DNA of 64,000 bases from an uncultured bacterium (GCA_964607485.1 CAZSKP010000002.1:43907-107906); one strand, 5' to 3'. Positions 1 to 64,000 are shown, numbered from the stretch's first letter. Notes: a model not told the origin generated them from the letters alone. Made by a program: numbers and translations.

Positions 1-126
1 GTGGAGACCGTGCTGAAGCGAGTGCGTGAGAGTAAGACAGCATATCTGAGGTGGGGACGAGAAACGCTGGGGTGGGCGATTTATGCGTTCAAGAAAGGGG
101 GGCATAGCACATTTCTAGTTGGCTAA
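1..126 (+). CDS. 3' end of a probable class I SAM-dependent methyltransferase (partial, runs off the window)
   Basis: Frame 1 reads VETVLKRVRESKTAYLRWGRETLGWAIYAFKKGGHSTFLVG* (TAA 124-126). The YLRWGR.TLGW tail resembles C-termini of YjhP-like methyltransferases. Confidence 0.5.
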   Translation: METVLKRVRESKTAYLRWGRETLGWAIYAFKKGGHSTFLVG

Positions 127-182
127 CGCACATTATTGGGCATACCCATGACGAGCCAGATGAGAAAAGAGGCATCACCGCC

Positions 183-250
183 TCCGAACAAACCGTTCCA
201 CCGGATCGGCGGGAAAAGGCGCCCGCCTCCCGGTGAACTTCACGTTGTCA
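183..250 (+). mobile_element. attC-like integron cassette recombination site
   Basis: R'' TCCGAAC (183-189), 5-nt spacer, L'' GTTC(C)ACC with one extrahelical C, GC-rich inner stem, L' GGTGAAC, 5-nt spacer, R' GTTGTCA (244-250). 68 bp, downstream of a same-strand gene. Confidence 0.65.
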
Positions 251-395
251 GGCAGAGGGATGAAATCCAGGTCAACACCGCTTCCGGCCTGCCGGAACGG
301 CAAGCCCTGAGCAACGTCGAAGGACGCATCGAAGGGCCCTCCGGGATTCCGAGGCCTCTGCGTCGGCCAGGTCGCTGGTTCTTCTTTGCGCGCGG

Positions 396-1304
396 CTACC
401 GGTTGCAGACGGTTTCGAACGAGGCCTGCTCGAACTGGGCGATGATCTTGTCGAGAACCTCATCGGGCTGGAGCCCCATATCTCGGTACGATGAGCCCCT
501 GCCTATCTTTTCCCACTTCGTCTTTGCCATCCGGTTGTAGGGCATCAGGTGCACGGGGCCCGCATATCCGGCGCGCTTGAGGCAGGCGACGATGCCCTCT
601 ATTGAATCGGCGTCGTCGTTGAATCCGGGAATCACCGGCACCCGCGGGACAATGCGCGCGTTCCCCGCGCGCGAAAGGATGGAGGAGAAATTGCCCAGTA
701 TCTTTTCGTTTGAGACGCCGGTGAGCTTCTTGTGGATGTCGGGGTCGGCGTGCTTGATGTCGTACAGGAAGAGGTCAACCAATTCCAGGAGGTCATCCAC
801 GAGGTCCCGGTCGAAATACCCGCAGGTCTCGAGGGCGGTGTGAAGGCCGCGCCCCTTGACCGCGCGCAGAAGCTCGAACAGGAATTCGGCCTGGAACGTC
901 GGCTCGCCGCCCGAGACCGTGACCCCGCCGCCGGAGGATTCGTAGAACGTCGTGTCGCGCGAAACCCGTTCCGCAACTTCGTCGGCCGACAGCTCCGCGC
1001 CGATCTTTTCCATGGCGCGGTTGGGGCAGGCGGCTGCGCATTCGCCGCAGGTGGTGCACGCCTTGTGGTCTCTGACGACGCCGTGCTCGGTCAGCCGGAG
1101 CGCATCCGACGGGCATGCCTCCGCGCACGCGCCGCAGCCGGCGCAGCGTTCCGCGAAGTAGGACATCTCCGGGTTCGGCTTCTGCGATTCCGGATTGTGG
1201 CACCACTCGCACCGCAGCGGGCAGCCTTTCAGGAACACGCATGTCCGGATGCCCGGGCCGTCGTATATCGCGTAGTAATGGATATCGAAAACGATGCCGC
1301 TCAC
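396..1304 (-). CDS. glycyl-radical enzyme activating enzyme (radical SAM with a 2x[4Fe-4S] ferredoxin insert)
   Basis: [25 protein letters not shown], two CxxCxxCxxxC motifs, SGGEP. Start placed at GTG 1304, just after the GRE stop. Confidence 0.93.
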
Positions 1305-1312
1305 GGGATGGA

Positions 1313-3892
1313 TCAGACTCCGACGTGTTCGGACCGCGAGATGATCTCGTTCTGAATCTCGCACCCCAGGTCCACGAAATAGGTGCTGTAGCCGCCGACC
1401 TTGACGATGAGGCTTCGATAGCTCTCGGGGTCCTTCTGCGCGGCGCGCAGCATCTCGGTCGAGGCGACGGTCGGCTGTATCTGCATGCCCCCCATATTGA
1501 AATAGGTCTTGACCAGCGCGACCCATTTCTTCCGGGACTCCCTGCTCCGACCGATCGCCGAGGGATGCAGTCGGATGTTCACGGCGCACCCGAAGATGTG
1601 CTTGAACTCGAGCGCGGCGACCGACCTGAGCACGCCCGTGGGCCCGCATTTGTCCACGTTGTACGGGTTGCAGCTTGCGGCATAGGGCATGGCGGCCTTA
1701 CGGCCATCGGGCGTCGCGATGGATATCCGGCCGTCATACGTGTGCGTGGTCATGCTGTTGACGAAAGGCACGAACGGCCCGTTCTTGAAGCTCCGGTGTT
1801 TGTAGGTCTCCTCGAACAGCCGTGTGCTCACCTGCCGCGCCAGCTCGTCCGATTCGGGGTTCCCGTTGCCCCACTTGCCGTCCACTTCCGCGATCATCCG
1901 ATAGACATGCTCGTATCCCACGAAGTTGTGGTCGATCGCCTCGAGCAGTTCCTTGAACGTCAAGCGCCGCTGCTCGAACACGAGCTTCTTGATCACGTAG
2001 AGCGAGTCCACCACGTTGGCGATGCTGTTCATGAACAGGATGCCGGACAGGTCATAGACGGCGCCGCCGCGGGTCACATCCTTTTTCTTCTCGAGGCATC
2101 CCTGCATGAATGCCGAGATGAACGGAGCGGGCAGCTCGTCGGCGAAAATGCGGTCGCGCAGGTTGGACGAATCGACAATCGTCTTGATCATGTTGGCCGC
2201 CTGCGCGATGAAGGCGTCCACTAGTTGCTCGAACGAAGCGAACGAGTCGGGGGCACCCGTCTTGACGCCGACGTTTTTGACGGCGCCGATGAGCGTCTGC
2301 GAGTCTCCGTTGCGGAGCGCCATGTCGAGCACGCGGCTGAGCAGGATGGCGGCGAAGCCTATCCCGCCGGTCTTCCCCGGCGCGAGCAGGTCGACGCATC
2401 CCGTGATCGCGCTGTCGCGCGCGTCCTCTTCCGTGAAGCCGCGCCGCTTCATCGCCTCGATGCAAATCTCATCGTTCATGAGCGAGACGCTTGAGGTGCC
2501 GTGATAGAGCACGTCCGCCACGGCCAGGTAGAGGTCCTCGGGCGTGTCCTTGTGGAATCGCACGACGACATTGACCGCGCTCTTCGAGCGTCCCGCGGCC
2601 TCGATCAGCACGTAGGTCAGCTCGTTCGTTGCGTCCCTGCCGTCGCGCGTGAGGCCCCCGAGGGTCACCGGCGCGGACCCCTCGTAGCGCTGGTAGAACG
2701 TGCCGATGAAATTCGATTCCGGGCGGATGTTGTGCGTCATGATCTTGAGCAGCAGTTCCTCGAGCAGCTCGCGCGCCTCGTCCCTCGTGATCTCGCCCCG
2801 CTCGACGTCCCGCTTGTAGTAGGGATAGAACATGACGTCGAGTCGGCCGGCGGAATGGACATTCGTGATGTTTGCAAGCTCGGTCGCGCTCGTGACGGTC
2901 CAGAACGACTGAACGGCCTCGCGGAAGCTCTCCGCCGGATAGAGGGGAACTCTCCGGCAGGCATCGAGCATGCGCGCGAGCACCGCCTTCCTGTCGAGGT
3001 CCGTCTCCGCGTCACGTCGTTCCTCAAGCTTTTCAGCCAGCCGTCTCGCAAAGATGATGACGCCTTCGAGGGCAATTTCAATCGACTGGAGAAAATCGCG
3101 CTCGTCCGCGGTCAATCCCTTGTCATTCGCAATTTTTTGCTGCACTTCCTCCTTCATCGCCAGCAGCCCGCGCCGCATCGCCTGCTCGTGGTCGAGAACG
3201 AGATGGCCCTGGTAGGTGCCGGTGACGGCGCCGGTGGATACGAACGTGTACATCTTCGAGGTAGTCGCCGGAAGGGCCGCGGCGAACTCGCGCATATCGC
3301 CCGCGAACAAGCCGGACCGTTTCGTCTCATCCCAGACACGCTCGGCCATGGTGCGGCCTTTCCAGTACGGCAAGAGCTCTTTCTGCAGGAATTTCTTGTC
3401 TTCGGGGTCGATGGTAAACGGATTAATCTCCCGTTCCTCCATCGTCTTGAGCCCGATCTTCGGCATCGCGGCCCCCACCGCTTTCGTGTTCTTCAGGTTG
3501 CGGTATAGCGCGAGCGGACCGTACCGCTTCACCATGTAGGACAGGAATCGAGCGTTCGACTTGAGTTGGTAGGCGGCCATCGAGCGCTTGTCCAGCTCGG
3601 TTTGCAGGACGCCGTTAAACAGCCCGCGCTCGATGTCGATCGGGATGCCGAGGAAATATTCGGTCCACTTGCCGGCGATTCGGTCGTCGGGGTCGACGCA
3701 GTGGGTCATGTTCTCAAACACGTGCTTCATCGCCAGCGCGACGCGGACGCCGGGCGAGAGGCCCGAGCCTTCGGTCTCGCGCCATTTCTCGGTGTAATAC
3801 CTGGCCCGCTCGACCGACACCCACACGATCTCGTCCAGGTATCTCTTCCGGAGCCTCTTGATTCGTTCGCCGGCTTCGTCTCGCATTCGCAT
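1313..3892 (-). CDS. glycyl radical enzyme (PFL-like family), substrate unknown
   Basis: 859 aa. C-terminal LIVKVGGYS Gly-radical loop, GCVD Cys loop, AGRLD, TPDGR. Adjacent activase. Confidence 0.93.
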
Positions 3893-3964
3893 CTCGCATT
3901 CCCCCTTTTGTCAAGGGCGAAAACGCTACTTCCCGAAGAGAATAACAGTTCTCATTCCGTTGCA

Positions 3965-3992
3965 GTACGGACAGTTCGCGAACCGCCCGTAT
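3965..3992. repeat. degenerate GTAG-type REP-like palindrome
   Basis: GTACGGACAGTTCGCGAACCGCCCGTAT, an imperfect palindrome centred on GTTCGCGAAC, intergenic. Confidence 0.4.
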
Positions 3993-4062
3993 ACCTTCCC
4001 TTGTACTGACCTGCGCAAATTCGTGTCACTTCGTCCCGCGCGCACATCCCCCTATTGCCGTC

Positions 4063-6492
4063 TCAGCCGTGTCCATATATCTTCCGGGCCACAGGATTGA
4101 ATGCCCCCAGTCCAATCAGATAAATCAATACGGCAATGGATAGCGACAGCGTGAATCCCCATTCCATGCTCACGAGCACACAGGTAAGAGATCCCAACGT
4201 CGTGGTAACTGCATTGATCCCCCAGGCCCAGGGAATTATCGTTTCGTCCACAAGCTGTGTCACGCGCAATCCGATCGGAAAAGGCATACCCATCAACATG
4301 GCCAGCGGCGCCAGAGCCAGTATGACCACCCCACAGCGAGCCGTTTGCGAGAGGAACATCAACTTTGGGATACAGAAGTTTATGAGCATCATTTCGCCGA
4401 CGATGGCCGCAACCAAAGCGAGAATCACCAGTATCAGAGAACTGGCGCTCGGTCGAGCCAATCGTTTGGAGAGCAGGCTTCCCACGCCGGAAAAAGCCAA
4501 GAGTGCCGACAACGTGACTGCCATCGAATATACGGGTCCGCCAACGAATACGGTATACTTCTGCAGAAGCACGATCTCCACCGTTATGAAGCCCAAACCC
4601 AATGCTCCGAAGTAAACGAATATTCGTCCCTTGTGGGGCACCTCGCGCAATTTGTCCCTTCGTGTCATCAAGGGCCCGATAACAAACACAGCGGCCAGTA
4701 TCAAGATCTGCACGAGACTTACAAGAAGCACTGCCAAGGCCAGAGGAATATGCTCCAGTCCATACCCTCCATGGCTTGCGGATGGATGAAAGAGCTGCTT
4801 CCAGCGATAGAAGCGAAAGAAAAATGGATTGTCATCGCTGCACGGGCGGATGTCGTAGAGGTAATCATCGATAAAAGCAGCGCGCTGGTTTATTGGGCTG
4901 CGAATAAGGCTGTTAAAAGCGTTGACTTGTTCCTGGTACGGGTCATAGAGAATATCAAAGCCCATATAACGAGCCCATCCACGAAGGGTCTTCACCTCCG
5001 AGATGGTAAATGGGACCTTCTTCAGAAGTGTCTCACCATAGCGAGTCTCAACTCCTTCAATCTCCTGAGTGGCAAATACCATAATTTGCCGCGAGGGATC
5101 CTCGATTCCTTCGCGTCGGAGAGCTTCTATTTGAGTCGACGCCAGCCGAAGCGTTTCCCTTGGCGGATCGAATACCCACCGATGTATTGCAAGAATGCCA
5201 TCATCCGTAAGATGCTGCCAGTAGTCCCGCATCGCTGCTGTCGTATAGAGGTAGTTCTCCGTTAATACATAGGCGCCCGACGATAGCGCTGTGTATGTGT
5301 CCACACCGGTTAACTGGATAACGTCAAACTTCTCCTCGGAGGCGGTGAGGTAATGCCTGCCCTCCACGTTTACCAGTCGTACGTCGGGTCGATGAAAGAA
5401 GAATCCATTGAAATCGGCATATCGATTCTTAATGACGTCTACTGTCACAGGATTAATCTCGACTCCCACGACTTGTCTCGCTCCGTAGTAAATCGCCGTC
5501 AACACATCCAGACCTCCGCCCACGCCGATCACCAGCGTCTGAGCGGGATTTGCCTTTACTACAAATGGAGCCACCCTCAAATCGTAAGCCAGTATCGGCA
5601 AGGATTTCACCTCACCGTTGGGGATTCTGTACATGTGAGTAGGAGCGCCGCCGTCCTGAAAAATCATGCGTGTGAACGGAAGATAGCCCGCATAATTGCG
5701 TGAGAGCATCATCTCCCATGACAAAGACAACTCCATAGGGTTCCCGACATCAATACGCGCAACCGTGTGCCAACGATAATAGTGCGGCTCCATCGCGGTT
5801 CGAAACATCTTCCCTGGGGGAGAGTAAACAGGAAAGATTTCATTCTTGGACGCCAACAGCGTCAGCAACGTGGCCAATCCCAGCGTGAGCATCGCCGCGT
5901 TCTTCAGCCTGCGACTATCTGTCTTCAACGCGTGAATCACCGCAACCAGCCCGGCCACGGCAGCGGCACCATAGATTGTTGCCTCGGCGCCCAGATAATT
6001 GACCCCCAAAATCGAAAGCAGGGCGCCTGCTCCCGCGCCCAGCAGGTCCGCGAAGTAAAACCTATTAATGGCCTCTCCGGCTCTGGAAATGAGATAACCG
6101 ATGCAGGTTCCCGCGAAGAAAAACTGGGCTCCGATGACTATGTAAAGCAAAAGCAGGCTATATACATTGCTGTAGTCACCGTATGTGTATGCGTCCATTG
6201 GATAGAAACGCACCTTCGTGGCCGTGAAAAAACCGATTACTATCGCCAAACTGAATGCCAGCGCAAAGCATCCGACCACTCGATTGTCAATCTCTTTGCC
6301 TGTAAAGCGCGGCGAAACGGTCAGATAGCTGCCGGCTGCCCCAAAACCCAGCAAGGCCAGACTGATAATGAGATAGGCAAAATGGTACCAACTCATAAAG
6401 GAGAACACTCGCGTGAGAGCGACTTCGACGACCAGAACGCTCATTGCCAAAAGGAACAATGCTACTGACGCCCTGCCGGAATCACGCATCAT
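4063..6492 (-). CDS. polytopic membrane protein with a central spermidine-synthase-like SAM-binding domain
   Basis: N- and C-terminal TM helices flank LVIGVGGG, VEINP, EGRHYL and FDVIQL. Start at MMRDSG is approximate. Confidence 0.85.
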   Translation of the reverse strand: MMRDSGRASVALFLLAMSVLVVEVALTRVFSFMSWYHFAYLIISLALLGFGAAGSYLTVSPRFTGKEIDNRVVGCFALAFSLAIVIGFFTATKVRFYPMDAYTYGDYSNVYSLLLLYIVIGAQFFFAGTCIGYLISRAGEAINRFYFADLLGAGAGALLSILGVNYLGAEATIYGAAAVAGLVAVIHALKTDSRRLKNAAMLTLGLATLLTLLASKNEIFPVYSPPGKMFRTAMEPHYYRWHTVARIDVGNPMELSLSWEMMLSRNYAGYLPFTRMIFQDGGAPTHMYRIPNGEVKSLPILAYDLRVAPFVVKANPAQTLVIGVGGGLDVLTAIYYGARQVVGVEINPVTVDVIKNRYADFNGFFFHRPDVRLVNVEGRHYLTASEEKFDVIQLTGVDTYTALSSGAYVLTENYLYTTAAMRDYWQHLTDDGILAIHRWVFDPPRETLRLASTQIEALRREGIEDPSRQIMVFATQEIEGVETRYGETLLKKVPFTISEVKTLRGWARYMGFDILYDPYQEQVNAFNSLIRSPINQRAAFIDDYLYDIRPCSDDNPFFFRFYRWKQLFHPSASHGGYGLEHIPLALAVLLVSLVQILILAAVFVIGPLMTRRDKLREVPHKGRIFVYFGALGLGFITVEIVLLQKYTVFVGGPVYSMAVTLSALLAFSGVGSLLSKRLARPSASSLILVILALVAAIVGEMMLINFCIPKLMFLSQTARCGVVILALAPLAMLMGMPFPIGLRVTQLVDETIIPWAWGINAVTTTLGSLTCVLVSMEWGFTLSLSIAVLIYLIGLGAFNPVARKIYGHG

Positions 6493-7089
6493 CACAATCT
6501 CCACTCGATAACCGATACGTCTTATGGTGGCAAAGATGTCCCTTGTAAGGTCCCATGCTATCCGACCCGAGTAGATAAAGCAAACCAAGACACGACAAAC
6601 GAGGCATGTATGTCTTCAGACTGTTCGGGACACTTTGCTATCGGAATTGGGTTACAGGATCGGCTTGCTTTGCAGTATCGTATAGCATCCCCTCTTTGTT
6701 TGTCAACCACCGGGTAAACTCCGTTTGACACTTCCTTGTTTATAAATATATAATTAAGTTCATTTATAGTCATATCGCAATCAGCATGCCCGCATGAGAA
6801 GAGAAAGCAATGAGAAAATCACTTGCAGCGGTTCTTCTGGTTGCGGCGCTTCCATAGAAACGGCGATTCAAGAGCGTCGCGGTCGGTCTTCACCCCATAA
6901 ACTGCTCCGTATATAATGATAGAAACTTGGGCCAGTGGTCGCTGAGGAAGGAGCAGTGACCAGTATTGTGCTGAGATCTGTAGCGTCAGGAATATCAAGG
7001 CCTTGTGCTCGGTTTGGATAAACAATGAGGACCTTTCCTCACCCTCCATGCGACCCTTTGGCTGGGCGTTTATCTCCAGAGCTCCGAGC

Positions 7090-7225
7090 CTGCGAGGTGG
7101 TAAGAATAGGTACGAAAATCGTCCAAGAAGGGGAGCCACCAGACTATATTGCTAAAGGTAACGTCTATCTCTTGCTGAAACCGCACGGGAAGACACTTGA
7201 ATTAGGTGGGAGCATCTTTTGGTTA
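7090..7225 (+). pseudogene. possible cNMP-binding domain fragment
   Basis: Translation GTKIVQEGEPPDYIAKGNVYLL...LELGGSIF resembles the CAP_ED motif. No credible full gene. Confidence 0.25.
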
Positions 7226-7293
7226 GCGGGGCGCCTCGGCGTGCGGGTTTCGTCTGAAAATCACACTTATCTGAATGACAAAGAGATATTTGT

Positions 7294-7815
7294 TTATCCG
7301 ATTTTCCGGATTGGATCTGTGCCGTCCCAGTTCTCCGCAGCCTTGCGGACATATTCGAAAAAATCCCCTTTCGGGCCGCTGACGTCAGAAAGCTCAATCA
7401 CCGTGCCGGGATGCATTTCCGTATCAAAATAGACGAAGCGGCCTCCGGCGGTGAGCCCTTCGTGCCCAACTTTGAATCCCTGGGCAATCAGACGGTCATA
7501 GTCCTCCTGGTAGGACGTGGTCCAATAAGACATATGATGCAGCCCTTCGCAGCCTGATCTCAGAAAATCGCGGTACATGGAGGGCACATCGTTGCGCTGC
7601 TGGATGAGTTCAATCTGCAGATCTCCCGTATTTGCCAGTGCAATGCTCATTTCCAGGTCGAACGGTTCCCCGTGATAGCGGAAATACTCGAGGTGCACAC
7701 GTTCCGAATAGAAGAATGGCCCGATGCCTAAGACTTCGGTCCAATGCTTCAGCGCTGCCTCGATATCACGCACCACATAACCGTTCTGACAGACTTTTCC
7801 AAAAAAACGGCTCAT
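7294..7815 (-). CDS. VOC/glyoxalase family protein (methylmalonyl-CoA epimerase-like fold)
   Basis: QNGYVVRDIEAALKHW, QIELIQ, GLHHMSY, TVIEL. Confidence 0.88.
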   Translation of the reverse strand: MSRFFGKVCQNGYVVRDIEAALKHWTEVLGIGPFFYSERVHLEYFRYHGEPFDLEMSIALANTGDLQIELIQQRNDVPSMYRDFLRSGCEGLHHMSYWTTSYQEDYDRLIAQGFKVGHEGLTAGGRFVYFDTEMHPGTVIELSDVSGPKGDFFEYVRKAAENWDGTDPIRKIG

Positions 7816-7872
7816 AATCTCTTTGTCCTTTTGTTAGTATTCCTCGGCGGCGTGGTCGTTCTTGGGTTCAGC

Positions 7873-8670
7873 TCAACCTTTTAGTGATTGCCCGCCGTCA
7901 ACGATGATGGCTGTGCCGGTTATGAATTTTGCCTCGTCCGACGCCAGAAAGAGCGCCGCGTAGGCAACGTCCCATGCATCCCCCATGTGGTTCATCGGAA
8001 CGGCCGATTCGCGCATGCGGATCAAGTCGGCTCTATCCATTCCCGTCCGGTCCAGAATAGCCTCGATCGCCATAGGAGTGTTGATGAACCCGGGCATGAT
8101 GCAATTGCAGCGAACGCCCTGGTGCGCGTACTGCATCGCGATATCGCGTGTGAGACCATTCACGCCCGCCTTTGACGCGGAATATGCCACATATGGATAG
8201 GGCACGCAGCGGATCGCCGCCAAAGACGAGATGTTCACGATGGCGCCGCTTCCCTGCTTCTGCATGTAAGGAAGCACGTGTTTGCACGTGAGAAACATGC
8301 CCTTGAGGTTCGTTCCGACGACCTTGTCCCAATCTTCTTCGCTTAACTCGACCGGGCCGCCTCCCTCGCCTATGCCGACGTTGTTATGGAGGATGTCAAC
8401 TCTGCCGTAGGTCTCGGCGCATTTGTCCGCCATCCGTTTGCAGTCAGACGACTTTGTTATGTCGGCGCCGAATGCAAATGATTCGCCACCCTCATCATCG
8501 ATTAACTTCTTCGTTTCCATGGCCGACTCGAGCCTGTTGTCCACCAGCATCACCTTTGCGCCCTCACGCGCGAACAGGATTGCCGTCGCCCTGCCGTTGC
8601 CCATGGTCTCACCCGGTGTTGAACCTGCGCCTACTACGATTGCCACTTTGTCTTTCAAACGGTCGCTCAT
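7873..8670 (-). CDS. short-chain dehydrogenase/reductase
   Basis: GAG...GNG Rossmann motif, HNNVG, YSASK, PGFINT. Start MSDRLKDK. Confidence 0.93.
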   Translation of the reverse strand: MSDRLKDKVAIVVGAGSTPGETMGNGRATAILFAREGAKVMLVDNRLESAMETKKLIDDEGGESFAFGADITKSSDCKRMADKCAETYGRVDILHNNVGIGEGGGPVELSEEDWDKVVGTNLKGMFLTCKHVLPYMQKQGSGAIVNISSLAAIRCVPYPYVAYSASKAGVNGLTRDIAMQYAHQGVRCNCIMPGFINTPMAIEAILDRTGMDRADLIRMRESAVPMNHMGDAWDVAYAALFLASDEAKFITGTAIIVDGGQSLKG

Positions 8671-8747
8671 TGTGCATCTCCTTGGGATGATAGGCATCTG
8701 CAATTAACCGGATATTTCCGGCACGGAGAAGCCTTGTACCCAAAGCG

Positions 8748-9137
8748 TTAGCGGCTCTTCTGCTCTTCAAATTCTTCGATTGCTTCTTTGGCCACCTTCA
8801 GGGCTTCGATGGCCGCGGGGAACCCTCCATAGATGGCCACCTGCACAATCGCCTCTCCAACCTCCTCCTTCGTCGCGCCGGCCTGCAGGGCGTACAGGAT
8901 ATGGCTGCGAAGCTGCACCGGCCGGTATAACACCGTGAGCGCCGCTATGGCGCACAGTTGCCGGGTCTTCCAAGGGATCACGCTTCGCGAGTACAGCTTG
9001 CCGAGCACGAAGTTGCCGATCTCGGCGGCAAGTTCGGGATCGAAGAACGTCATCAGTTCCTGAAGATTCGCCACGCGCCCTTCGTTCATCCGCTCCTTCG
9101 CGGTCTCCCGCGCAACCTCATCGATTTTGTCTTCCAT
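8748..9137 (-). CDS. carboxymuconolactone decarboxylase (CMD/AhpD-like) family protein
   Basis: KTRQLCAIAAL...QLRSHI..AL.AGATKEEV.E...YGGFPAA. Confidence 0.9.
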   Translation of the reverse strand: MEDKIDEVARETAKERMNEGRVANLQELMTFFDPELAAEIGNFVLGKLYSRSVIPWKTRQLCAIAALTVLYRPVQLRSHILYALQAGATKEEVGEAIVQVAIYGGFPAAIEALKVAKEAIEEFEEQKSR

Positions 9138-9198
9138 TAATAACTCCTTTGTCCATTCATTAATCTGATTCCGCCAACATTCTCAATGCAAGTCATGC

Positions 9199-9639
9199 TT
9201 AGTCTCCCATGGGGAGTTGAAACAATTCGACGACCACTCCATCGGGTCCATACATTGTGATTGCTTTTGCGAGTCCTGTATCCTGCGGGGGACATATGAA
9301 CTCGACCCCTTTTGCGCTCAGTTCCTGATAGGCGGCCTCGACGTCATCGACCAAAAACGCGAGATGGTGGATCGCATGGTCATAAGGCCTCAACTTCTTC
9401 GCAACGTTTTCGCCGCGAGGGTTCTTGAATTCAAGAAGATTCAGGCGCGCCCCCTTGCCTAAGAAGAGCACGTAGCGCATCTTGATTTCCTTCAGGCCGA
9501 ACATGGCCTGAATAGTGGGGTCGTTCTCCAATTCCATATCCATCATCACTTCGAGCCCCAGCAGGCCGCAGTAGAAATCCAGCGCCTTTTCCATGTCGCT
9601 CACGCTGATCGCAATGTGCTGCACTTCGCCGATCTTCAT
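9199..9639 (-). CDS. VOC/glyoxalase family protein
   Basis: HIAISVSDMEKALDFY, HHLAFLVDDVE, GPDGVVVELF. Confidence 0.9.
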   Translation of the reverse strand: MKIGEVQHIAISVSDMEKALDFYCGLLGLEVMMDMELENDPTIQAMFGLKEIKMRYVLFLGKGARLNLLEFKNPRGENVAKKLRPYDHAIHHLAFLVDDVEAAYQELSAKGVEFICPPQDTGLAKAITMYGPDGVVVELFQLPMGD

Positions 9640-9655
9640 CTTTGGCTCCTTTCTG

Positions 9656-10651
9656 CTACGGAATCTCCATCACAAGCTTGACCTCGTCATTCGGGCCACA
9701 GAGCCGCTCAAAGGCTTCCGGCAGCTCGGTCTGAGAAACCGTTCGGCTTATTATCGGATTCACATCTACCTTTCCGCTGCTCACAAGTTCAATGCAATGG
9801 CGGAACTCCTCCATATCGCATCCATATGAGGTTTCAAAACATATTTCGCGCACAAGCAGAAGCGCCGGGTTTATGTTGATATTCTCCAGACAAGCGGCCA
9901 ATAGCAGCACCCTGCCGGCAAAGCCAACCATATTGAATGCCTCTTCCAGCACTCGAGGCTGTCCCGAACATTCCACGAGGGCGTCAACGCATGGATCGAG
10001 CTCTTCTCGTGAGATTTCAGCGAGGTCCTCCTCGACAGGGTCCACAACGCGGTCTGCCCATCGTTTTGCCGTTTCCCTTCGTCGACTCGATGGTTCGCTC
10101 ATCACAAGCCTGCGAACGCCCGCGTCCCTGAGCAGTGCCGCGACGAAGAGCCCGATCGGTCCGGCGCCAGTCACCACAACACCGTCGCCTTTGCCGATGT
10201 GCGCGCGCCGGATGCCGTGAAGGCTTACACCCATGGGCTCCAGCACAGCCGCCTGTTTGAATGTAAGATTGTCGGGAATCCGCGCGAGCATGCCCTCTTT
10301 TGCCGCCACATATTCAGAGAATCCGCCTCTCACGTCCAAGCGGGTCGGACAAATATGATGCCGTCCACGCCGACACCAGTGACATTGGCCGCACGGAATC
10401 CGGCCGAGAATCGCCACCCTGTCACCGATACGGAAACCTTCGATCTGTTTGCCGACCTCCACGATTGTTCCCACGCTCTCATGGCCCATCCTTACGTTCG
10501 GGCTGAGCGAGCCGTGTTTATACAGATGTAAGTCTGTCCCGCAGATACCGCACGCCGCCACCTTGATCAGCGCCTCATCGGGCCCTATGTGCGGCTCAGG
10601 TGCTTCTTCGACCACCAGCTCATGAGCATTCTTGAGCACTATTGCTTTCAT
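9656..10651 (-). CDS. Zn-dependent alcohol dehydrogenase (MDR family)
   Basis: CGICGTD, GHE, CGQCHWC...C structural Zn site, GAGPIG. Confidence 0.93.
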   Translation of the reverse strand: MKAIVLKNAHELVVEEAPEPHIGPDEALIKVAACGICGTDLHLYKHGSLSPNVRMGHESVGTIVEVGKQIEGFRIGDRVAILGRIPCGQCHWCRRGRHHICPTRLDVRGGFSEYVAAKEGMLARIPDNLTFKQAAVLEPMGVSLHGIRRAHIGKGDGVVVTGAGPIGLFVAALLRDAGVRRLVMSEPSSRRRETAKRWADRVVDPVEEDLAEISREELDPCVDALVECSGQPRVLEEAFNMVGFAGRVLLLAACLENININPALLLVREICFETSYGCDMEEFRHCIELVSSGKVDVNPIISRTVSQTELPEAFERLCGPNDEVKLVMEIP

Positions 10652-10760
10652 GATAAAGCTCCCGCTTCTTCATTATTGTTTCTGTTGCGCCGGTCATCGT
10701 TTCTCGCGCCTGTCGAGTGAGAATCCGACCGCAGAATTTGGGCACGTCCAACCCGCCGGC

Positions 10761-11468
10761 TTATTCGGCCGCTAACGCCCCTATCGCGTCGCGGTGGATG
10801 TTAATGCCGTGGATGCAGTAGCATTTGCCGCACTTGGCGCAGGCGGCGACCCCAAGGTCTCTTGCCTGCTCGCGCCTGTCAATCACGTTGAGAGGATGGA
10901 GGTGCAACTGCGCCAGCTTCACGAACACATAGGGGCCGGCGAACGGGTTCTTCTCGAAGTCATAGTTCGGGCAGGTCGAGTTGCAGGCGAGGCATTCAAC
11001 ACAGTGGAGCAGTTTCTTGTGAGTCTCCGACTCACAAATTACCTGTGGCTCCGAAAGGTTTTTCTGTTCGGGTATGTAGATCTGCAGTTCGCGAAGCGCA
11101 TTGAAAAACGCCACCCGGTCGACCACAAGGTCGCGGACGACGGGCATTCGGGCGAGCGGCGCGATTTTCATCTTGTCTTTCGCCTCGGTGAAGCATGCCA
11201 TTCTTGGCCGACCGTTCACCTCGACCGTGCAGAGCCCGCATTTGTTGAACCGGCAGCCGAACCGAAACGCCAGCGTTGAGTCGTCATTCTCGTAAATATG
11301 CATCAGCGCTTCCATCACGCTCGTGCGTTCACCGGCCGGCACGGCGTAATCAACCCACTTTGGCTCGACATCCGTCTCCGGGTTGTATCTCCTTATCGAA
11401 ATCGTCATGTTCATCGTTGCTTCTCCATGGCGGTGGATTTTCGCGTTGCCTCGCTTGTGTTTCGTCAT
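10761..11468 (-). CDS. SdhB/FrdB-like iron-sulfur subunit
   Basis: CRFNKCGLC...C [2Fe-2S] motif, CVECLACNSTC, CAKCGKCYC. ATGA overlap with the upstream gene. Confidence 0.88.
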   Translation of the reverse strand: MTKHKRGNAKIHRHGEATMNMTISIRRYNPETDVEPKWVDYAVPAGERTSVMEALMHIYENDDSTLAFRFGCRFNKCGLCTVEVNGRPRMACFTEAKDKMKIAPLARMPVVRDLVVDRVAFFNALRELQIYIPEQKNLSEPQVICESETHKKLLHCVECLACNSTCPNYDFEKNPFAGPYVFVKLAQLHLHPLNVIDRREQARDLGVAACAKCGKCYCIHGINIHRDAIGALAAE

Positions 11469-13144
11469 GAGCCCACCTCCACGCGACGAATTTCGCTCAT
11501 GCCGTCCTTCATCGTAACGACCATGTTCTCTACCGGAGACTTATCGTCGCGTTCCGGAAAATCCGAACGCACGTGCGCGCCCCGTGACTCCGCACGCTCA
11601 AGAGCCGACAACACGATCGCGTCGGCGGTGGCAAGCATATGAGACAGCTCGATTGCGTCGACAACTTCGCTATTGTGGGGTTTGGGTCCTGAAATTCTCA
11701 AGTCGGCCGCCTGTTTCTTTATGCTGCCTATTTCCTTAACCGCCTCTTCCAGACCATCCCGGTCGCGCAGCGGGCCGACCTTTTCCCACATTAACTTTTG
11801 GAGGGCTCGTTTCAAATGAACGGGGCGATGATTCCCCGATGCGCCAAAGAGCGAACGAACCTTTTCCAGAGCGTGCCGTGCCGTGGTTTCGTCCGCAATC
11901 CTGCGGTTGACGCTCTCTCTCGCGGCCGTCGTGCCCGCCCGTTTTCCGAACACGATTATCTCGGTGAGCGAGGTCGAGCCGAGCCGGTTGCCGCCCATCA
12001 CGCCGCCTTGCGCCTGTCCGCAGGCGTAAAGCCCAGGCGCGGCGCTCCGGCACCATTCATCCGTTTTCACTCCGCCCATATTGTAGTGAACCGTCGGCAG
12101 CACGTCCCACGGCTCCTGCAACTCGGCTGCTTTCTCTCCGTAAGCCCGCCGCACAATATCGAGGAAGACGCCGCCCACTCTTTTCATCAGCGCAAGCATG
12201 AATTCTCCCTCGGGCGCTTCCATGTTGGGCCTGAGGTCAAGGAGAAGCCCCCCGTGTTCGGTCGCGCCGCCGCGCCGGATTTCTTCCACTATAATCCGCG
12301 CGACCGCGGCTCGCGTCATGGGCATGATGTTCTCGAGCACAACATCTCCCTTGTTATTGAGCAATCGACCATGCGGGCCGGCCATAGCCGGTTCGCCGCA
12401 CGGAGCGCCGAGCATAGCGGGGGGATGCGTAATCGCAAACGGCAGGAATTGCACCTGCTCCATGTCCACGAGTTCCGCTCCGACGCGAAGGGCGAGCCCA
12501 AAACTGTCGCCCACTACGGCGGGCATGCAGTCAGTATGCGGATAATAGAGAGAGCCCGCTCCACCGGCGGCGATGATAGTGGCTTTTGCCAGCAAAGCTA
12601 TCGGTTCGCCCGAAATTTTCTGAACCGCCGCAGCCCCAACAACCTCACCGTCCCGAACGAGGAGTTCCGTGCAATATGTTTCCTCCAGAATCTCGACGTT
12701 TGCGCGAGCCGCCGCCGACCGCATCGCATGCCCCATCGATATGCCGACGGCCGGGCTTCCTATCGCGCGAGAACTCGTGTGTCCGCCGGGCGGAAACGAA
12801 AGCCTGTTCAAGACTCCGCCTTCGTCTCGCAAGAAGATATGGCCGAAGCCCTCGAACGTGATCGTCGCATCAAGCGCATCTCTCACGAGAGCCCGCACGA
12901 GCTTCGGGTCGTTCAGGCCTTCACCGCCCCGAATCATGTCATCCACGAACTGCTCTTCAGAGTCGCCGGTTGTCGTATCGGGCGACGTTGACATGACGCC
13001 GAGCGATATGCGCGTGTCGCCGTATCCGATCGGGTCCTTGGACACCATGACCACAGTCGCGCCCGTGCGAGCGGCTTCGACGGCGGCCGTCACGCCTGCC
13101 CCGCCGGACCCAATCACAAGCACATCTGATTTTCTTGCCTGCAT
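11465..13144 (-). CDS. SdhA/FrdA/NadB-family flavoprotein, atypical active site
   Basis: GSGGAG, GGHTSSR, DMEQVQF, HYNMGG, GGNRLGSTSL, ESRGAHVR. Confidence 0.9.
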   Translation of the reverse strand: MQARKSDVLVIGSGGAGVTAAVEAARTGATVVMVSKDPIGYGDTRISLGVMSTSPDTTTGDSEEQFVDDMIRGGEGLNDPKLVRALVRDALDATITFEGFGHIFLRDEGGVLNRLSFPPGGHTSSRAIGSPAVGISMGHAMRSAAARANVEILEETYCTELLVRDGEVVGAAAVQKISGEPIALLAKATIIAAGGAGSLYYPHTDCMPAVVGDSFGLALRVGAELVDMEQVQFLPFAITHPPAMLGAPCGEPAMAGPHGRLLNNKGDVVLENIMPMTRAAVARIIVEEIRRGGATEHGGLLLDLRPNMEAPEGEFMLALMKRVGGVFLDIVRRAYGEKAAELQEPWDVLPTVHYNMGGVKTDEWCRSAAPGLYACGQAQGGVMGGNRLGSTSLTEIIVFGKRAGTTAARESVNRRIADETTARHALEKVRSLFGASGNHRPVHLKRALQKLMWEKVGPLRDRDGLEEAVKEIGSIKKQAADLRISGPKPHNSEVVDAIELSHMLATADAIVLSALERAESRGAHVRSDFPERDDKSPVENMVVTMKDGMSEIRRVEVGS

Positions 13145-13327
13145 CTTCTCCGTCCTTTAGTGAAAGTCACGGAAAACTCACGCGAGAACTCCCTCTTGCC
13201 AACCTCGTTTTGCCGGCTCGATGTTCTCCAATCTCAATGTTCTTTCTTTGTCTTTCACCTCTTTCAACAAGAAACGAGAAACCCCGCGCCTTGCGCGGTG
13301 CCCTTTCCTCTTGCTCCTTCCCTCTTC

Positions 13328-13912
13328 TCACTTCCTTGCGGCGGACACGGCAGCGATAGCAGCGGCCGCAATTGTCTTGTCGTGTCCCTTGTTTTTCACC
13401 AGGTCCGGCGCGAAGCCGGGCGGCGCCAGCGACGCCAGAATCGGTCGAAGAATGCAGCCCAGGAAAACAGATGCAAGTATGCGCGAGTCACCTCCTCGAA
13501 CGACTCCCGACCGTTGTCCCTCCAGGATGAGCGATTCAATGGCGTCCACCGGATACCGTGTCTTCCTCGGCAGCTTCCACATATATTCGTCGACGTTGAG
13601 AAGAACAAATCTGAACGCGCTCGTCTCCTTACGATAGCTATCCAGCATCAGCGTGACAATATCCCGCAGCTTCTCGAGAGTGGGTCGACGCGAAACCGCG
13701 GCCGCCTCCATCTTGCTTACCAGCTTATTCAAGTAGTGCATGTGCAGAGACTTTGCAAGGTCTTCTTTCGACTCGAAATGCCGGTACAGCGCCGCCTCCG
13801 ATGTGCCGGAGGCGATTGCTATATCTTTGTTGCGCGCGCCATCATATCCTTTTTCGGCGAAGCAGCTCAATGCGGCCGACATAATCTTGTCCTTTTGACT
13901 GGGTCTTGGCAT
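13328..13912 (-). CDS. TetR/AcrR family regulator
   Basis: KIMSAALSCFAEKGYDG...ALYRHFESKEDL. Confidence 0.92.
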   Translation of the reverse strand: MPRPSQKDKIMSAALSCFAEKGYDGARNKDIAIASGTSEAALYRHFESKEDLAKSLHMHYLNKLVSKMEAAAVSRRPTLEKLRDIVTLMLDSYRKETSAFRFVLLNVDEYMWKLPRKTRYPVDAIESLILEGQRSGVVRGGDSRILASVFLGCILRPILASLAPPGFAPDLVKNKGHDKTIAAAAIAAVSAARK

Positions 13913-13971
13913 TCACACCTCCCGGCCCGGGAGCATTCGTCCATTCCTGCCGTGCGTCGCGCCCCGGATAA

Positions 13972-13991
13972 GTAAGTGACTAATAACTTAC
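13972..13991. promoter_or_regulatory. probable TetR operator
   Basis: GTAAGT-N8-ACTTAC palindrome immediately downstream of the tetR -10 box. Confidence 0.6.
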
Positions 13992-13995
13992 AATC

Positions 13996-14024
13996 ATTAT
14001 ATTGCCAGTTGTTCATATTGTCAA
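13996..14024 (-). promoter_or_regulatory. consensus sigma70 promoter for the tetR operon
   Basis: Minus strand TTGACA (14024-14019), 17 bp, TATAAT (14001-13996). Confidence 0.8.
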
Positions 14025-14084
14025 GTCATTCTCACGTGGAGTTTCCCCATTTTCCCCCGCGCATGTTTTCCATTCCGAAGCGAT

Positions 14085-14158
14085 GTCATGCTGAGCGTCG
14101 CGAAGCATCTCGTTTTGCACCAACGCGATAGCAGATTCTTCGCTTCGCTCGGAATGGC
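14085..14158. repeat. CGTC-type REP-like palindromic element, copy 1
   Basis: GTCATGCTGAGCGTCGCGAAGCATCT...AGATTCTTCGCTTCGCTCGGAATGGC. Same family as 22315-22397. Confidence 0.7.
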
Positions 14159-14373
14159 GGTCTGCGACTGCGATCAGAGGTGGTAAAAGACTGTCATATT
14201 CAGAATCTCGTAGAAATTGGTGGTCAAAGACATTACAACTTTTGTGAACAAGTTCTTGGGGAAACTCCTCACTCTCATCTGAGATAATCGGGAAATAATC
14301 ACAACAGCCTTGTGGTGCCGACTATCCCTGTTGGCAACGCGATAGTAACGTCACGGCGACAGACTTTCTGCTC

Positions 14374-14415
14374 TTGACATTGGTACGAACATTATAATAT
14401 ACTTACCATTGTCAA
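14374..14415 (+). promoter_or_regulatory. gntR promoter flanked by an inverted repeat
   Basis: TTGACA (14374)-N18-TATACT (14398). TTGACATTGGTA / TACCATTGTCAA form an 11/12 inverted repeat. Confidence 0.55.
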
Positions 14416-14491
14416 TGATTTATTTGCTTCTCCTCGCGCTCTTCTGAAAACGGAATCTTGCTTGTATGTTTGCACGTATGGAGAAAAATCC

Positions 14492-15256
14492 ATGAAGCTC
14501 AAGAAAGGACCCATTCCCCTTTACTACCAACTTGAACGCGCCCTGCGCAAGCGCATTCTCTCTGAACGAAAGAACGGCGTGAAGGCTTTTCCCAATGAGC
14601 GTCAGTTGTGCGAGGAATATGGTGTCAGCCGCGCCACCGTCCGCCAGGCGCTCATGATTTTGGAGCGCGATCGCCTCCTCATCAGGAAACAGGGGCGCGG
14701 CACCTTCATTACGGAGGAGGATGGCAAAGGCGATCTCTTTGTTGCATATGGTTTCATGGATGACCTCTTTCTCTTCGGCTCAAAGACGACTCTGAAACTG
14801 CGCTCCCGGAAACTGGTGAAACCGGATGCGCAATTAATCGAAGATATGCGTTTGGATGAACATGATAACGTCTATTGTTTTGAAGGCATTCGGATCTTTC
14901 ATGAGATGCCACACAGCGGGCTGTTCCGGGCATGGCTGCCTTGGGAAATCGGGGAGAAGATAACGCTTGAGAATTTTAGCAGCCCCTTCCTGATTGGCGC
15001 CGTCGAAGATGCGGCATTGCAGCGGGTCACCAGGGCGCATCAGACAATGTCTGCTGCGGTGGCCACTTTAGAGCATGCCTCAGCCATGGGTATTGAAGTC
15101 GGTCATCCGATCCTGGTTCTCAAACGCATTTTTTTTACCGTCGCAGACAGAGCGGTCCAGGTATCCGAAACGCATTTACCCGGAGAGGCATACCGGCCGG
15201 TGACCATTCTGGAAAGAATGACACAGCAGGATTCTTCTCGTATTCATAAAAGATAG
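14492..15256 (+). CDS. GntR family regulator (HutC/UTRA type)
   Basis: PLYYQL, PNERQLCEEYGVSRATVRQAL, QGRGTF, C-terminal UTRA-like region. Confidence 0.92.
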   Translation: MKLKKGPIPLYYQLERALRKRILSERKNGVKAFPNERQLCEEYGVSRATVRQALMILERDRLLIRKQGRGTFITEEDGKGDLFVAYGFMDDLFLFGSKTTLKLRSRKLVKPDAQLIEDMRLDEHDNVYCFEGIRIFHEMPHSGLFRAWLPWEIGEKITLENFSSPFLIGAVEDAALQRVTRAHQTMSAAVATLEHASAMGIEVGHPILVLKRIFFTVADRAVQVSETHLPGEAYRPVTILERMTQQDSSRIHKR

Positions 15257-15266
15257 GAGAGGGGCG

Positions 15267-17015
15267 ATGAAGGAGCGAAGCGAAGAAATCAAGACACAAC
15301 AGGAGAAATGGAATGAGGCATGCGTGGCGAAGGCGCTCAAGAGGTTTCCGCTTCTGAGCGAGTGTCCGAGCCGATTCTATACTCCGCTTGACATGAAGGA
15401 GGATTTTGATTTCCTCGAGAAGGTTGGCTTCCCGGGGCAGTATCCCTTCACGGCGGGAGCGTACCCGTTCGACCCGATGGCGGGGCTGTCCAAATTCGCC
15501 GCCATCGCGCCGACCGGCGCAGCCACCACACGCGCGGCCCTCTATTCCGGCTACGGGAAACCGGAGGACACGCGCGACTACTATAAGAGCCTGCTCGAAC
15601 GCGGCGGCAAGCAGGGGCCGAACCTGGCGATGGACCTGCCGACGCAATGCGGATATGATTCAGACAATCCGCTGGTGGCGGGAGAGGTAGGCAAGGTGGG
15701 CGTTTCCATCGACACGCTGCGCGACCTCGAAGTCGTCTATGAGCCGTACCAAGGCGACCTGAACCTGGACCGCATCGCCTCGAACTTCACCATCAACGCG
15801 CCGGCCATTTATCTGGTCGCAATGTACGCGGCGCTGGCTGAAAATCGAGGTGTGCCTCTTGAGAAACTTCGGGCCACACCGCAAAACGACATTCTGAAGG
15901 AGTATATCGCTCGCGGCACGTACATCTTCCCCCCGAAGCCGGCCATGCGGCTGTTTCGCGATACTCTTGTTTTTATCAACCGGCACATGCCTCGTGTGAA
16001 CATTACCAGCATGGGCGGCTATCATATCCGAGAAGCGGGCGCGACGCGCACGCAGGACCTCGCCTACAGCATGGCGAACGCCATCGCCTACCTGCAGGAA
16101 GGCGTGAACGCAGGTCTCGACGTGGACTCTTTCGCGCCACGGTTCACGTTCAACGCGTTCGGCGGCAGCATGGAGTTTCTTCATGAGATCGCCTTCCAGC
16201 GCGCCGCCCGGCGCATGTACGGGAAAATCCTGAAGGAGCAATTCGAGGCGAAGGACCAGCGCAGCATGATCATCAGGCAGCCGATCACCGCGCACATCGG
16301 TCCCTCCGACACGACCATTCAGCGACCGCTTAATAACCTCTCCCGCGCCGTCATGGGCGCCATCATGGGCGCGCTTTCCGGCGGGACGGCCGCCCCGTTC
16401 CCGCCCTACGACGAGCCGCTCGGATTGGGCTGGAGCCTCGAAGCGCAGCAGCTCATGCAGGACGCCGGCCGGATACTCATCTGTGAGGCCAGACTGCTCG
16501 ATGTCGAAGACCCGTTCGCCGGCTCATATTGTATGGAGTCGTTGACCGACGAGACCGAGAGCGAGGCATGGGATGAACTCAAGAAGGTCGAAGAGCTCGG
16601 CGGCGCCGTCGCGGCCATCGAGAAAGGATACATGCAGAAACAGATCGCCAAGAGCGCCTATGAGCGACAAAAGGCCGTCAGTTCCGGCCAGAAATTGGTC
16701 GTCGGCGTCAATTGCTTTACCGGCGAGAACGAACTCGAGGTCGAGACGACCCGTCTGGTGCCGCATCCTTATGACCCGCAGCGGCGCGAGCGCGCTGAAG
16801 AAGAACAAATCGCCGCGCTCAAGCAAGTGAAGAGTAGCCGCAATAACGATGAAGTGAAGCGACTGCTGAAGGAACTGGAAGAACAGGCCCGGCAGGAAGA
16901 TGTCAATCTGACGCCGCACCTGGTAGAATGCGCGAAGGCCTATGTGTCGATTCAGGAAGTGTGCGACGTCCTGCGCTCGGTCTTCGGCGAGTATGAGTCC
17001 GCATCGATACTGTAG
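15267..17015 (+). CDS. B12-dependent acyl-CoA mutase family, large (substrate-binding) subunit, divergent
   Basis: PGQYPFT, DLPTQCGYDSD, GEVGKVGVSID, QNDILKEYIARGTY, GYHIREAGA, DPFAGSY. Confidence 0.93.
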   Translation: MKERSEEIKTQQEKWNEACVAKALKRFPLLSECPSRFYTPLDMKEDFDFLEKVGFPGQYPFTAGAYPFDPMAGLSKFAAIAPTGAATTRAALYSGYGKPEDTRDYYKSLLERGGKQGPNLAMDLPTQCGYDSDNPLVAGEVGKVGVSIDTLRDLEVVYEPYQGDLNLDRIASNFTINAPAIYLVAMYAALAENRGVPLEKLRATPQNDILKEYIARGTYIFPPKPAMRLFRDTLVFINRHMPRVNITSMGGYHIREAGATRTQDLAYSMANAIAYLQEGVNAGLDVDSFAPRFTFNAFGGSMEFLHEIAFQRAARRMYGKILKEQFEAKDQRSMIIRQPITAHIGPSDTTIQRPLNNLSRAVMGAIMGALSGGTAAPFPPYDEPLGLGWSLEAQQLMQDAGRILICEARLLDVEDPFAGSYCMESLTDETESEAWDELKKVEELGGAVAAIEKGYMQKQIAKSAYERQKAVSSGQKLVVGVNCFTGENELEVETTRLVPHPYDPQRRERAEEEQIAALKQVKSSRNNDEVKRLLKELEEQARQEDVNLTPHLVECAKAYVSIQEVCDVLRSVFGEYESASIL

Positions 17016-17044
17016 GATAAGTCCGAAGGAAATTCATTCCAATC

Positions 17045-18829
17045 ATGAAAGATGATCCCCTGCGGTTTTCGCTCAATGACGCAACGAGCAATCAGGCGTG
17101 CAGTCTGAACGAGCTGTTGGGTCAGCATCTGAGGGAATTGCTTGACCTGCTTGTTCCAATGGCAGGGGGCCGGGAACTAAGTGTTGACGGCTATAAGCTT
17201 CTGCATGAGCGGCAGAACCTTCATTCTCTTGATCAGGGTGACAGGGGAAGAAGCGAGTCACCCATCGACCCGCTGGAATTGTATGAACCACGAGTCGGCT
17301 ACATCCGCCGCATTTTGGAATCGCTTCTGAATATTGTGGAACTGGAATCGGACGGGAATCCCCTGAAGGTGGACAGCTTCCGCCTGAAACACCCGCAGCA
17401 ATGGCTCACTCCCGGAGGCGGTGCCGACGATATTCTCGCTCACGCAGCAACTCGCTGCAACCTGCAGTGCCGCTTTTGCTACAATGCCGGAGCGCCCGCC
17501 GTCCTCTCGCCGGCGCCGGGCGACCCGGAAGCGGAGTACCGCCGGCTGAAGGCTCGTATCGAGCATTACGCGCCTCGGGGAAAATTGAATTTGTTCCCCG
17601 ATATGGGAAGCCCGCGAGAAATGCTCGCGCATCCACAGATTGCGGATATTTTGAGAGAACTGCGCGCCAGAACTACCGAGGTGTTCCGCATCCCGACCAA
17701 TGGCGCCGCCTTAACGCCCTCGATGGTCGAAGCGCTCGCCGGAGTCCAGCCCGTGTATCTCGACGTGTCGCTGAACTCCTCCTCGCCCGAGCGTCGAAGA
17801 TGGCTGATGAACGACCATGCTCCCGAGGTCGCCATCGGCTCCCTCGCGCTCCTGCGCGCCGCAAGAATTCCATTCTCGGTGGTGATTGTGCCCTGGCCGT
17901 TCCCCTCGCACCGTGAGATGCTCAACGACCTCAAAGCCACCGCGATGTTCTCGGCAGCCTTCGACCCGACCCTCATCCAGCTCAGCCTGCCTGGTTGCAC
18001 ACGCGCGCTGGAGTGGGACTCTGCATTCGCGCTGGATGAAGTGTGGGATGAATTGAAGACGACCGCGCGCGAGCTGCGCAGGCAGCTTGACTGCCCGCTG
18101 GTTATTCGCCCGGGGCTCTACGAGGATTTCGACGACCCCGTAACGGTCAACGAACCGCTTGCGCATGGCGTGATGAAGAATTCTCCCGCAGCCAGAGCGG
18201 GTGTCCGCCCGGGCGACCGCATCATAAGGGTCAACGGTCTCGGCGTAAGCAAGCGACAACAGGCGCGGGCGCTTTTGACAACCGTCCACCAGAGCGACCT
18301 AAAAGAGGCTGTCATCTCGGTCGAGCGTGCCGGGACGGCTCTTGATTTGGCGGTCGGGCTGCGCGATTACGATTATCCCTACACGCCACAGACGGCGACA
18401 CACCTCGGCATTGTGTTCGCGTCGTCGGGTATTCCCCAAGAATGGATGGACAAGCTGAAGGACGTCATCGTCTCGCACGGCGCGAAGAACCCGCTGCTGC
18501 TGACCTCTCGGCTGGTGTATCCGACCATCGAGAGGCTCGTCGCGCGGAACGGGTTTGCCGATGTGAAGCTGCATATCCGGGTTCCTCGAAACGACTTTTT
18601 CGGGGGAAACATCTTCATGGGCGACCTGATGGTTGTCGAGGATTTCATTCGAGCGGTCGAGGAGTTCATAGAAACGGAGGGCATTCGGCCCGACCTGATC
18701 GTCATTCCCTCATCGCCGTTCCATCTGAGCAGGTGGGGAAGAGACCTGACGGGTCGGGTGTATCTGGATATCGAGCGCGCTCTGAAGATTCCGGTTGGCC
18801 TGGTCGAATGCGAGCCGATTTTCGATTGA
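17045..18829 (+). CDS. radical SAM protein with PDZ and C-terminal DUF512-like domain
   Basis: CNLQCRFC; PDZ-like SPAARAGVRPGDRIIRVNG; NDFFGGNIFMGDL typical of DUF512. Confidence 0.8.
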   Translation: MKDDPLRFSLNDATSNQACSLNELLGQHLRELLDLLVPMAGGRELSVDGYKLLHERQNLHSLDQGDRGRSESPIDPLELYEPRVGYIRRILESLLNIVELESDGNPLKVDSFRLKHPQQWLTPGGGADDILAHAATRCNLQCRFCYNAGAPAVLSPAPGDPEAEYRRLKARIEHYAPRGKLNLFPDMGSPREMLAHPQIADILRELRARTTEVFRIPTNGAALTPSMVEALAGVQPVYLDVSLNSSSPERRRWLMNDHAPEVAIGSLALLRAARIPFSVVIVPWPFPSHREMLNDLKATAMFSAAFDPTLIQLSLPGCTRALEWDSAFALDEVWDELKTTARELRRQLDCPLVIRPGLYEDFDDPVTVNEPLAHGVMKNSPAARAGVRPGDRIIRVNGLGVSKRQQARALLTTVHQSDLKEAVISVERAGTALDLAVGLRDYDYPYTPQTATHLGIVFASSGIPQEWMDKLKDVIVSHGAKNPLLLTSRLVYPTIERLVARNGFADVKLHIRVPRNDFFGGNIFMGDLMVVEDFIRAVEEFIETEGIRPDLIVIPSSPFHLSRWGRDLTGRVYLDIERALKIPVGLVECEPIFD

Positions 18830-18841
18830 AGGAGAGGATGA

Positions 18842-19243
18842 ATGGAGAATAAGATCAGAGTTCTCATATCCAAGATTGGACTGGACGGGCACGACCGCGG
18901 GTCGAAAGTGGTCGCTTACGGACTGCGCGACGAGGGGTTCGAGGTAATCTATCTGGGCATCCGGCAGACGCCCGAAAAAATCGTAAGCACCGCGCTTCAG
19001 GAGGATGTCAAAGTCATCGGCCTGTCCATTCTTTCGGGCGCGCACATCCCGCTGACCCGGCGCGTCATGGACAAGCTCAAGGAAGAAGGCGTCGAGGACG
19101 TCACGGTGCTGGTCGGCGGAGTCATTCCCGAGGCCGACATTCCCGCGCTCAAGGAAATGGGTGTCGCCGAAGTCTTTACCTCGGGAACGGACATCGGCGA
19201 GATCGCCGGCGTCATCAGGCAGCGCGCGGGCTCGAACGCCTGA
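18842..19243 (+). CDS. mutase small subunit (cobalamin-binding domain)
   Basis: GLDGHDRG (DxHxxG), GLSILSGAH, VGGVIP. Confidence 0.95.
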   Translation: MENKIRVLISKIGLDGHDRGSKVVAYGLRDEGFEVIYLGIRQTPEKIVSTALQEDVKVIGLSILSGAHIPLTRRVMDKLKEEGVEDVTVLVGGVIPEADIPALKEMGVAEVFTSGTDIGEIAGVIRQRAGSNA

Positions 19244-19426
19244 AATGGGGGCGGCAAAATACCCCAACTGATTTATCTCTTCCCTACCTGGACAGATTTC
19301 TTCTTTTGATGACTTTTTGATGGAGATATGTTATAGAGTGGAGTATCGATTGAATCACGAAAAAGAGGCCGCTCTTCTTCACGGGTGCAAAGCATTGCCG
19401 GAGGGCGAGCTAAGGGAGGAAACGCG

Positions 19427-21022
19427 ATGAAACTGGAAGTGCTGAGTCCGATCGGAGAAGTAACGGCGGAAAAGCAGGCGTTGGCGAGCCGCGAAAAGAA
19501 TCTGGCGGGAAAGACTATCGTATTCTTTGGCAACGCCAAGCCCAACTTGAATATCCTGTTTGACAACCTGGAGAAAATGTTCGCCGCGAAATTCCCTGAG
19601 ACCAGGACTATCAGGAAAGGGAAGGAGAATGCGGCGTTCGCCGCCCCAGAAGAATATTTGAATGAGGCGGCCGATGAGGCAGACATGGTCATCTGCGGCG
19701 TCGGCGATTGAGGGTCATGCACGTCGTGGAGTATCCACGACTCTGTCGCGTTCGAGAAGAGGGGCGTTCCTACCATTACCTTGGTGACCGACCAGTTTCG
19801 TCCTCTGGCGGACGCGGAAAGCAAAGCTCTCGGAATGCCGCAGATTCCCCTGGCGGTCATGCCGCACCCGCTCGGCGGCCGAACGGAATCGGACGTTGCG
19901 ATTCTGGCGGAAAAAGCCTTCAACGATATTGTCGAGCATCTGAGCCGCAGTGGAGGGCAGATTTCAGGCGCCGTCGTTTCTGATTCGCCGCAGCAGTTCG
20001 TCATCGAAGGCGACTTCGACGCACTGCAGGACCTCTTCTACGAAAAGGGCTGGAGCGACGGCCTGCCGGTGATGCCGCCCACCGCCGAAAAAGTGAAAGC
20101 AATGCTTTCCGGCGCCGGTAGAGATCCCAAAGAAGTCCTGGGCTTGTTCCCTCCCGCGTATGCCGAGGCAACCGTTCAAAAAATAGCCGTGAACGCCGTC
20201 ATGGCCGGGTGCCTGCCGTCGTATTTCCCGGTCGTACTGGCCGGGGTGGAGGCGATGCTTGAGGAACAGTTCAATCTTTATGGGATTCAGGCGACGACGC
20301 ATCCGTGCGGCGCGCTTGTTATAGTAAATGGTCCGCTGGCACGTGAATTGAACATCAACTCGAAGGGCAACTGCCTCGGGCAGGGCCGGCGCGCCAACGC
20401 CGCCATCGGACGCGCCGTCAGACTGGCGATGCAAAATATTGGCGGCGGGATTCCGGGAGAGATGGACAAGGCGACGATGGGGCATCCGGGAAAGTACAGT
20501 TACTGCATGGCGGAAAACGAAGACGAGAGCCCGTGGGAGCCGCTGCACGTCGAGCGCGGATTCGACAGGTCCGTCAGCACCGTCACCGTGGCGGCGGCGG
20601 AAACGCCGCATAACATCAACGACCATGGCAGCACAACGGCGGAGGCCGTGCTGACCACCATTAGCGGAGCGGTCGGCAGCGCCGGCAACAATAACCTTTA
20701 TAAGGTTGGCGACCTGTTTGTCGTACTCGGACCGGAACATGCCGCCACCATCGCCGGCGGCGGGTATTCCAAAAAGGACGTGCAGGAATATATCTTTGAA
20801 CACGCGCGGGTTCCGATCGGCAAGATGTCGGAGGAGCAGTTGCGCCACATGCAGGCGGGAAGAGATGATTTTGTGGAACCTGACGGGACTTTGCGGATGG
20901 CCCAGATGGCCGGCGCCATCAACGTTGTCGTGGCCGGAGGACCCGGAAAACATTCGATGTGGATTCCCACGTTCGGGGTCACCTATTCAGTGACGCGGGC
21001 TATCCGTCCCAAGGAGGCATGA
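19427..21022 (+). CDS. UGSC-family selenoprotein fused to a large uncharacterised C-terminal domain (531 aa, Sec at TGA 19709-19711)
   Basis: ORFs 19385..19711 and 19781..21022 share one frame. The junction reads GVGD-TGA-GSCTSWSIHD, a SECIS-like hairpin follows, and GGGAGGA precedes ATG 19427. Confidence 0.88.
19723..19741 (+). promoter_or_regulatory. bacterial SECIS-like hairpin
   Basis: GTCGTGGA-GTA-TCCACGAC perfect stem with GU in the loop, starting 11 nt after the UGA. Confidence 0.8.
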
Positions 21023-21363
21023 AGGTGACCGAACCGAACGCAGAGGCGATGGCGCAGGTACGAAAGATGGCGGAAGAACACGCCCGCCAGGCCGGATACG
21101 TCCTGAATCCGATTGATTCCATAAGGGAGGCGACTCTGGCGGGATTGGCGCGCAATCTCGAACTATATGGACGCCCATTCTGTTCATGCCAGGTGATATC
21201 GGACGATACCCTCAGGGTCCGCGAGAAAGCCGACGAGGCGTCGTGTCCCTGCGCGGCTCATCGCGCCCAAATCGAGGAGAAAGGCTCCTGCCACTGCGGA
21301 TTATTCATGACGCAAGAGGCGGCGGAAAAAATGTTGAAGGCCCGAAGAGCATTCGGAGCATGA
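21019..21363 (+). CDS. ferredoxin:thioredoxin reductase catalytic subunit-like protein
   Basis: CSC...CPC...CHCGLF (six Cys of the FTR pattern). AAGGAGG RBS and ATGA overlap with the selenoprotein gene. Confidence 0.88.
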   Translation: MKVTEPNAEAMAQVRKMAEEHARQAGYVLNPIDSIREATLAGLARNLELYGRPFCSCQVISDDTLRVREKADEASCPCAAHRAQIEEKGSCHCGLFMTQEAAEKMLKARRAFGA

Positions 21364-21406
21364 GGGTTGAAGCCCGTGGCTCCAAGGCTGCCGGGAGGAG
21401 AAGGAC

Positions 21407-22273
21407 ATGACAGGTGATAACCTGCTTGAGGGCGGGATTGACCTGCATACTCACAGCGGCCCAAGCCTGTATGACCGGGCACTTGACGATTTCGGTCTGG
21501 CGGCTGAGGCGAAAGTAGCCGGGATGCGCGCCGTGGTGCTCAAGGCTCACGAGTGCCCGACCGCCGGCCGGGCAGCCCTTGTCAATGCCAACATGGAAGG
21601 CGTTCTTGCCTGCGGGGGAATTGTTCTCAACCATTTCATCGGCGGGTTCAATCCGGTTGCAGTGGATGCGGCTCTGAAGATGGGCGGAAAAATCGTCTGG
21701 TTCCCGACGTTCCATGCGCAGAATCATCTTGCCCATTATGGCGCCGAGAGTATCACCCCCACCTCACATCAGATGGAGGCGCCGCCGACCGGCCTGAGCG
21801 TCTTAGACGAGAGCGGCCGGTTGAACCCGGAAGTTGAGCCGGTTCTGCAAACAATTGCCGAGCGCAAAGCTATCCTGGGGACGGGACATCTTTCAGCCCG
21901 TGAAATTCTCGTTCTCACTGATGCCGCTCTGGCCGCGGGGGTCGAGAAGATTCTCATAACCCATGCCGACATGTTTTTTGTCGGCCTGACTCTGGAAGAA
22001 CAAGTGAGCTTGGCGAGGAAAGGCGCGATTCTGGAGAAGTGCTACCTCGCCATGCTGCTCTCTCAGGACGGTGGCGCGAAAACCATGGCCGAGAGCATCA
22101 AAGCGATTGGAGCGAAGAGCTGCGTGCTGGTGACCGATCTCGGCCAGTCGGTTTTTCCGCATCCCGTGGCGGGAATGCTATCATTTATCGAAGCATTGAT
22201 GGCGGAAGGCATCAGCCGGCAGGAAATCAAAACGGTGCTGGCCGAAAATCCCGCTCGCCTGCTGGAGTTGTAG
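21407..22273 (+). CDS. amidohydrolase-fold metal-dependent hydrolase (DUF6282-like)
   Basis: IDLHTHSGP, LKAH, GTGHLS, ITH, TDLGQ, ENPARLL. Confidence 0.82.
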   Translation: MTGDNLLEGGIDLHTHSGPSLYDRALDDFGLAAEAKVAGMRAVVLKAHECPTAGRAALVNANMEGVLACGGIVLNHFIGGFNPVAVDAALKMGGKIVWFPTFHAQNHLAHYGAESITPTSHQMEAPPTGLSVLDESGRLNPEVEPVLQTIAERKAILGTGHLSAREILVLTDAALAAGVEKILITHADMFFVGLTLEEQVSLARKGAILEKCYLAMLLSQDGGAKTMAESIKAIGAKSCVLVTDLGQSVFPHPVAGMLSFIEALMAEGISRQEIKTVLAENPARLLEL

Positions 22274-22314
22274 GCCAAATCCCGAGGAGATACTACTGGG
22301 AGCATAAAATATTC

Positions 22315-22397
22315 GTCATTCTGAGCGCAGCGAAGAATCTCAGAGACTGCGACGGACCCTGGCCAAAGAAGAGATCCTTCACTTCGTTCAGGATGAC
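22315..22397. repeat. CGTC-type REP-like palindromic element, copy 2
   Basis: (C)GTCATTCTGAGCGCAGCGAAGAATCT...AGATCCTTCACTTCGTTCAGGATGAC inverted dimer. Confidence 0.75.
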
Positions 22398-22545
22398 AGA
22401 AATGTGAAGTATTTCACGCTCTGAGTAATAAGAGGCATGATTATTGACGATTTCCCGCGTGAGACTGTTGAAGTTGGCAAGGCGAAGCCACAATCTGCTG
22501 AATCAGCGAACTCAGATAAATGAAGAAACGCAAAGGGAGGCGACA

Positions 22546-23703
22546 ATGGATTTCCAATTGACCGAAGAACAGAGAATTTTCAAGAAGATGGTGCACGATT
22601 TTGCAGATGAACGCCTTGCCCCGCTGGTTGAGACCTGGGAGCGAGAAGGTTTTGTCCGGGATACAAAGCTGATATCGGAATATGCGGAGCGCGGCCTGCT
22701 TGGAATCACGCTTCCCGAACAATATGGAGGCGCGGGACTGACGGCATTCGACGCCATTCTGGCCGTGGAAGAGTTGGCCCGCGTGAGCTGCGTCGCCGCC
22801 GGACCGGTATTTGAAACCAGCTTTGGCCCGATTCGCGTCGTGGAGCAGTTCGGCACGGAAGAACAGAAGGAGCGGTTCATCCCTCCCTGCTGCACGGGAG
22901 AAAAATTCATGGCTGTAGGCATGACCGAGCCCGGCGCAGGCTCGGCCCTGACCGATCTCACGACGCGGGCGGTTCTCGAAGGCGACCACTTCGTGGTGAA
23001 CGGCCGGAAACGGTTCATTTCCGGCGGAGGCCATTCGGAGCTGTATATGGTTTACGTTCGCCTGAGCGAGAAGAAAGGGCACAAGGGAATCGGCGGGCTT
23101 GTGATTGAAAAAGGCTCGCCCGGCTTCAGTTTCGGAAAGCAGGAGGAATTCATGGGGCTCCGCGGGATACCGAGCTGCGATTTGATTTTTGAAGATTGCG
23201 TCGTGCCCAAGGAGAATCTCGTCATTCCCGAGGGTGGATTCGCCAACTTGATGCAGGCCTTTGACGTCGAGCGCTGCGGGAATGCGACCCAATCGCTCGG
23301 GATCGCCTGGGGCGCGCTCGAAGCGGCCAAAAAATATTCGCAGGAGAGAACGGCATTCGGCAAGCAAATATGCGAATTTCAGGCGGTTCAGTTCCTTCTG
23401 GCGGACATGGCAATGAAGGTCGAGGCGGCGAGATTGCTGATCTACCGCGCGGCGGTGAATGCCGGTATGGGCCTGCCGTCGATATTCGAATCGTCCGTCG
23501 CCAAGTGTTTCGCCAATGAAATGGCCAAGGAGGTCACCGATATGGCCCTTCAGGTCTTTGGCGGGTACGGCTACTCGAAGGAATACCCGATTGAGCGCAT
23601 GCTGCGCGACAGCCGCGGCTGGCCGGTCGCAGGCGGCACCGTGCAAATGCAGCGGATAAACATCGCTGGCGCCATGCTGGGGAGGCGATTCAGTCAGAGA
23701 TAG
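22546..23703 (+). CDS. acyl-CoA dehydrogenase
   Basis: MDFQLTEEQ, MTEPGAGS, NGRKRFIS, QVFGGYGY..EYPIERMLRD. Confidence 0.95.
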   Translation: MDFQLTEEQRIFKKMVHDFADERLAPLVETWEREGFVRDTKLISEYAERGLLGITLPEQYGGAGLTAFDAILAVEELARVSCVAAGPVFETSFGPIRVVEQFGTEEQKERFIPPCCTGEKFMAVGMTEPGAGSALTDLTTRAVLEGDHFVVNGRKRFISGGGHSELYMVYVRLSEKKGHKGIGGLVIEKGSPGFSFGKQEEFMGLRGIPSCDLIFEDCVVPKENLVIPEGGFANLMQAFDVERCGNATQSLGIAWGALEAAKKYSQERTAFGKQICEFQAVQFLLADMAMKVEAARLLIYRAAVNAGMGLPSIFESSVAKCFANEMAKEVTDMALQVFGGYGYSKEYPIERMLRDSRGWPVAGGTVQMQRINIAGAMLGRRFSQR

Positions 23704-23813
23704 AGCCCGCCTCACGGGATCTCAAACCAGTTTAAGAGTTGACCAAAGGAGAGCGACCGCGACAAAACCCGGCTTTAACGAGGGGGTGTGTGCCGAATCC
23801 GCAGGATGAGATT

Positions 23814-24623
23814 CTACTTCGGAGACATTTCAATCGATTTGCCCTGCCCCAGCGTGCCGTTCACGAGCGCTCGTGCCAAATGTGCGGCGGCCTTGGTGGG
23901 TTCGTCGGCCTCGATAAGACGACAATGACGCTCTCGTGACGGCGATTCCAAGCGCATGCACGTTATGAGCGGGTCCGGAATCGGGTCCATGGCCAGGTCA
24001 CTCAGCCGCAGATTTTCCATGGGTCTTTCCTTGGCTTTCTTTATGTCTCTCAGTTTCGGCGTCCGCAGTTCGCCCGCCTCATGGCTGACCGTTACCAGAG
24101 CGGGCATGGAACCTCGCAGCACCTCGTGACCGTCAGAGAGGACACGCTCCACAACGAGTCGATCGCCGTCAATTTCGATTCTTCGCGCCCACGATACGGC
24201 TGGGATATCCAACTGCTCGGCGATTGCCAGCCCCACACCGCCTGAGTTGGAATCAGCAGCCTGCCGACCAGCCAAAATGAGGTCGAAGCTCATGTTCGAG
24301 ATTGCGGAAGCGAGAATGGCGGCCGTCACGTGAGAGTCCGTCTCGGCTTTCCCCTCGATCATGCGGAGCGTATCAGCGCCTACGGCAAGCGCCTTCATGA
24401 GAATGGGTCGGGCGAGCTTCGGTCCAAGGCTCAATACTGAAACGTGGGTGTCCGCTCGCGCATCTTTTATTTTCAGAGCCAATTCGAGTGCGCTCTCGTC
24501 ATACGGACTTATTACGGGAGGCACACCCTCGGCGACGATTTTTCTGTTTTCAGAGTCGAGCTTGAAACATCTGGCCGGAGCCTCGGGATCGATCACCTGC
24601 TTCATGCACACGATGATTCTCAT
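23814..24623 (-). CDS. etfB: electron transfer flavoprotein beta subunit
   Basis: MRIIVCMKQVIDP, AVGAD, GRQAADSNSG. Confidence 0.92.
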   Translation of the reverse strand: MRIIVCMKQVIDPEAPARCFKLDSENRKIVAEGVPPVISPYDESALELALKIKDARADTHVSVLSLGPKLARPILMKALAVGADTLRMIEGKAETDSHVTAAILASAISNMSFDLILAGRQAADSNSGGVGLAIAEQLDIPAVSWARRIEIDGDRLVVERVLSDGHEVLRGSMPALVTVSHEAGELRTPKLRDIKKAKERPMENLRLSDLAMDPIPDPLITCMRLESPSRERHCRLIEADEPTKAAAHLARALVNGTLGQGKSIEMSPK

Positions 24624-24638
24624 TCCCCCGCCCATCGC

Positions 24639-25625
24639 TCAGCTCCCTCCTGTTTTCAGTCTATTGACTGCGTCGATGAGCGGTGGCAGGATCGAGCGGT
24701 AGTCGCCGACAATACCATAATCAGCCATCCGAAAGATGTCTGCCTCGGCATTGTTGTTGATGGCGACTACGACCTTCGAACCGCCCATTCCGGATAGATG
24801 CTGGCTCGCTCCGGAGATACCTACGGCAATGTACACCTCGGGGCTGACGGATTTTCCTGTTATGCCAATTTGGCTGGAAGAAGGGACCCATCCTGAATCG
24901 CAAGCAGGTCGGCTTGCCCCCACAGCAGCGCCCAGCGCGCTCGCGAGCTTCCGAAGCATATCAAATCCCTCCGGACCGCCGATTCCGCGTCCTCCGCTGA
25001 TCACAACTTCGGCATCTTCCAGCTTGGTCTCGGAGGATTCTTCCACTACGTGATCCATGACCTCCCATTCCCGACCGGTCTCAAAGGGGATGTCAACCTT
25101 GATACTTGTTGCCGAGAGAGATTCATCGCGAGCCGGCATGCTCTCCACTCCGCGCCTGACTGTGACGACAGCAGGCCTGGTGTTGAATGAATACGTTGCG
25201 AGCGCGACTCCGCCCTGAACGGGTTTGGTCGCGACGAGGTCTTGCCGGTCGACACTTATCGCAATGCAATCGGTGACAAGCCCTCCTCGCACCCGTTCGG
25301 CGAGCCGCGGAGCAATATCCTGGCCCAGGGGAGTATGAGCAAAGATAATGGCGGCGGGGTCGTACCGATTACATGCTGTCTCGACGAATGCGACATGCCA
25401 TTCGGGACAATATCTCCGGCCTGCGGGCGGCGTCGCCGTGTAAATATGGCTTACTCCATACGCTCCCACTTCGTTCGCCATCTCATCGGTGGCGAGAGCG
25501 CTGAGTTCAGAACCCATGGCCTGCGCCACTCTCTTCCCGAGGCCTAACATCTCCACGGATGCGGCTATGATTTCCCCTGTGGGTCCGGGTTCACAAAATA
25601 CCAGCACAGAGCCTGTCTGACTCAT
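24639..25625 (-). CDS. etfA: electron transfer flavoprotein alpha subunit
   Basis: SGGRG, GASR, QIGITG, VGISGASQH, ADYGIVGD. Confidence 0.94.
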   Translation of the reverse strand: MSQTGSVLVFCEPGPTGEIIAASVEMLGLGKRVAQAMGSELSALATDEMANEVGAYGVSHIYTATPPAGRRYCPEWHVAFVETACNRYDPAAIIFAHTPLGQDIAPRLAERVRGGLVTDCIAISVDRQDLVATKPVQGGVALATYSFNTRPAVVTVRRGVESMPARDESLSATSIKVDIPFETGREWEVMDHVVEESSETKLEDAEVVISGGRGIGGPEGFDMLRKLASALGAAVGASRPACDSGWVPSSSQIGITGKSVSPEVYIAVGISGASQHLSGMGGSKVVVAINNNAEADIFRMADYGIVGDYRSILPPLIDAVNRLKTGGS

Positions 25626-25661
25626 TCTGCTCCCACCGCCTTTGCTCTCCTGCCGCGCTTT

Positions 25662-27239
25662 CTATTCATATTCATCGGGTGAGACATAGAACGAGGATTC
25701 GGCGGCACAATTCGGATCAAAGGTCCTCTTAATCTTCTTCATGTATTTGACAAAATCCAGTGAATAGGGCAGCGCCGCCTTCAAAGCTGATTCTTCGAAA
25801 CTGAGAGCGTTTTCCAGACTGTTTATGCCCAGCCCCCATTCCACTATTTTCTTGTCGCCTTTTTCCAGAAGTTCGGACGTTCTCTTGCATGAAGCGGGGT
25901 CGGCCGGGTCGTACATCGTGAGAATCTCCACATGAGCGCCGCCGTCGCCGTAGACTACTCCCCATACGGGTTCCGCGCCCGTCTCCATAATCTGCCCGGA
26001 CTCCCTGGCCTCCTCGACAATCTCTTTTTCGGATAGCTGGGTCAACGTTGACAGCGCGTCCACGGCCTCATCGCCGACGGGTGAAATGATGAATGATCCC
26101 GTCGAACGAAACGCCGCCCTCGTCATTCCCTGCCCTGTTACCGAATTGTTGAATAGCAGGCCATGGATGTGGTCGTCGAAGGGGAAGACGGTTCCATCGA
26201 CCTTTTCCAGGATCAGCTGAAAACATTTCTTCCTGTACTCCATCTCTCGCGGAGAACTGGCATCAAGCAACACCATGGTACAGAACATGGGTGCTCTGCG
26301 CTGTTCTTCGGGAACGTTCTTCATCAGCTCCCAGAGTTCATCGTTCGATTCAGTCGCCAAGATTGCTCCAAGCGCCGGATGCAGCCGCTGAATGCTGAAC
26401 GCGATGGATTCTTCGACCAACAGATGGAAAAAATCATTCATCTTCTCCCGGCCCGGAAAGACCACGCAATACACCGAGAAATTCTCCGGTATCGCCATCC
26501 CATAGACGGGTGGTCCGCCCGTCGTTTGCAACTTCGGCGGGCCGTACCACGGGTAGAGTTTTGTGGCGACCTTTGTGAATATTCCCATTCCTCCGTTGGC
26601 ACCGCCGTAACCTCTCAGCACTCCTCGAAGGCTCGGCCCGGGACCGTCGCCGCTTATCCAGCCCGCCCCGGCCCCCAGAGAACCCAGCCGCAGGATGTCG
26701 CCGTCGGGCAACACCCATTCTGCGCCCAGAAGATTGCGTCCTCCAAAGTCGGTGCTGATGTTTGTCGGGCCGCTTCCGAAATGCGCCGCAGTCCCGGCAA
26801 GAACGGAAGCGCTCGGCCCGGCGCCGAGCATATTCGGGCGCAAGCCCACTTTCATGGTTTCGAGGAAAAGCCTCGCCTGCGATACATACGGTTCCACGAC
26901 TGCGAACCTGTTCTTGCGGTCGATCTCCACGATCCTGTTCATTCTCCTCATGTCAATAGGCAGAAACGGTTCCGACGAAGTCAGCGCGGACGTTTCGAAC
27001 CCGGTTGCGTGCGCCCTGTATCGCACCCCGAACCGATTGCACGCTTTCACGATGGCCTGAACTTCCTCGACGGTTTCCGGCAGCACAACGGCCGGCGGCC
27101 GCGGCGAAAATTTCCCCCCGAAGATGAGCTCGTTGGCCCAGACAAAACAATAGGTGTCCAGTATCTCAGGTTCCTGAGTGATGTATTCCGGCCCGACTAT
27201 GTCCTCCAACGCCCGGTAGGCTTCCTTGGATAGACTCAT
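25662..27239 (-). CDS. FAD-binding oxidoreductase (GlcD/D-lactate dehydrogenase, PCMH fold)
   Basis: PAVVLPETVEEVQAIV, DMRRMNRI, GGMGIFTK, KRTFDPN. Confidence 0.85.
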   Translation of the reverse strand: MSLSKEAYRALEDIVGPEYITQEPEILDTYCFVWANELIFGGKFSPRPPAVVLPETVEEVQAIVKACNRFGVRYRAHATGFETSALTSSEPFLPIDMRRMNRIVEIDRKNRFAVVEPYVSQARLFLETMKVGLRPNMLGAGPSASVLAGTAAHFGSGPTNISTDFGGRNLLGAEWVLPDGDILRLGSLGAGAGWISGDGPGPSLRGVLRGYGGANGGMGIFTKVATKLYPWYGPPKLQTTGGPPVYGMAIPENFSVYCVVFPGREKMNDFFHLLVEESIAFSIQRLHPALGAILATESNDELWELMKNVPEEQRRAPMFCTMVLLDASSPREMEYRKKCFQLILEKVDGTVFPFDDHIHGLLFNNSVTGQGMTRAAFRSTGSFIISPVGDEAVDALSTLTQLSEKEIVEEARESGQIMETGAEPVWGVVYGDGGAHVEILTMYDPADPASCKRTSELLEKGDKKIVEWGLGINSLENALSFEESALKAALPYSLDFVKYMKKIKRTFDPNCAAESSFYVSPDEYE

Positions 27240-27254
27240 TGCCCGTCTCCCTTT

Positions 27255-28529
27255 CTATAGTGCCCGTTCGACAAGCTCGACAATGTCATATACGTCGATC
27301 GTCGCGCCGGCCTTGGCTCTGGCGTCGATGAAGTTCCGCTTGCACCACGGACAAGCGCTGACGAGCGCTTTTGCTCCGACAGTTGTCGCCTCCTCAAGCC
27401 GTTTGGCCGCGGTCCACTCTGCAAAGTCCGGATACGCTTCCTTCACGCCGCCGCCGGCGCCGCAGCACCACGCGTATTCCCTGATACGGCTCATCTCGAC
27501 GAGGTTCAAGCCGGGAATACTCCGCAGGATGTTCCTTGGCGCTTCATAGACGCCGTTTGCCCCGCATCGTTTTTTCTTCGGCGGATCATGCACGACCATC
27601 TGCCCATTGACCTTGACGTTCTTACCCTCCCAATGTACCCAGGGCTCAGCCAATCTGCCCAAGTGGCAGGGATCGTGATACGTCACGGTCAACGGAACCC
27701 GCGTGGTCAGCTTCATCTTCCCTTCCTCTATCAGCCGAGCTATGAACTCCGTGATGTGCAATATTTCCACTGTACGCTTCTGGCCGGTCTTGTCGTAAAG
27801 GACTTTGAACGCCTGATAGCAGTCGGCGCAGGGAGTGACGACTGTCTTCACTCCGGCCACCTTCCAGGTGCCAGTGTTATGCTCGGCGTACTTCATCAGA
27901 TCGCCCGCGTAGCCCATTTCATAGCTTCGCCCGCCGCAGCAGGTTTCTTCTTTGCCCATGATGCCGACATCGACGCCGGCGTCCGCAAGAAGGGTCAGCC
28001 CGCTCCTCGCTGCCGGCCACAACTCCGTGTCAAACGAATATCTGCAACCGGCATGATACAAGACGTCGGCTTTCTCCTTTGTCAGGTTCTTGACCGCAAG
28101 TCCTTCGGCCCAGTTTCCCCTGTCCTCTTTCGACTCCTGCATCATGTTGTCCTCTTGCTTGAGGCCCTCAATGACCAGAGCGTGCTCGGGAATGACCTGG
28201 CCTTCCTCGATACACCTGAATCTGATCTCTTGCATGACTTCATAGGGCTCGAGGTCCCTTTCGACCTTGCACGACACATCGCACCCGCCGCACATCTGGC
28301 ACTGGTAGATCATGTTCAGAAACGTATCCCCGATGGACGTTCGTTCTTTGAGGAGCGACAGGCCCGCGATCTGTCGTCCACCGGCCGACCAGCCATGGAA
28401 GTTGTATCGTTCAATGCTTGGACATACCGTCAGGAAGCGCGAGTCGGACATGACCTGATGCGGCACCCACTTGCAGTATGAACATCGCGTGCATCGCATG
28501 ATGTCGTTTTCATAATTCTCTAGAGGCAT
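27255..28529 (-). CDS. Fe-S protein with two CCG domains (GlcF/GlpC/HdrD-like)
   Basis: CTRCSYC, CQMCGGCDVSC, ETCCGG, YHDPCHLGR, CCGAGGG, SACPWC. Confidence 0.9.
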   Translation of the reverse strand: MPLENYENDIMRCTRCSYCKWVPHQVMSDSRFLTVCPSIERYNFHGWSAGGRQIAGLSLLKERTSIGDTFLNMIYQCQMCGGCDVSCKVERDLEPYEVMQEIRFRCIEEGQVIPEHALVIEGLKQEDNMMQESKEDRGNWAEGLAVKNLTKEKADVLYHAGCRYSFDTELWPAARSGLTLLADAGVDVGIMGKEETCCGGRSYEMGYAGDLMKYAEHNTGTWKVAGVKTVVTPCADCYQAFKVLYDKTGQKRTVEILHITEFIARLIEEGKMKLTTRVPLTVTYHDPCHLGRLAEPWVHWEGKNVKVNGQMVVHDPPKKKRCGANGVYEAPRNILRSIPGLNLVEMSRIREYAWCCGAGGGVKEAYPDFAEWTAAKRLEEATTVGAKALVSACPWCKRNFIDARAKAGATIDVYDIVELVERAL

Positions 28530-28560
28530 TTCCCTTCTCCTTATGGAGCTGAGCGGTGGT

Positions 28561-30024
28561 TTAGAAGCACAGCTTGCCCGGATTCATGATTCCATTGGGA
28601 TCGAAGATGTCTTTGAGCTTCTTCTGCATGATTACCGCCTGGGCCTCGCGGCCGTATGCGATTCGGGCCCATGAGCCGTAGGGGCGAGAGAAAAACGCGC
28701 CCATGCCGGCAAAGGTCTCGCCGCCTTCTTCAACAAATTGCTTCGCCTTATCCGCCTCTTGCCGGTCGCTGATGTCATAGCTCAAGCTGAACTCCAAGTG
28801 ACAGTTCGTTCCCTGCGTCGTCGGCTGAATATAGACGCCCAAATTTCCAGCCGAGAAACGGTATCTTCCAGCGAGCCTATATGCCGCATCGACAAACTCC
28901 GCGCACCGGTCAAGAGTCGTTATGAAGAAAATGTCGCTGCATCCTGCCCCACCTTTGAGCTTCCAGCCCGGGTCTGCGCAGGGTCGGGACAATGCCGCCG
29001 ATACATCTTCTGCGGTCGCCCCGGGAACGACGCTTTTCAATTCGAGTCCGCACGATTGAGCGACCTCAAGAGATTCCTCACGTTGATAGGCCACCTTCTC
29101 CTCGGGCAACAATCCCGCTCCATCAATGCCCAGCAGCAGAATCCACGCGGGCAGCTTCGCGCGCAGCGTTCCGATTTCCCCGCGGTCCTCTCCGAGGATC
29201 GAAGCCAGGTTGAAACCGCTCAGTATCAGCAGTTCTTCGCCCAGTCTCTTGTAACTAATCCTGTATGCCATTTCAATCAAGGGATCGACGTCGTCGGAGG
29301 GAACAAGGAACATCGACTTGATCTTAGGCAACGGCCTGCATCTGATGGTGGCCCATGTGACAATGCCCATGGTTCCCTGAGCGCCTTGAAGCAGCCTGGT
29401 GAAATCTACCTGCGACGGCCCCATTCCCCGTACCTGGGCGCGGCCGACCTCCCATTGTTCTTCTATCGAGCCCGGTCCGGCGGCCGACCCGGTCCGCATC
29501 AGGTCGCCGCAGCCGTACACCACTTCGACACACAGCAAGGGGTCCTGTGCTTCCCAGTGAAATCTGGGCGTGGTTATCGGAGTTCTCTCGAGAAAAGCCG
29601 TCACCACGGATTTCGAGCCGCGGGGAACGAGCGGCATCAGTGGCGCAAGCCCTTCCTTTTCCAATGCCGGAATCAGTTGGCCAAAAGTCACGCCGGGCTC
29701 AATCATGGCGACCCGGTTGCGCCTGTCGATGCGGATGACTCTTTTCATGCCGCCGAGGTCGACAATCACTGCCCCACCCGCGCCAGGCACCGTATCCCCA
29801 TAAGAATGGGGCGCGCCCGAACTCATTGGAACCAGCGGCGTGCGCGTTTCGTTCGCCCACCTGACTATGGCCTGCACTTCTTCGGCGTTCCCGGCCCTTA
29901 CGACCGACCGGGGCCTCACCCGGGGGGCAAAACTGAGGTCGCCGGAATGCTCTTTCAATATGTCTTTGTGTTCCAGCAGGTTTTCTGCGCCGACAATGCC
30001 CGCCAGGGCTTTGTTTTCAGACAT
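28561..30024 (-). CDS. FAD-binding oxidoreductase (GlcD/GlcE-like)
   Basis: EPGVTFGQL, GAQGTMGIVT, KDIFDPNGIMNPGKL. Confidence 0.87.
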   Translation of the reverse strand: MSENKALAGIVGAENLLEHKDILKEHSGDLSFAPRVRPRSVVRAGNAEEVQAIVRWANETRTPLVPMSSGAPHSYGDTVPGAGGAVIVDLGGMKRVIRIDRRNRVAMIEPGVTFGQLIPALEKEGLAPLMPLVPRGSKSVVTAFLERTPITTPRFHWEAQDPLLCVEVVYGCGDLMRTGSAAGPGSIEEQWEVGRAQVRGMGPSQVDFTRLLQGAQGTMGIVTWATIRCRPLPKIKSMFLVPSDDVDPLIEMAYRISYKRLGEELLILSGFNLASILGEDRGEIGTLRAKLPAWILLLGIDGAGLLPEEKVAYQREESLEVAQSCGLELKSVVPGATAEDVSAALSRPCADPGWKLKGGAGCSDIFFITTLDRCAEFVDAAYRLAGRYRFSAGNLGVYIQPTTQGTNCHLEFSLSYDISDRQEADKAKQFVEEGGETFAGMGAFFSRPYGSWARIAYGREAQAVIMQKKLKDIFDPNGIMNPGKLCF

Positions 30025-30073
30025 GAACAGTCACCTTTCTCTCATATCCATCATCCCACTCACTATACATTGT

Positions 30074-30089
30074 AAAACTCATGAGTTTT
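30074..30089. promoter_or_regulatory. perfect 16-bp palindrome, probable operator
   Basis: AAAACTCATGAGTTTT, downstream of a minus-strand TTGACA (30122-30117) that faces the oxidoreductase operon. Confidence 0.65.
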
Positions 30090-30217
30090 CAAATATATAT
30101 CACACGATGCGCGATTTGTCAAGAAGAAAATCAAGGAGCATGGCCTCGCCAATATCACAGCATCATATCTTAACTCTATTAATATAATGATAATAGGACG
30201 CCAAATGGATTTTTGTC

Positions 30218-30246
30218 TTGACAACGCTAACTCTTTTGGATACAAT
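30218..30246 (+). promoter_or_regulatory. sigma70 promoter for the MerR-TetR gene
   Basis: TTGACA-17 bp-TACAAT. Confidence 0.72.
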
Positions 30247-30308
30247 TTGGGCAAAGGCGCATGCAGCATACTGTATAGCAACTGCATGTCTATACTAAGG
30301 AGCATTAG

Positions 30309-31235
30309 ATGGTTCAAAGCATCGAAACCGGGCGGAACTGGATGCGGATAAAGGAACTGTCTGCAAGGGCCGGAGTCAGCCGGTACACCGTGCATCACTA
30401 CTTGAAGGCGGGGCTGCTTCCTCCGCCCTTGAAAACAGGCCGCACAATGTCCCTCTATAGCGAGGTGCACCTCGAATGTCTCAGGTTCATCCGCAAGCTG
30501 AGGGAAGAAGAGGGAATGCCGATAGCCGCCGTGCGCCAGGAGGTCAGGCTCCGCTTCGGCGATCATTGGAGAACCGCGGGGCAAGCAACATCGGGCCTCG
30601 ACGCAACCGATCGAAGCATCGGGCCAAGAGGAAGGCACCAGCGGCAGAGGATCGTCGAACGCGCCCTTGAGCTCTTTTCGGAAAGAGGGTATCACCGTAC
30701 ACACGTGAGCCACATCACCGATTCCCTGCGCATATCAAAAGCAACATTCTATCTTTACTTCGAAAACAAGCATGAACTTTTTGTCGCCGTTTTCGACTAT
30801 CTCATCCAAATCCTCACGCGCACCGAAGAGAAGATAGCCGATGAAACCGACGTGATCATACGCATGCGCGAACGAGCCCGCGCGTACTTCGCCTTCTACA
30901 AGAGATACCACAGAGTCTTCGACATCATCCGAGCGGAATCCATCGGGCATCAGGGTAAGCCCGAGCTGAGCATTCAGGCCATCTATCGAAAGATCATCGA
31001 CCCGGTGGCAAAAGATATTGAGAAAGCCCGGCAGGAAGGACTGGTGGCCGACGTTCCGGTGGATCCCGAACTCGCCAGCTACATGCTCGTGGGCTCCTTC
31101 GATTTCATATGCTATCGTCTCTTGATGGACGACAAGTACTCTCTTGACAAAATTCTGGACAATTTTGGGAAATCCCAACTGAGCTCGATGATTATCGGGC
31201 GGTCTGTTCAACCGGATTCCGGCAAGTCTGACTGA
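30309..31235 (+). CDS. MerR-HTH / TetR fusion regulator
   Basis: MRIKELSARAGVSRYTVHHYLKAGLL, then RQRIVERALELFSERGY...TFYLYFENKHEL. Confidence 0.88.
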   Translation: MVQSIETGRNWMRIKELSARAGVSRYTVHHYLKAGLLPPPLKTGRTMSLYSEVHLECLRFIRKLREEEGMPIAAVRQEVRLRFGDHWRTAGQATSGLDATDRSIGPRGRHQRQRIVERALELFSERGYHRTHVSHITDSLRISKATFYLYFENKHELFVAVFDYLIQILTRTEEKIADETDVIIRMRERARAYFAFYKRYHRVFDIIRAESIGHQGKPELSIQAIYRKIIDPVAKDIEKARQEGLVADVPVDPELASYMLVGSFDFICYRLLMDDKYSLDKILDNFGKSQLSSMIIGRSVQPDSGKSD

Positions 31236-31521
31236 GTTGGAGCGAAAGCGGGCATGCATACAGAGTCTTTTTCTGGTTTCGCAGGCCCATAAAGGTTAAC
31301 CCCTCCGCCCCCGCTCGACCGCTGACCATTCCTGATTCCAGAAATGTCTTGGAGCTCTGGGGCTATCAACAGGGAGTGCTTGCGGTTCCCTCGTCGTTTA
31401 TTTCGGGGATGGCTTGCATTTCGGCAAATAAACCGATATATTCAGCATGTCCCTCCTTTTCGATGTTCTCTTTGAAGATTAACCCCAGCGCGGCAAATTC
31501 GTGTGGTGAAGGAGAGTTGAG

Positions 31522-33606
31522 GTGGGATACAAGATAGGCATCGACGTTGGCGGCACGTTCACCGACCTGGTGTATACCGACGGGGCCGAATCAATCGGTG
31601 TCCTGAAGACGCCGACCACTCCGGAGAACCAAGCGATCGGCGTACTGTCGGGGCTCAGGAAAATCGCGTCCACCGAGGGGTTGGGGCTGGAGGAATTCCT
31701 GAAGCGCACCGAACTGATAGTGCATGGCACGACCGTCGCGACCAATACCATGCTGGAGTTTAACGGCGCCAGGACGGGACTCATCGCGACAAAAGGGTTC
31801 CGCGACGACATCGAAATAAGGCGCGGGTTCAAAGAGCGCATTTTCAATCCCCGCCATCCGGCGCCCACTCCGATTGCCCGCAGGAGGCACAGGCTCACGG
31901 TAAACGAGCGCATAGACCGCGAGGGAAAGGTGTTGGTTCCGCTCGATGAAGCCGAAGTCGCGCAGGCGGTGCGAAAGCTCAAACAGGCGGATGTGGAGTC
32001 GATAGCCGTGTGCCTTTTTTTCGGGTTCCTGAATCCCGCCCACGAGAAAAAGATCGCCGAGATAATCAGGCGCGAACATCCCGACGCGTTCATCTCTCTT
32101 TCCCACGAGGTGCTTCCGCAGATTCGGGAATTCGAGCGAGTCAGCACGACACTCGTCAACGCATACACCATGCCCAAACTCAAGCGATACCTCGAGAGCC
32201 TCGAAGACGAACTCGCGGCTTCCGGCTTCCGGAGCGACTTTTTCGTCATGCTGTCGAACGGGGGTATCATGAACGCGGCGTATGCGGGCGACTATTCCGT
32301 TTTCAGCCTGCTTTCCGGCCCGGCGGGCGGCGTGGTCGCCTGCGCCCAGTTGATCGGCGAACTCTGCGGCGAGCCGAATCTGATAACGATCGACATGGGA
32401 GGCACAAGCTACGACGTCTCACTCATCAAAGAGAGAAAGCCGACCGTGACGACCGACTATTGGGTGAGCCGCTATCGCGTGGCGGTCCCGATGCTCGACA
32501 TTCACACTATCGGCGCCGGCGGGGGGAGCATCGCATGGGTTGACGCGGGCGGCGCGCTGCAAGTGGGCCCGCGAAGCGCAGGGGCCGACCCCGGTCCCGC
32601 CTGTTACGGCAGAGGCGGAACCGAGCCGACCGTCACCGACGCAAACTTGCTGCTCGGTTTTCTCGATCCCGAAAACTTCCTCGGCGGCGAGATGAAACTC
32701 GACGTGGAAGCGGCTAAGAGAGCCGTCGACGAGAAGGTCGCCCGGCCGCTCGGCCTCGACTCCGTTCACGCCGCCGGCGGAATATTCAGGATAGTCAATA
32801 ACAATATGTCCAACGGAATACGAGTGGTCTCGGTTCAGCGAGGATATGATCCCCGCGACTTCGTGCTCGTCGCCTTCGGCGGAAACGGTGCGCTTCACGC
32901 AGGGATGCAGGCTCGCGAGCTGGGCATCAGAAAAGTCATCGTCCCGAGGATAGCCACCGCCTTCTCCGCCCGGGGCCTGCTCAATTCGGACATCGTCATC
33001 AGCAAGATGTGCACGTACATCGGACGCTCGGACGACTACGACCTCGAAAGAATAAATGCGCTGCTCGCGCGCATGCGGGGAGAAGCCGAGAAGGACCTGC
33101 CGCTTTCGAGCCGGGAGAATTCGGGGCTCATGACGCAGGTGCTGAACAGCTATCAGATGGACATGCACTATAAGGGCGAGACCCATGAGATAACCGTGCC
33201 CCTGCCTGCCGCCGACGACACGGTGAGCGACGCAGACATAGCTGGGGCGGTACAGGCCTTTCATTCGGCGCACGAGAGCCTGCACACTTTTTCGAATCCC
33301 GGTGATCCCGTCCATTTCATGAACCTTAGGCTCGACAAAATCGTTCGCATGAAAAAGCCGCCGACGCCCAAGCTCGCGTTCTCGGGCGAGGACCCGTCGA
33401 AGGCGCTCCGGAGCACGCGCGGCGTGTGCTTTGATGATGAGAGCGGTTTCATCGACGTGCCCATCTATGACGGCTCGCTTATCGGCTGCGGAAACATTCT
33501 GCGCGGGCCATGCGTGATAGAGGAGCCGGCCACGACCATCGTGGTGTATCCCGGGCAGACCGCCCGCCTGACGGAACTGGACAATTACGAGATGACGACC
33601 GGATAG
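31522..33606 (+). CDS. hydantoinase A/oxoprolinase/acetone-carboxylase-family ATP-binding subunit
   Basis: GIDVGGTFTD, HGTTVATN, SGPAGG, DMGGTS, GAGGGSIA, PGPACYG. Confidence 0.95.
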   Translation: MGYKIGIDVGGTFTDLVYTDGAESIGVLKTPTTPENQAIGVLSGLRKIASTEGLGLEEFLKRTELIVHGTTVATNTMLEFNGARTGLIATKGFRDDIEIRRGFKERIFNPRHPAPTPIARRRHRLTVNERIDREGKVLVPLDEAEVAQAVRKLKQADVESIAVCLFFGFLNPAHEKKIAEIIRREHPDAFISLSHEVLPQIREFERVSTTLVNAYTMPKLKRYLESLEDELAASGFRSDFFVMLSNGGIMNAAYAGDYSVFSLLSGPAGGVVACAQLIGELCGEPNLITIDMGGTSYDVSLIKERKPTVTTDYWVSRYRVAVPMLDIHTIGAGGGSIAWVDAGGALQVGPRSAGADPGPACYGRGGTEPTVTDANLLLGFLDPENFLGGEMKLDVEAAKRAVDEKVARPLGLDSVHAAGGIFRIVNNNMSNGIRVVSVQRGYDPRDFVLVAFGGNGALHAGMQARELGIRKVIVPRIATAFSARGLLNSDIVISKMCTYIGRSDDYDLERINALLARMRGEAEKDLPLSSRENSGLMTQVLNSYQMDMHYKGETHEITVPLPAADDTVSDADIAGAVQAFHSAHESLHTFSNPGDPVHFMNLRLDKIVRMKKPPTPKLAFSGEDPSKALRSTRGVCFDDESGFIDVPIYDGSLIGCGNILRGPCVIEEPATTIVVYPGQTARLTELDNYEMTTG

Positions 33607-33657
33607 TTTGTTGGCAATACATCGCCCCCCGACGGGGCGAGCCTGGAGGAATCGAGA

Positions 33658-35832
33658 ATGAAGGAAGTGGATCCAATCACCGCCGAGGTCATCCGGTGCG
33701 GTCTTGTGACAATCGCAAACGAGATGGGCAACACAATGATTCGCACCGCGACGACGCCGACGTTCAGCGAGTCACACGATTTCTCGACCGCGATATTCGA
33801 CGGCGGCGGCAGGATCATCGCGCTGGCCGATGCGCTTCCGATTCACATGGGGGCGTCGAAGTTCTCTGTCATGGCCTCACTCGATGCCTTTGGCGATGAC
33901 ATACACACGGGAGACCTGATCGTCGTCAACGACCCATACCACGGCGGCTCGCATCTGCCCGACTGGACGATGATGACCCCCATCTTTTTCGATGGGCGGC
34001 TCATGTTCTTTCCCGTAACACGCGCACATCAGGGCGACACCGGAGGGACGATACCGGGCGGATACAATCCCGGCGCGACCGACATATGGCAGGAGGGCCT
34101 GCGGCTGCCTCCCATCAAAATATATGACAAGGGAAAACCCCGAGACGACATTATCAAGTTGCTCCAGATAAACAACCGCGAGCCCACGTTCCTGGGCGAC
34201 CTGAAGGCGATGATGGGGTCGGTGCGCGTGGCTGAACGGCGGCTGCTGGAAATGCTGAAGAAATACGGCGCGCAAACGGTGCAGGACAGTCTCGACTACA
34301 TCATAAACTACACGGAGCGCAGATTCAGGGCGGAAATCAGCGAATGGCCGGACGGCGAGTACAAGGGCGAGGCTTACCTCGAACATGATTGCCAGGGTGT
34401 TCAGGACATCACCATACGAGCGACGGTGACCGTCGCGGGAGACTCGCTCAAGATTGATTTCAACGGAACCGACCCGCAGACGCCCGGCTTCATCAACAGC
34501 TCCGTTCCCAACTCGTATTCCTACATATTCCTGACGTTGTCGAGCATGATAGACGATTCCATCCCGCGCAACGAGGGGCTGTTCAATCCCGTCGAAATTA
34601 TTCTGCCCGAAGGCGCCGTGGTGAACCCGCGTCCGCCCGCCCCGTGTACGGCCTGCACGCTGCATGCGGGCGGCGAGGTCGGCGAGGCCGTGGCCTTCGC
34701 GCTGGAGAAGGCGATCCCGAAGATGGCGTACGTGCAGAACATCAAGCTGGGAATGCCGCTTGTGACTTATGGCACGAACCCATACACCGGTGAGTTCTAC
34801 GTGGACCAGAACGTCAACATGGCCGCCGGCTGGTGCAATGGCGCTTACGGAGTTGACGGGTGGGGCGCAATGGCTCCGTTTTTTGGAGCCATGACGATGG
34901 CGACCGGCGAGCTGCACGACATGTATTTCCCCGTCCAGACATTGGAGCGCGAGTACGCTACCGATTCGGGCGGCCCGGGCAAGTGGCGGGGCGGGTTGGG
35001 CGTCGATTTGAGAATGAAAGCGCTCGCGCCGATGTTCATGCATACGTACCTGATAGGCACGAAATATCCAATGCGCGGATTCAACGGCGGAATGGACGGC
35101 TCCCCGAACTCAATCGTGCTCAGGGAGGGAACTCCCGACGAGTTGGTTGTCGAGCAGACGGCCTTCGAGGAACCCATTTCATCGGGCCATATCGCCAGCG
35201 CGCGCCTGGGCGGCGGCGGCGGCTGGGGCGATCCGCTCGAACGCGACCCGGCGGCCGTGCTCGAAGACGTGCTGGACGAATACGTCTCGCTCGAAGGGGC
35301 GCGCAGGGATTACGGCGTGGTGATAGATGAAAGGGAGATGATAATCGACGCGGAGAGCACGAAGGTCCTGCGCGAACAGATAGCCAAAGAGCGAGAGGCA
35401 AAGCGCAAGGAAAAAGCGCGCGCGGTCAAGCATCTGTCCCCCGAATGGCAGGAGCTGTGCGAAAACGCGCTAAACGAGGACGAAGAATTCGCGAAGCTGG
35501 CGGGCGATCTTACGGTCAAGCTGAACAACATCATCGAGAATTGTCCCGACGGGAAGACGCGATTCTTATACTGGCGCTTCGAAAAAGGCAAACTGCGTGA
35601 GACCGTTGTCGGTCTGCTGGAAGACCTCGGCGACCGGCAGCCTTTCTTCACCACCGTCGCATCCTACGACACATTTATGAAGATAAACACCGCCAAGAAG
35701 AGTATTGATGCAGCCGTGATGGAGGGATTAATTCGTTTCGAGGGCGACCTCGTTCAGATGATGCAGCACGCCGACGCGCTGAATCGCTTCACAGAAGTGC
35801 GACGCCGCATTCCGACCGAGTATGACGGATGA
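33658..35832 (+). CDS. hydantoinase B/oxoprolinase-family subunit with C-terminal SCP2-like lipid-binding domain
   Basis: NDPYHGGSHLPD, AHQGDTGG, SGGPGKWRGG, GGGGWGDPLERD. An extra ~135 aa tail has the SCP2 pattern (A.M.G.I.FEGDL..MM). Confidence 0.9.
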   Translation: MKEVDPITAEVIRCGLVTIANEMGNTMIRTATTPTFSESHDFSTAIFDGGGRIIALADALPIHMGASKFSVMASLDAFGDDIHTGDLIVVNDPYHGGSHLPDWTMMTPIFFDGRLMFFPVTRAHQGDTGGTIPGGYNPGATDIWQEGLRLPPIKIYDKGKPRDDIIKLLQINNREPTFLGDLKAMMGSVRVAERRLLEMLKKYGAQTVQDSLDYIINYTERRFRAEISEWPDGEYKGEAYLEHDCQGVQDITIRATVTVAGDSLKIDFNGTDPQTPGFINSSVPNSYSYIFLTLSSMIDDSIPRNEGLFNPVEIILPEGAVVNPRPPAPCTACTLHAGGEVGEAVAFALEKAIPKMAYVQNIKLGMPLVTYGTNPYTGEFYVDQNVNMAAGWCNGAYGVDGWGAMAPFFGAMTMATGELHDMYFPVQTLEREYATDSGGPGKWRGGLGVDLRMKALAPMFMHTYLIGTKYPMRGFNGGMDGSPNSIVLREGTPDELVVEQTAFEEPISSGHIASARLGGGGGWGDPLERDPAAVLEDVLDEYVSLEGARRDYGVVIDEREMIIDAESTKVLREQIAKEREAKRKEKARAVKHLSPEWQELCENALNEDEEFAKLAGDLTVKLNNIIENCPDGKTRFLYWRFEKGKLRETVVGLLEDLGDRQPFFTTVASYDTFMKINTAKKSIDAAVMEGLIRFEGDLVQMMQHADALNRFTEVRRRIPTEYDG

Positions 35833-35836
35833 CCGA

Positions 35837-35914
35837 TCATCGACCTGCCACGCCCATCCCGCCCTCACCGAGTTTTTCGAGGATTTTGTAGTGGAATATG
35901 GTCTTGCCGATCAT
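35837..35914 (-). pseudogene. orphan kinase N-terminus remnant at the distal end of the array
   Basis: MIGKTIFHYKILEKLGEGGMGVAGR*, starting in ATGA overlap with the stop of 35911..38988. Confidence 0.85.
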
Positions 35915-38900
35915 TGTTCCAGGTTCATCTTCTTGAGCAATGATATGTATCTGGCGTCGTTCGAGAGATTGTCAAAAACGGGACTTGTCTTGAGAAATTG
36001 GGAGAGCCCGATGTCGCGTTCCTCATATGCTTCTTCCAGCCATCGAAAACCTTCATCATCTTTTCCAAGCTGAAAGTAGAGATTCGCCAGCATGTGGGCT
36101 GGGACATACTCTTGCATTGATCGCTCCTGAAAAACATCTAAAGCCTTCTGTGCTTCTTCCTTTCTGCCGAGCATCGCGTTGACGGACCCCATTTGTATTT
36201 CCAGTGCCAGATTTGAACGTTTTGACAGTCTTCTTTCTTCTTCGAATTCTGCCATTGCCTTCTCCAACAGGCCCTCCCCCAGATAGGCATATCCGAGCAA
36301 AACGTGGACAAAGCTGAGGCTCGGGTTGAGTTCGATGGTATTGTGAAAAGCTTCAATGGCGCGGTTATATTGTCGTGCGACCAAAAAGGATGTTCCATAG
36401 CATCTATTGATTATATGCGAGAGGGGGTCAATCTCTCTGGCCCGGTTCATCTCTTTGATGCCTTCTTCAAAGCGCGCCAGAGCGGTCAAATAGTGTCCGT
36501 AGAAGTGATGAGCCTCCGCATAGTTTGGATTCAACCTTATGGACTTTTGGAGATCCTTCTCGGCTCCCTCCCAATCCCAATCGTACGCAGCCTTGACCGC
36601 CCCGAGAGACGCATAAGCTTCAGCCAGCTTTTCGTTGATCTCCAGCGCGCGAAGGGCTGCTTGCCTTGCTTTAGGAAAAGCCTCCCTTGGAGGCAAAAAA
36701 CTGTAAGTCCCAAGAACCAAGTAGGAATCTGCAATCCCGACATGTGCGAGCGCATACTGGGGGTTTACTTCTATTGCTTGCTCAAAACATGCGATTGCTT
36801 TATGCAGGTCTTCATCGGTCTGCTTGTTCCAGAAATAGCGTCCCTTTAGATACAAATTGTAGGCCTCTAAATCGACGGTCTGGCGCTGGGCAAGTTTTGC
36901 CTTTTCTTCTCCCAAGAGCTTCGGTTTGAGCCTTTCAACAATCGCCCCTGAGATCTCGTCCTGAATGGCGAATATGTCCTCCATTTCACGGTCATATTTC
37001 TCCGACCAGAGGTGTTCACCTCGAACCGTATTGACGAGCTGAGCCGTTATTCGCAGCCTGTTTCCTGCTTTTTGAATGCTTCCCTCCAATACAGTTCCGA
37101 CACCAAGCTTCCTTCCGATTTCGCGGATATCAAGGTTCTGACCTTTAAACGAAAATGCGGAGGTACGGGCGATGACTTTCAAGTCGCGGAGCTGCGTCAG
37201 TTCATTGATGAGCGATTCGGAGATGCCGTCGCAGAAGTATTCTTGATCGCTCCCAGGACTCATGTCCACGAAGGGAAGAACCGCGATTGAAGGTGCGATC
37301 TTCTCTTCCACAACGATCTGCGGCGTTGCACCTGCCCTGATCGCTTTCAAATCGGAGAGCACTGCTTCCATATTCTCATACCGGACCTGAGGCTGCTTCT
37401 GCATCATCTTCTTGACTGCCTGTGCCAGCGCTTCCGGCACCTCACGTCTAATGCTTGTTATGGGCTTAGGCTCCTCATGCACAATCTTGTAGATAAGTCC
37501 TGCATCGGTCGGTGCAGCGAAGGGTTGCCTGCCGGTGAGCATCTCATAGAGGACCACGCCTAATGACCAAATGTCGGTGCGATGGTCAATTGCGGATTCC
37601 CCGTGAGCTTGCTCAGGAGACATATATGCCACCGTCCCCATGATAGTGGCCGTTTTTGTAAGCCGAGTTTGCCCGGCCAGCTTTGCAAGGCCGAAATCCA
37701 TGATGCGTGCATGGCCTCTTCTCGTCACCATGATGTTGGCGGTCTTGATATCACGATGAATTATTCCTTTCTCATGTGCCTCCTGAAGCCCCTCTGCCAT
37801 TTGGATTGCCAGGTCAACTGCCTCACCTACATCGACCGGACCCAATTCGATGAGTTCAGTCAAGTTGTTTCCATCAATGTATTCCATCGCAATGAACGCT
37901 TGGCCTTCCGTTTCATCAATTTCATGGATAGTGCAGATATTGGGATGAGCCAGCGACGCCGCTGCCTGGGCCTCACGAAGGAATCTTTGTTGCCACTCGT
38001 CGGATCGAGTCAGTTCTGGCGGTAAGAATTTAAGAGCGACTTGTCTTTTGAGCTTCGTATCCTCGGCCTTATACACCACCCCCATCCCGCCCTCGCCGAG
38101 CTTTTCGAGAATCTTGTAATGTGATATGGTCTTACCGATCAAGCTCGGGCTTAACGTCGACACTGGCTTTGAAGCACTCGCCTCGCGCCCTTCAAGAAAC
38201 TGCTTCACACTTTCCAGGTATGAAATATCACCTGCATAAGGACCGGCCATATCACCTTCCAATTCAATGAAGCGCGCATCTTGTATCAGAGTAGCCAGTC
38301 TCCTGCCCGCCGAGACGGGTACGCTGCGGTCATACCGTCTATGCAGGATAAGCGTGGGCGCTTTCACTTGGGGAAGGTACGCTCTTATATTGGTGAAAAT
38401 GAAGGATTCCCAGTACCTTGCAGCAATCTCCGGCAATACCGACTCGCGCAGCTGACGGGCGAACCAGCGCTGTAGCTCTATCGGTCCGCTTGGAAAAGAG
38501 AAATCCGCTATCGCTCGTGGTGCGAGAGACCAGTGCTTTCGACTGAGCTCTGCTATGCCATGAATATGCTCGCTGGAGCCTAGCTCCTCTCCGTGTGAAT
38601 ATGGTGCCCAGAGCACAAGCCGCGAAATTCGTTCCGGGTGCTGGGCTGCAAATGCCATGGAGACTACCGTCCCATCGTGAGCGCCAATCAAATCAAAATG
38701 CTCGATCTGAAGGTCAGCGGCAACGGCACGAAGGTCGGCAACATGGGCTTCCAGCGAAATATCACCAATCCCATGCTGGGACAAACCAACTCCACGACGG
38801 TCCATCTGCACAAAGAGGTGTTCCTGGGCCAAGCTTTGGCCGAAGTTGCGGAGTTGGGGATGTTTCCATTCGTGTTCGAGATTACCGCACCACGTAGGGA

Positions 38901-38988
38901 CAAACAGGAGAGGTGCACCCTCACCCGCAACGGCATACGCTATCTGAGTTCCATCAGCGCTGGTGCAGTAGCGAATCTGTGCTTCCAT
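35911..38988 (-). CDS. alpha/beta-hydrolase-like (degenerate) + Ser/Thr kinase + TolB-like + TPR protein
   Basis: GEGGMG, VALK, HRDIK, DFG, YMSPE; SIAVLPF...QEYFCDG; TPRs. Hydrolase elbow reads GAHDG. Confidence 0.93.
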   Translation of the reverse strand: MEAQIRYCTSADGTQIAYAVAGEGAPLLFVPTWCGNLEHEWKHPQLRNFGQSLAQEHLFVQMDRRGVGLSQHGIGDISLEAHVADLRAVAADLQIEHFDLIGAHDGTVVSMAFAAQHPERISRLVLWAPYSHGEELGSSEHIHGIAELSRKHWSLAPRAIADFSFPSGPIELQRWFARQLRESVLPEIAARYWESFIFTNIRAYLPQVKAPTLILHRRYDRSVPVSAGRRLATLIQDARFIELEGDMAGPYAGDISYLESVKQFLEGREASASKPVSTLSPSLIGKTISHYKILEKLGEGGMGVVYKAEDTKLKRQVALKFLPPELTRSDEWQQRFLREAQAAASLAHPNICTIHEIDETEGQAFIAMEYIDGNNLTELIELGPVDVGEAVDLAIQMAEGLQEAHEKGIIHRDIKTANIMVTRRGHARIMDFGLAKLAGQTRLTKTATIMGTVAYMSPEQAHGESAIDHRTDIWSLGVVLYEMLTGRQPFAAPTDAGLIYKIVHEEPKPITSIRREVPEALAQAVKKMMQKQPQVRYENMEAVLSDLKAIRAGATPQIVVEEKIAPSIAVLPFVDMSPGSDQEYFCDGISESLINELTQLRDLKVIARTSAFSFKGQNLDIREIGRKLGVGTVLEGSIQKAGNRLRITAQLVNTVRGEHLWSEKYDREMEDIFAIQDEISGAIVERLKPKLLGEEKAKLAQRQTVDLEAYNLYLKGRYFWNKQTDEDLHKAIACFEQAIEVNPQYALAHVGIADSYLVLGTYSFLPPREAFPKARQAALRALEINEKLAEAYASLGAVKAAYDWDWEGAEKDLQKSIRLNPNYAEAHHFYGHYLTALARFEEGIKEMNRAREIDPLSHIINRCYGTSFLVARQYNRAIEAFHNTIELNPSLSFVHVLLGYAYLGEGLLEKAMAEFEEERRLSKRSNLALEIQMGSVNAMLGRKEEAQKALDVFQERSMQEYVPAHMLANLYFQLGKDDEGFRWLEEAYEERDIGLSQFLKTSPVFDNLSNDARYISLLKKMNLEQ

Positions 38989-39071
38989 CAGCCTTCTTCT
39001 CGTATCTTATGCACTACGCCCGTCCCGCGCTTTTCGAGGATCTTCTGGTGGGATGTGGTCTGGCCGATCAT
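38988..39071 (-). pseudogene. degenerate kinase N-terminus remnant forming a 27-aa linker ORF
   Basis: MIGQTTSHQKILEKRGTGVVHKIREEG*, with ATGA overlap upstream and TGATG overlap downstream. Confidence 0.8.
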
Positions 39072-42000
39072 GTGTCCAGGTTCATCCTCTCAAGCATCTC
39101 GATGTATCTCGGATCCGAGCGAACGGGATCCATCAATTGGTGCACTTTGAGTTGGCTCATGAATGGGTCGCGCATCTCATACCCCTTTTCAAGCCACTGA
39201 AACCCTTGATCGTTCTCTCCGAGCGAAAAACATAAACACGCCATGTAAAATGGTGGTGTATATTCCTGGCTCGATCGTTCTGTCAGATCGCTCAGCACGT
39301 GCTTTGCTCGATCCTTATCGCCGGTAATCGCATGGAGGCATCCAATAACAGCCTCTGTAGTGAAAGGTGCTCCGACTCTGCCTTTCCTCAGCCTTTTTTC
39401 TTCCTGCAATTCCGCCAGTGCTTCTTCATACATTGATTTTCCCATGTATGCTAATCCGAGCACCCCATGGGTATACGTAAAGGCGGGATCCATCTCGACT
39501 GTTTTCTTCAATGCTTCTATCGCCCTATCATACTTCCTGGCGAACATGAATATCATGCCGAGATTTCTGTGGAATACAATATGGAGGGGATCGAGTTGAA
39601 TCGCCCGTTGCATCTCATCGATGGCCTTGTTGAACCTCGCCGTGGCCATCAGAAAATTCGCATATATACCATGACCAACAGCATTGCCCGGATTCAACTC
39701 CATGGCTCGTTTGAGTCCCTGCTCTGCACCCTGCCAATCCCAATCATTCAAAGCTTTGATCATTGCCAGGGAGACATGAGCCTCGACAAGTGTGTCGTCA
39801 AGCTCCAGCGCTTTCTGTGCTGCCTCTCTTCCTTTCGTGAACATCTCCCGTGACGGTAATGCCAAATAAAGCGGAAGCGAAAAGTAGAGCTCAGCCAGCC
39901 CCGCATACGCTGGCGCGTAGTTCGGAAATTCTTCAATCGTCCGTTCATAGTACTCGATCGCCTTTTTCACGCCTTCATCCGTCCGCTTGCCCCAGAAATA
40001 GCGGGCCTTCAGATACAAATTATAGGCGTCAAGATCCACGGTCCGGCGCTTCCCAAAATGTGCCTTGTCTTTTCCCAGCAGTTTGACCTTGAGCATGTCA
40101 ACAATTGCCAGCGTGATCTCGTCCTGAATGGCGAACACGTCGTCCATCTCTCTGTCTAATCGTTCGGACCACAGGTGATAACCATCAGCCACTTTGACAA
40201 GCTGAGCTGTTATTCGCAGCCTGTTTCCTGCTTTTTGAATGCTTCCCTCTAATACAGTTCCGACACCAAGCTTCCTTCCGATTTCGCGGATGTCAAGGCT
40301 CTGACCTTTAAACGAAAATGCAGAGGTGCGGGCGATGACTTTCAAATCGCGGAGCTGCGTCAGTTCATTGATGAGCGATTCGGAGATGCCATCGCAGAAG
40401 TATTCCTGGTCTTTCGCCGGGCTCATGTCGACGAACGGCAGGACTGCAATCGACGGGCTAGGCTTCTCGCGTGTCTCTATCTTCGGCGCCGCACCCGCCC
40501 TGATCGCTCTCAGGTCTGAAAGCAAAGCCGCCGCATCCTCATATCGTTCCTGAGGATTCTTTTGGAGCATCTTGCGGATCGACTGTTCCAAAGCAGGCGG
40601 AATATCGCTCCGCAATTTCGATACCGGTTCCGGCTCCTCATAGATGATCTTATGAATCACGGCGGCATCGGATGGAGCGTCGAAGGGGGGATTTCCGGTC
40701 AGCATCTTGTAGAGCACCACACCCAGCGACCAGATGTCGGTGCGGTTATCAATTGTAGCTTCACCGCTCGCCTGTTCGGGCGACATGTAAGCCACCGTGC
40801 CCATAATGGTGGCGGTCTTTGTCAATCTTGTTCGTCCGGCTAGTTTGGCAAGACCGAAATCCATAATCTTTACCTGGCCCCTACTCGTTATCATTATGTT
40901 CGCGCTTTTTATGTCGCGGTGGATAATTCCCTTTTCGTGTGCTTCTCTGAGACCCTCGGCAATTTCTATCGCAATATCGATTGCTTCTTGTGTCTCAAGA
41001 ACGCCGGCTCCGACTTTCTCCTCCAGGCTTTGTCCATCGACATAGGGCATGGCGATGAATGTGTGCCCTTCGGCTTCATCAATTTCATAGACAGTACAGA
41101 TGTTCGGATAGTCCAATGCCGCCGCAGCTTGCGCTTCGAGGATGAATCGGGTCTTATCCTCGTCGGTGCCCATCATTTGCGGGGTGAAAAACTTCAGTGC
41201 AATGGTGCGTTTGAGCTTTGTATCCTCGGCCTTATACACCACCCCCATCCCGCCCTCGCCGAGCTTTCCGAGAATCCTGTAATGAGAGATGACTTCTCCA
41301 ACCATGTCCTTTTCGATGAGGCTCTGCGGCCGCGCCGGCATTCTGGCAGATTGCCGGTGCTTCCTTTCGTTCTCAAGAACCTCTTGGATGAATCTGTCGA
41401 TTTCTATTCCCATAGTCAGCAGTTCGGGCTCATGCGGCAGGATGGCGTGATTATTTCCTTCCAGCGGGAGAAAACGGGCGCCGGGTATTGTGGTGGCAAG
41501 CTCTCGGCCCAATTCGAACGGCACGATACCATCGCCCTTACGATGGATGACCAAAGTGGGAACGCTGACTTTGGGGAGGAGATCCCTCACATCGACATTT
41601 ATTTTTTCGGCGAAAAGCGCTGCGGCGGTCTCGGCAGAAGTGGAGGCCCGCTGCATCTCATTGAACTCACGAATCGAATCTCCGTCGGCCTCGGGCATGA
41701 ACAGGCCGGTGAACATCTGCCGAAATGCTGGATTGTCTCTGCCCCATCCATGCCGCATAAGGGTAAGCATGGCCTCGAATTGCGCTCGCCCTTCTGCTGT
41801 GTCCAAATCCAGCCCCGCAGGCTTCAGGCGCGCATATGAGCCATACAGCACAATATGGGTAACCCTTTCGGGATGGCGCACGGCGTAAGTGATTGCCGTG
41901 GGTCCTCCCTGTGAGATACCACTGAGACCGAATCGCTCGATACCCACGGCGTCCACAACAGCCTCAAGGTCGCGCACATGGGCTTCAAGCGAGAAATCGC

Positions 42001-42223
42001 TCACCTTATGGTCCGAGAGCCCCATCCCGCGCCCATCGTAACGGACATTGAGATACTGGGAGGCTGCAACTTCCAAAAGTGGACGCCAATACTGGCTTTT
42101 CCACTCATACTCAAGGTGGGTGAACCAACCCAGCACACGTATGATTGGCGGGCCCTCACCTACAACCGCATAGGCAATGCGCACACCGTCTGAAGTCGTG
42201 CAGAAGCGGATCTGCTGTTCCAT
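39068..42223 (-). CDS. alpha/beta-hydrolase + Ser/Thr kinase + TolB-like + TPR protein
   Basis: GISQGG elbow, HRKGD, GNNH; intact kinase motifs; SIAVLPF; TPRs. Confidence 0.94.
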   Translation of the reverse strand: MEQQIRFCTTSDGVRIAYAVVGEGPPIIRVLGWFTHLEYEWKSQYWRPLLEVAASQYLNVRYDGRGMGLSDHKVSDFSLEAHVRDLEAVVDAVGIERFGLSGISQGGPTAITYAVRHPERVTHIVLYGSYARLKPAGLDLDTAEGRAQFEAMLTLMRHGWGRDNPAFRQMFTGLFMPEADGDSIREFNEMQRASTSAETAAALFAEKINVDVRDLLPKVSVPTLVIHRKGDGIVPFELGRELATTIPGARFLPLEGNNHAILPHEPELLTMGIEIDRFIQEVLENERKHRQSARMPARPQSLIEKDMVGEVISHYRILGKLGEGGMGVVYKAEDTKLKRTIALKFFTPQMMGTDEDKTRFILEAQAAAALDYPNICTVYEIDEAEGHTFIAMPYVDGQSLEEKVGAGVLETQEAIDIAIEIAEGLREAHEKGIIHRDIKSANIMITSRGQVKIMDFGLAKLAGRTRLTKTATIMGTVAYMSPEQASGEATIDNRTDIWSLGVVLYKMLTGNPPFDAPSDAAVIHKIIYEEPEPVSKLRSDIPPALEQSIRKMLQKNPQERYEDAAALLSDLRAIRAGAAPKIETREKPSPSIAVLPFVDMSPAKDQEYFCDGISESLINELTQLRDLKVIARTSAFSFKGQSLDIREIGRKLGVGTVLEGSIQKAGNRLRITAQLVKVADGYHLWSERLDREMDDVFAIQDEITLAIVDMLKVKLLGKDKAHFGKRRTVDLDAYNLYLKARYFWGKRTDEGVKKAIEYYERTIEEFPNYAPAYAGLAELYFSLPLYLALPSREMFTKGREAAQKALELDDTLVEAHVSLAMIKALNDWDWQGAEQGLKRAMELNPGNAVGHGIYANFLMATARFNKAIDEMQRAIQLDPLHIVFHRNLGMIFMFARKYDRAIEALKKTVEMDPAFTYTHGVLGLAYMGKSMYEEALAELQEEKRLRKGRVGAPFTTEAVIGCLHAITGDKDRAKHVLSDLTERSSQEYTPPFYMACLCFSLGENDQGFQWLEKGYEMRDPFMSQLKVHQLMDPVRSDPRYIEMLERMNLDT

Positions 42224-42286
42224 CTATATCCCGCCCTCATTGAGCTTTTCGAGGATTTTGTAGTGGGATATGGTCTAGCCGATCAT
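42224..42286 (-). pseudogene. kinase N-terminus remnant with two amber stops
   Basis: MIG*TISHYKILEKLNEGGI*, directly before and in frame with ATG 42223. Confidence 0.85.
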
Positions 42287-44676
42287 TTGTCCAGGCCCAT
42301 GTTTTGCAGCATCTCATCGCATCTGGGGTCAGAGCGAATGCTGTCGAATGTTCTTTCGATTTTGAGGTAACGGAGGAAGAAGTCGCGCTTTTCATATGCT
42401 TTTTGCAGCCACTCAAAGCCCTTCTCTTTCTCGCCCAGGACGAGGTAGAGCCTTGCCATCCCCGACGGAGGGACATACCCTTTCTCCAAGTGTTTCAGCA
42501 AATCGTCCAGCGCTTCCCGCGCTTTGTCTTCCTGGCCGGCATACGCATAGGCGATCCCGATCCACGTTGCCACGACGGGATTCCAGCCTTTCGACAGGGC
42601 CTCCTCTTTCTTGAAGGCTTCCAAGGCCTCTTCGGGCATCGACTTTCCCAGATAGGTCAGACCGAGGTCGAGATGCGTATAGATGTAGTTCGGGTCCATC
42701 TCGATCGTCTTCTGTATAGCGTCGAGCGCACGGTCATACTCGCCTGCGTAGTAATACACGTGCCCGACCGTCCTGTTGGTCACGAGGGATAGCGGGTCCA
42801 AGTCGCGGGCCGTTTGTATCTCATCTATGGCCTCGTCGAACCGTCCGGTAAGAAGCAGCACGAATGCGTACCAGCGGTGCGCGATCGCATAGCCGGGATT
42901 CAGCTCGATGGCTCGCTTGCATTCCGCTTCGGCGCCTTCCCAGTCCCATTCGTAATTCATTTTTATCCAGGCCAGTGAGGCGTGCGCCTCGGCAAGCGTA
43001 TTGTCGATCTCCAGCGCTTTTTCAACCGCCGCCTTCGCCTTCACATATGCCTCTTTGGGCGAAAACGTGCTGTAAAGCGGGAGATTCATGTAGGCGTCGG
43101 CCATGCCGGCATAGGCCGGAGCATAGTCCGGCGCTTTCTCTATCGCCTGCTCGAAATATCTGATTCCATCCTGCAGCCCTTCCGCCGTCATCTTGTTCCA
43201 GAACCAGCGCCCCTTCAGGTAGAGCTTGTAAGCTTCAATATCCACGGTCGGACGGCCCGCGAATCTGGCCTGCTCTCCTCCCAGGAGCTTGACCTTCAGC
43301 TTGTCCACAATCGTCAGGGTGATCTCGTCCTGAATCGCAAAGATGTCTGCCATGCCGCGGTCGTATCGTGCGGACCAGAGATGGTAACCGTCGGCCACGT
43401 TGACGAGCTGTGCCGTCACCCGCAGTCGATCTCCCACTTTGCGCACGCTGCCTTCCAGCACCGTTTCCACATTCAATTCCCTGCCGATGTCGCGAATGTC
43501 GCGTTTCTCGCCCTTGAACGAAAAGGCCGACGTCCGGGCAACCACGTGCAGGCCCTTGAGCTGGGTTAACGCGTTAATGAGTTCCTCCGCCAATCCGTCA
43601 CAGAAGTACTCCTGGTCTCGTTCCGCGCTCATATCGACGAAGGGCAAGACGGCGATGGAAGGCAAACGGTCCGCTGCCGGCGTACGCGCTCCGGCGGCAG
43701 GCGGGGCGGGCTCGGACTTCGGGAGGAGAAGAACGGCCGCGGCGACCAGGCAGGCCAAAACGATAACGATGGCCGCGGCGACCACAATTCGCCTCGAGAA
43801 TTTCGGTTTTGCGATCCTTATCGTTCCCGTGCTCGGGCGCTTCTTGGTGATGCCGGCTCGTGTCTGCGGGTCCTGGAGAAGGCGAAGATCCTCAAGGAAT
43901 TCACGGACGCTCGCATATCGGTCTTCCTTGTCCTTGGCCATTGCCCGGGCCACAACGGCGTCCAGCTCGGGAGGCAAACCCGGTTTAGCAGGACTCAGAG
44001 TGGCCGGTTCCTCGTTGATGATTTTGTAGATTACCGAAGCGGGATTATTTCCCGTGAAGGGGGTCTCCCCCGTGAGCATCTCGTAAAGCACGACCCCCAG
44101 CGACCAGATGTCGGTGCGCTCGTCCGTGGCTTCGCCGCGTGTCTGCTCCGGAGACATATATTCCACCGTGCCCATGATCGTGGGCACTTTGGTGAGCCTC
44201 GTTCGACCGGCCAATTTGGCCAGTCCGAAATCCATGATCCGGGCCCGGCCCTTTTCGGTTATCATGATATTGGCGCTCTTTATGTCGCGGTGGATGATGC
44301 CCTTCTCATGCGCCTCCTGCAAGCCTTCGGCCACTTGGATGGCAATGTCCAGCGCCTCGTCCTGAGCCAGTGGACCGGACCTCAGTTTTTCCTCCAGATT
44401 CTGCCCGTCGACATAGGCCATCGCAATGAACGTCTGTCCCTCGGCCTCATCGATTTCGTATAGAGTGCAGATGTTGGAATGATCCAGCGCGGCCGCGGAC
44501 TGCGCTTCATAGACAAATCGCATCCTTTCTTCTTCGTTGCCCAGGCTTTGAGGAGAGAGGAATTTTATCGCGACCGTCCTCTTAAGCTTCGTATCCTCGG
44601 CCTTATACACCACGCCCATTCCGCCCTTGCCGAGCTTTTCAAGGATTTTGTAATGGGATATGGTTTTGCCGACCAT
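42283..44676 (-). CDS. membrane-anchored Ser/Thr kinase + TolB-like + TPR protein
   Basis: Start MVGKTISHY; TM IVVAAAIVIVLACLVAAAVLLL; SIAVLPF; TPRs. Confidence 0.93.
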   Translation of the reverse strand: MVGKTISHYKILEKLGKGGMGVVYKAEDTKLKRTVAIKFLSPQSLGNEEERMRFVYEAQSAAALDHSNICTLYEIDEAEGQTFIAMAYVDGQNLEEKLRSGPLAQDEALDIAIQVAEGLQEAHEKGIIHRDIKSANIMITEKGRARIMDFGLAKLAGRTRLTKVPTIMGTVEYMSPEQTRGEATDERTDIWSLGVVLYEMLTGETPFTGNNPASVIYKIINEEPATLSPAKPGLPPELDAVVARAMAKDKEDRYASVREFLEDLRLLQDPQTRAGITKKRPSTGTIRIAKPKFSRRIVVAAAIVIVLACLVAAAVLLLPKSEPAPPAAGARTPAADRLPSIAVLPFVDMSAERDQEYFCDGLAEELINALTQLKGLHVVARTSAFSFKGEKRDIRDIGRELNVETVLEGSVRKVGDRLRVTAQLVNVADGYHLWSARYDRGMADIFAIQDEITLTIVDKLKVKLLGGEQARFAGRPTVDIEAYKLYLKGRWFWNKMTAEGLQDGIRYFEQAIEKAPDYAPAYAGMADAYMNLPLYSTFSPKEAYVKAKAAVEKALEIDNTLAEAHASLAWIKMNYEWDWEGAEAECKRAIELNPGYAIAHRWYAFVLLLTGRFDEAIDEIQTARDLDPLSLVTNRTVGHVYYYAGEYDRALDAIQKTIEMDPNYIYTHLDLGLTYLGKSMPEEALEAFKKEEALSKGWNPVVATWIGIAYAYAGQEDKAREALDDLLKHLEKGYVPPSGMARLYLVLGEKEKGFEWLQKAYEKRDFFLRYLKIERTFDSIRSDPRCDEMLQNMGLDK

Positions 44677-44718
44677 TTGTTCGGGCCTATCTCTATAGGC
44701 AGCGCGGGCCATACTTCA

Positions 44719-45528
44719 TTATGATTTCACGCGCCTCAAGTCGGAGATTACTTCTGCCATGCTTTTGTGCCGGTCTTCGCTGTCCTTCGCCATCATCTTA
44801 CGGACACAGATTTCCAATGTCTCAGGCACATCTTTTCGCAGCCTCCGTATCCTGACGGGCTCATCCTTTGTGATTGACTTTATCATCTCGCCCACGTTGC
44901 GACCCGTGAACGGATGCGTGCCGGTCAGCATCCGATACATCACAACACCCAGCGACCAGATGTCTGTCCCGTAGCTAACAGGCTCGCCGACGGCTTGCTC
45001 GGGCGACATGAAGGGAACCGTGCCCAGAATTGCACGGGGCTTCGTGATGTCCTCCTTTTCGAGGGGTTTCGATAATCCGAAATCCAGAATCTTTACGACT
45101 CCTTCTTCATTGATCATGATGTTGCCGTCTTTGATGTCCCGGTGAATAATCTTCTTCTTGTGCGCCGCGTTCAAACCTCGTGCAGTCTGAAGTCCGATGC
45201 TGAGCGCTTCCTTTATGTCGAGCGGGCCCAGTTTGGTCATCTCACTGAGACTCCGGCCTTCAACATAAGCCATGGCTATGAATGTGTGACCTTCCACGGC
45301 ATCGACTTCATAGACGGTGCAGATGTTGGGATGATCCAGTTGCGCAACGGTCTGCGCCTCGCGCAAGAACCTCAGTCGCGCCTTTGGGTTCTTGAGCAGC
45401 TTCTCCGACATAATCTTGATGGCAACCGTCCTCTCCAGCCTCACGTCTTTCGCCTTGTAGACAGTGCTCCTGCCGCCGTCGCCGAGTTTCTCGATGATTT
45501 TGTAGCGTGATATGGTCTTTCCGATCAT
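44719..45528 (-). CDS. stand-alone Ser/Thr kinase domain
   Basis: 269 aa; GDGGRSTV, VAIK, HRDIKDGN, DFG, FMSPE. Confidence 0.9.
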   Translation of the reverse strand: MIGKTISRYKIIEKLGDGGRSTVYKAKDVRLERTVAIKIMSEKLLKNPKARLRFLREAQTVAQLDHPNICTVYEVDAVEGHTFIAMAYVEGRSLSEMTKLGPLDIKEALSIGLQTARGLNAAHKKKIIHRDIKDGNIMINEEGVVKILDFGLSKPLEKEDITKPRAILGTVPFMSPEQAVGEPVSYGTDIWSLGVVMYRMLTGTHPFTGRNVGEMIKSITKDEPVRIRRLRKDVPETLEICVRKMMAKDSEDRHKSMAEVISDLRRVKS

Positions 45529-47747
45529 TTGTCCAGTCCAATTTTCTTGAGGATTTCAATGTATCTGGGATCATGGCGCAAGTCAAGAATGTCCACGAAG
45601 GGGTGCACTTTGAGATAGCAGAGGTAAACATCGCGTTCCTCATATGCCTTGTCCAGCCACTCAAAACCCCGGTCATTCTCACCAAGGAATAAAGACAAGA
45701 ACCCCAGAAAGAAAGACGGCACATATTTTCGTCTTGATTGTTCCACCAGGCCTTCCAGCGCTTGCTGGAGCCCCTCTCTATTACCCATCATGCCCCATGT
45801 AAGGCCAACCCATGTCTCCACAAGTGGGTCCAGTCCAGTCGCACTCTCTTTCTCTTTTTGGAATTCCGACATTGCTTCTTTATACATCGACTTGATCCAA
45901 TATGCTATCCCGAGCAAGAAGTGTGTAATGCTGTAGTCCGGATACAGTTCGCTGGTTCTCGTCAGCACATCAATTGCCATATCGGGTTCGCGCGCAAACC
46001 AGAACAGAATAGCCGCGTCCCTGTTGACGAAGGGAGAAAGCGGATCCAGTTGGAGAGCCCACTTCATTTCTGCCATCGCTTCCTCTAGTCGGCCCGTGTA
46101 CATCAAATTGAAGGCATAGTCCGAATGGGAGAGTGCATTGCCGGGGTTGAGGTCCAGGGCTTGCCTGAACTCCTTGTCGGCGCCTTCCCAGTCCCAGTCG
46201 TACAGCTGTTTGATCATTCCCAGCGATTCATGTGCTTCGCCGAGAGTGTCATCCAGTTCGAGCGCCTTGAGGGCCGTCTTCCGCGCTTTCGGGAAAACTT
46301 CCTTCGGCGCGAAACCGAAGAATGAAAGCGCTCCCTGTGATATAGCAAGGCTGGCAAAGGCTGCTGCATAGTCCGGCTTCTCTTCTGTTGCCCGCTCGAA
46401 ATATCCGATTGCGGTCTCTAAATCGCTTCTTGTCATCCTATTCATATACCAGCGGCCTTTCAGATACAAGTTATAGGCTTCAAGGCCCACAGTATGGCGT
46501 CTGGCAAGTTTCGCTTTCTCCTCTCCTAGGAGCCTGGGCTTCAATTTATCCACTATCGCCGACGCTATTCCATCTTGGATCGCAAAAATATCATCCATTT
46601 CCCGGTCGTATCGTTCCGACCATAGGTGGCGACCACGGGTAGTTTCGACAAGCTGTGCAGTTATCCTCAACCTGTTGCCTGCTTTCCGCACGCTCCCTTC
46701 TAGCACGTTTTGCACATCCAATTCCCTGCCAATGTCACGAACATTCACGTTCTTACCCTTGAATGAGAAGGCGGATGTCCTGGCAATAACGTGCAAGTCT
46801 TCAAGCTGGGTCAACGCATTGATGAGCTCCTCTGCCAGACCATCACAGAAATATTCCTGCTCCGGGTCCGCGCTCATGTTGACGAAGGGAAGAACAGCAA
46901 TGGAAGGAGAGGATTTGCCTGCCATACTCACCATCCTTGATTTTGCGGTTCGAAGATCAAAAAGCAATGTCCGCATGTCCTCATGCCGCTCCCGAGGATT
47001 TTTTTGTAGCATTTTCCGGATTATGTTTTCCAATCCAGACGAGATGTCGTTCCGCAATTTCGATATCGGCGTCAGTTCTTCATAGATAATCTTATGAATC
47101 AGCGCGGCGTCCGACGGGGCATCGAAGGGTGGATACCCGGTGAGCATTTTGTAGAGCACTACGCCCAATGACCAGATGTCGGTGCGGTGGTCGATGGCCG
47201 TTTCCCCGCTGGCCTGCTCGGGCGACATGTAGGCCACCGTACCCATGATGGTGGATGTCTTGGTTAGCCGTGTGCGTCCCGCAAGCTTCGCGAGACCGAA
47301 GTCCATGATTCTTGCCTGGCCATCTTCGGTCACCATGATGTTCGCCGATTTGATGTCTCTGTGAATAATTCCTTTCTTGTGCGCTTCCGTCAGCCCTTCG
47401 GCAACCTGCATCGCAATATCGAGCGCTTCATGAACTTCAAGAACGCCGGATTCAACTTTCTCTTCCAGGCTCTGGCCATCCACATACGCCATGGCAATAA
47501 ATGTTCCTTCATCCGCTTCATCAATTTCATATACGGTGCAGATGTTCGGGTGGTCGAGTTTGGCGGCAGCCTTCGCCTCAAGGATAAAACGGGCCTTATC
47601 TTCCTCGGAACCTATCGCCTGCGGCGTGAGAAACTTTAGGGCAACCGTCCGCTCCAGCTTCGTATCCTCAGCCTTATACACCACACCCATCCCGCCTTCG
47701 CCGAGCTTTTCGAGGATCTTGTAGTGGGATATGGTTGTGCCGATCAT
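45525..47747 (-). CDS. Ser/Thr kinase + TolB-like + TPR protein (soluble)
   Basis: Intact kinase motifs, SIAVLPF, TPRs, no TM. Confidence 0.94.
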   Translation of the reverse strand: MIGTTISHYKILEKLGEGGMGVVYKAEDTKLERTVALKFLTPQAIGSEEDKARFILEAKAAAKLDHPNICTVYEIDEADEGTFIAMAYVDGQSLEEKVESGVLEVHEALDIAMQVAEGLTEAHKKGIIHRDIKSANIMVTEDGQARIMDFGLAKLAGRTRLTKTSTIMGTVAYMSPEQASGETAIDHRTDIWSLGVVLYKMLTGYPPFDAPSDAALIHKIIYEELTPISKLRNDISSGLENIIRKMLQKNPRERHEDMRTLLFDLRTAKSRMVSMAGKSSPSIAVLPFVNMSADPEQEYFCDGLAEELINALTQLEDLHVIARTSAFSFKGKNVNVRDIGRELDVQNVLEGSVRKAGNRLRITAQLVETTRGRHLWSERYDREMDDIFAIQDGIASAIVDKLKPRLLGEEKAKLARRHTVGLEAYNLYLKGRWYMNRMTRSDLETAIGYFERATEEKPDYAAAFASLAISQGALSFFGFAPKEVFPKARKTALKALELDDTLGEAHESLGMIKQLYDWDWEGADKEFRQALDLNPGNALSHSDYAFNLMYTGRLEEAMAEMKWALQLDPLSPFVNRDAAILFWFAREPDMAIDVLTRTSELYPDYSITHFLLGIAYWIKSMYKEAMSEFQKEKESATGLDPLVETWVGLTWGMMGNREGLQQALEGLVEQSRRKYVPSFFLGFLSLFLGENDRGFEWLDKAYEERDVYLCYLKVHPFVDILDLRHDPRYIEILKKIGLDK

Positions 47748-50080
47748 TTGTCCAGGTTCATCCTCTTCAGCAGTGCCTCATAACGAGGGTCCGAGCGGAA
47801 ATCGTCGTATAGTGTATCTCCTTTGATTAAAGAGAGCCAGATATCGCGTTCATCGGCCGCCTTGTTCAGCCAATGGAAGGCCTGATCCGTTTCCCCCAGC
47901 CTGAGGTATAGCTCCGCTATGACGTTTGCCGGCACATAGACTTCCTCTGATCGCTCCAGCAAATCATTTAACACTTTCCGAGCTTCGTCTTTTCTGCCAA
48001 TGCGTGCATAGAAACTTGCGACAGCGCCCTCATCACGCGGATTCAGGGTGCCTGCGATCTTCCTTTCATACTCCATCTCCGCGACGGCTTCTTCATACAT
48101 AGATTTGCAGTAGTACATCCATCCAAGCCAGTAATGTGTGGCGGGATAGTCTGGGTCCATCTCTATGCCCTTCTTCAAGACCTCTATCCCTTCGTCGAAC
48201 CGAGCGGCATAGAGAAACATTATCCCCATGCCTCTGTTAATGAAAAGCGAGAGAGGATCGAGTTCGACGGCTTTCTGCATTTCCTCGACGGCTGCGTCGA
48301 CCCGCCCCATGCTCAGCAGATAGAAGGCGTGCCAATGGCGAGCCATCGCGCCTCCGGGGTTGAGTTCGAGCGCCCTCTGAAACTCTCTTCCTGCATTCTC
48401 CCAGTCCCAGTCGAAAAACATCCTGATGTTGCCCAGCGAGACATGTGCTTCCGCGAGCGTATCGTCAATCTCGAGAGCCGTCAACGCGGCCTGTTTCGCC
48501 TTGGGATAGACTTCGCTTGTAGGCACATAGCCAAAAATCGGAAGATAATGGTAGCAGTCGGCCAAACCGGCGTAGGCCTGCGCATAGTCCGGGGCTTTCT
48601 CTATTGCCTGTTCGAAGTACTGTATCGCTTTTTCTATATCCTCTTCCGTGCCCTTGTGGAAGAAGAAGCGGCCTTGGAGATACAAATCATAGATTTCATG
48701 ATCTACGACAGGCCGCTTTGCAAGGACCGCCTGTTCTCCGTCGGCAAGCCTGACCCTCAATTTCTTCACTATAGCCCGGGAGATTTCCTCCTGAACGGCA
48801 AAGATATCTTCCACATCTCGATCATATTGCTCCGACCAGAGGTGAAATCCGTCACTCACTTTTACGAGCTGCGTCGTGATGCGCAGCCGATTGCCCGCCT
48901 TTCGGATGCTACCCTCAAGCACAGTATCGACGTTGAGCTTCTTCCCAATATCACTAATCGTTACGTTTCTCCCCTTGAATGAAAAGGCGGACGTCCGAGC
49001 GACGACCTTCAGGTTTGTGAATCTCGCGAGCGCATTGATTAGCTCTTCCGATATTCCATCACAGAAATATTCCTGGTCCTTTTCGGCACTCATGTCAACA
49101 AACGGGAGCACTGCAATCGAGGAGAAAGCTTTTTCTTCCTTTTGTCGTCCGAGGAACGCTATGGCCGCAATGCAAATGCCCATCGCTGCAATTCCCATTG
49201 CTACGGGTCTCACGCCAATCCGTTTCGATTTCCAGGAAGGAGCCAATCTCAGACGTCTCCCATCTCCGCGTTCCTTCTTACCCAGGCCGTCCAGGAACTC
49301 GGAGGTCGTGCGGAATCTACTATCCCTGTCTTTTGCCATTGCGCGGGAGACAACGGCAGTCAATTCAGATGGGACGTCCGGCCTCAGCTCTTCTACAGGG
49401 ATGGGCTCTTCGCTGACAATCTTGTGAATCATCGCCACTTCATTCGGTGCGTCGAAAGGGGGTTTGCCGGTGAGCATCTCATAGAGGACCACGCCGAGAG
49501 AATACACATCTGTCCGGAAATCGAGTTCCTCGCCGCGGCATTGTTCGGGCGACATGTAGCCAAGTGTGCCGATGAGTGTGCCCGACTGCGTCACCTTCGA
49601 GCGGTCATCGGCGGCTCTCGCCAAACCGAAGTCCAGGACCTTTGCATTGCCGGAGCCGTCGATAATCACGTTTGATGGCTTGACGTCGCGGTGGATGATG
49701 TTGTGCTTGTGGGCATGTTCCAGGGCCAGCGCTACCTGAGAAATGATCCGCACCGCCTCGCTCGGCTCGAATTTGCCTTTCTTCTCCAAAACTTTATCAA
49801 GAGTTTCCCCCTCCACGTATTCCATGCTGAAGAAGTGGAGATCGTTGTCCTCCGCGATGTCGAATATCTGGATGATATTGGAATGGCTGAGTTTTGCCAC
49901 CGCGCGGGCTTCTCGCTTGAATCTCTTAAGGAAAGACGCATCCGAACTCAGATGAGGAGGCAGGATTTTCAAGGCAACCGTCCGCTCCAGCTTCGTGTCC
50001 TCGGCTTTATACACCACGCCCATCCCGCCCTCGCCAAGCTTTTCGAGAATCTTGTAATGGGATATAGTTGTGCCGATCAT
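47744..50080 (-). CDS. membrane-anchored Ser/Thr kinase + TolB-like + TPR protein
   Basis: Start MIGTTISHY in ATGA overlap; TM VAMGIAAMGICIAAIAFLG. Confidence 0.93.
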   Translation of the reverse strand: MIGTTISHYKILEKLGEGGMGVVYKAEDTKLERTVALKILPPHLSSDASFLKRFKREARAVAKLSHSNIIQIFDIAEDNDLHFFSMEYVEGETLDKVLEKKGKFEPSEAVRIISQVALALEHAHKHNIIHRDVKPSNVIIDGSGNAKVLDFGLARAADDRSKVTQSGTLIGTLGYMSPEQCRGEELDFRTDVYSLGVVLYEMLTGKPPFDAPNEVAMIHKIVSEEPIPVEELRPDVPSELTAVVSRAMAKDRDSRFRTTSEFLDGLGKKERGDGRRLRLAPSWKSKRIGVRPVAMGIAAMGICIAAIAFLGRQKEEKAFSSIAVLPFVDMSAEKDQEYFCDGISEELINALARFTNLKVVARTSAFSFKGRNVTISDIGKKLNVDTVLEGSIRKAGNRLRITTQLVKVSDGFHLWSEQYDRDVEDIFAVQEEISRAIVKKLRVRLADGEQAVLAKRPVVDHEIYDLYLQGRFFFHKGTEEDIEKAIQYFEQAIEKAPDYAQAYAGLADCYHYLPIFGYVPTSEVYPKAKQAALTALEIDDTLAEAHVSLGNIRMFFDWDWENAGREFQRALELNPGGAMARHWHAFYLLSMGRVDAAVEEMQKAVELDPLSLFINRGMGIMFLYAARFDEGIEVLKKGIEMDPDYPATHYWLGWMYYCKSMYEEAVAEMEYERKIAGTLNPRDEGAVASFYARIGRKDEARKVLNDLLERSEEVYVPANVIAELYLRLGETDQAFHWLNKAADERDIWLSLIKGDTLYDDFRSDPRYEALLKRMNLDK

Positions 50081-52323
50081 GGTTCGAGGCCCATTTTTTT
50101 CAGAATTGCTTTGAACCTGGGGTCCGAACGCAAGGGAGCGACCATTGGAGCTGCCTGAAAATAACCAAGCCAAATGTCACCGCTCTCGCAGGCCTTCTCA
50201 AGCCATTCGAACCCCCTATCGATGTCTCCAAGCGCAAAATAGAGCAATCCAGTAAAGGTCGGAGGCACATATTCCGTTTCACTACGCGTCAAAAACGTGT
50301 TGAGAATATCCAGGGCTTTCTCCCGCTTTCCAACGAGCGCATGCCAGACAGCGATACTCCATTCCGCGGCAGCATCCAATACGCCCGAAACTTCCCTTTC
50401 CCTTTCAAACTCCAAAAGCGCCTCGTCGTTCATTGACTTCTGTAAATATGCCAACCCCAGAGCCAGGTGAGCATAAGGATGATTCGGGTCCAACTCGATA
50501 GTTTTCCGTAATACTTCTATTGCCCTGTCATTTTGACCTGCCCAATATAAGATCATCCCCAGCCCTATATTTATCTGCAGAGAAAGAGAATCCAGCTTGT
50601 GAGCTTCTTCTATTTCAGCAATTGCTTCATCCAACCGATTCACGCGCACCAGATGATAGGCATAGGTCCAGTGAGCTATTGCATAGCCGGGGTTCAGCTC
50701 AATTGCTTGTTTCAGCTCCCTCTCCGCTCCTTTCCAGTCCCAATCATACGCCGATTTGACCGTGCCCAATGATATATGGGCTTCAGCCAAAGTGTTATCA
50801 ATCTCCAGCGCCCTGAGTGCCGCCCTTCTCCCTTTTTGGTATGTTTCCTGTGGCCGGGACGAAGAAAAAAATGGGAGAACAAGGTGGGCGTCGGCCAACC
50901 CGGCATACGCCTGTGCATAGTCCGGGTCTATCGCCAATGCCTGTTCGAAATAATCGACGGCCTTCTTCAACGCTTCCACTGAAGATTTATTAAAGAAATA
51001 GCGCCCCTTGAGGTACAGGTCGTATGTTTCAATTGGCACTGCTTGCCGGGCGCCGAGCTTTGACTTTTCTGATTTGAGCAGAGTGGGCTTGAGCTTGGTC
51101 ACGATCGCTTCGGAGATTTCGTCCTGTATCGCGAAGATATCGTCCATGTTCCGGTCATACTTCTCGGACCACAGGTGATATCCGTCGGCAACATTAACGA
51201 GCTGGCCGGTTATTCGAAGACGGTTCCCGGCCTTTTGGATGCTTCCTTCCAACACCGTCGCCACATTCAGCCTCTTTCCGATGTCGCGGACATCCAGACT
51301 CTGTCCTTTGAATGAGAAGGCGGATGTTCTGGCAACAACTTTCAGGTCTTTGATCTGCGTCAATGCGTTTATCAGTGCCTCGGCCATGCCGTCGCAGAGA
51401 TATTCCTGATCTCTGGAGGAGCTCATGTCGACAAAAGGCAGCACAACAATCGAAGGCGAAGATTCTTCCTCGATGTGTTTTTCTGAGGAAGATGAGACAG
51501 GGAGTTTCCTGAGGCTTTCCATAAATTCGGTCATGTTCCCGTGCCTTGCCATCCTATCTTTCGCCATTGCCCGAGATACGACAGTGTTGAGCTCTTCTGA
51601 GATGTCCGCTGTGAACTCTCTGACACCGGGAGGTTCCTCGCTGACAATCTTGTGAATCATGGCCACTTCGTTCGGCGCGTCGAATGGGGGTTTGCCTGTC
51701 AGCATTTCGTAGAGCACCACGCCGAGGGAATAGATATCCGTGCGGAAATCGAGTTCCTCGCCGCGGCATTGTTCGGGTGACATGTAGCCAAGTGTACCGA
51801 TGAGCGTGCCCGATTGCGTCACCTTGGAGCGGTCATCGGCGGCTCTGGCCAGACCGAAGTCCATGACCTTTGCATTGCCGGAGCCGTCGATAATTATGTT
51901 TGATGGCTTGACGTCGCGGTGGATTATGTTGTGCTTGTGGGCGTGTTCCAGGGCCAGCGCGACCTGAGAAATGACCCGTACCGCCTCTTTCGGCTCGAAT
52001 TTGCCTTTCTTCTCCAAAACTTTATCAAGAGTTTCCCCCTCCACGTATTCCATGCTGAAGAAGTGGAGATCGTTGTCCTCCGCGATGTCGAATATCTGGA
52101 TGATATTGGAATGGCTGAGTTTTGCCACCGCGCGGGCTTCTCGCTTGAATCTCTTAAGGAAAGAAACATTCGAACTCAGATGAGGAGGCAGGATTTTCAG
52201 AGCGACGGGACGGTCGAGGTTCACCTGGCGGGCCTTATATACCACACCCATCCCACCCTGACCGAGAAGGGACTCGATCTCGTAGTTGCCGAGCCTTGTG
52301 CCTGCGAGCCGTTCGATATCCAT
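50077..52323 (-). CDS. Ser/Thr kinase + TolB-like + TPR protein (first gene of the array)
   Basis: GQGGMG, HRDVK, DFG, SIVVLPF, TPRs. Has its own RBS (AGAGGTAGG). Confidence 0.94.
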   Translation of the reverse strand: MDIERLAGTRLGNYEIESLLGQGGMGVVYKARQVNLDRPVALKILPPHLSSNVSFLKRFKREARAVAKLSHSNIIQIFDIAEDNDLHFFSMEYVEGETLDKVLEKKGKFEPKEAVRVISQVALALEHAHKHNIIHRDVKPSNIIIDGSGNAKVMDFGLARAADDRSKVTQSGTLIGTLGYMSPEQCRGEELDFRTDIYSLGVVLYEMLTGKPPFDAPNEVAMIHKIVSEEPPGVREFTADISEELNTVVSRAMAKDRMARHGNMTEFMESLRKLPVSSSSEKHIEEESSPSIVVLPFVDMSSSRDQEYLCDGMAEALINALTQIKDLKVVARTSAFSFKGQSLDVRDIGKRLNVATVLEGSIQKAGNRLRITGQLVNVADGYHLWSEKYDRNMDDIFAIQDEISEAIVTKLKPTLLKSEKSKLGARQAVPIETYDLYLKGRYFFNKSSVEALKKAVDYFEQALAIDPDYAQAYAGLADAHLVLPFFSSSRPQETYQKGRRAALRALEIDNTLAEAHISLGTVKSAYDWDWKGAERELKQAIELNPGYAIAHWTYAYHLVRVNRLDEAIAEIEEAHKLDSLSLQINIGLGMILYWAGQNDRAIEVLRKTIELDPNHPYAHLALGLAYLQKSMNDEALLEFEREREVSGVLDAAAEWSIAVWHALVGKREKALDILNTFLTRSETEYVPPTFTGLLYFALGDIDRGFEWLEKACESGDIWLGYFQAAPMVAPLRSDPRFKAILKKMGLEP

Positions 52324-52391
52324 GGCTACCTACCTCTGAATCTTACGGGAGTTGATCCGACGTAGGTGCTTCCGGTTCTTTCGGAAAGACC

Positions 52392-52400
52392 AGTATATCA
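52392..52400 (-). promoter_or_regulatory. extended -10 promoter candidate for the kinase array
   Basis: Minus strand TGATATACT (TGnTATACT) about 70 nt upstream of ATG 52323. Confidence 0.45.
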
Positions 52401-52686
52401 AAAAAAGCTGGGATTTTGCCAATGACGCTCGCAAATTTGAGCGGTCAAGTGCTGTCCTGGAAAATCCCAATATTCTTGACTTCTCGGAGGCGGCGAATTC
52501 GCCTTTGGGGAAGCAGAAATCAGTGCAGAATTGAAAAGGGATCATTCACCCCTGAGAGAACGGCCCTCAAACGATCCGATGCGCATACCGACGTGAGACG
52601 ATAAGAATCGAAGTCCCCCTTGTGCACAGGCCCGCAAGGTGGGACTGGCACACATTCACGGGGACAGCGGCCGGCATGACAAATTA

Positions 52687-52718
52687 GGGAACCGACGCAA
52701 GTCATGACGTCGGTTCCC
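52687..52718 (-). terminator. hairpin terminator after msrAB
   Basis: GGGAACCGACG / CGTCGGTTCCC 11-bp stem followed by TAATTT on the minus strand. Confidence 0.6.
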
Positions 52719-52727
52719 CTCGTTACT

Positions 52728-53870
52728 TTATTTCGCGGGAGTGGCGTGCGCTTCGGCGAACAGGCGCATATACTTGCCGTATCCCGCCTTTTCAAGGTCC
52801 TCTTTGGGGATGAATCGCAGCGCGGCGGAATTGATGCAGTACCGAAGCCCTGTGGGTTTGGGGCCATCGTTGAACACGTGTCCAAGGTGAGAGTCGCCGT
52901 GTTTGCTCCTCACCTCGGTTCGTTTTATGAAGAAGTAGCTCCTGTCTTCTTTCTCCACGATGTTGTTCGGTTCGAGCGGCCTGGTGAAGCTCGGCCAGCC
53001 CGTGCCCGACTTGAACTTGTCCGTCGAGCTGAACAGGGGCTCGCCGGAGACGACATCGACGTAAATCCCCTCTTTTTTGTTATCCCAGTATTCGTTGTGA
53101 AACGCCGGCTCGGTGCCGTTCTCCTGCGTCACCTCGTATTGCAGAGGAGTCAGCTCGCTCCGCAGGGTTGCGTCGTCGGGCTTCGAGTAATCTCCGGCCT
53201 TCGGAGAAGCCTTGGCTCCCCCCTTTTCTCCCCATTCCTTCTTCAGGAACTGGTCGCGGCCGGAGGCGCTTCTGTAGGCCTTGTACCTCACGGGAGACTT
53301 CTTGTAATAATCCTGGTGATAGTCCTCCGCCTTGTAGAAGGTCGTGAACTTGACTATTTGCGTGGCGATCGGCTTGTCGAACTTTCCGGATTCGGCGAGC
53401 GCTTCCTTCGATTGTTCCGCCAATCGTTTCTGCTCGGCATCGTTATAGAAGATGATGGAGCGATACTGCGGTCCCCTGTCGACAAACTGCCCGCCGGCGT
53501 CGGTCGGGTCGATATGCCTCCAGAAATAGTCGAGCAATTCCTTGTAGCTGAGCCGGAGTGGGTCGTAGTACACCTGCACGGCCTCGACGTAGCCCGTCGT
53601 GCCCGAGGAAACCTCTTTGTAGGTCGGGTTCTCCTTGGTGCCGCCCGCGTAGCCTGAGATGACTTTCACGACACCCGGCAGCTTTTCGAAATCCGCCTCG
53701 GTGCACCAGAAACATCCTCCGGCGAATGTCGCTTTGCGCAGTGTGCTATCATCTATGGTCATTGTACTCTTCTCCTGCTGCTGCATCGCTGTGCTGTCCG
53801 AACAACCCACCAACGCCAGAGGCGCCAGTGTTGCAAATAGCAGCAATATCTTCGTGATGGTATGTGTCAT
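52728..53870 (-). CDS. msrAB: exported bifunctional peptide-methionine sulfoxide reductase
   Basis: [34 protein letters not shown]. Lipobox-like LALVGC. Confidence 0.96.
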
Positions 53871-54026
53871 TTAATCTAACCTCCCTCTTTATCTAATTGT
53901 GTCCGAGGACATCTTCCTTGTAAAGGAACAGCGCCAGACTTTCTTTGATCCGGGCCGATTTCGTCCAAGCTATTGTTCGTCGGGAGGCGGAGGCTCCTCC
54001 AGATAGTCATTGCAACTTTCTCCGAT

Positions 54027-54044
54027 TTGTGACATTTGTCAAAG
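54027..54044 (+). promoter_or_regulatory. Crp/Fnr-family (HcpR-like) binding site
   Basis: TTGTGA-N6-TCAAAG upstream of hcp. Confidence 0.6.
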
Positions 54045-54155
54045 CGTTTCCCTCTTCAGGAATGTATGGTTATAGTATGAAACGGTCGCATGAGCTTGAA
54101 CAAGGAATGAATCCGTACCAGCAAGACCTGGAGACCGAAAAGAGGAGGACGTAAG

Positions 54156-55799
54156 ATGGCGACAACACAGATGTTCTGTTACCAGTGTGAGCAGACGGCC
54201 AAGGGCGAGGCGTGCACGAAGGCCGGAGTATGTGGCAAGCAGCCCGATGTGGCGGCCCTGCAGGACCTGCTCGTCCATGCGCTCACGGGATTGTCCGTTT
54301 ATGCCGTCGAGGGCCGCAAGGTGGGCGTGAACGACGGCGATGCGAACGTCTTCACCTGCGAGGCCCTGTTCGCGACACTTACCAATGTGGATTTCGACCC
54401 GGAGAGGTTCGACCCCTTGATCCGGCGCTCCGTCGAACTACGGGAAAGCCTCAAGAAGAAAGTCAAGGCCGCGGGCGGGAAAGTCGACTTTCCCGACGGC
54501 CCCGTCACCTTCCAGCCCAAGCCAACGTTGGAGGGCCTGGTGGAACAGGGCAAAGCGGTGGGCCTGAAGTCCGACCCGTCCATCAATCCGGACATCCGTT
54601 CGCTCCAACACACGCTTCTGTTCGGAATCAAGGGTGTCGCCGCGTATGCCGACCACGCCAAGATTCTCGGACAGGCCGACGACGCCGTGTATGCCTTCAT
54701 CCACGAAGGCCTGGCCGCAACCCTGCGGAAAGACCTGAGCCTCGACGACTGGGTCGGCCTCGTGCTGAAATGCGGCGAGATTAACCTGCGAACGATGGAA
54801 CTGCTCGACGCCGGCAACACCGGAGCCTATGGACACCCGGTACCCACCAAGGTCCCCCTCGGCGCGAAGAAGGGGAAGGCCATCGTCGTCTCGGGCCACG
54901 ACCTGAAGGACTTGGAAGAGCTCCTGAAACAGACCGAGGGCAAGGGCATAAACGTCTATACCCACGGCGAGATGCTCCCCTGCCACGGCTATCCCGGCCT
55001 GAAGAAGTACCCCCATTTCTACGGGCACTACGGAACCGCCTGGCAGAACCAGGCGCGGGAGTTTGCGGATTTCCCCGGCGCGATACTGATGACGACGAAC
55101 TGTATCCAGAAGCCGAGAGACTCATACAAGGACAACATATTCACTAGCGGCCTGGTCGGATGGCCGGGCGTGCCCCACATTTCCGACCGCAACTTCGCGC
55201 CTGTCATCGAGAAGGCGCTCGCGATGCCCGGCTTTGCAAATGACACGAACGGCAAGACGGTCATGGTCGGTTTCGCGAGAAACGCGGTGCTCGGCGTCGC
55301 CGACAAGGTGATCGACGCGGTCAAGAACAAGGCCATCCGCCACTTTTTCCTCGTGGCCGGATGCGACGGAGCCAAGCCGGGCCGGAACTATTACACCAAG
55401 TTCGTCGAACAAGTGCCCGACGACTGTGTCGTGCTGACGCTGGCGTGCGGCAAGTTCCGCTTCTTCGACAAGGACCTCGGCGACATCGGGGGCATACCCA
55501 GACTCCTCGACGTCGGCCAGTGCAACGACGCTTACTCCGCCATTCAAATCGCGGTGGCGCTGTCGAAGGCGTTCAACGTGGGAGTCAACGACCTGCCTCT
55601 GTCCATGGTGCTTTCGTGGTACGAGCAGAAGGCCGTGGCCATTCTGCTGACGCTCCTGCATCTGGGCATCAAGGACATTCGCCTCGGGCCGAGCCTGCCG
55701 GCGTTCATCACTCCCGCGGTGCTTGACACGCTCGTGAAGACTTTTGACATCAAACCGATCACGACCCCCGAGGAGGACCTGAAGGCGATTCTGGGATAA
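54156..55799 (+). CDS. hcp: hybrid cluster protein (hydroxylamine/NO reductase)
   Basis: MFCYQCEQT...C....VCGK, SGHDL, THGEMLP, GCDG, ACGK, GQCND, SWYEQKA. Confidence 0.98.
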   Translation: MATTQMFCYQCEQTAKGEACTKAGVCGKQPDVAALQDLLVHALTGLSVYAVEGRKVGVNDGDANVFTCEALFATLTNVDFDPERFDPLIRRSVELRESLKKKVKAAGGKVDFPDGPVTFQPKPTLEGLVEQGKAVGLKSDPSINPDIRSLQHTLLFGIKGVAAYADHAKILGQADDAVYAFIHEGLAATLRKDLSLDDWVGLVLKCGEINLRTMELLDAGNTGAYGHPVPTKVPLGAKKGKAIVVSGHDLKDLEELLKQTEGKGINVYTHGEMLPCHGYPGLKKYPHFYGHYGTAWQNQAREFADFPGAILMTTNCIQKPRDSYKDNIFTSGLVGWPGVPHISDRNFAPVIEKALAMPGFANDTNGKTVMVGFARNAVLGVADKVIDAVKNKAIRHFFLVAGCDGAKPGRNYYTKFVEQVPDDCVVLTLACGKFRFFDKDLGDIGGIPRLLDVGQCNDAYSAIQIAVALSKAFNVGVNDLPLSMVLSWYEQKAVAILLTLLHLGIKDIRLGPSLPAFITPAVLDTLVKTFDIKPITTPEEDLKAILG

Positions 55800-55805
55800 G
55801 GAATG

Positions 55806-55846
55806 TTGCCCTCGGCCTCGCAGAAAGGCCGAGGGCAATTTCTCTC
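55806..55846 (+). terminator. hairpin after hcp
   Basis: TTGCCCTCGGCCT / AGGCCGAGGGCAA 13-bp stem followed by TTTCTCTC. Confidence 0.6.
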
Positions 55847-55892
55847 AAAACGTGAGGAGGACGTATGGCTGGATTTTGGAAGGAGGGACAAA

Positions 55893-56507
55893 ATGAATAA
55901 GATAATAATTCTCGTTGCGATATGCGCCGGTTTTCTGTTCCTTGTTCCGCACGTGGCCGTCGCTCACTGCGACACGCTGGACGGCCCCGTTGTAACGACC
56001 GCGAGGGCGGCTCTGGACAAGGGCGACGTGACACCCGTGCTCAAGTGGGTGAAACCGGAGCACGAGTCCGAAATTCGCGAGGCTTTCAACAAGACACTGG
56101 CCGTGAGGGCCAAGGGACCCGAAGCAAAAGAGCTGGCGGACATGTACTTCCTCGAAACGCTGGTGAGAATTCACCGTGCCGGCGAGGGAGCGCCTTACAC
56201 CGGCCTCAAGCCCGCCGGCACCGACCTCGGACCGGCCGTGACAGCGGCCGACAAAGCCCTCCAGACGGGCGAGAGCGAAGCTCTCGTGAACCTGGTGACA
56301 GCGGAAGCGGCCGACGGAATTCGCGAACGCTTTCGCCACGCCTTTGCGAAGAAGAAGCATGCAGACGAGAGCGTAGAGGACGGGCGGGAGTTCGTGGAGG
56401 CCTACGTCGAGTTCGTACACTATGTCGAGCGACTTCACAACGACGCAGCCACCTCGGCCGTTCACCACAGCGAAGCGAAAGAATCCGAAGGCCATCACGC
56501 ACACTAG
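55893..56507 (+). CDS. exported His-rich protein (DUF6448-like)
   Basis: Signal peptide, then AHCDTLDGPVV, FLETLVRIHRAGEGAPYTGLKPAG, His-rich tail. Confidence 0.8.
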   Translation: MNKIIILVAICAGFLFLVPHVAVAHCDTLDGPVVTTARAALDKGDVTPVLKWVKPEHESEIREAFNKTLAVRAKGPEAKELADMYFLETLVRIHRAGEGAPYTGLKPAGTDLGPAVTAADKALQTGESEALVNLVTAEAADGIRERFRHAFAKKKHADESVEDGREFVEAYVEFVHYVERLHNDAATSAVHHSEAKESEGHHAH

Positions 56508-56536
56508 GCCGGAGCTAATGAAAAGAGGTGTTCGAC

Positions 56537-57280
56537 ATGCTGAAAACATTAAGTGAAGAGACAACTGTACGCGAATTGGTGGTGAAATATCCCCGCGCGC
56601 GCCCCGTGCTCGAACGCTTTGGAATCGACTACTGCTGCGGCGGCGGCCACGCGCTGAAGGAAGCGGCGGCCGAAAAGGGAGTGAATCTGGAGGCGTTGTT
56701 TGAGGCTCTTGAAGATGCCGTCTCGGCCCCTTCTCCGGGCGGCGCCGAGAGGGATTGGTCTGCCGCGACGCCCACCGAATTGGCCGACCATATCGAAGAG
56801 CGGCACCACACGTTTATGAAGGAGCAGCTTCCGCGCCTGCGGAACCTCATGGCGAAAGTGCTCGACGCGCACGGCCCCCGACACGGGGATATGCTCGCGC
56901 AGCTTCAGGAAACCTATGATTCGCTCAGAACGGAAATCGAGCAGCACCTCATGAAGGAGGAGCAAATCCTGTTTCCGGCCATCCGCCAGATCGACGCTTA
57001 CGCGCGGGAAGGCGGTACGAAGCCCGCGCTTCATTGCGGGTCGGTGCAGAATCCCATCCGTCAGATGGAACACGAGCACGACAATGCCGGCGCGGCGCTG
57101 GCCAGGATGAGGGAGTTGACATCGGATTACACACTGCCCGACGACGCGTGCAACACGTTCGGCGCGCTCTACGATGGGCTGCGGGAGCTCGAGGACGACC
57201 TGCACGAACATATTCACCTTGAGAACAATATCCTGTTCCCTGAAGTCATCGAGCTGGAGAAAACGAGTGGAATCGCCTGA
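56537..57280 (+). CDS. ric: iron-sulfur cluster repair di-iron protein (Ric/YtfE/ScdA)
   Basis: GIDYCCGG, HH, HLMKEE, EHD, HIHLENNILFP. Confidence 0.95.
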   Translation: MLKTLSEETTVRELVVKYPRARPVLERFGIDYCCGGGHALKEAAAEKGVNLEALFEALEDAVSAPSPGGAERDWSAATPTELADHIEERHHTFMKEQLPRLRNLMAKVLDAHGPRHGDMLAQLQETYDSLRTEIEQHLMKEEQILFPAIRQIDAYAREGGTKPALHCGSVQNPIRQMEHEHDNAGAALARMRELTSDYTLPDDACNTFGALYDGLRELEDDLHEHIHLENNILFPEVIELEKTSGIA

Positions 57281-57359
57281 CTGACAGTCGCCTCGGGCGA
57301 TGAATTCAAGAGGCCGGGGCCGACGTCTCCCGGCCCTGATTGAAAGAAAGGCTGAGGCA

Positions 57360-57704
57360 ATGGCGGTCAAGACGAAATGCGTGTATGACAAGGCAGAAGC
57401 CGCCGACGGGTATCGCCTGCTCGTCATGCGGTTCTGGCCGCGCGGGGTGCGCAAGGACAGCGTCGATGCATGGGAGAAGGAACTCGGCACGTCTGCCGAC
57501 CTCATCAAGGAGTGGAAGAGCGGTTCGGTGACATGGCCCGAGTTTTCACGAAGATACCGGGCGGAGATGCGCTCGCAGAAAGATAAGATCGCCGAACTCG
57601 CCAAACGAGCGAAAAAGGAAACGATCACGTTGCTCTGTGGCTGCCGCGAAGAGAACCGTTGCCACCGCTCCCTCCTCAAACAGCTCATTTCAAAGCACGA
57701 ATAA
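57360..57704 (+). CDS. DUF488 (YeaO-like) protein
   Basis: DGYRLLVMRFWPRGVRK, WPEFSRRYRAEM, ITLLC...CHR. Confidence 0.88.
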   Translation: MAVKTKCVYDKAEAADGYRLLVMRFWPRGVRKDSVDAWEKELGTSADLIKEWKSGSVTWPEFSRRYRAEMRSQKDKIAELAKRAKKETITLLCGCREENRCHRSLLKQLISKHE

Positions 57705-57728
57705 CCGCTTCCCGACCGACCTCGCCTT

Positions 57729-58991
57729 TTACGAAGCCGGCGCCCTCGCAGGACGCGCGAAAAATATCGTGGCCGCGGCAACGAGTTGAAGCAGGGCGAT
57801 TGTCATGAAACCCGTCGTGTACGTCTTCTGTATGTCGAACAAGTAGCCGACCAGCGGAGGCCCCAACACGCTGCCCATCATCGTGATCGGCGCCATGGAT
57901 CCCTGAATCTTCCCAAATGCCGCGCGGCCGAAGTATTCGCCCCGTATGGCCGGATTGAGCGGGATCGTGCCGCCAAACCCGATTCCGAACAAGGCGGCAA
58001 AGAGATAGAGAGAAATCGTGCCGTGGATGTTGACCAGGGCGAGAACGCCCGCGGCTTCGAGCGAGTAGGTGACCATGAAAAGGTAGCGCTTATCGACGAA
58101 ATCGCCCAGCCACCCGAAAGAAAGTCTCCCGATGATGCTCAGGAGCGTCGCGAGCCCGAGGCTGACAGCGGCTCTTTCGGCCGATATTCCGGCGTCGGTG
58201 AACGCGGGAACGGCGTGTACCGTGACCGTCGCGTGTGTCATGGCGGCAAGGAAAAACGCGAACGCGAGTATCCAGTATGTTCTCGACGTGAGTGCCTCGC
58301 GCAGGGTCCAATTTCTCTCGAGCGAGGGCGCTGGAACCGGTTCGTTCGGTACTGGGACGTTCCCTTCGTCATAATCTCCCGCAGACGGGTCGCCGTCCAT
58401 CCTGAGGTTCATGTCTTCGGGCTTCTTCCTGAGAACCAGAGAGAGCGGCAGTACAACCACCCAGACGGTTATGCCAATGATAACGAATGAGACGCGCCAT
58501 CCATACCGACCGATGAGCGCCGCCGCCGCGGGCGCGCACACGAAGCCGCCGACGCCGGCCCCCACCGCGAGCAGCGACAGAGCCCTCGAGCGCATGCGGA
58601 TGAACCAGTTCGCGATGACGGTCATCGCGGGTATGTACAACATCGCGCTCATCCCGATCGACAGCAGAGCGCCGTACACGAGGTAAAATGCCAGGAGCGA
58701 GTTGATGGTGTACATCAGCACGAAGCCCAGGCCCGCAACGACGCCGCCGCAGAACACCACGATGCGCGGCCCGTACTTGTCCACGGCCCAGCCGACCGCA
58801 GGGCCGGCGACACCGCCCTGGATGCCCCTGAACGAATACGCGGCTGCGGTCATCGCGCGCGTCCAGCCGAACTCGTTCATCATCGGCTTGAAGAACACGC
58901 CGAAACAGTAAAGCCACGTGCCGTAGCCGAGCAGACAGATGAGGTTCGTGGCGGCGACGATCCACCATCCATAGAAAATCTTTCGCCTCAT
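57729..58991 (-). CDS. MFS transporter (OFA/MCT-like)
   Basis: FYGWWIV, GWAVDKYGPR, GWLGDFVDKR, about 12 TM segments. Confidence 0.92.
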   Translation of the reverse strand: MRRKIFYGWWIVAATNLICLLGYGTWLYCFGVFFKPMMNEFGWTRAMTAAAYSFRGIQGGVAGPAVGWAVDKYGPRIVVFCGGVVAGLGFVLMYTINSLLAFYLVYGALLSIGMSAMLYIPAMTVIANWFIRMRSRALSLLAVGAGVGGFVCAPAAAALIGRYGWRVSFVIIGITVWVVVLPLSLVLRKKPEDMNLRMDGDPSAGDYDEGNVPVPNEPVPAPSLERNWTLREALTSRTYWILAFAFFLAAMTHATVTVHAVPAFTDAGISAERAAVSLGLATLLSIIGRLSFGWLGDFVDKRYLFMVTYSLEAAGVLALVNIHGTISLYLFAALFGIGFGGTIPLNPAIRGEYFGRAAFGKIQGSMAPITMMGSVLGPPLVGYLFDIQKTYTTGFMTIALLQLVAAATIFFARPARAPAS

Positions 58992-59311
58992 ACTTAAGAA
59001 AGCTCCCGCGCTCTTGCTGTCGAGAGGAAGACGATTCGGCTTTTTCCGGAAGGTTGAGGGCTGGGAAACACGACACTATTTTTTTATCACACGAACACTG
59101 CGAATGCAAATGGAAATTGGACATGACAGGACTGAACGGGGTAATATAGCAGTGGCAACCGCTGGATTGCAGAGGACCAAAGCATTCTTTCATATCCTTG
59201 TTGTTGCTAAACACGGAACAAAATCAGGGCCTCGTAGCCTTGATGTAGTAAGATGTGGTAAAATAAAGTGATTTGGATTGGTCAAACTGAATTTCCTACT
59301 AGAGGATAGCA

Positions 59312-60508
59312 ATGGCAAGATCTGTCGAAGCCCTAGTGAAGCCTGACTTGCTTATTTGGGCAAGAAATAACGCTGGTCTAACCGTCGAGCAAGCAGCGAA
59401 GAAGGCACAGGTGAAACCTGAGCGGCTAGAAAGTTGGGAAACGGGCGAAAGACGACCGACCATCAAGCAGCTTCGCAAGTTGGGGAATGCCTACAAACGC
59501 CCCCTGGCAGTTTTCTACTTGCCCGAACCACCCAAGGATTTCCAGCCAATACGTGATTTTCGTAGTTTTCCTGGAATCGTTGCAGGCGTCGAATCACCGA
59601 ATCTCAGATTTGAAATACGACAAGCTCGGGATCGGAGAGAGATCGCACTCGATTTGTACGAGGAACTCGAAGGTGAATTGCCGCAATTCTCCGCTGAAGC
59701 CAGTCTTTCCGACAATCCAGAGAAGCTAGCAATACAGATTCGGAACCGTCTTGGCATAACTCGAGAGATTCAATGTGGATTCAAGGACGAGTATAACGCG
59801 TTCAACTGGTGGCGGTCAGCGGTTGAAGATGCCGGAGTATTAGTTTTCCAGGCAACCGGCATCGACCTCTCTGAAATGAGAGGGTTTTCCATTAGTGAAA
59901 CCCCTTTGCCCGCGATCGTAGTTAATGTAAAAGACCTACCTCGGGCACGCGTTTTTACGATGCTACACGAGTTTGTCCATATCATGCTGCAAGATGGAGG
60001 CTTGTGTGACTTAAGGGAAGAAGCTCGTCGCGCTCCCGGGGATGAGCGTATAGAAGTGTTCTGTAACAGAGTTGCAGGTGCAATGCTTGTTCCAAGAGAT
60101 TCACTTTTGCAGGAAGACATTGTGCTACAGAAGGGGCGAGGTGCCGAATGGTCAGATGAAGACATCTTAACCCTTGCTAGGCGGTATCAAGTAAGCAGTG
60201 AAGTACTGTTGCGTCGTCTGTTGATTTGCGGGCGCACAACCAGAGAATTCTACCAGAGGAAGCGGAGAGAATTTGAGCAACAGTATGAGATGCTTGGTAG
60301 GCGCATTCGAAGTGGTCATGTACCTCCGTATCGCGTTGCAATAAGTAAGGCGGGTCCTATGTTTATTCGTCTGGTGTTGAGCAACTACTACCAAGAGAAT
60401 ATCACAACAAGTGATCTTTCCGATTTCCTTAACATCAAGCTCAAACACTTGCACAGGATTGAGGGAGAGATACTGGGCCAGTCGACTGAATTTGGGGCCG
60501 CTAGTTGA
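59312..60508 (+). CDS. Xre-HTH + ImmA/IrrE (Peptidase_M78) metallopeptidase
   Basis: N-terminal HTH (WETGERRPTIKQL), FTMLHEFVH, EVFCNRVAGAML. Confidence 0.92.
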   Translation: MARSVEALVKPDLLIWARNNAGLTVEQAAKKAQVKPERLESWETGERRPTIKQLRKLGNAYKRPLAVFYLPEPPKDFQPIRDFRSFPGIVAGVESPNLRFEIRQARDRREIALDLYEELEGELPQFSAEASLSDNPEKLAIQIRNRLGITREIQCGFKDEYNAFNWWRSAVEDAGVLVFQATGIDLSEMRGFSISETPLPAIVVNVKDLPRARVFTMLHEFVHIMLQDGGLCDLREEARRAPGDERIEVFCNRVAGAMLVPRDSLLQEDIVLQKGRGAEWSDEDILTLARRYQVSSEVLLRRLLICGRTTREFYQRKRREFEQQYEMLGRRIRSGHVPPYRVAISKAGPMFIRLVLSNYYQENITTSDLSDFLNIKLKHLHRIEGEILGQSTEFGAAS

Positions 60509-60969
60509 GATATAGTATTGACACCAGTGCAATCTTAGGTGCGTGGCGGAGACATTATCCTCCAGACGTCTTTCCGCTTGTCTGGAGAAAACTAGATGAT
60601 TTGATTAGTCTGGGTGATTTGATTGCTACAGAAGAAGTGCTAGTTGAACTGAAAAGGAAAGATGATGAGGTTTACGAATGGGCACGGAGACGCGAACATA
60701 TGTTCATCCCTATCAACGAGGAAGTTCAATTAGCTGTTGAGGATATTCTCCGAGATCACAAGAAGCTAATCGACCAGCGCAAAAGCCGCTCTGGTAGTGA
60801 TCCCTTTGTGATCGCTTTAGCCAAGGTCGAGAACTGTGTCGTCCTCACCGATGAGAAGCCTTCCGGCAGCTCAAAAAGGCCGCATATTCCCGATGTTTGC
60901 AATGCCCTCCGCATACCGTGGCGCAATATGCTGCAACTCTTCCGAGACCAAGGCTGGGTCTTCGATTAG
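60505..60969 (+). CDS. DUF4411 (PIN-like) protein
   Basis: YSIDTSA, EEVLVEL, SDPFVIALA, TDE, IPDVC. TTGA overlap with the upstream stop. Confidence 0.85.
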   Translation: MRYSIDTSAILGAWRRHYPPDVFPLVWRKLDDLISLGDLIATEEVLVELKRKDDEVYEWARRREHMFIPINEEVQLAVEDILRDHKKLIDQRKSRSGSDPFVIALAKVENCVVLTDEKPSGSSKRPHIPDVCNALRIPWRNMLQLFRDQGWVFD

Positions 60970-61003
60970 GAAAAGTCAAGATATCAATACAGGGGGAAAG
61001 ATT

Positions 61004-61579
61004 ATGAAAAAGTTCGCATTGCCGGCGGTAATGATGTTCTCTTTGTTTTTGAGTGCGTGGCTTCTGAGCGCATGCGGCAAGAAGGAACAGCCGGTCGAGG
61101 AAAAGACCGACGTATCCGCTGAGGCGGTTGAACAGAAAGCCGAGCCGGATGTCCACACCGAGCCGGCCGAGGAGGCCCAACCGCAGGCCGAGGAAGTCGA
61201 ACCGAAGGCCGAAGAGGTCTCGGCCGAGGATGTGAAAGAAAAGACCGAGGAGGCCCTCGAAGCCGCAAAGGCCTACACCGTGCAACAGAAGCAGGAGTAT
61301 CAGCAACGGATGGAGACCGAGCTGCAGGAGTTCAATCGTCAAGCTGATGCCACAATAAGCCAACTGAAAGCAAAGGCCGAGAAGGCGGAGGCCGAGACCA
61401 GGGAAAAGCTCGATAAGCAGATTGAGGAACTCCAGGAAAAGCAAAAGGACGCGCGGAAGAAACTCGACGAATTGAAGTCGGCGAGCGGCAAAGCCTGGGA
61501 GAACCTCAAATCGGAACTCGACGCCAAGATGAACGACCTGAAGAATTTCATCAAGGGCCTGATTCCGCCGAATGAATAA
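61004..61579 (+). CDS. coiled-coil lipoprotein
   Basis: MKKF...LLSAC lipobox; E/K/Q-rich helical body. Confidence 0.8.
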   Translation: MKKFALPAVMMFSLFLSAWLLSACGKKEQPVEEKTDVSAEAVEQKAEPDVHTEPAEEAQPQAEEVEPKAEEVSAEDVKEKTEEALEAAKAYTVQQKQEYQQRMETELQEFNRQADATISQLKAKAEKAEAETREKLDKQIEELQEKQKDARKKLDELKSASGKAWENLKSELDAKMNDLKNFIKGLIPPNE

Positions 61580-61637
61580 ACGTAGCCGAAGGTCGAGCTA
61601 TGCTTTCCACGGCACATGCATTTTCAGGAGGTGAAAA

Positions 61638-62024
61638 ATGCTGAAAGTGTTGACGATACTGATCGGATTGCTCATACTCGTCACGCGGGGATTGGGCGTT
61701 GTATCCCTCCCGAAGATGAAGAGCCTTATAACAGTAATCACCTCCCCCGCTTCCAGGATAAGGATGCTGGGAATTTTTGTACTTATCCTCGGCGTTCTCA
61801 TTTTCATTGCGCTCGGTGGCGACTGGGCCGGAGCGAGAGTGATAATGGGAATTTTTGGCATCCTGTGGCTGGTCGGAGGCGTCGTGCTCATTATTGTGCC
61901 GGAAAAATACGGCGCTTTGGTCGATTGGTTCATGAAGCTTCCCGACCAGACGTTGCGCATTCTCTTCGGCTTCGGAGTCGTCTTCGGCATACTCATCATC
62001 ATTCTGGGAATCGTCTATTATTAG
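61638..62024 (+). CDS. small integral membrane protein
   Basis: AGGAGG RBS, four hydrophobic segments. Confidence 0.75.
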   Translation: MLKVLTILIGLLILVTRGLGVVSLPKMKSLITVITSPASRIRMLGIFVLILGVLIFIALGGDWAGARVIMGIFGILWLVGGVVLIIVPEKYGALVDWFMKLPDQTLRILFGFGVVFGILIIILGIVYY

Positions 62025-62302
62025 AGGATAGAAGACGGGTGCTCGACGATCCGTGTTCCGCGCCCGGCCCAACGCGGACAACGCCGCATCCTGCATGGCG
62101 AAACCTCACCCGCGATGTCATACTATTTGAAAACCCCGCTCTCTCAATCTTCCAACGGCGAGATATGAATAAGAAGCTGAAAACGGAAATGGCTCGCTGT
62201 CTCTATGACAAGGGTGCGGACCTGGAAAACCTGGGCCAATGAGGCCAACAACTCGGCATCTGTCGAACACGACCGCCGACAAAACGCTATAAAGGGGGAG
62301 AG

Positions 62303-62758
62303 ATGAAGTACAGCGAGGGCAGCATCGGGAGAGTGTTCGTCGTAAGCCTTGACGACGGCGAGGAGCTTCCGCGCGCTATCGAGGAATTTGCGGCCCGGAA
62401 GGATGTCAGCCGCGCCATGTGCATCCTGATCGGGGGAATAGACGACGGAGGACAGATCGTGGTCGGCCCCAGGGACCGCGAGACGATGCCGCCGGAACCC
62501 GTCCTGTTCAGGCTCGCCGGAGTGCACGAGGTCGCCGCCGTCGGGACCATATTCCCCGACGATGCCGGTAAGCCGCGCCTCCACATGCATGCCGCACTCG
62601 GTCGCGACGGCGAGACGCGCGCCGGCTGCATCCGGCCCGGCATCGAGGTGTGGAAACTGGGCGAGGTGGTCCTGCTCGAGATTCTCAACAGCCCCGCACG
62701 CCGCAGGCGGAACCCCGCCACCGGGTTTGACGTTTTGGAAGCGCAGCCCGACGCGTAA
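62303..62758 (+). CDS. PPC/DUF296 domain protein
   Basis: GRVFVVSLDDGEEL, HEVAAVGTI, LHMHAALG. Confidence 0.88.
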   Translation: MKYSEGSIGRVFVVSLDDGEELPRAIEEFAARKDVSRAMCILIGGIDDGGQIVVGPRDRETMPPEPVLFRLAGVHEVAAVGTIFPDDAGKPRLHMHAALGRDGETRAGCIRPGIEVWKLGEVVLLEILNSPARRRRNPATGFDVLEAQPDA

Positions 62759-62770
62759 GGGCGGGCGGTC

Positions 62771-63919
62771 CTATCGTTTCTTCGCCATTTCGGTGATCGC
62801 GTCCCAGGCGTTATCGATTTCCTCGTTCGTCTTCAACATCTTGAACAGGAAGTCGCGCGTCATCGTTCCCGCTTGTTCCTCGGCTTTGAGCAGGCGCCAT
62901 GTGTCGGTGTCCTTCATAATCTCTATGCATCGGTCCATCGCCGCCCTGTCGGGAATGGATTTCTCTTTCGCCGTGTAAGCGCCCAGGAACTCGCCGGCCC
63001 TGTAGCCCATGCTCAATCCGCTCAGGATGCCCGAAGCTCCCTTCGCGCCCACTTGCCCGGCGGCGTCGCCGACCAGCGCCAGCCCGGGCCGCACAAAATC
63101 TTCCAGCATCCCCCCGAAGATGAGTTTGTCAACACTCGTCAGAACGTACGAGGCGTTCTCCAGCCGTTTGCTCAGGATCGGATGATTCTCCCGGTGTCTT
63201 TCCCAAACGGCGACGATGTCTGCGCTCTGGACTTCGCGGCTCTGGTCCCACAGGGTTATGCCGCACTCGGCGGACCCGCCTCCCTTCGGAAAAATCCAGA
63301 GTGCGCCCGCCGGCTCGTTGAGCAAGAAGAACTCCAGCACGTCCTCGTCGGGGATGTCCGCGTTCTCGACGACCACCTTGTAAGTGGAACAGATGGTGGG
63401 TGCGGGCAGGTTTGCCTGCCGCCTCAGCAGCGAGCTGTGTCCGTCGGCCGCTATCACCGCTCTGCTCCTCAGCGAAACCGATTCGCCTGCCGACGCGCAC
63501 GTAAGGCCGCACACCTGCTCGCGGTCGTCGAGAATCAGTTCCGTCGCGCTGGTGTTCAGAACAAGCTCTGCGCCCGCCTCGACGCACGCCCTGGCGATCT
63601 CGTGCACGAACGGACGATATTCGATCATCAACGATTCGGCGTCCGCCTTGAGTGTCATGTGCTTCTTGCACGACGGGCTGAAGATTCTTCTGCGCTTGCT
63701 CGTTCCGTTGATGAATGAGCTGGGCAGCGGCTTCCCCAACACCTTTGCGATTATCGTGTTGTCGCGCTTGATGACTTCGCCCTTGACCTTCGCGGCCACC
63801 TCGGGAGCGCCGTCGAGCACAAGCGTCTCCGCTCCCGCCCTGGCCGAAGCCGTGGCCGCCGCCAGTCCGGCCACACCCGCGCCCACGACGATCACGTCGT
63901 ATTCAGGCTGGAATTTCAT
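62771..63919 (-). CDS. geranylgeranyl-reductase-family FAD oxidoreductase
   Basis: DVIVVGAGVAG, IAADG, WIFPKG, VGDAAG. Confidence 0.87.
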   Translation of the reverse strand: MKFQPEYDVIVVGAGVAGLAAATASARAGAETLVLDGAPEVAAKVKGEVIKRDNTIIAKVLGKPLPSSFINGTSKRRRIFSPSCKKHMTLKADAESLMIEYRPFVHEIARACVEAGAELVLNTSATELILDDREQVCGLTCASAGESVSLRSRAVIAADGHSSLLRRQANLPAPTICSTYKVVVENADIPDEDVLEFFLLNEPAGALWIFPKGGGSAECGITLWDQSREVQSADIVAVWERHRENHPILSKRLENASYVLTSVDKLIFGGMLEDFVRPGLALVGDAAGQVGAKGASGILSGLSMGYRAGEFLGAYTAKEKSIPDRAAMDRCIEIMKDTDTWRLLKAEEQAGTMTRDFLFKMLKTNEEIDNAWDAITEMAKKR

Positions 63920-64000
63920 CGGCTCGTCTCATCCTGTCTATTTGAATGGGCGAGAACTTTTGCAGGGGCCTGTTCCGTCGCTCAATAATCCCTGCCCGCC

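Follow-up and report, generated by a model that had tools for sequence, protein, structure and literature searches.

The window, a 64,000-nucleotide stretch of DNA from an uncultured sediment bacterium whose family includes 'Candidatus Abyssobacteria', has on its minus strand seven genes for Hanks-type Ser/Thr kinases, all in one orientation (35911-52323, from ORF calling). We consider it probable that these genes, G1 to G7, form an old, translationally coupled operon of paralogues which evolves by unequal crossing-over and gene conversion, and that they are not mobile cassettes. The less ordinary part is a set of short copies of the kinase 5′ end, here called stubs, which in other phyla take the form of a conserved leader uORF located before a covarying hairpin.

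The coordinates are collected in Table 1. An earlier note on this DNA had described seven kinase genes in the same orientation, and Pfam indeed identifies Pkinase in all seven minus-strand ORFs (E 1e-53 to 1e-59), TPR families in six of them and Abhydrolase_1 in G6 and G7. The mean pairwise amino-acid identity is 0.53 for the kinase, 0.70 for the TolB_N-like part and 0.46 for the TPR part, in agreement with the earlier view that the kinase and TolB-like parts are conserved and the TPR regions variable. The GxSxG nucleophile motif of the G6 hydrolase is present by eye as GISQG; in G7 the nucleophile Ser and the His appear to be lost, the corresponding residues reading GAHDG, also by eye. Six of the seven proteins share a sensor module composed of a CadC-like alpha/beta subdomain and a TPR-like helical solenoid. 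In the host genome this module is confined to the array (six strong tblastn matches, all on contig C2). Each sensor may bind a different ligand or partner, with the kinase phosphorylating targets. G2 has one hydrophobic segment between kinase and sensor (KD19 2.35 at residue 293) and G5 another (KD19 3.23), and these would place the sensor module outside the cell. The sensors of G1, G3, G6 and G7 are presumably cytoplasmic since no membrane segment was seen; that four sensor proteins are without one is a point against our main reading.

Table 1. Features of the kinase array and of its surroundings (positions counted from the first nucleotide of the window)
Feature	Position	Strand	Description
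Terminator-like hairpin	52686..52719	-	13-bp stem, directly after msrAB; separates array from upstream gene
G1	50077..52323	-	748 aa; kinase / CadC-like (TolB_N-like) / TPR; promoter-proximal
G2	47744..50080	-	778 aa counted from the ATGATCGG start; kinase / CadC-like / TPR; start overlaps G1 stop (ATGA)
G3	45525..47747	-	740 aa; kinase / CadC-like / TPR; ATGA-coupled to G2
G4	44719..45528	-	269 aa; kinase only; ATGA-coupled to G3; stop is TAA
G5	42283..44712	-	809 aa; membrane-spanning kinase / CadC-like / TPR; motif Met at 44676
Stub 1	42224..42286	-	63 nt of kinase 5′ end; nhmmer E 4.6e-12
G6	39068..42223	-	1051 aa; alpha/beta-hydrolase / kinase / CadC-like / TPR; internal kinase motif at 41305
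Stub 2	38988..39071	-	degenerate 27-codon ORF from kinase 5′ end; E 8.9e-5
G7	35911..38988	-	1025 aa; hydrolase-like / kinase / CadC-like / TPR; internal kinase motif at 38142, TTG codon
Terminal stub	35837..35914	-	25-codon ORF; E 4.3e-18
175-nt exact repeat	51990..52164 (G1) and 49762..49936 (G2)	-	core of the putative G1/G2 gene-conversion tract
G7/G6 tract	37030..37293 vs 40193-40456	-	264 nt, 91% identical, TolB_N-like part
Bridging pieces	35000-37075, 38283-40238, 41517-44075, 44047-49494, 49907-51772		independent assembly

G1 has its own N-terminus (MDIERLAG...) and a Shine-Dalgarno-like sequence, GAGGTAGG, as had been noticed before. It is not alone in having a different start, because G6 and G7 have their own hydrolase N-termini and G5 is not ATGA-coupled, beginning after a 6-nt gap that follows the TAA of G4. 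The ATGA overlaps and the terminator-like hairpin upstream of G1 make co-transcription of the array from one promoter plausible, and the array is probably a single operon; a sigma-70 scan of the interval between msrAB and G1 found no promoter-like site.

Six genes (G1, G2, G3, G5, G6 and G7) end in L(D/E)x-TGA inside ATGATCGG with an ATGA overlap, all six as previously claimed. The nine copies of the kinase 5′ motif also lie where the earlier note had placed them, with a mutual identity of 62-92% over 60 nt, but three (42286, 39071 and 35914) are stubs and not gene starts. A repeat finder returned a 111-nt junction repeat in seven copies and a 35-nt Gly-loop repeat in nine, the latter corresponding to eight of the nine motif copies (not 42286) together with the Gly-loop of G1 (52232-52266). 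The 8-mer ATGATCGG alone does not occur beyond chance (seven matches against 4.2 expected, with 15 of 100 shuffles reaching seven) and the signal is carried by the longer motif. Conservation at the junction is asymmetric: over the 45 nt that precede the ATG, identity is only 58-73%. DNA identity at the junction exceeds what the protein imposes, with codon identity at identical residues reaching 0.556 compared to a mean of 0.412 and a maximum of 0.524 in 116 other 36-codon segments, none of which attains the motif value; the next-best segments are the last ~40 codons of the genes. The junction repeat can be seen as having two parts, the conserved kinase N-terminus (first beta-strand and Gly-rich loop) and an ATGA stop/start overlap which would couple translation of successive genes.

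Several of the genes have a mosaic structure. Identity of G1 to G2 stays above 90% between codons ~40 and ~190 and reaches 100% at the nucleotide level over codons ~50-100, and the first 30 codons of G2 and G3 show 92% nucleotide identity, which drops to background level beyond. We regard G2 as a chimera with a G3-like N-terminus and a G1-like kinase core (up to 100% identical). Outside their 264-nt tract, G6 and G7 are about 55-70% identical. Unequal crossing-over and gene conversion between paralogues would generate such tracts and would raise synonymous identity at the junction. The 20 sensor modules of the family all fall in a single clade (SH-aLRT 99), within which G1 and G5 pair with their orthologues from a relative of another genus, G006 (82% identity over the sensor part). 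Orthologue pairs give omega values of 0.05-0.20 for the kinase, TolB_N-like and TPR parts, with dS near saturation. Judged from these comparisons, the paralogues are older than the split of the genera. The TPR values fall within this range and give no sign of the diversification of TPR sensors that had been proposed.

The three stubs, 63-85 nt of kinase 5′ end, are located before the two hydrolase-kinase fusion genes and, for the third, at the close of the array; together with the G2 chimera they bear out the idea that the units are delimited within the kinase 5′ end. The ATG of stub 1 overlaps the TGA of G5, a TAG occupies codon 4 and its frame ends with a TAG directly before the G6 ATG. The stop at codon 4 prevents it from acting as a ribosome-relaying ORF, which is a point against our main reading. 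The Gly-loop codons of stub 1, GAGGGCGGG, precede the G6 ATG by 6 nt, the position expected of a ribosome-binding site. Stub 2 overlaps the TGA of G6 with its ATG (ATGA) and the ATG of G7 with its own TGA (TGATG). Its peptide carries many replacements and deletions. The counterpart in another genome of the family (G001, locus L076) is intact, with 33 codons, and overlaps its two neighbours in the same way. The terminal stub, MIGKTIFHYKILEKLGEGGMGVAGR followed by a stop codon, overlaps the TGA of G7 with its ATG, ends 5 nt from the stop of a convergent hydantoinase-B gene and is 90% identical to stub 1 over 60 nt. Among 18 stub ORFs examined, 14, including stub 2 and its G001 counterpart, end -4 to +8 nt from the next ATG, and the four outside this range include stub 1.

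The stubs are probably kinase 5′ ends cut at or just past the G-rich Gly-loop codons, two of them left behind when a hydrolase-kinase gene joined after an existing junction. Stubs 1 and 2 would today connect the stop codon before them to the new start codon, stub 2 because it is a mini-ORF that overlaps in both directions and stub 1 by supplying a Shine-Dalgarno-like sequence. The third would mark the end of the array. The stubs thus appear to hand ribosomes over to the following gene by re-initiation. In many unrelated genomes the stub breakpoints cluster at 45-85 nt, which random deletion does not predict and which points to a hotspot or to selection, loosely covered by our main reading. A literature search found no description of a kinase-start mini-ORF located between two long genes and overlapping both.

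Many other phyla also have the kinase/CadC-like/TPR architecture, arrays of co-oriented genes, ATGA junctions and stubs; the junction has come down with the gene family and did not arise locally. Our junction survey included 95 sensor-gene ends (the window and 77 loci from other genomes), of which 89 could be evaluated. They lead to a full kinase gene by ATGA in 21 cases and at another short gap in four, and to a stub by ATGA in eight (three being those of the window) and at a short gap in two; 54 have no motif within 40 nt. Within the family, array content differs between genera. In G006, where the apparent content is a G1-like, two G3-like and a G4-like gene with the G5 orthologue elsewhere, a G1-like gene is followed by a G3-like gene through the same ATGA junction, and contig C76 reproduces the TPR-gene/ATGA/kinase-only junction observed at G3-G4. 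Four other genera have a G5 orthologue that stands alone, and hydrolase fusions are confined to G000 and G001 among the 10 family genomes searched.

The stubs could also be selected regulatory leaders instead of relics, in which a translated copy of the kinase N-terminus meters the ribosomes reaching the gene; the window would then contain an operon-internal form and the duplication unit would be 'gene plus stub'. We think this rather unlikely for the array, although several observations from other genomes speak for it. All 16 metagenome loci retrieved with the leader Shine-Dalgarno/ATG pattern alone have a stub, located 101-164 nt before the kinase ATG; about 14 of these loci are distinct since L103/L112 and L117/L118 look identical, but these loci are relatives and not independent. 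Of 13 script-parsable stubs, 12 have as their stop the TGA within the main ATGA. Stubs compared to their own main gene (18 pairs) give pS 0.77 and pN 0.11, a ratio of 0.146 called the same as that between main genes (0.162). This suggests purifying selection on the stub peptide in other phyla, so that 'relic' may understate the role of stubs, but a similar signal could come from occasional gene conversion by the starts of paralogous kinase genes. The leader spacer is predicted to form a hairpin with compensatory changes at 10 of 29 predicted pairs (nine sequences), and in other-phyla leaders half of the Shine-Dalgarno sequence is covered by another hairpin; no Rfam family matches this region and the window has no such hairpin spacer. 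In an Ignavibacteriaceae array (L073) five of six genes have a stub, and the intact G001 stub keeps both overlaps, whereas stubs 1 and 2 of the window are degenerate as peptides and terminal stubs have no downstream gene to regulate.

Two further explanations concern the array itself. It might be a misassembly in which dispersed paralogues were collapsed or chained through the motif: the genome is a metagenome-derived draft in 93 contigs, G1 and G2 have the 175-nt exact repeat in common, and independent contigs break inside the repeated kinase parts and nowhere else. In an independent assembly of run X1, single contigs nevertheless bridge every junction and all three stubs with 0 differences and an even depth of ~9-10, although the genome itself may derive from that run, which makes this check less than fully independent. 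The sole alternative path through the G1/G2 repeat is a deletion plus a circle and not a different order, and the G006 arrangement of G1-like and G3-like genes points the same way, making an artefact extremely improbable. The structural variants envisaged in the earlier note are unsupported, with no circle or deletion joint having a side longer than 26 nt. The same note had suggested that the array could be an expandable repertoire, possibly for surveillance or immune-like signalling. In such a view it would consist of mobile or expandable cassettes, whose gain, loss or exchange through recombination at the motif inside the kinase 5′ end would provide quickly changing receptors. Unit boundaries within the kinase 5′ end (internal and terminal stubs, G2 chimera), the peak of synonymous identity at the junction, the variation in content between genera and matches of the PADLOC PD-T4-6 and mad6 models to the kinase domains would fit this view. 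We find it very unlikely: the orthologues are old and stable across genera with all domains under purifying selection, no recombinase, integrase or reverse transcriptase was matched in 17 flanking ORFs scanned against Pfam (four of which have no family at all), a search for attC-like inverted repeats found two weak inverted repeats only, and homologous recombination alone explains the clean junctions. Moreover, the PADLOC matches are limited to the generic kinase domain, and junction, arrays and stubs are traits of a whole protein family across many phyla and not a local device.

The old paralogue operon which we favour resembles several known systems in part. The best whole-module fold match of the sensor, using a structure model of G3 (pLDDT 90.2), is the periplasmic domain of CadC (3LY7/3LY8; Foldseek E 1e-8 to 1e-7, target-normalised TM 0.67, rmsd 4.5-4.8 over ~306-320 columns, sequence identity 13-14%). 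In NCBIfam the alignments are partial, at 29-34 bits for CadC and 53-76 bits for HilA/EilA, far below the cut-offs of 400 and 589 bits. CadC and, in their C-terminal part, the HilA/EilA-type regulators also have an alpha/beta subdomain with a helical bundle or TPR-like part behind it, but their output is a winged-helix DNA binder, whereas here it is a Ser/Thr kinase, and the helical part of the array proteins is longer (about 320 residues of TPR). Residues 5-281 of G6 align partially to LipJ 10-284 (NF058673, 81 bits, cut-off 800 bits). LipJ-type fusions likewise place an N-terminal alpha/beta-hydrolase domain ahead of a signalling enzyme, which is adenylate cyclase in LipJ and a kinase with its sensor here, the G7 nucleophile being seemingly lost. 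The PD-T4-6 and MADS mad6 models match strongly (up to 359 bits), but only residues ~1-300 are aligned, the sensor has no counterpart and none of the partner genes of these systems is present. Integron cassette arrays and the orphan-module arrays of polymorphic toxins also consist of co-oriented units bounded by a short conserved sequence that could serve recombination; here there is neither an integrase nor attC-like inverted repeats, and each unit is a full, conserved gene on which purifying selection acts.

Ser/Thr kinases with TPR or WD40 repeats are described as undergoing lineage-specific expansion by duplication and recombination, adjacent duplicates included, in Myxobacteria and in Planctomycetota such as 'Ca. 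Uabimicrobium amorphum' (PMC11032199, citing Perez et al. 2008). As far as the available part of that paper goes, these expansions share with the array the combination of a kinase with C-terminal repeat sensors, species- or lineage-specific clades and some adjacent duplicates. They differ in that here a CadC-like alpha/beta subdomain precedes the repeats, four of the six sensor proteins have no membrane segment, and the genes are chained by ATGA with stubs at unit boundaries, features without mention in that part. Judging from the accessible portions of two papers on bacterial leaders in which a uORF mediates translational coupling and the unmasking of a sequestered ribosome-binding site (PMC8092293, PMC13285730), the stubs resemble these leaders in being a short ORF whose end meets or overlaps the main ORF's start and, in the relatives from other phyla, in having a hairpin that covers part of the Shine-Dalgarno sequence. 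They are distinguished by the mini-ORF itself, which copies ~20 codons from the start of genes of the same family as the regulated one and, in the window, is located between two long genes and overlaps both.

The stretch from 35837 to 52323 carries seven long ORFs, every one on the minus strand, numbered here from the promoter-proximal G1 to G7 at the array end. All seven products are Hanks-type Ser/Thr kinases by Pfam score (Pkinase PF00069, 180–201 bits in 7/7 against a cut-off of 31.7). An alignment read by eye finds A(L/I)K, HRDxK, DFG and SPE kept in all seven and a variant Gly loop, GDGGRS, in G4. Pfam also places TPR families in six of the seven proteins, G4 being the exception. Between the kinase and the TPRs lies a conserved block of ~140 residues with a weak Pfam match, as FlgO (23.2 bits in G5 against a cut-off of 22.6; below cut-off in G6 and G7). 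The hydrolase domain of G6 (42223-41330) has a partial LipJ match (NCBIfam) and retains the nucleophile motif GxSxG as GISQG, as judged by eye. That of G7 (38988-38100) is probably catalytically dead, because GAHDG stands in place of this motif and the His near the end of the domain is missing (by eye).

Array genes, stubs and leader sites (window positions unless prefixed with a locus)
Feature	Position	Strand	Description
G1	52323..50077	minus	long ORF, Pkinase + TPR
G2	50080..47744	minus	long ORF, Pkinase + TPR
G3	47747..45525	minus	long ORF, Pkinase + TPR
G4	45528..44719	minus	Pkinase only
G5	44712..42283	minus	long ORF, Pkinase + TPR
G6	42223..39068	minus	N-terminal alpha/beta-hydrolase + Pkinase + TPR
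G7	38988..35911	minus	N-terminal alpha/beta-hydrolase + Pkinase + TPR
stub 1	42286	minus	MIG-TAG, then degenerate motif; frame closes in the TAG directly before the G6 ATG
stub 2	39071	minus	degenerate 27-codon ORF; TGA overlaps the G7 ATG (TGATG)
terminal stub	35914	minus	well-kept 25-codon ORF MIGKTIFHYKILEKLGEGGMGVAGR
leader sites	L103-L118 (metagenome contigs); L044:2518-2674, 7717-7874; L047:86-195; L049:2423-2559; L095:6968-7120		

All nine copies of the kinase-start motif claimed in the earlier note are present, and the six gene ends that it placed in this motif are indeed there: the TGA of G1, G2, G3, G5, G6 and G7 falls inside ATGATCGG. By itself this 8-mer is no more frequent than chance allows: it has 7 matches where 4.2 are expected, a count attained in 15 of 100 shuffles. 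The 60-nt motif copies are 62–92% identical in pairs, and a repeat finder returned a 111-nt junction family of seven copies and a 35-nt Gly-loop family of nine, comprising eight of the nine motif copies (not that at 42286) and the Gly loop of G1. Stop and start codons overlap as ATGA at 50080, 47747, 45528, 42286, 39071 and 35914 and as TGATG at 38988, and abut as TAG-ATG at 42223, the arrangement expected of a translationally coupled operon. The G4–G5 joint differs, with a TAA and a 6-nt gap before G5.

Three of the nine motif copies (42286, 39071 and 35914) are not gene starts, and we refer to these copies of the kinase 5′ end as stubs. The Gly-loop codons of stub 1 lie 6 nt ahead of the G6 ATG. 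Stub 2 overlaps both its neighbours, as does its counterpart in G001, a family-level relative, and just 5 nt separate the end of the terminal stub from the stop codon of a convergent hydantoinase-B gene. The stubs place the rearrangement breaks in, or immediately past, the G-rich Gly-loop codons (GGC GAG GGC GGG ATG), which resemble a Shine-Dalgarno sequence followed by a start codon. Stub breakpoints cluster tightly across phyla, and microhomology between these codons and genuine ribosome-binding sites may be the cause. At the junctions that received a hydrolase–kinase gene, the former kinase start has persisted as a mini-ORF and, to judge from the overlaps, stubs 1 and 2 may pass ribosomes to the next gene.

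The DNA identity beyond protein constraint that had been posited at the junction is real but modest. Where paralogues share a residue within the first 36 codons the codon is identical in 0.556 of cases, against 0.40–0.44 elsewhere and ~0.35 predicted from codon usage alone. None of 116 other 36-codon windows (mean 0.412, maximum 0.524) reaches this value, and the runners-up cover the final ~40 codons of the genes, that is, the other side of the junction. Stronger identity tracts than this exist in the array. Between G1 and G2 identity is 100% over codons ~50–100, with a 175-nt exact repeat, exceeds 90% from about codon 40 to 190, and is at background in the first 30 codons and past codon ~220; the first 30 codons of G2 and G3 are 92% identical; and a 264-nt tract in the TolB_N-like part is 91% identical between G6 and G7. 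Such tracts mark the paralogues as mosaics, matching what would be expected for gene conversion between neighbours.

The sensor module, comprising a CadC-like (TolB_N-like) alpha/beta subdomain and the TPR part, gives six strong matches in the genome of the window, all on the contig of the window, i.e. in the array only. The same genome has a truncated kinase gene with the array N-terminal motif on another contig (C79, ~280-518, minus strand), with ~96 open codons and then a stop. A phylogeny of 35 sensor modules placed all 20 from the family of the window in one clade (SH-aLRT 99). The duplications that built the array are older than the split of these genera, because within this clade G1 and G5 both have a partner gene in the relative G006 (82% identity) and G3 groups with two genes of G001. 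Omega between orthologues is 0.05–0.20 in the kinase, TolB_N-like and TPR parts and higher in short linkers only, rough values since dS is near saturation; at these values the TPRs give no sign of the diversifying selection implied by the "diversified" sensors of the earlier note.

Array content, which the note had proposed to compare among relatives, does differ. One G006 contig has a G1-like gene, then a G3-like gene joined by ATGA and, where the contig ends, the start of a third kinase gene, and a second contig begins inside a G3-like sensor gene followed, through ATGA, by a G4-like kinase-only gene. G5 orthologues in G006 and three further relatives (G003, G007 and G009) are solitary. In a search of 10 genomes of the family, the hydrolase–kinase fusion was found in that of the window (two genes) and in G001 (one).

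Residues ~277–740 of G3 were modelled with AlphaFold from 32 aligned sequences, at a mean pLDDT of 90.2. Generic TPR proteins aside, the best whole-module match is the periplasmic sensor domain of CadC (3LY7/3LY8; target-normalised TM 0.67, rmsd 4.5–4.8 over ~306–320 columns at 13–14% identity), and the module is thus predicted to adopt the CadC-type fold, in which an alpha/beta subdomain packs against a helical one. Partial NCBIfam matches to CadC, HilA/EilA and "peptide modification system cyclase" lie far under their cut-offs, and by sequence the module does not qualify as CadC (29–34 bits, partial, against an equivalog cut-off of 400). A Kyte-Doolittle scan (19 residues) of the interval between kinase and sensor found one strongly hydrophobic segment in G2 (residues ~293–311) and G5 (~309–327) and none in G1, G3, G6 and G7. 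With such a membrane segment confined to G2 and G5 among the six sensor proteins, the CadC-like/TPR module is predicted to lie outside the cell in these two and to be intracellular in the other four.

Among 17 flanking ORFs (22441-62242), 13 match metabolic, redox, transport or regulatory families and four have no Pfam family; Pfam found no recombinase or reverse transcriptase in them. Just upstream of G1 lie msrAB and then a terminator-like hairpin with a 13-bp stem. A promoter scan, uninformative for this lineage, gave 14 sites against 12.5 expected and none between msrAB and G1. The flanking ORFs share no neighbours with the loci of relatives save one weak match: a 424-aa ORF without Pfam match (22441-23715, minus strand), 12 kb past the array end, is 37% identical over 22441-23703 to L014:2690-3856, which directly adjoins the G4-like gene of G006. 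Nor do the G5 orthologues of the four genera have neighbours in common with one another. Also in the flank is a 308-aa regulator (30309-31235, plus strand) with the unusual pairing of an N-terminal MerR domain and TetR_N.

The window is G000:C2:43907-107906, within a 4.7-Mb draft of 93 contigs. The assembly check used contig-level data from four runs (X1–X4) of one study, X1 being perhaps the source sample. Contigs of the independent X1 assembly cover the array region at an even depth of ~9–10 and do not differ from it, each gene junction and each stub is spanned by a single piece, and coverage gaps are confined to the repeated kinase parts; runs X2–X4 gave short pieces only (depth 2–5). Seven alternative joints listed, with sides of 20–26 nt and one contig per run, were discounted as noise caused by repeats or by sequence of other organisms.

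Scanning a single genome per species returned 365 stretches encoding relatives. The best 77 of these loci, with full-length identities of 40–67%, belong to Zixibacteria, Aminicenantes, Gemmatimonadota, Ignavibacteria, Calditrichia, Latescibacteria, KSB1, Eisenbacteria and further groups, and many have co-oriented arrays, the largest (L073) of six genes. The window and these 77 loci hold 95 complete sensor-gene ends, of which 89 could be evaluated. An ATGA leads into a full kinase gene in 21/89 and into a stub in 8/89 (the three in the window and one each in L034, L040, L043, L066 and L076); a full kinase gene follows at another short gap in 4/89 and a stub at a short gap in 2/89; the motif is absent within 40 nt in 54/89. 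The ATGA/kinase-start junction is a trait of the family. At L066:12235 an ORF joins the first ~60 kinase residues directly to TPR sequence, which looks like an internal deletion of most of the kinase and of the alpha/beta sensor subdomain.

With a 66-nt profile of kinase starts, stubs were found in many of these loci, in three settings: at array ends, ahead of the G001 hydrolase–kinase gene (L076, an intact 33-codon ORF with ATGA and TGATG overlaps) and, most strikingly, ~90–150 nt ahead of complete kinase genes (e.g. L044 with two, L047, L049, L069 and L073 at five of its six genes, as well as L082, L095, L100 and L048). The stub ORF ends between −4 and +8 nt from the next ATG in 14 of 18 cases examined, the exceptions being L073@7514, L095@6968, L095@12078 and stub 1 of the window. 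In three Aminicenantes loci (L037:74, L083:6043 and L096:82) a stub is followed by a conserved segment of several hundred nt, common to all three and with the translated tail ...GIDIFI.AY.NVY.EV.IDAH.HCD..., and then by the next kinase gene. In other phyla, kinase genes of the family are preceded by a conserved leader in the order ~20-codon copy of the kinase N-terminus, structured spacer, GGGAGGUG and ATG. Metagenome contigs scanned by the leader Shine-Dalgarno/ATG pattern only gave 16 loci, about 14 of them distinct; a stub lies 101–164 nt upstream in 16/16 and ends on the TGA of the main ATGA in 12 of the 13 parsed by script. The spacer is of two types. For the longer, RNAalifold gives a hairpin with compensatory double changes in 10 of 29 pairs (nine sequences); a second, invariant leader hairpin pairs with half of the Shine-Dalgarno sequence. 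Rfam gave no family match for the leader, its two hits being at E 0.15 and 0.76.

The most economical reading of these sequences is that the array is an old operon of paralogues from a widespread sensor-kinase family, chained by stop/start overlaps and in part homogenised by gene conversion. The earlier note had seen an expandable cassette repertoire, possibly immune-like. This is left unsupported by the age of the paralogues and the purifying selection on them, by the lack of a recombinase match in the flanks and of inverted repeats in the array, and by the family-wide spread of the organisation. A diversity-generating retroelement was rejected, as Pfam finds no reverse transcriptase in the 17 flanking ORFs and the repeats are 5′, not 3′; so were invertible segments, the array genes being all co-oriented and free of inverted repeats. 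Translational bypass between two Gly-loop copies would yield the same protein and is needless.

A further reading concerns the stubs themselves, which could be functional, as yet undescribed devices: translated mini-ORFs that copy the first ~20 residues of the kinase itself, end-coupled to the real start, with "gene plus stub" units that duplicate and move. We hold this to be possible but rather unlikely. It would draw together a sensor-kinase family that carries the stub across several phyla, a covarying hairpin that in many lineages may hide the ribosome-binding site after the stub, and units that would break at the G-rich Gly-loop codons. The window array would then be the operon-internal form, with stub 2 acting as a ribosome relay, stub 1 donating a Shine-Dalgarno sequence and the terminal stub closing the last unit. 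In other phyla the stub, compared with its own main gene, has pS 0.77 (almost saturated) and pN 0.11, a ratio of 0.146 over 18 pairs, close to that of main against main (0.162) and stub against stub (0.159). The evidence is strong for conservation and only suggestive for function, because the loci are related and gene conversion among paralogues could mimic selection on the stub peptide. Under the favoured paralogue operon the stubs are still a more useful lead than the array itself: they suggest that a stop/start overlap can outlast the arrival of a new N-terminal domain, the old start being kept as a relay mini-ORF. If functional, they would offer a testable handle on the translational regulation of abundant, uncharacterised sensor kinases.

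Our literature search, limited in coverage, returned no account of these arrays, stubs or leader. The array differs from integron cassette arrays, which have an adjacent integrase or site-specific recombinase, in that Pfam finds none in the 17 flanking ORFs. It also lacks attC-like inverted repeats, having two weak pairs only, both inside genes, and its genes overlap by ATGA. Nor does it resemble the defence kinases PD-T4-6, MADS and BREX PglW in full-length match or partner genes. The NCBIfam scores are 172–177 bits for MAD6 against a cut-off of 460 and 72–93 for PglW against 990, and Pfam finds no defence partner in the 17 flanking ORFs. Strong PADLOC scores for PD-T4-6 and mad6 were rejected as evidence of defence, since the generic kinase domain alone aligns. 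By comparison with PMC11032199, the array belongs among known bacterial kinase expansions. It is another lineage-specific expansion of Ser/Thr kinases, in a barely studied candidate lineage, and illustrates how such a family may grow by unequal crossing-over, gene conversion and the grafting of domains behind an existing coupled start.
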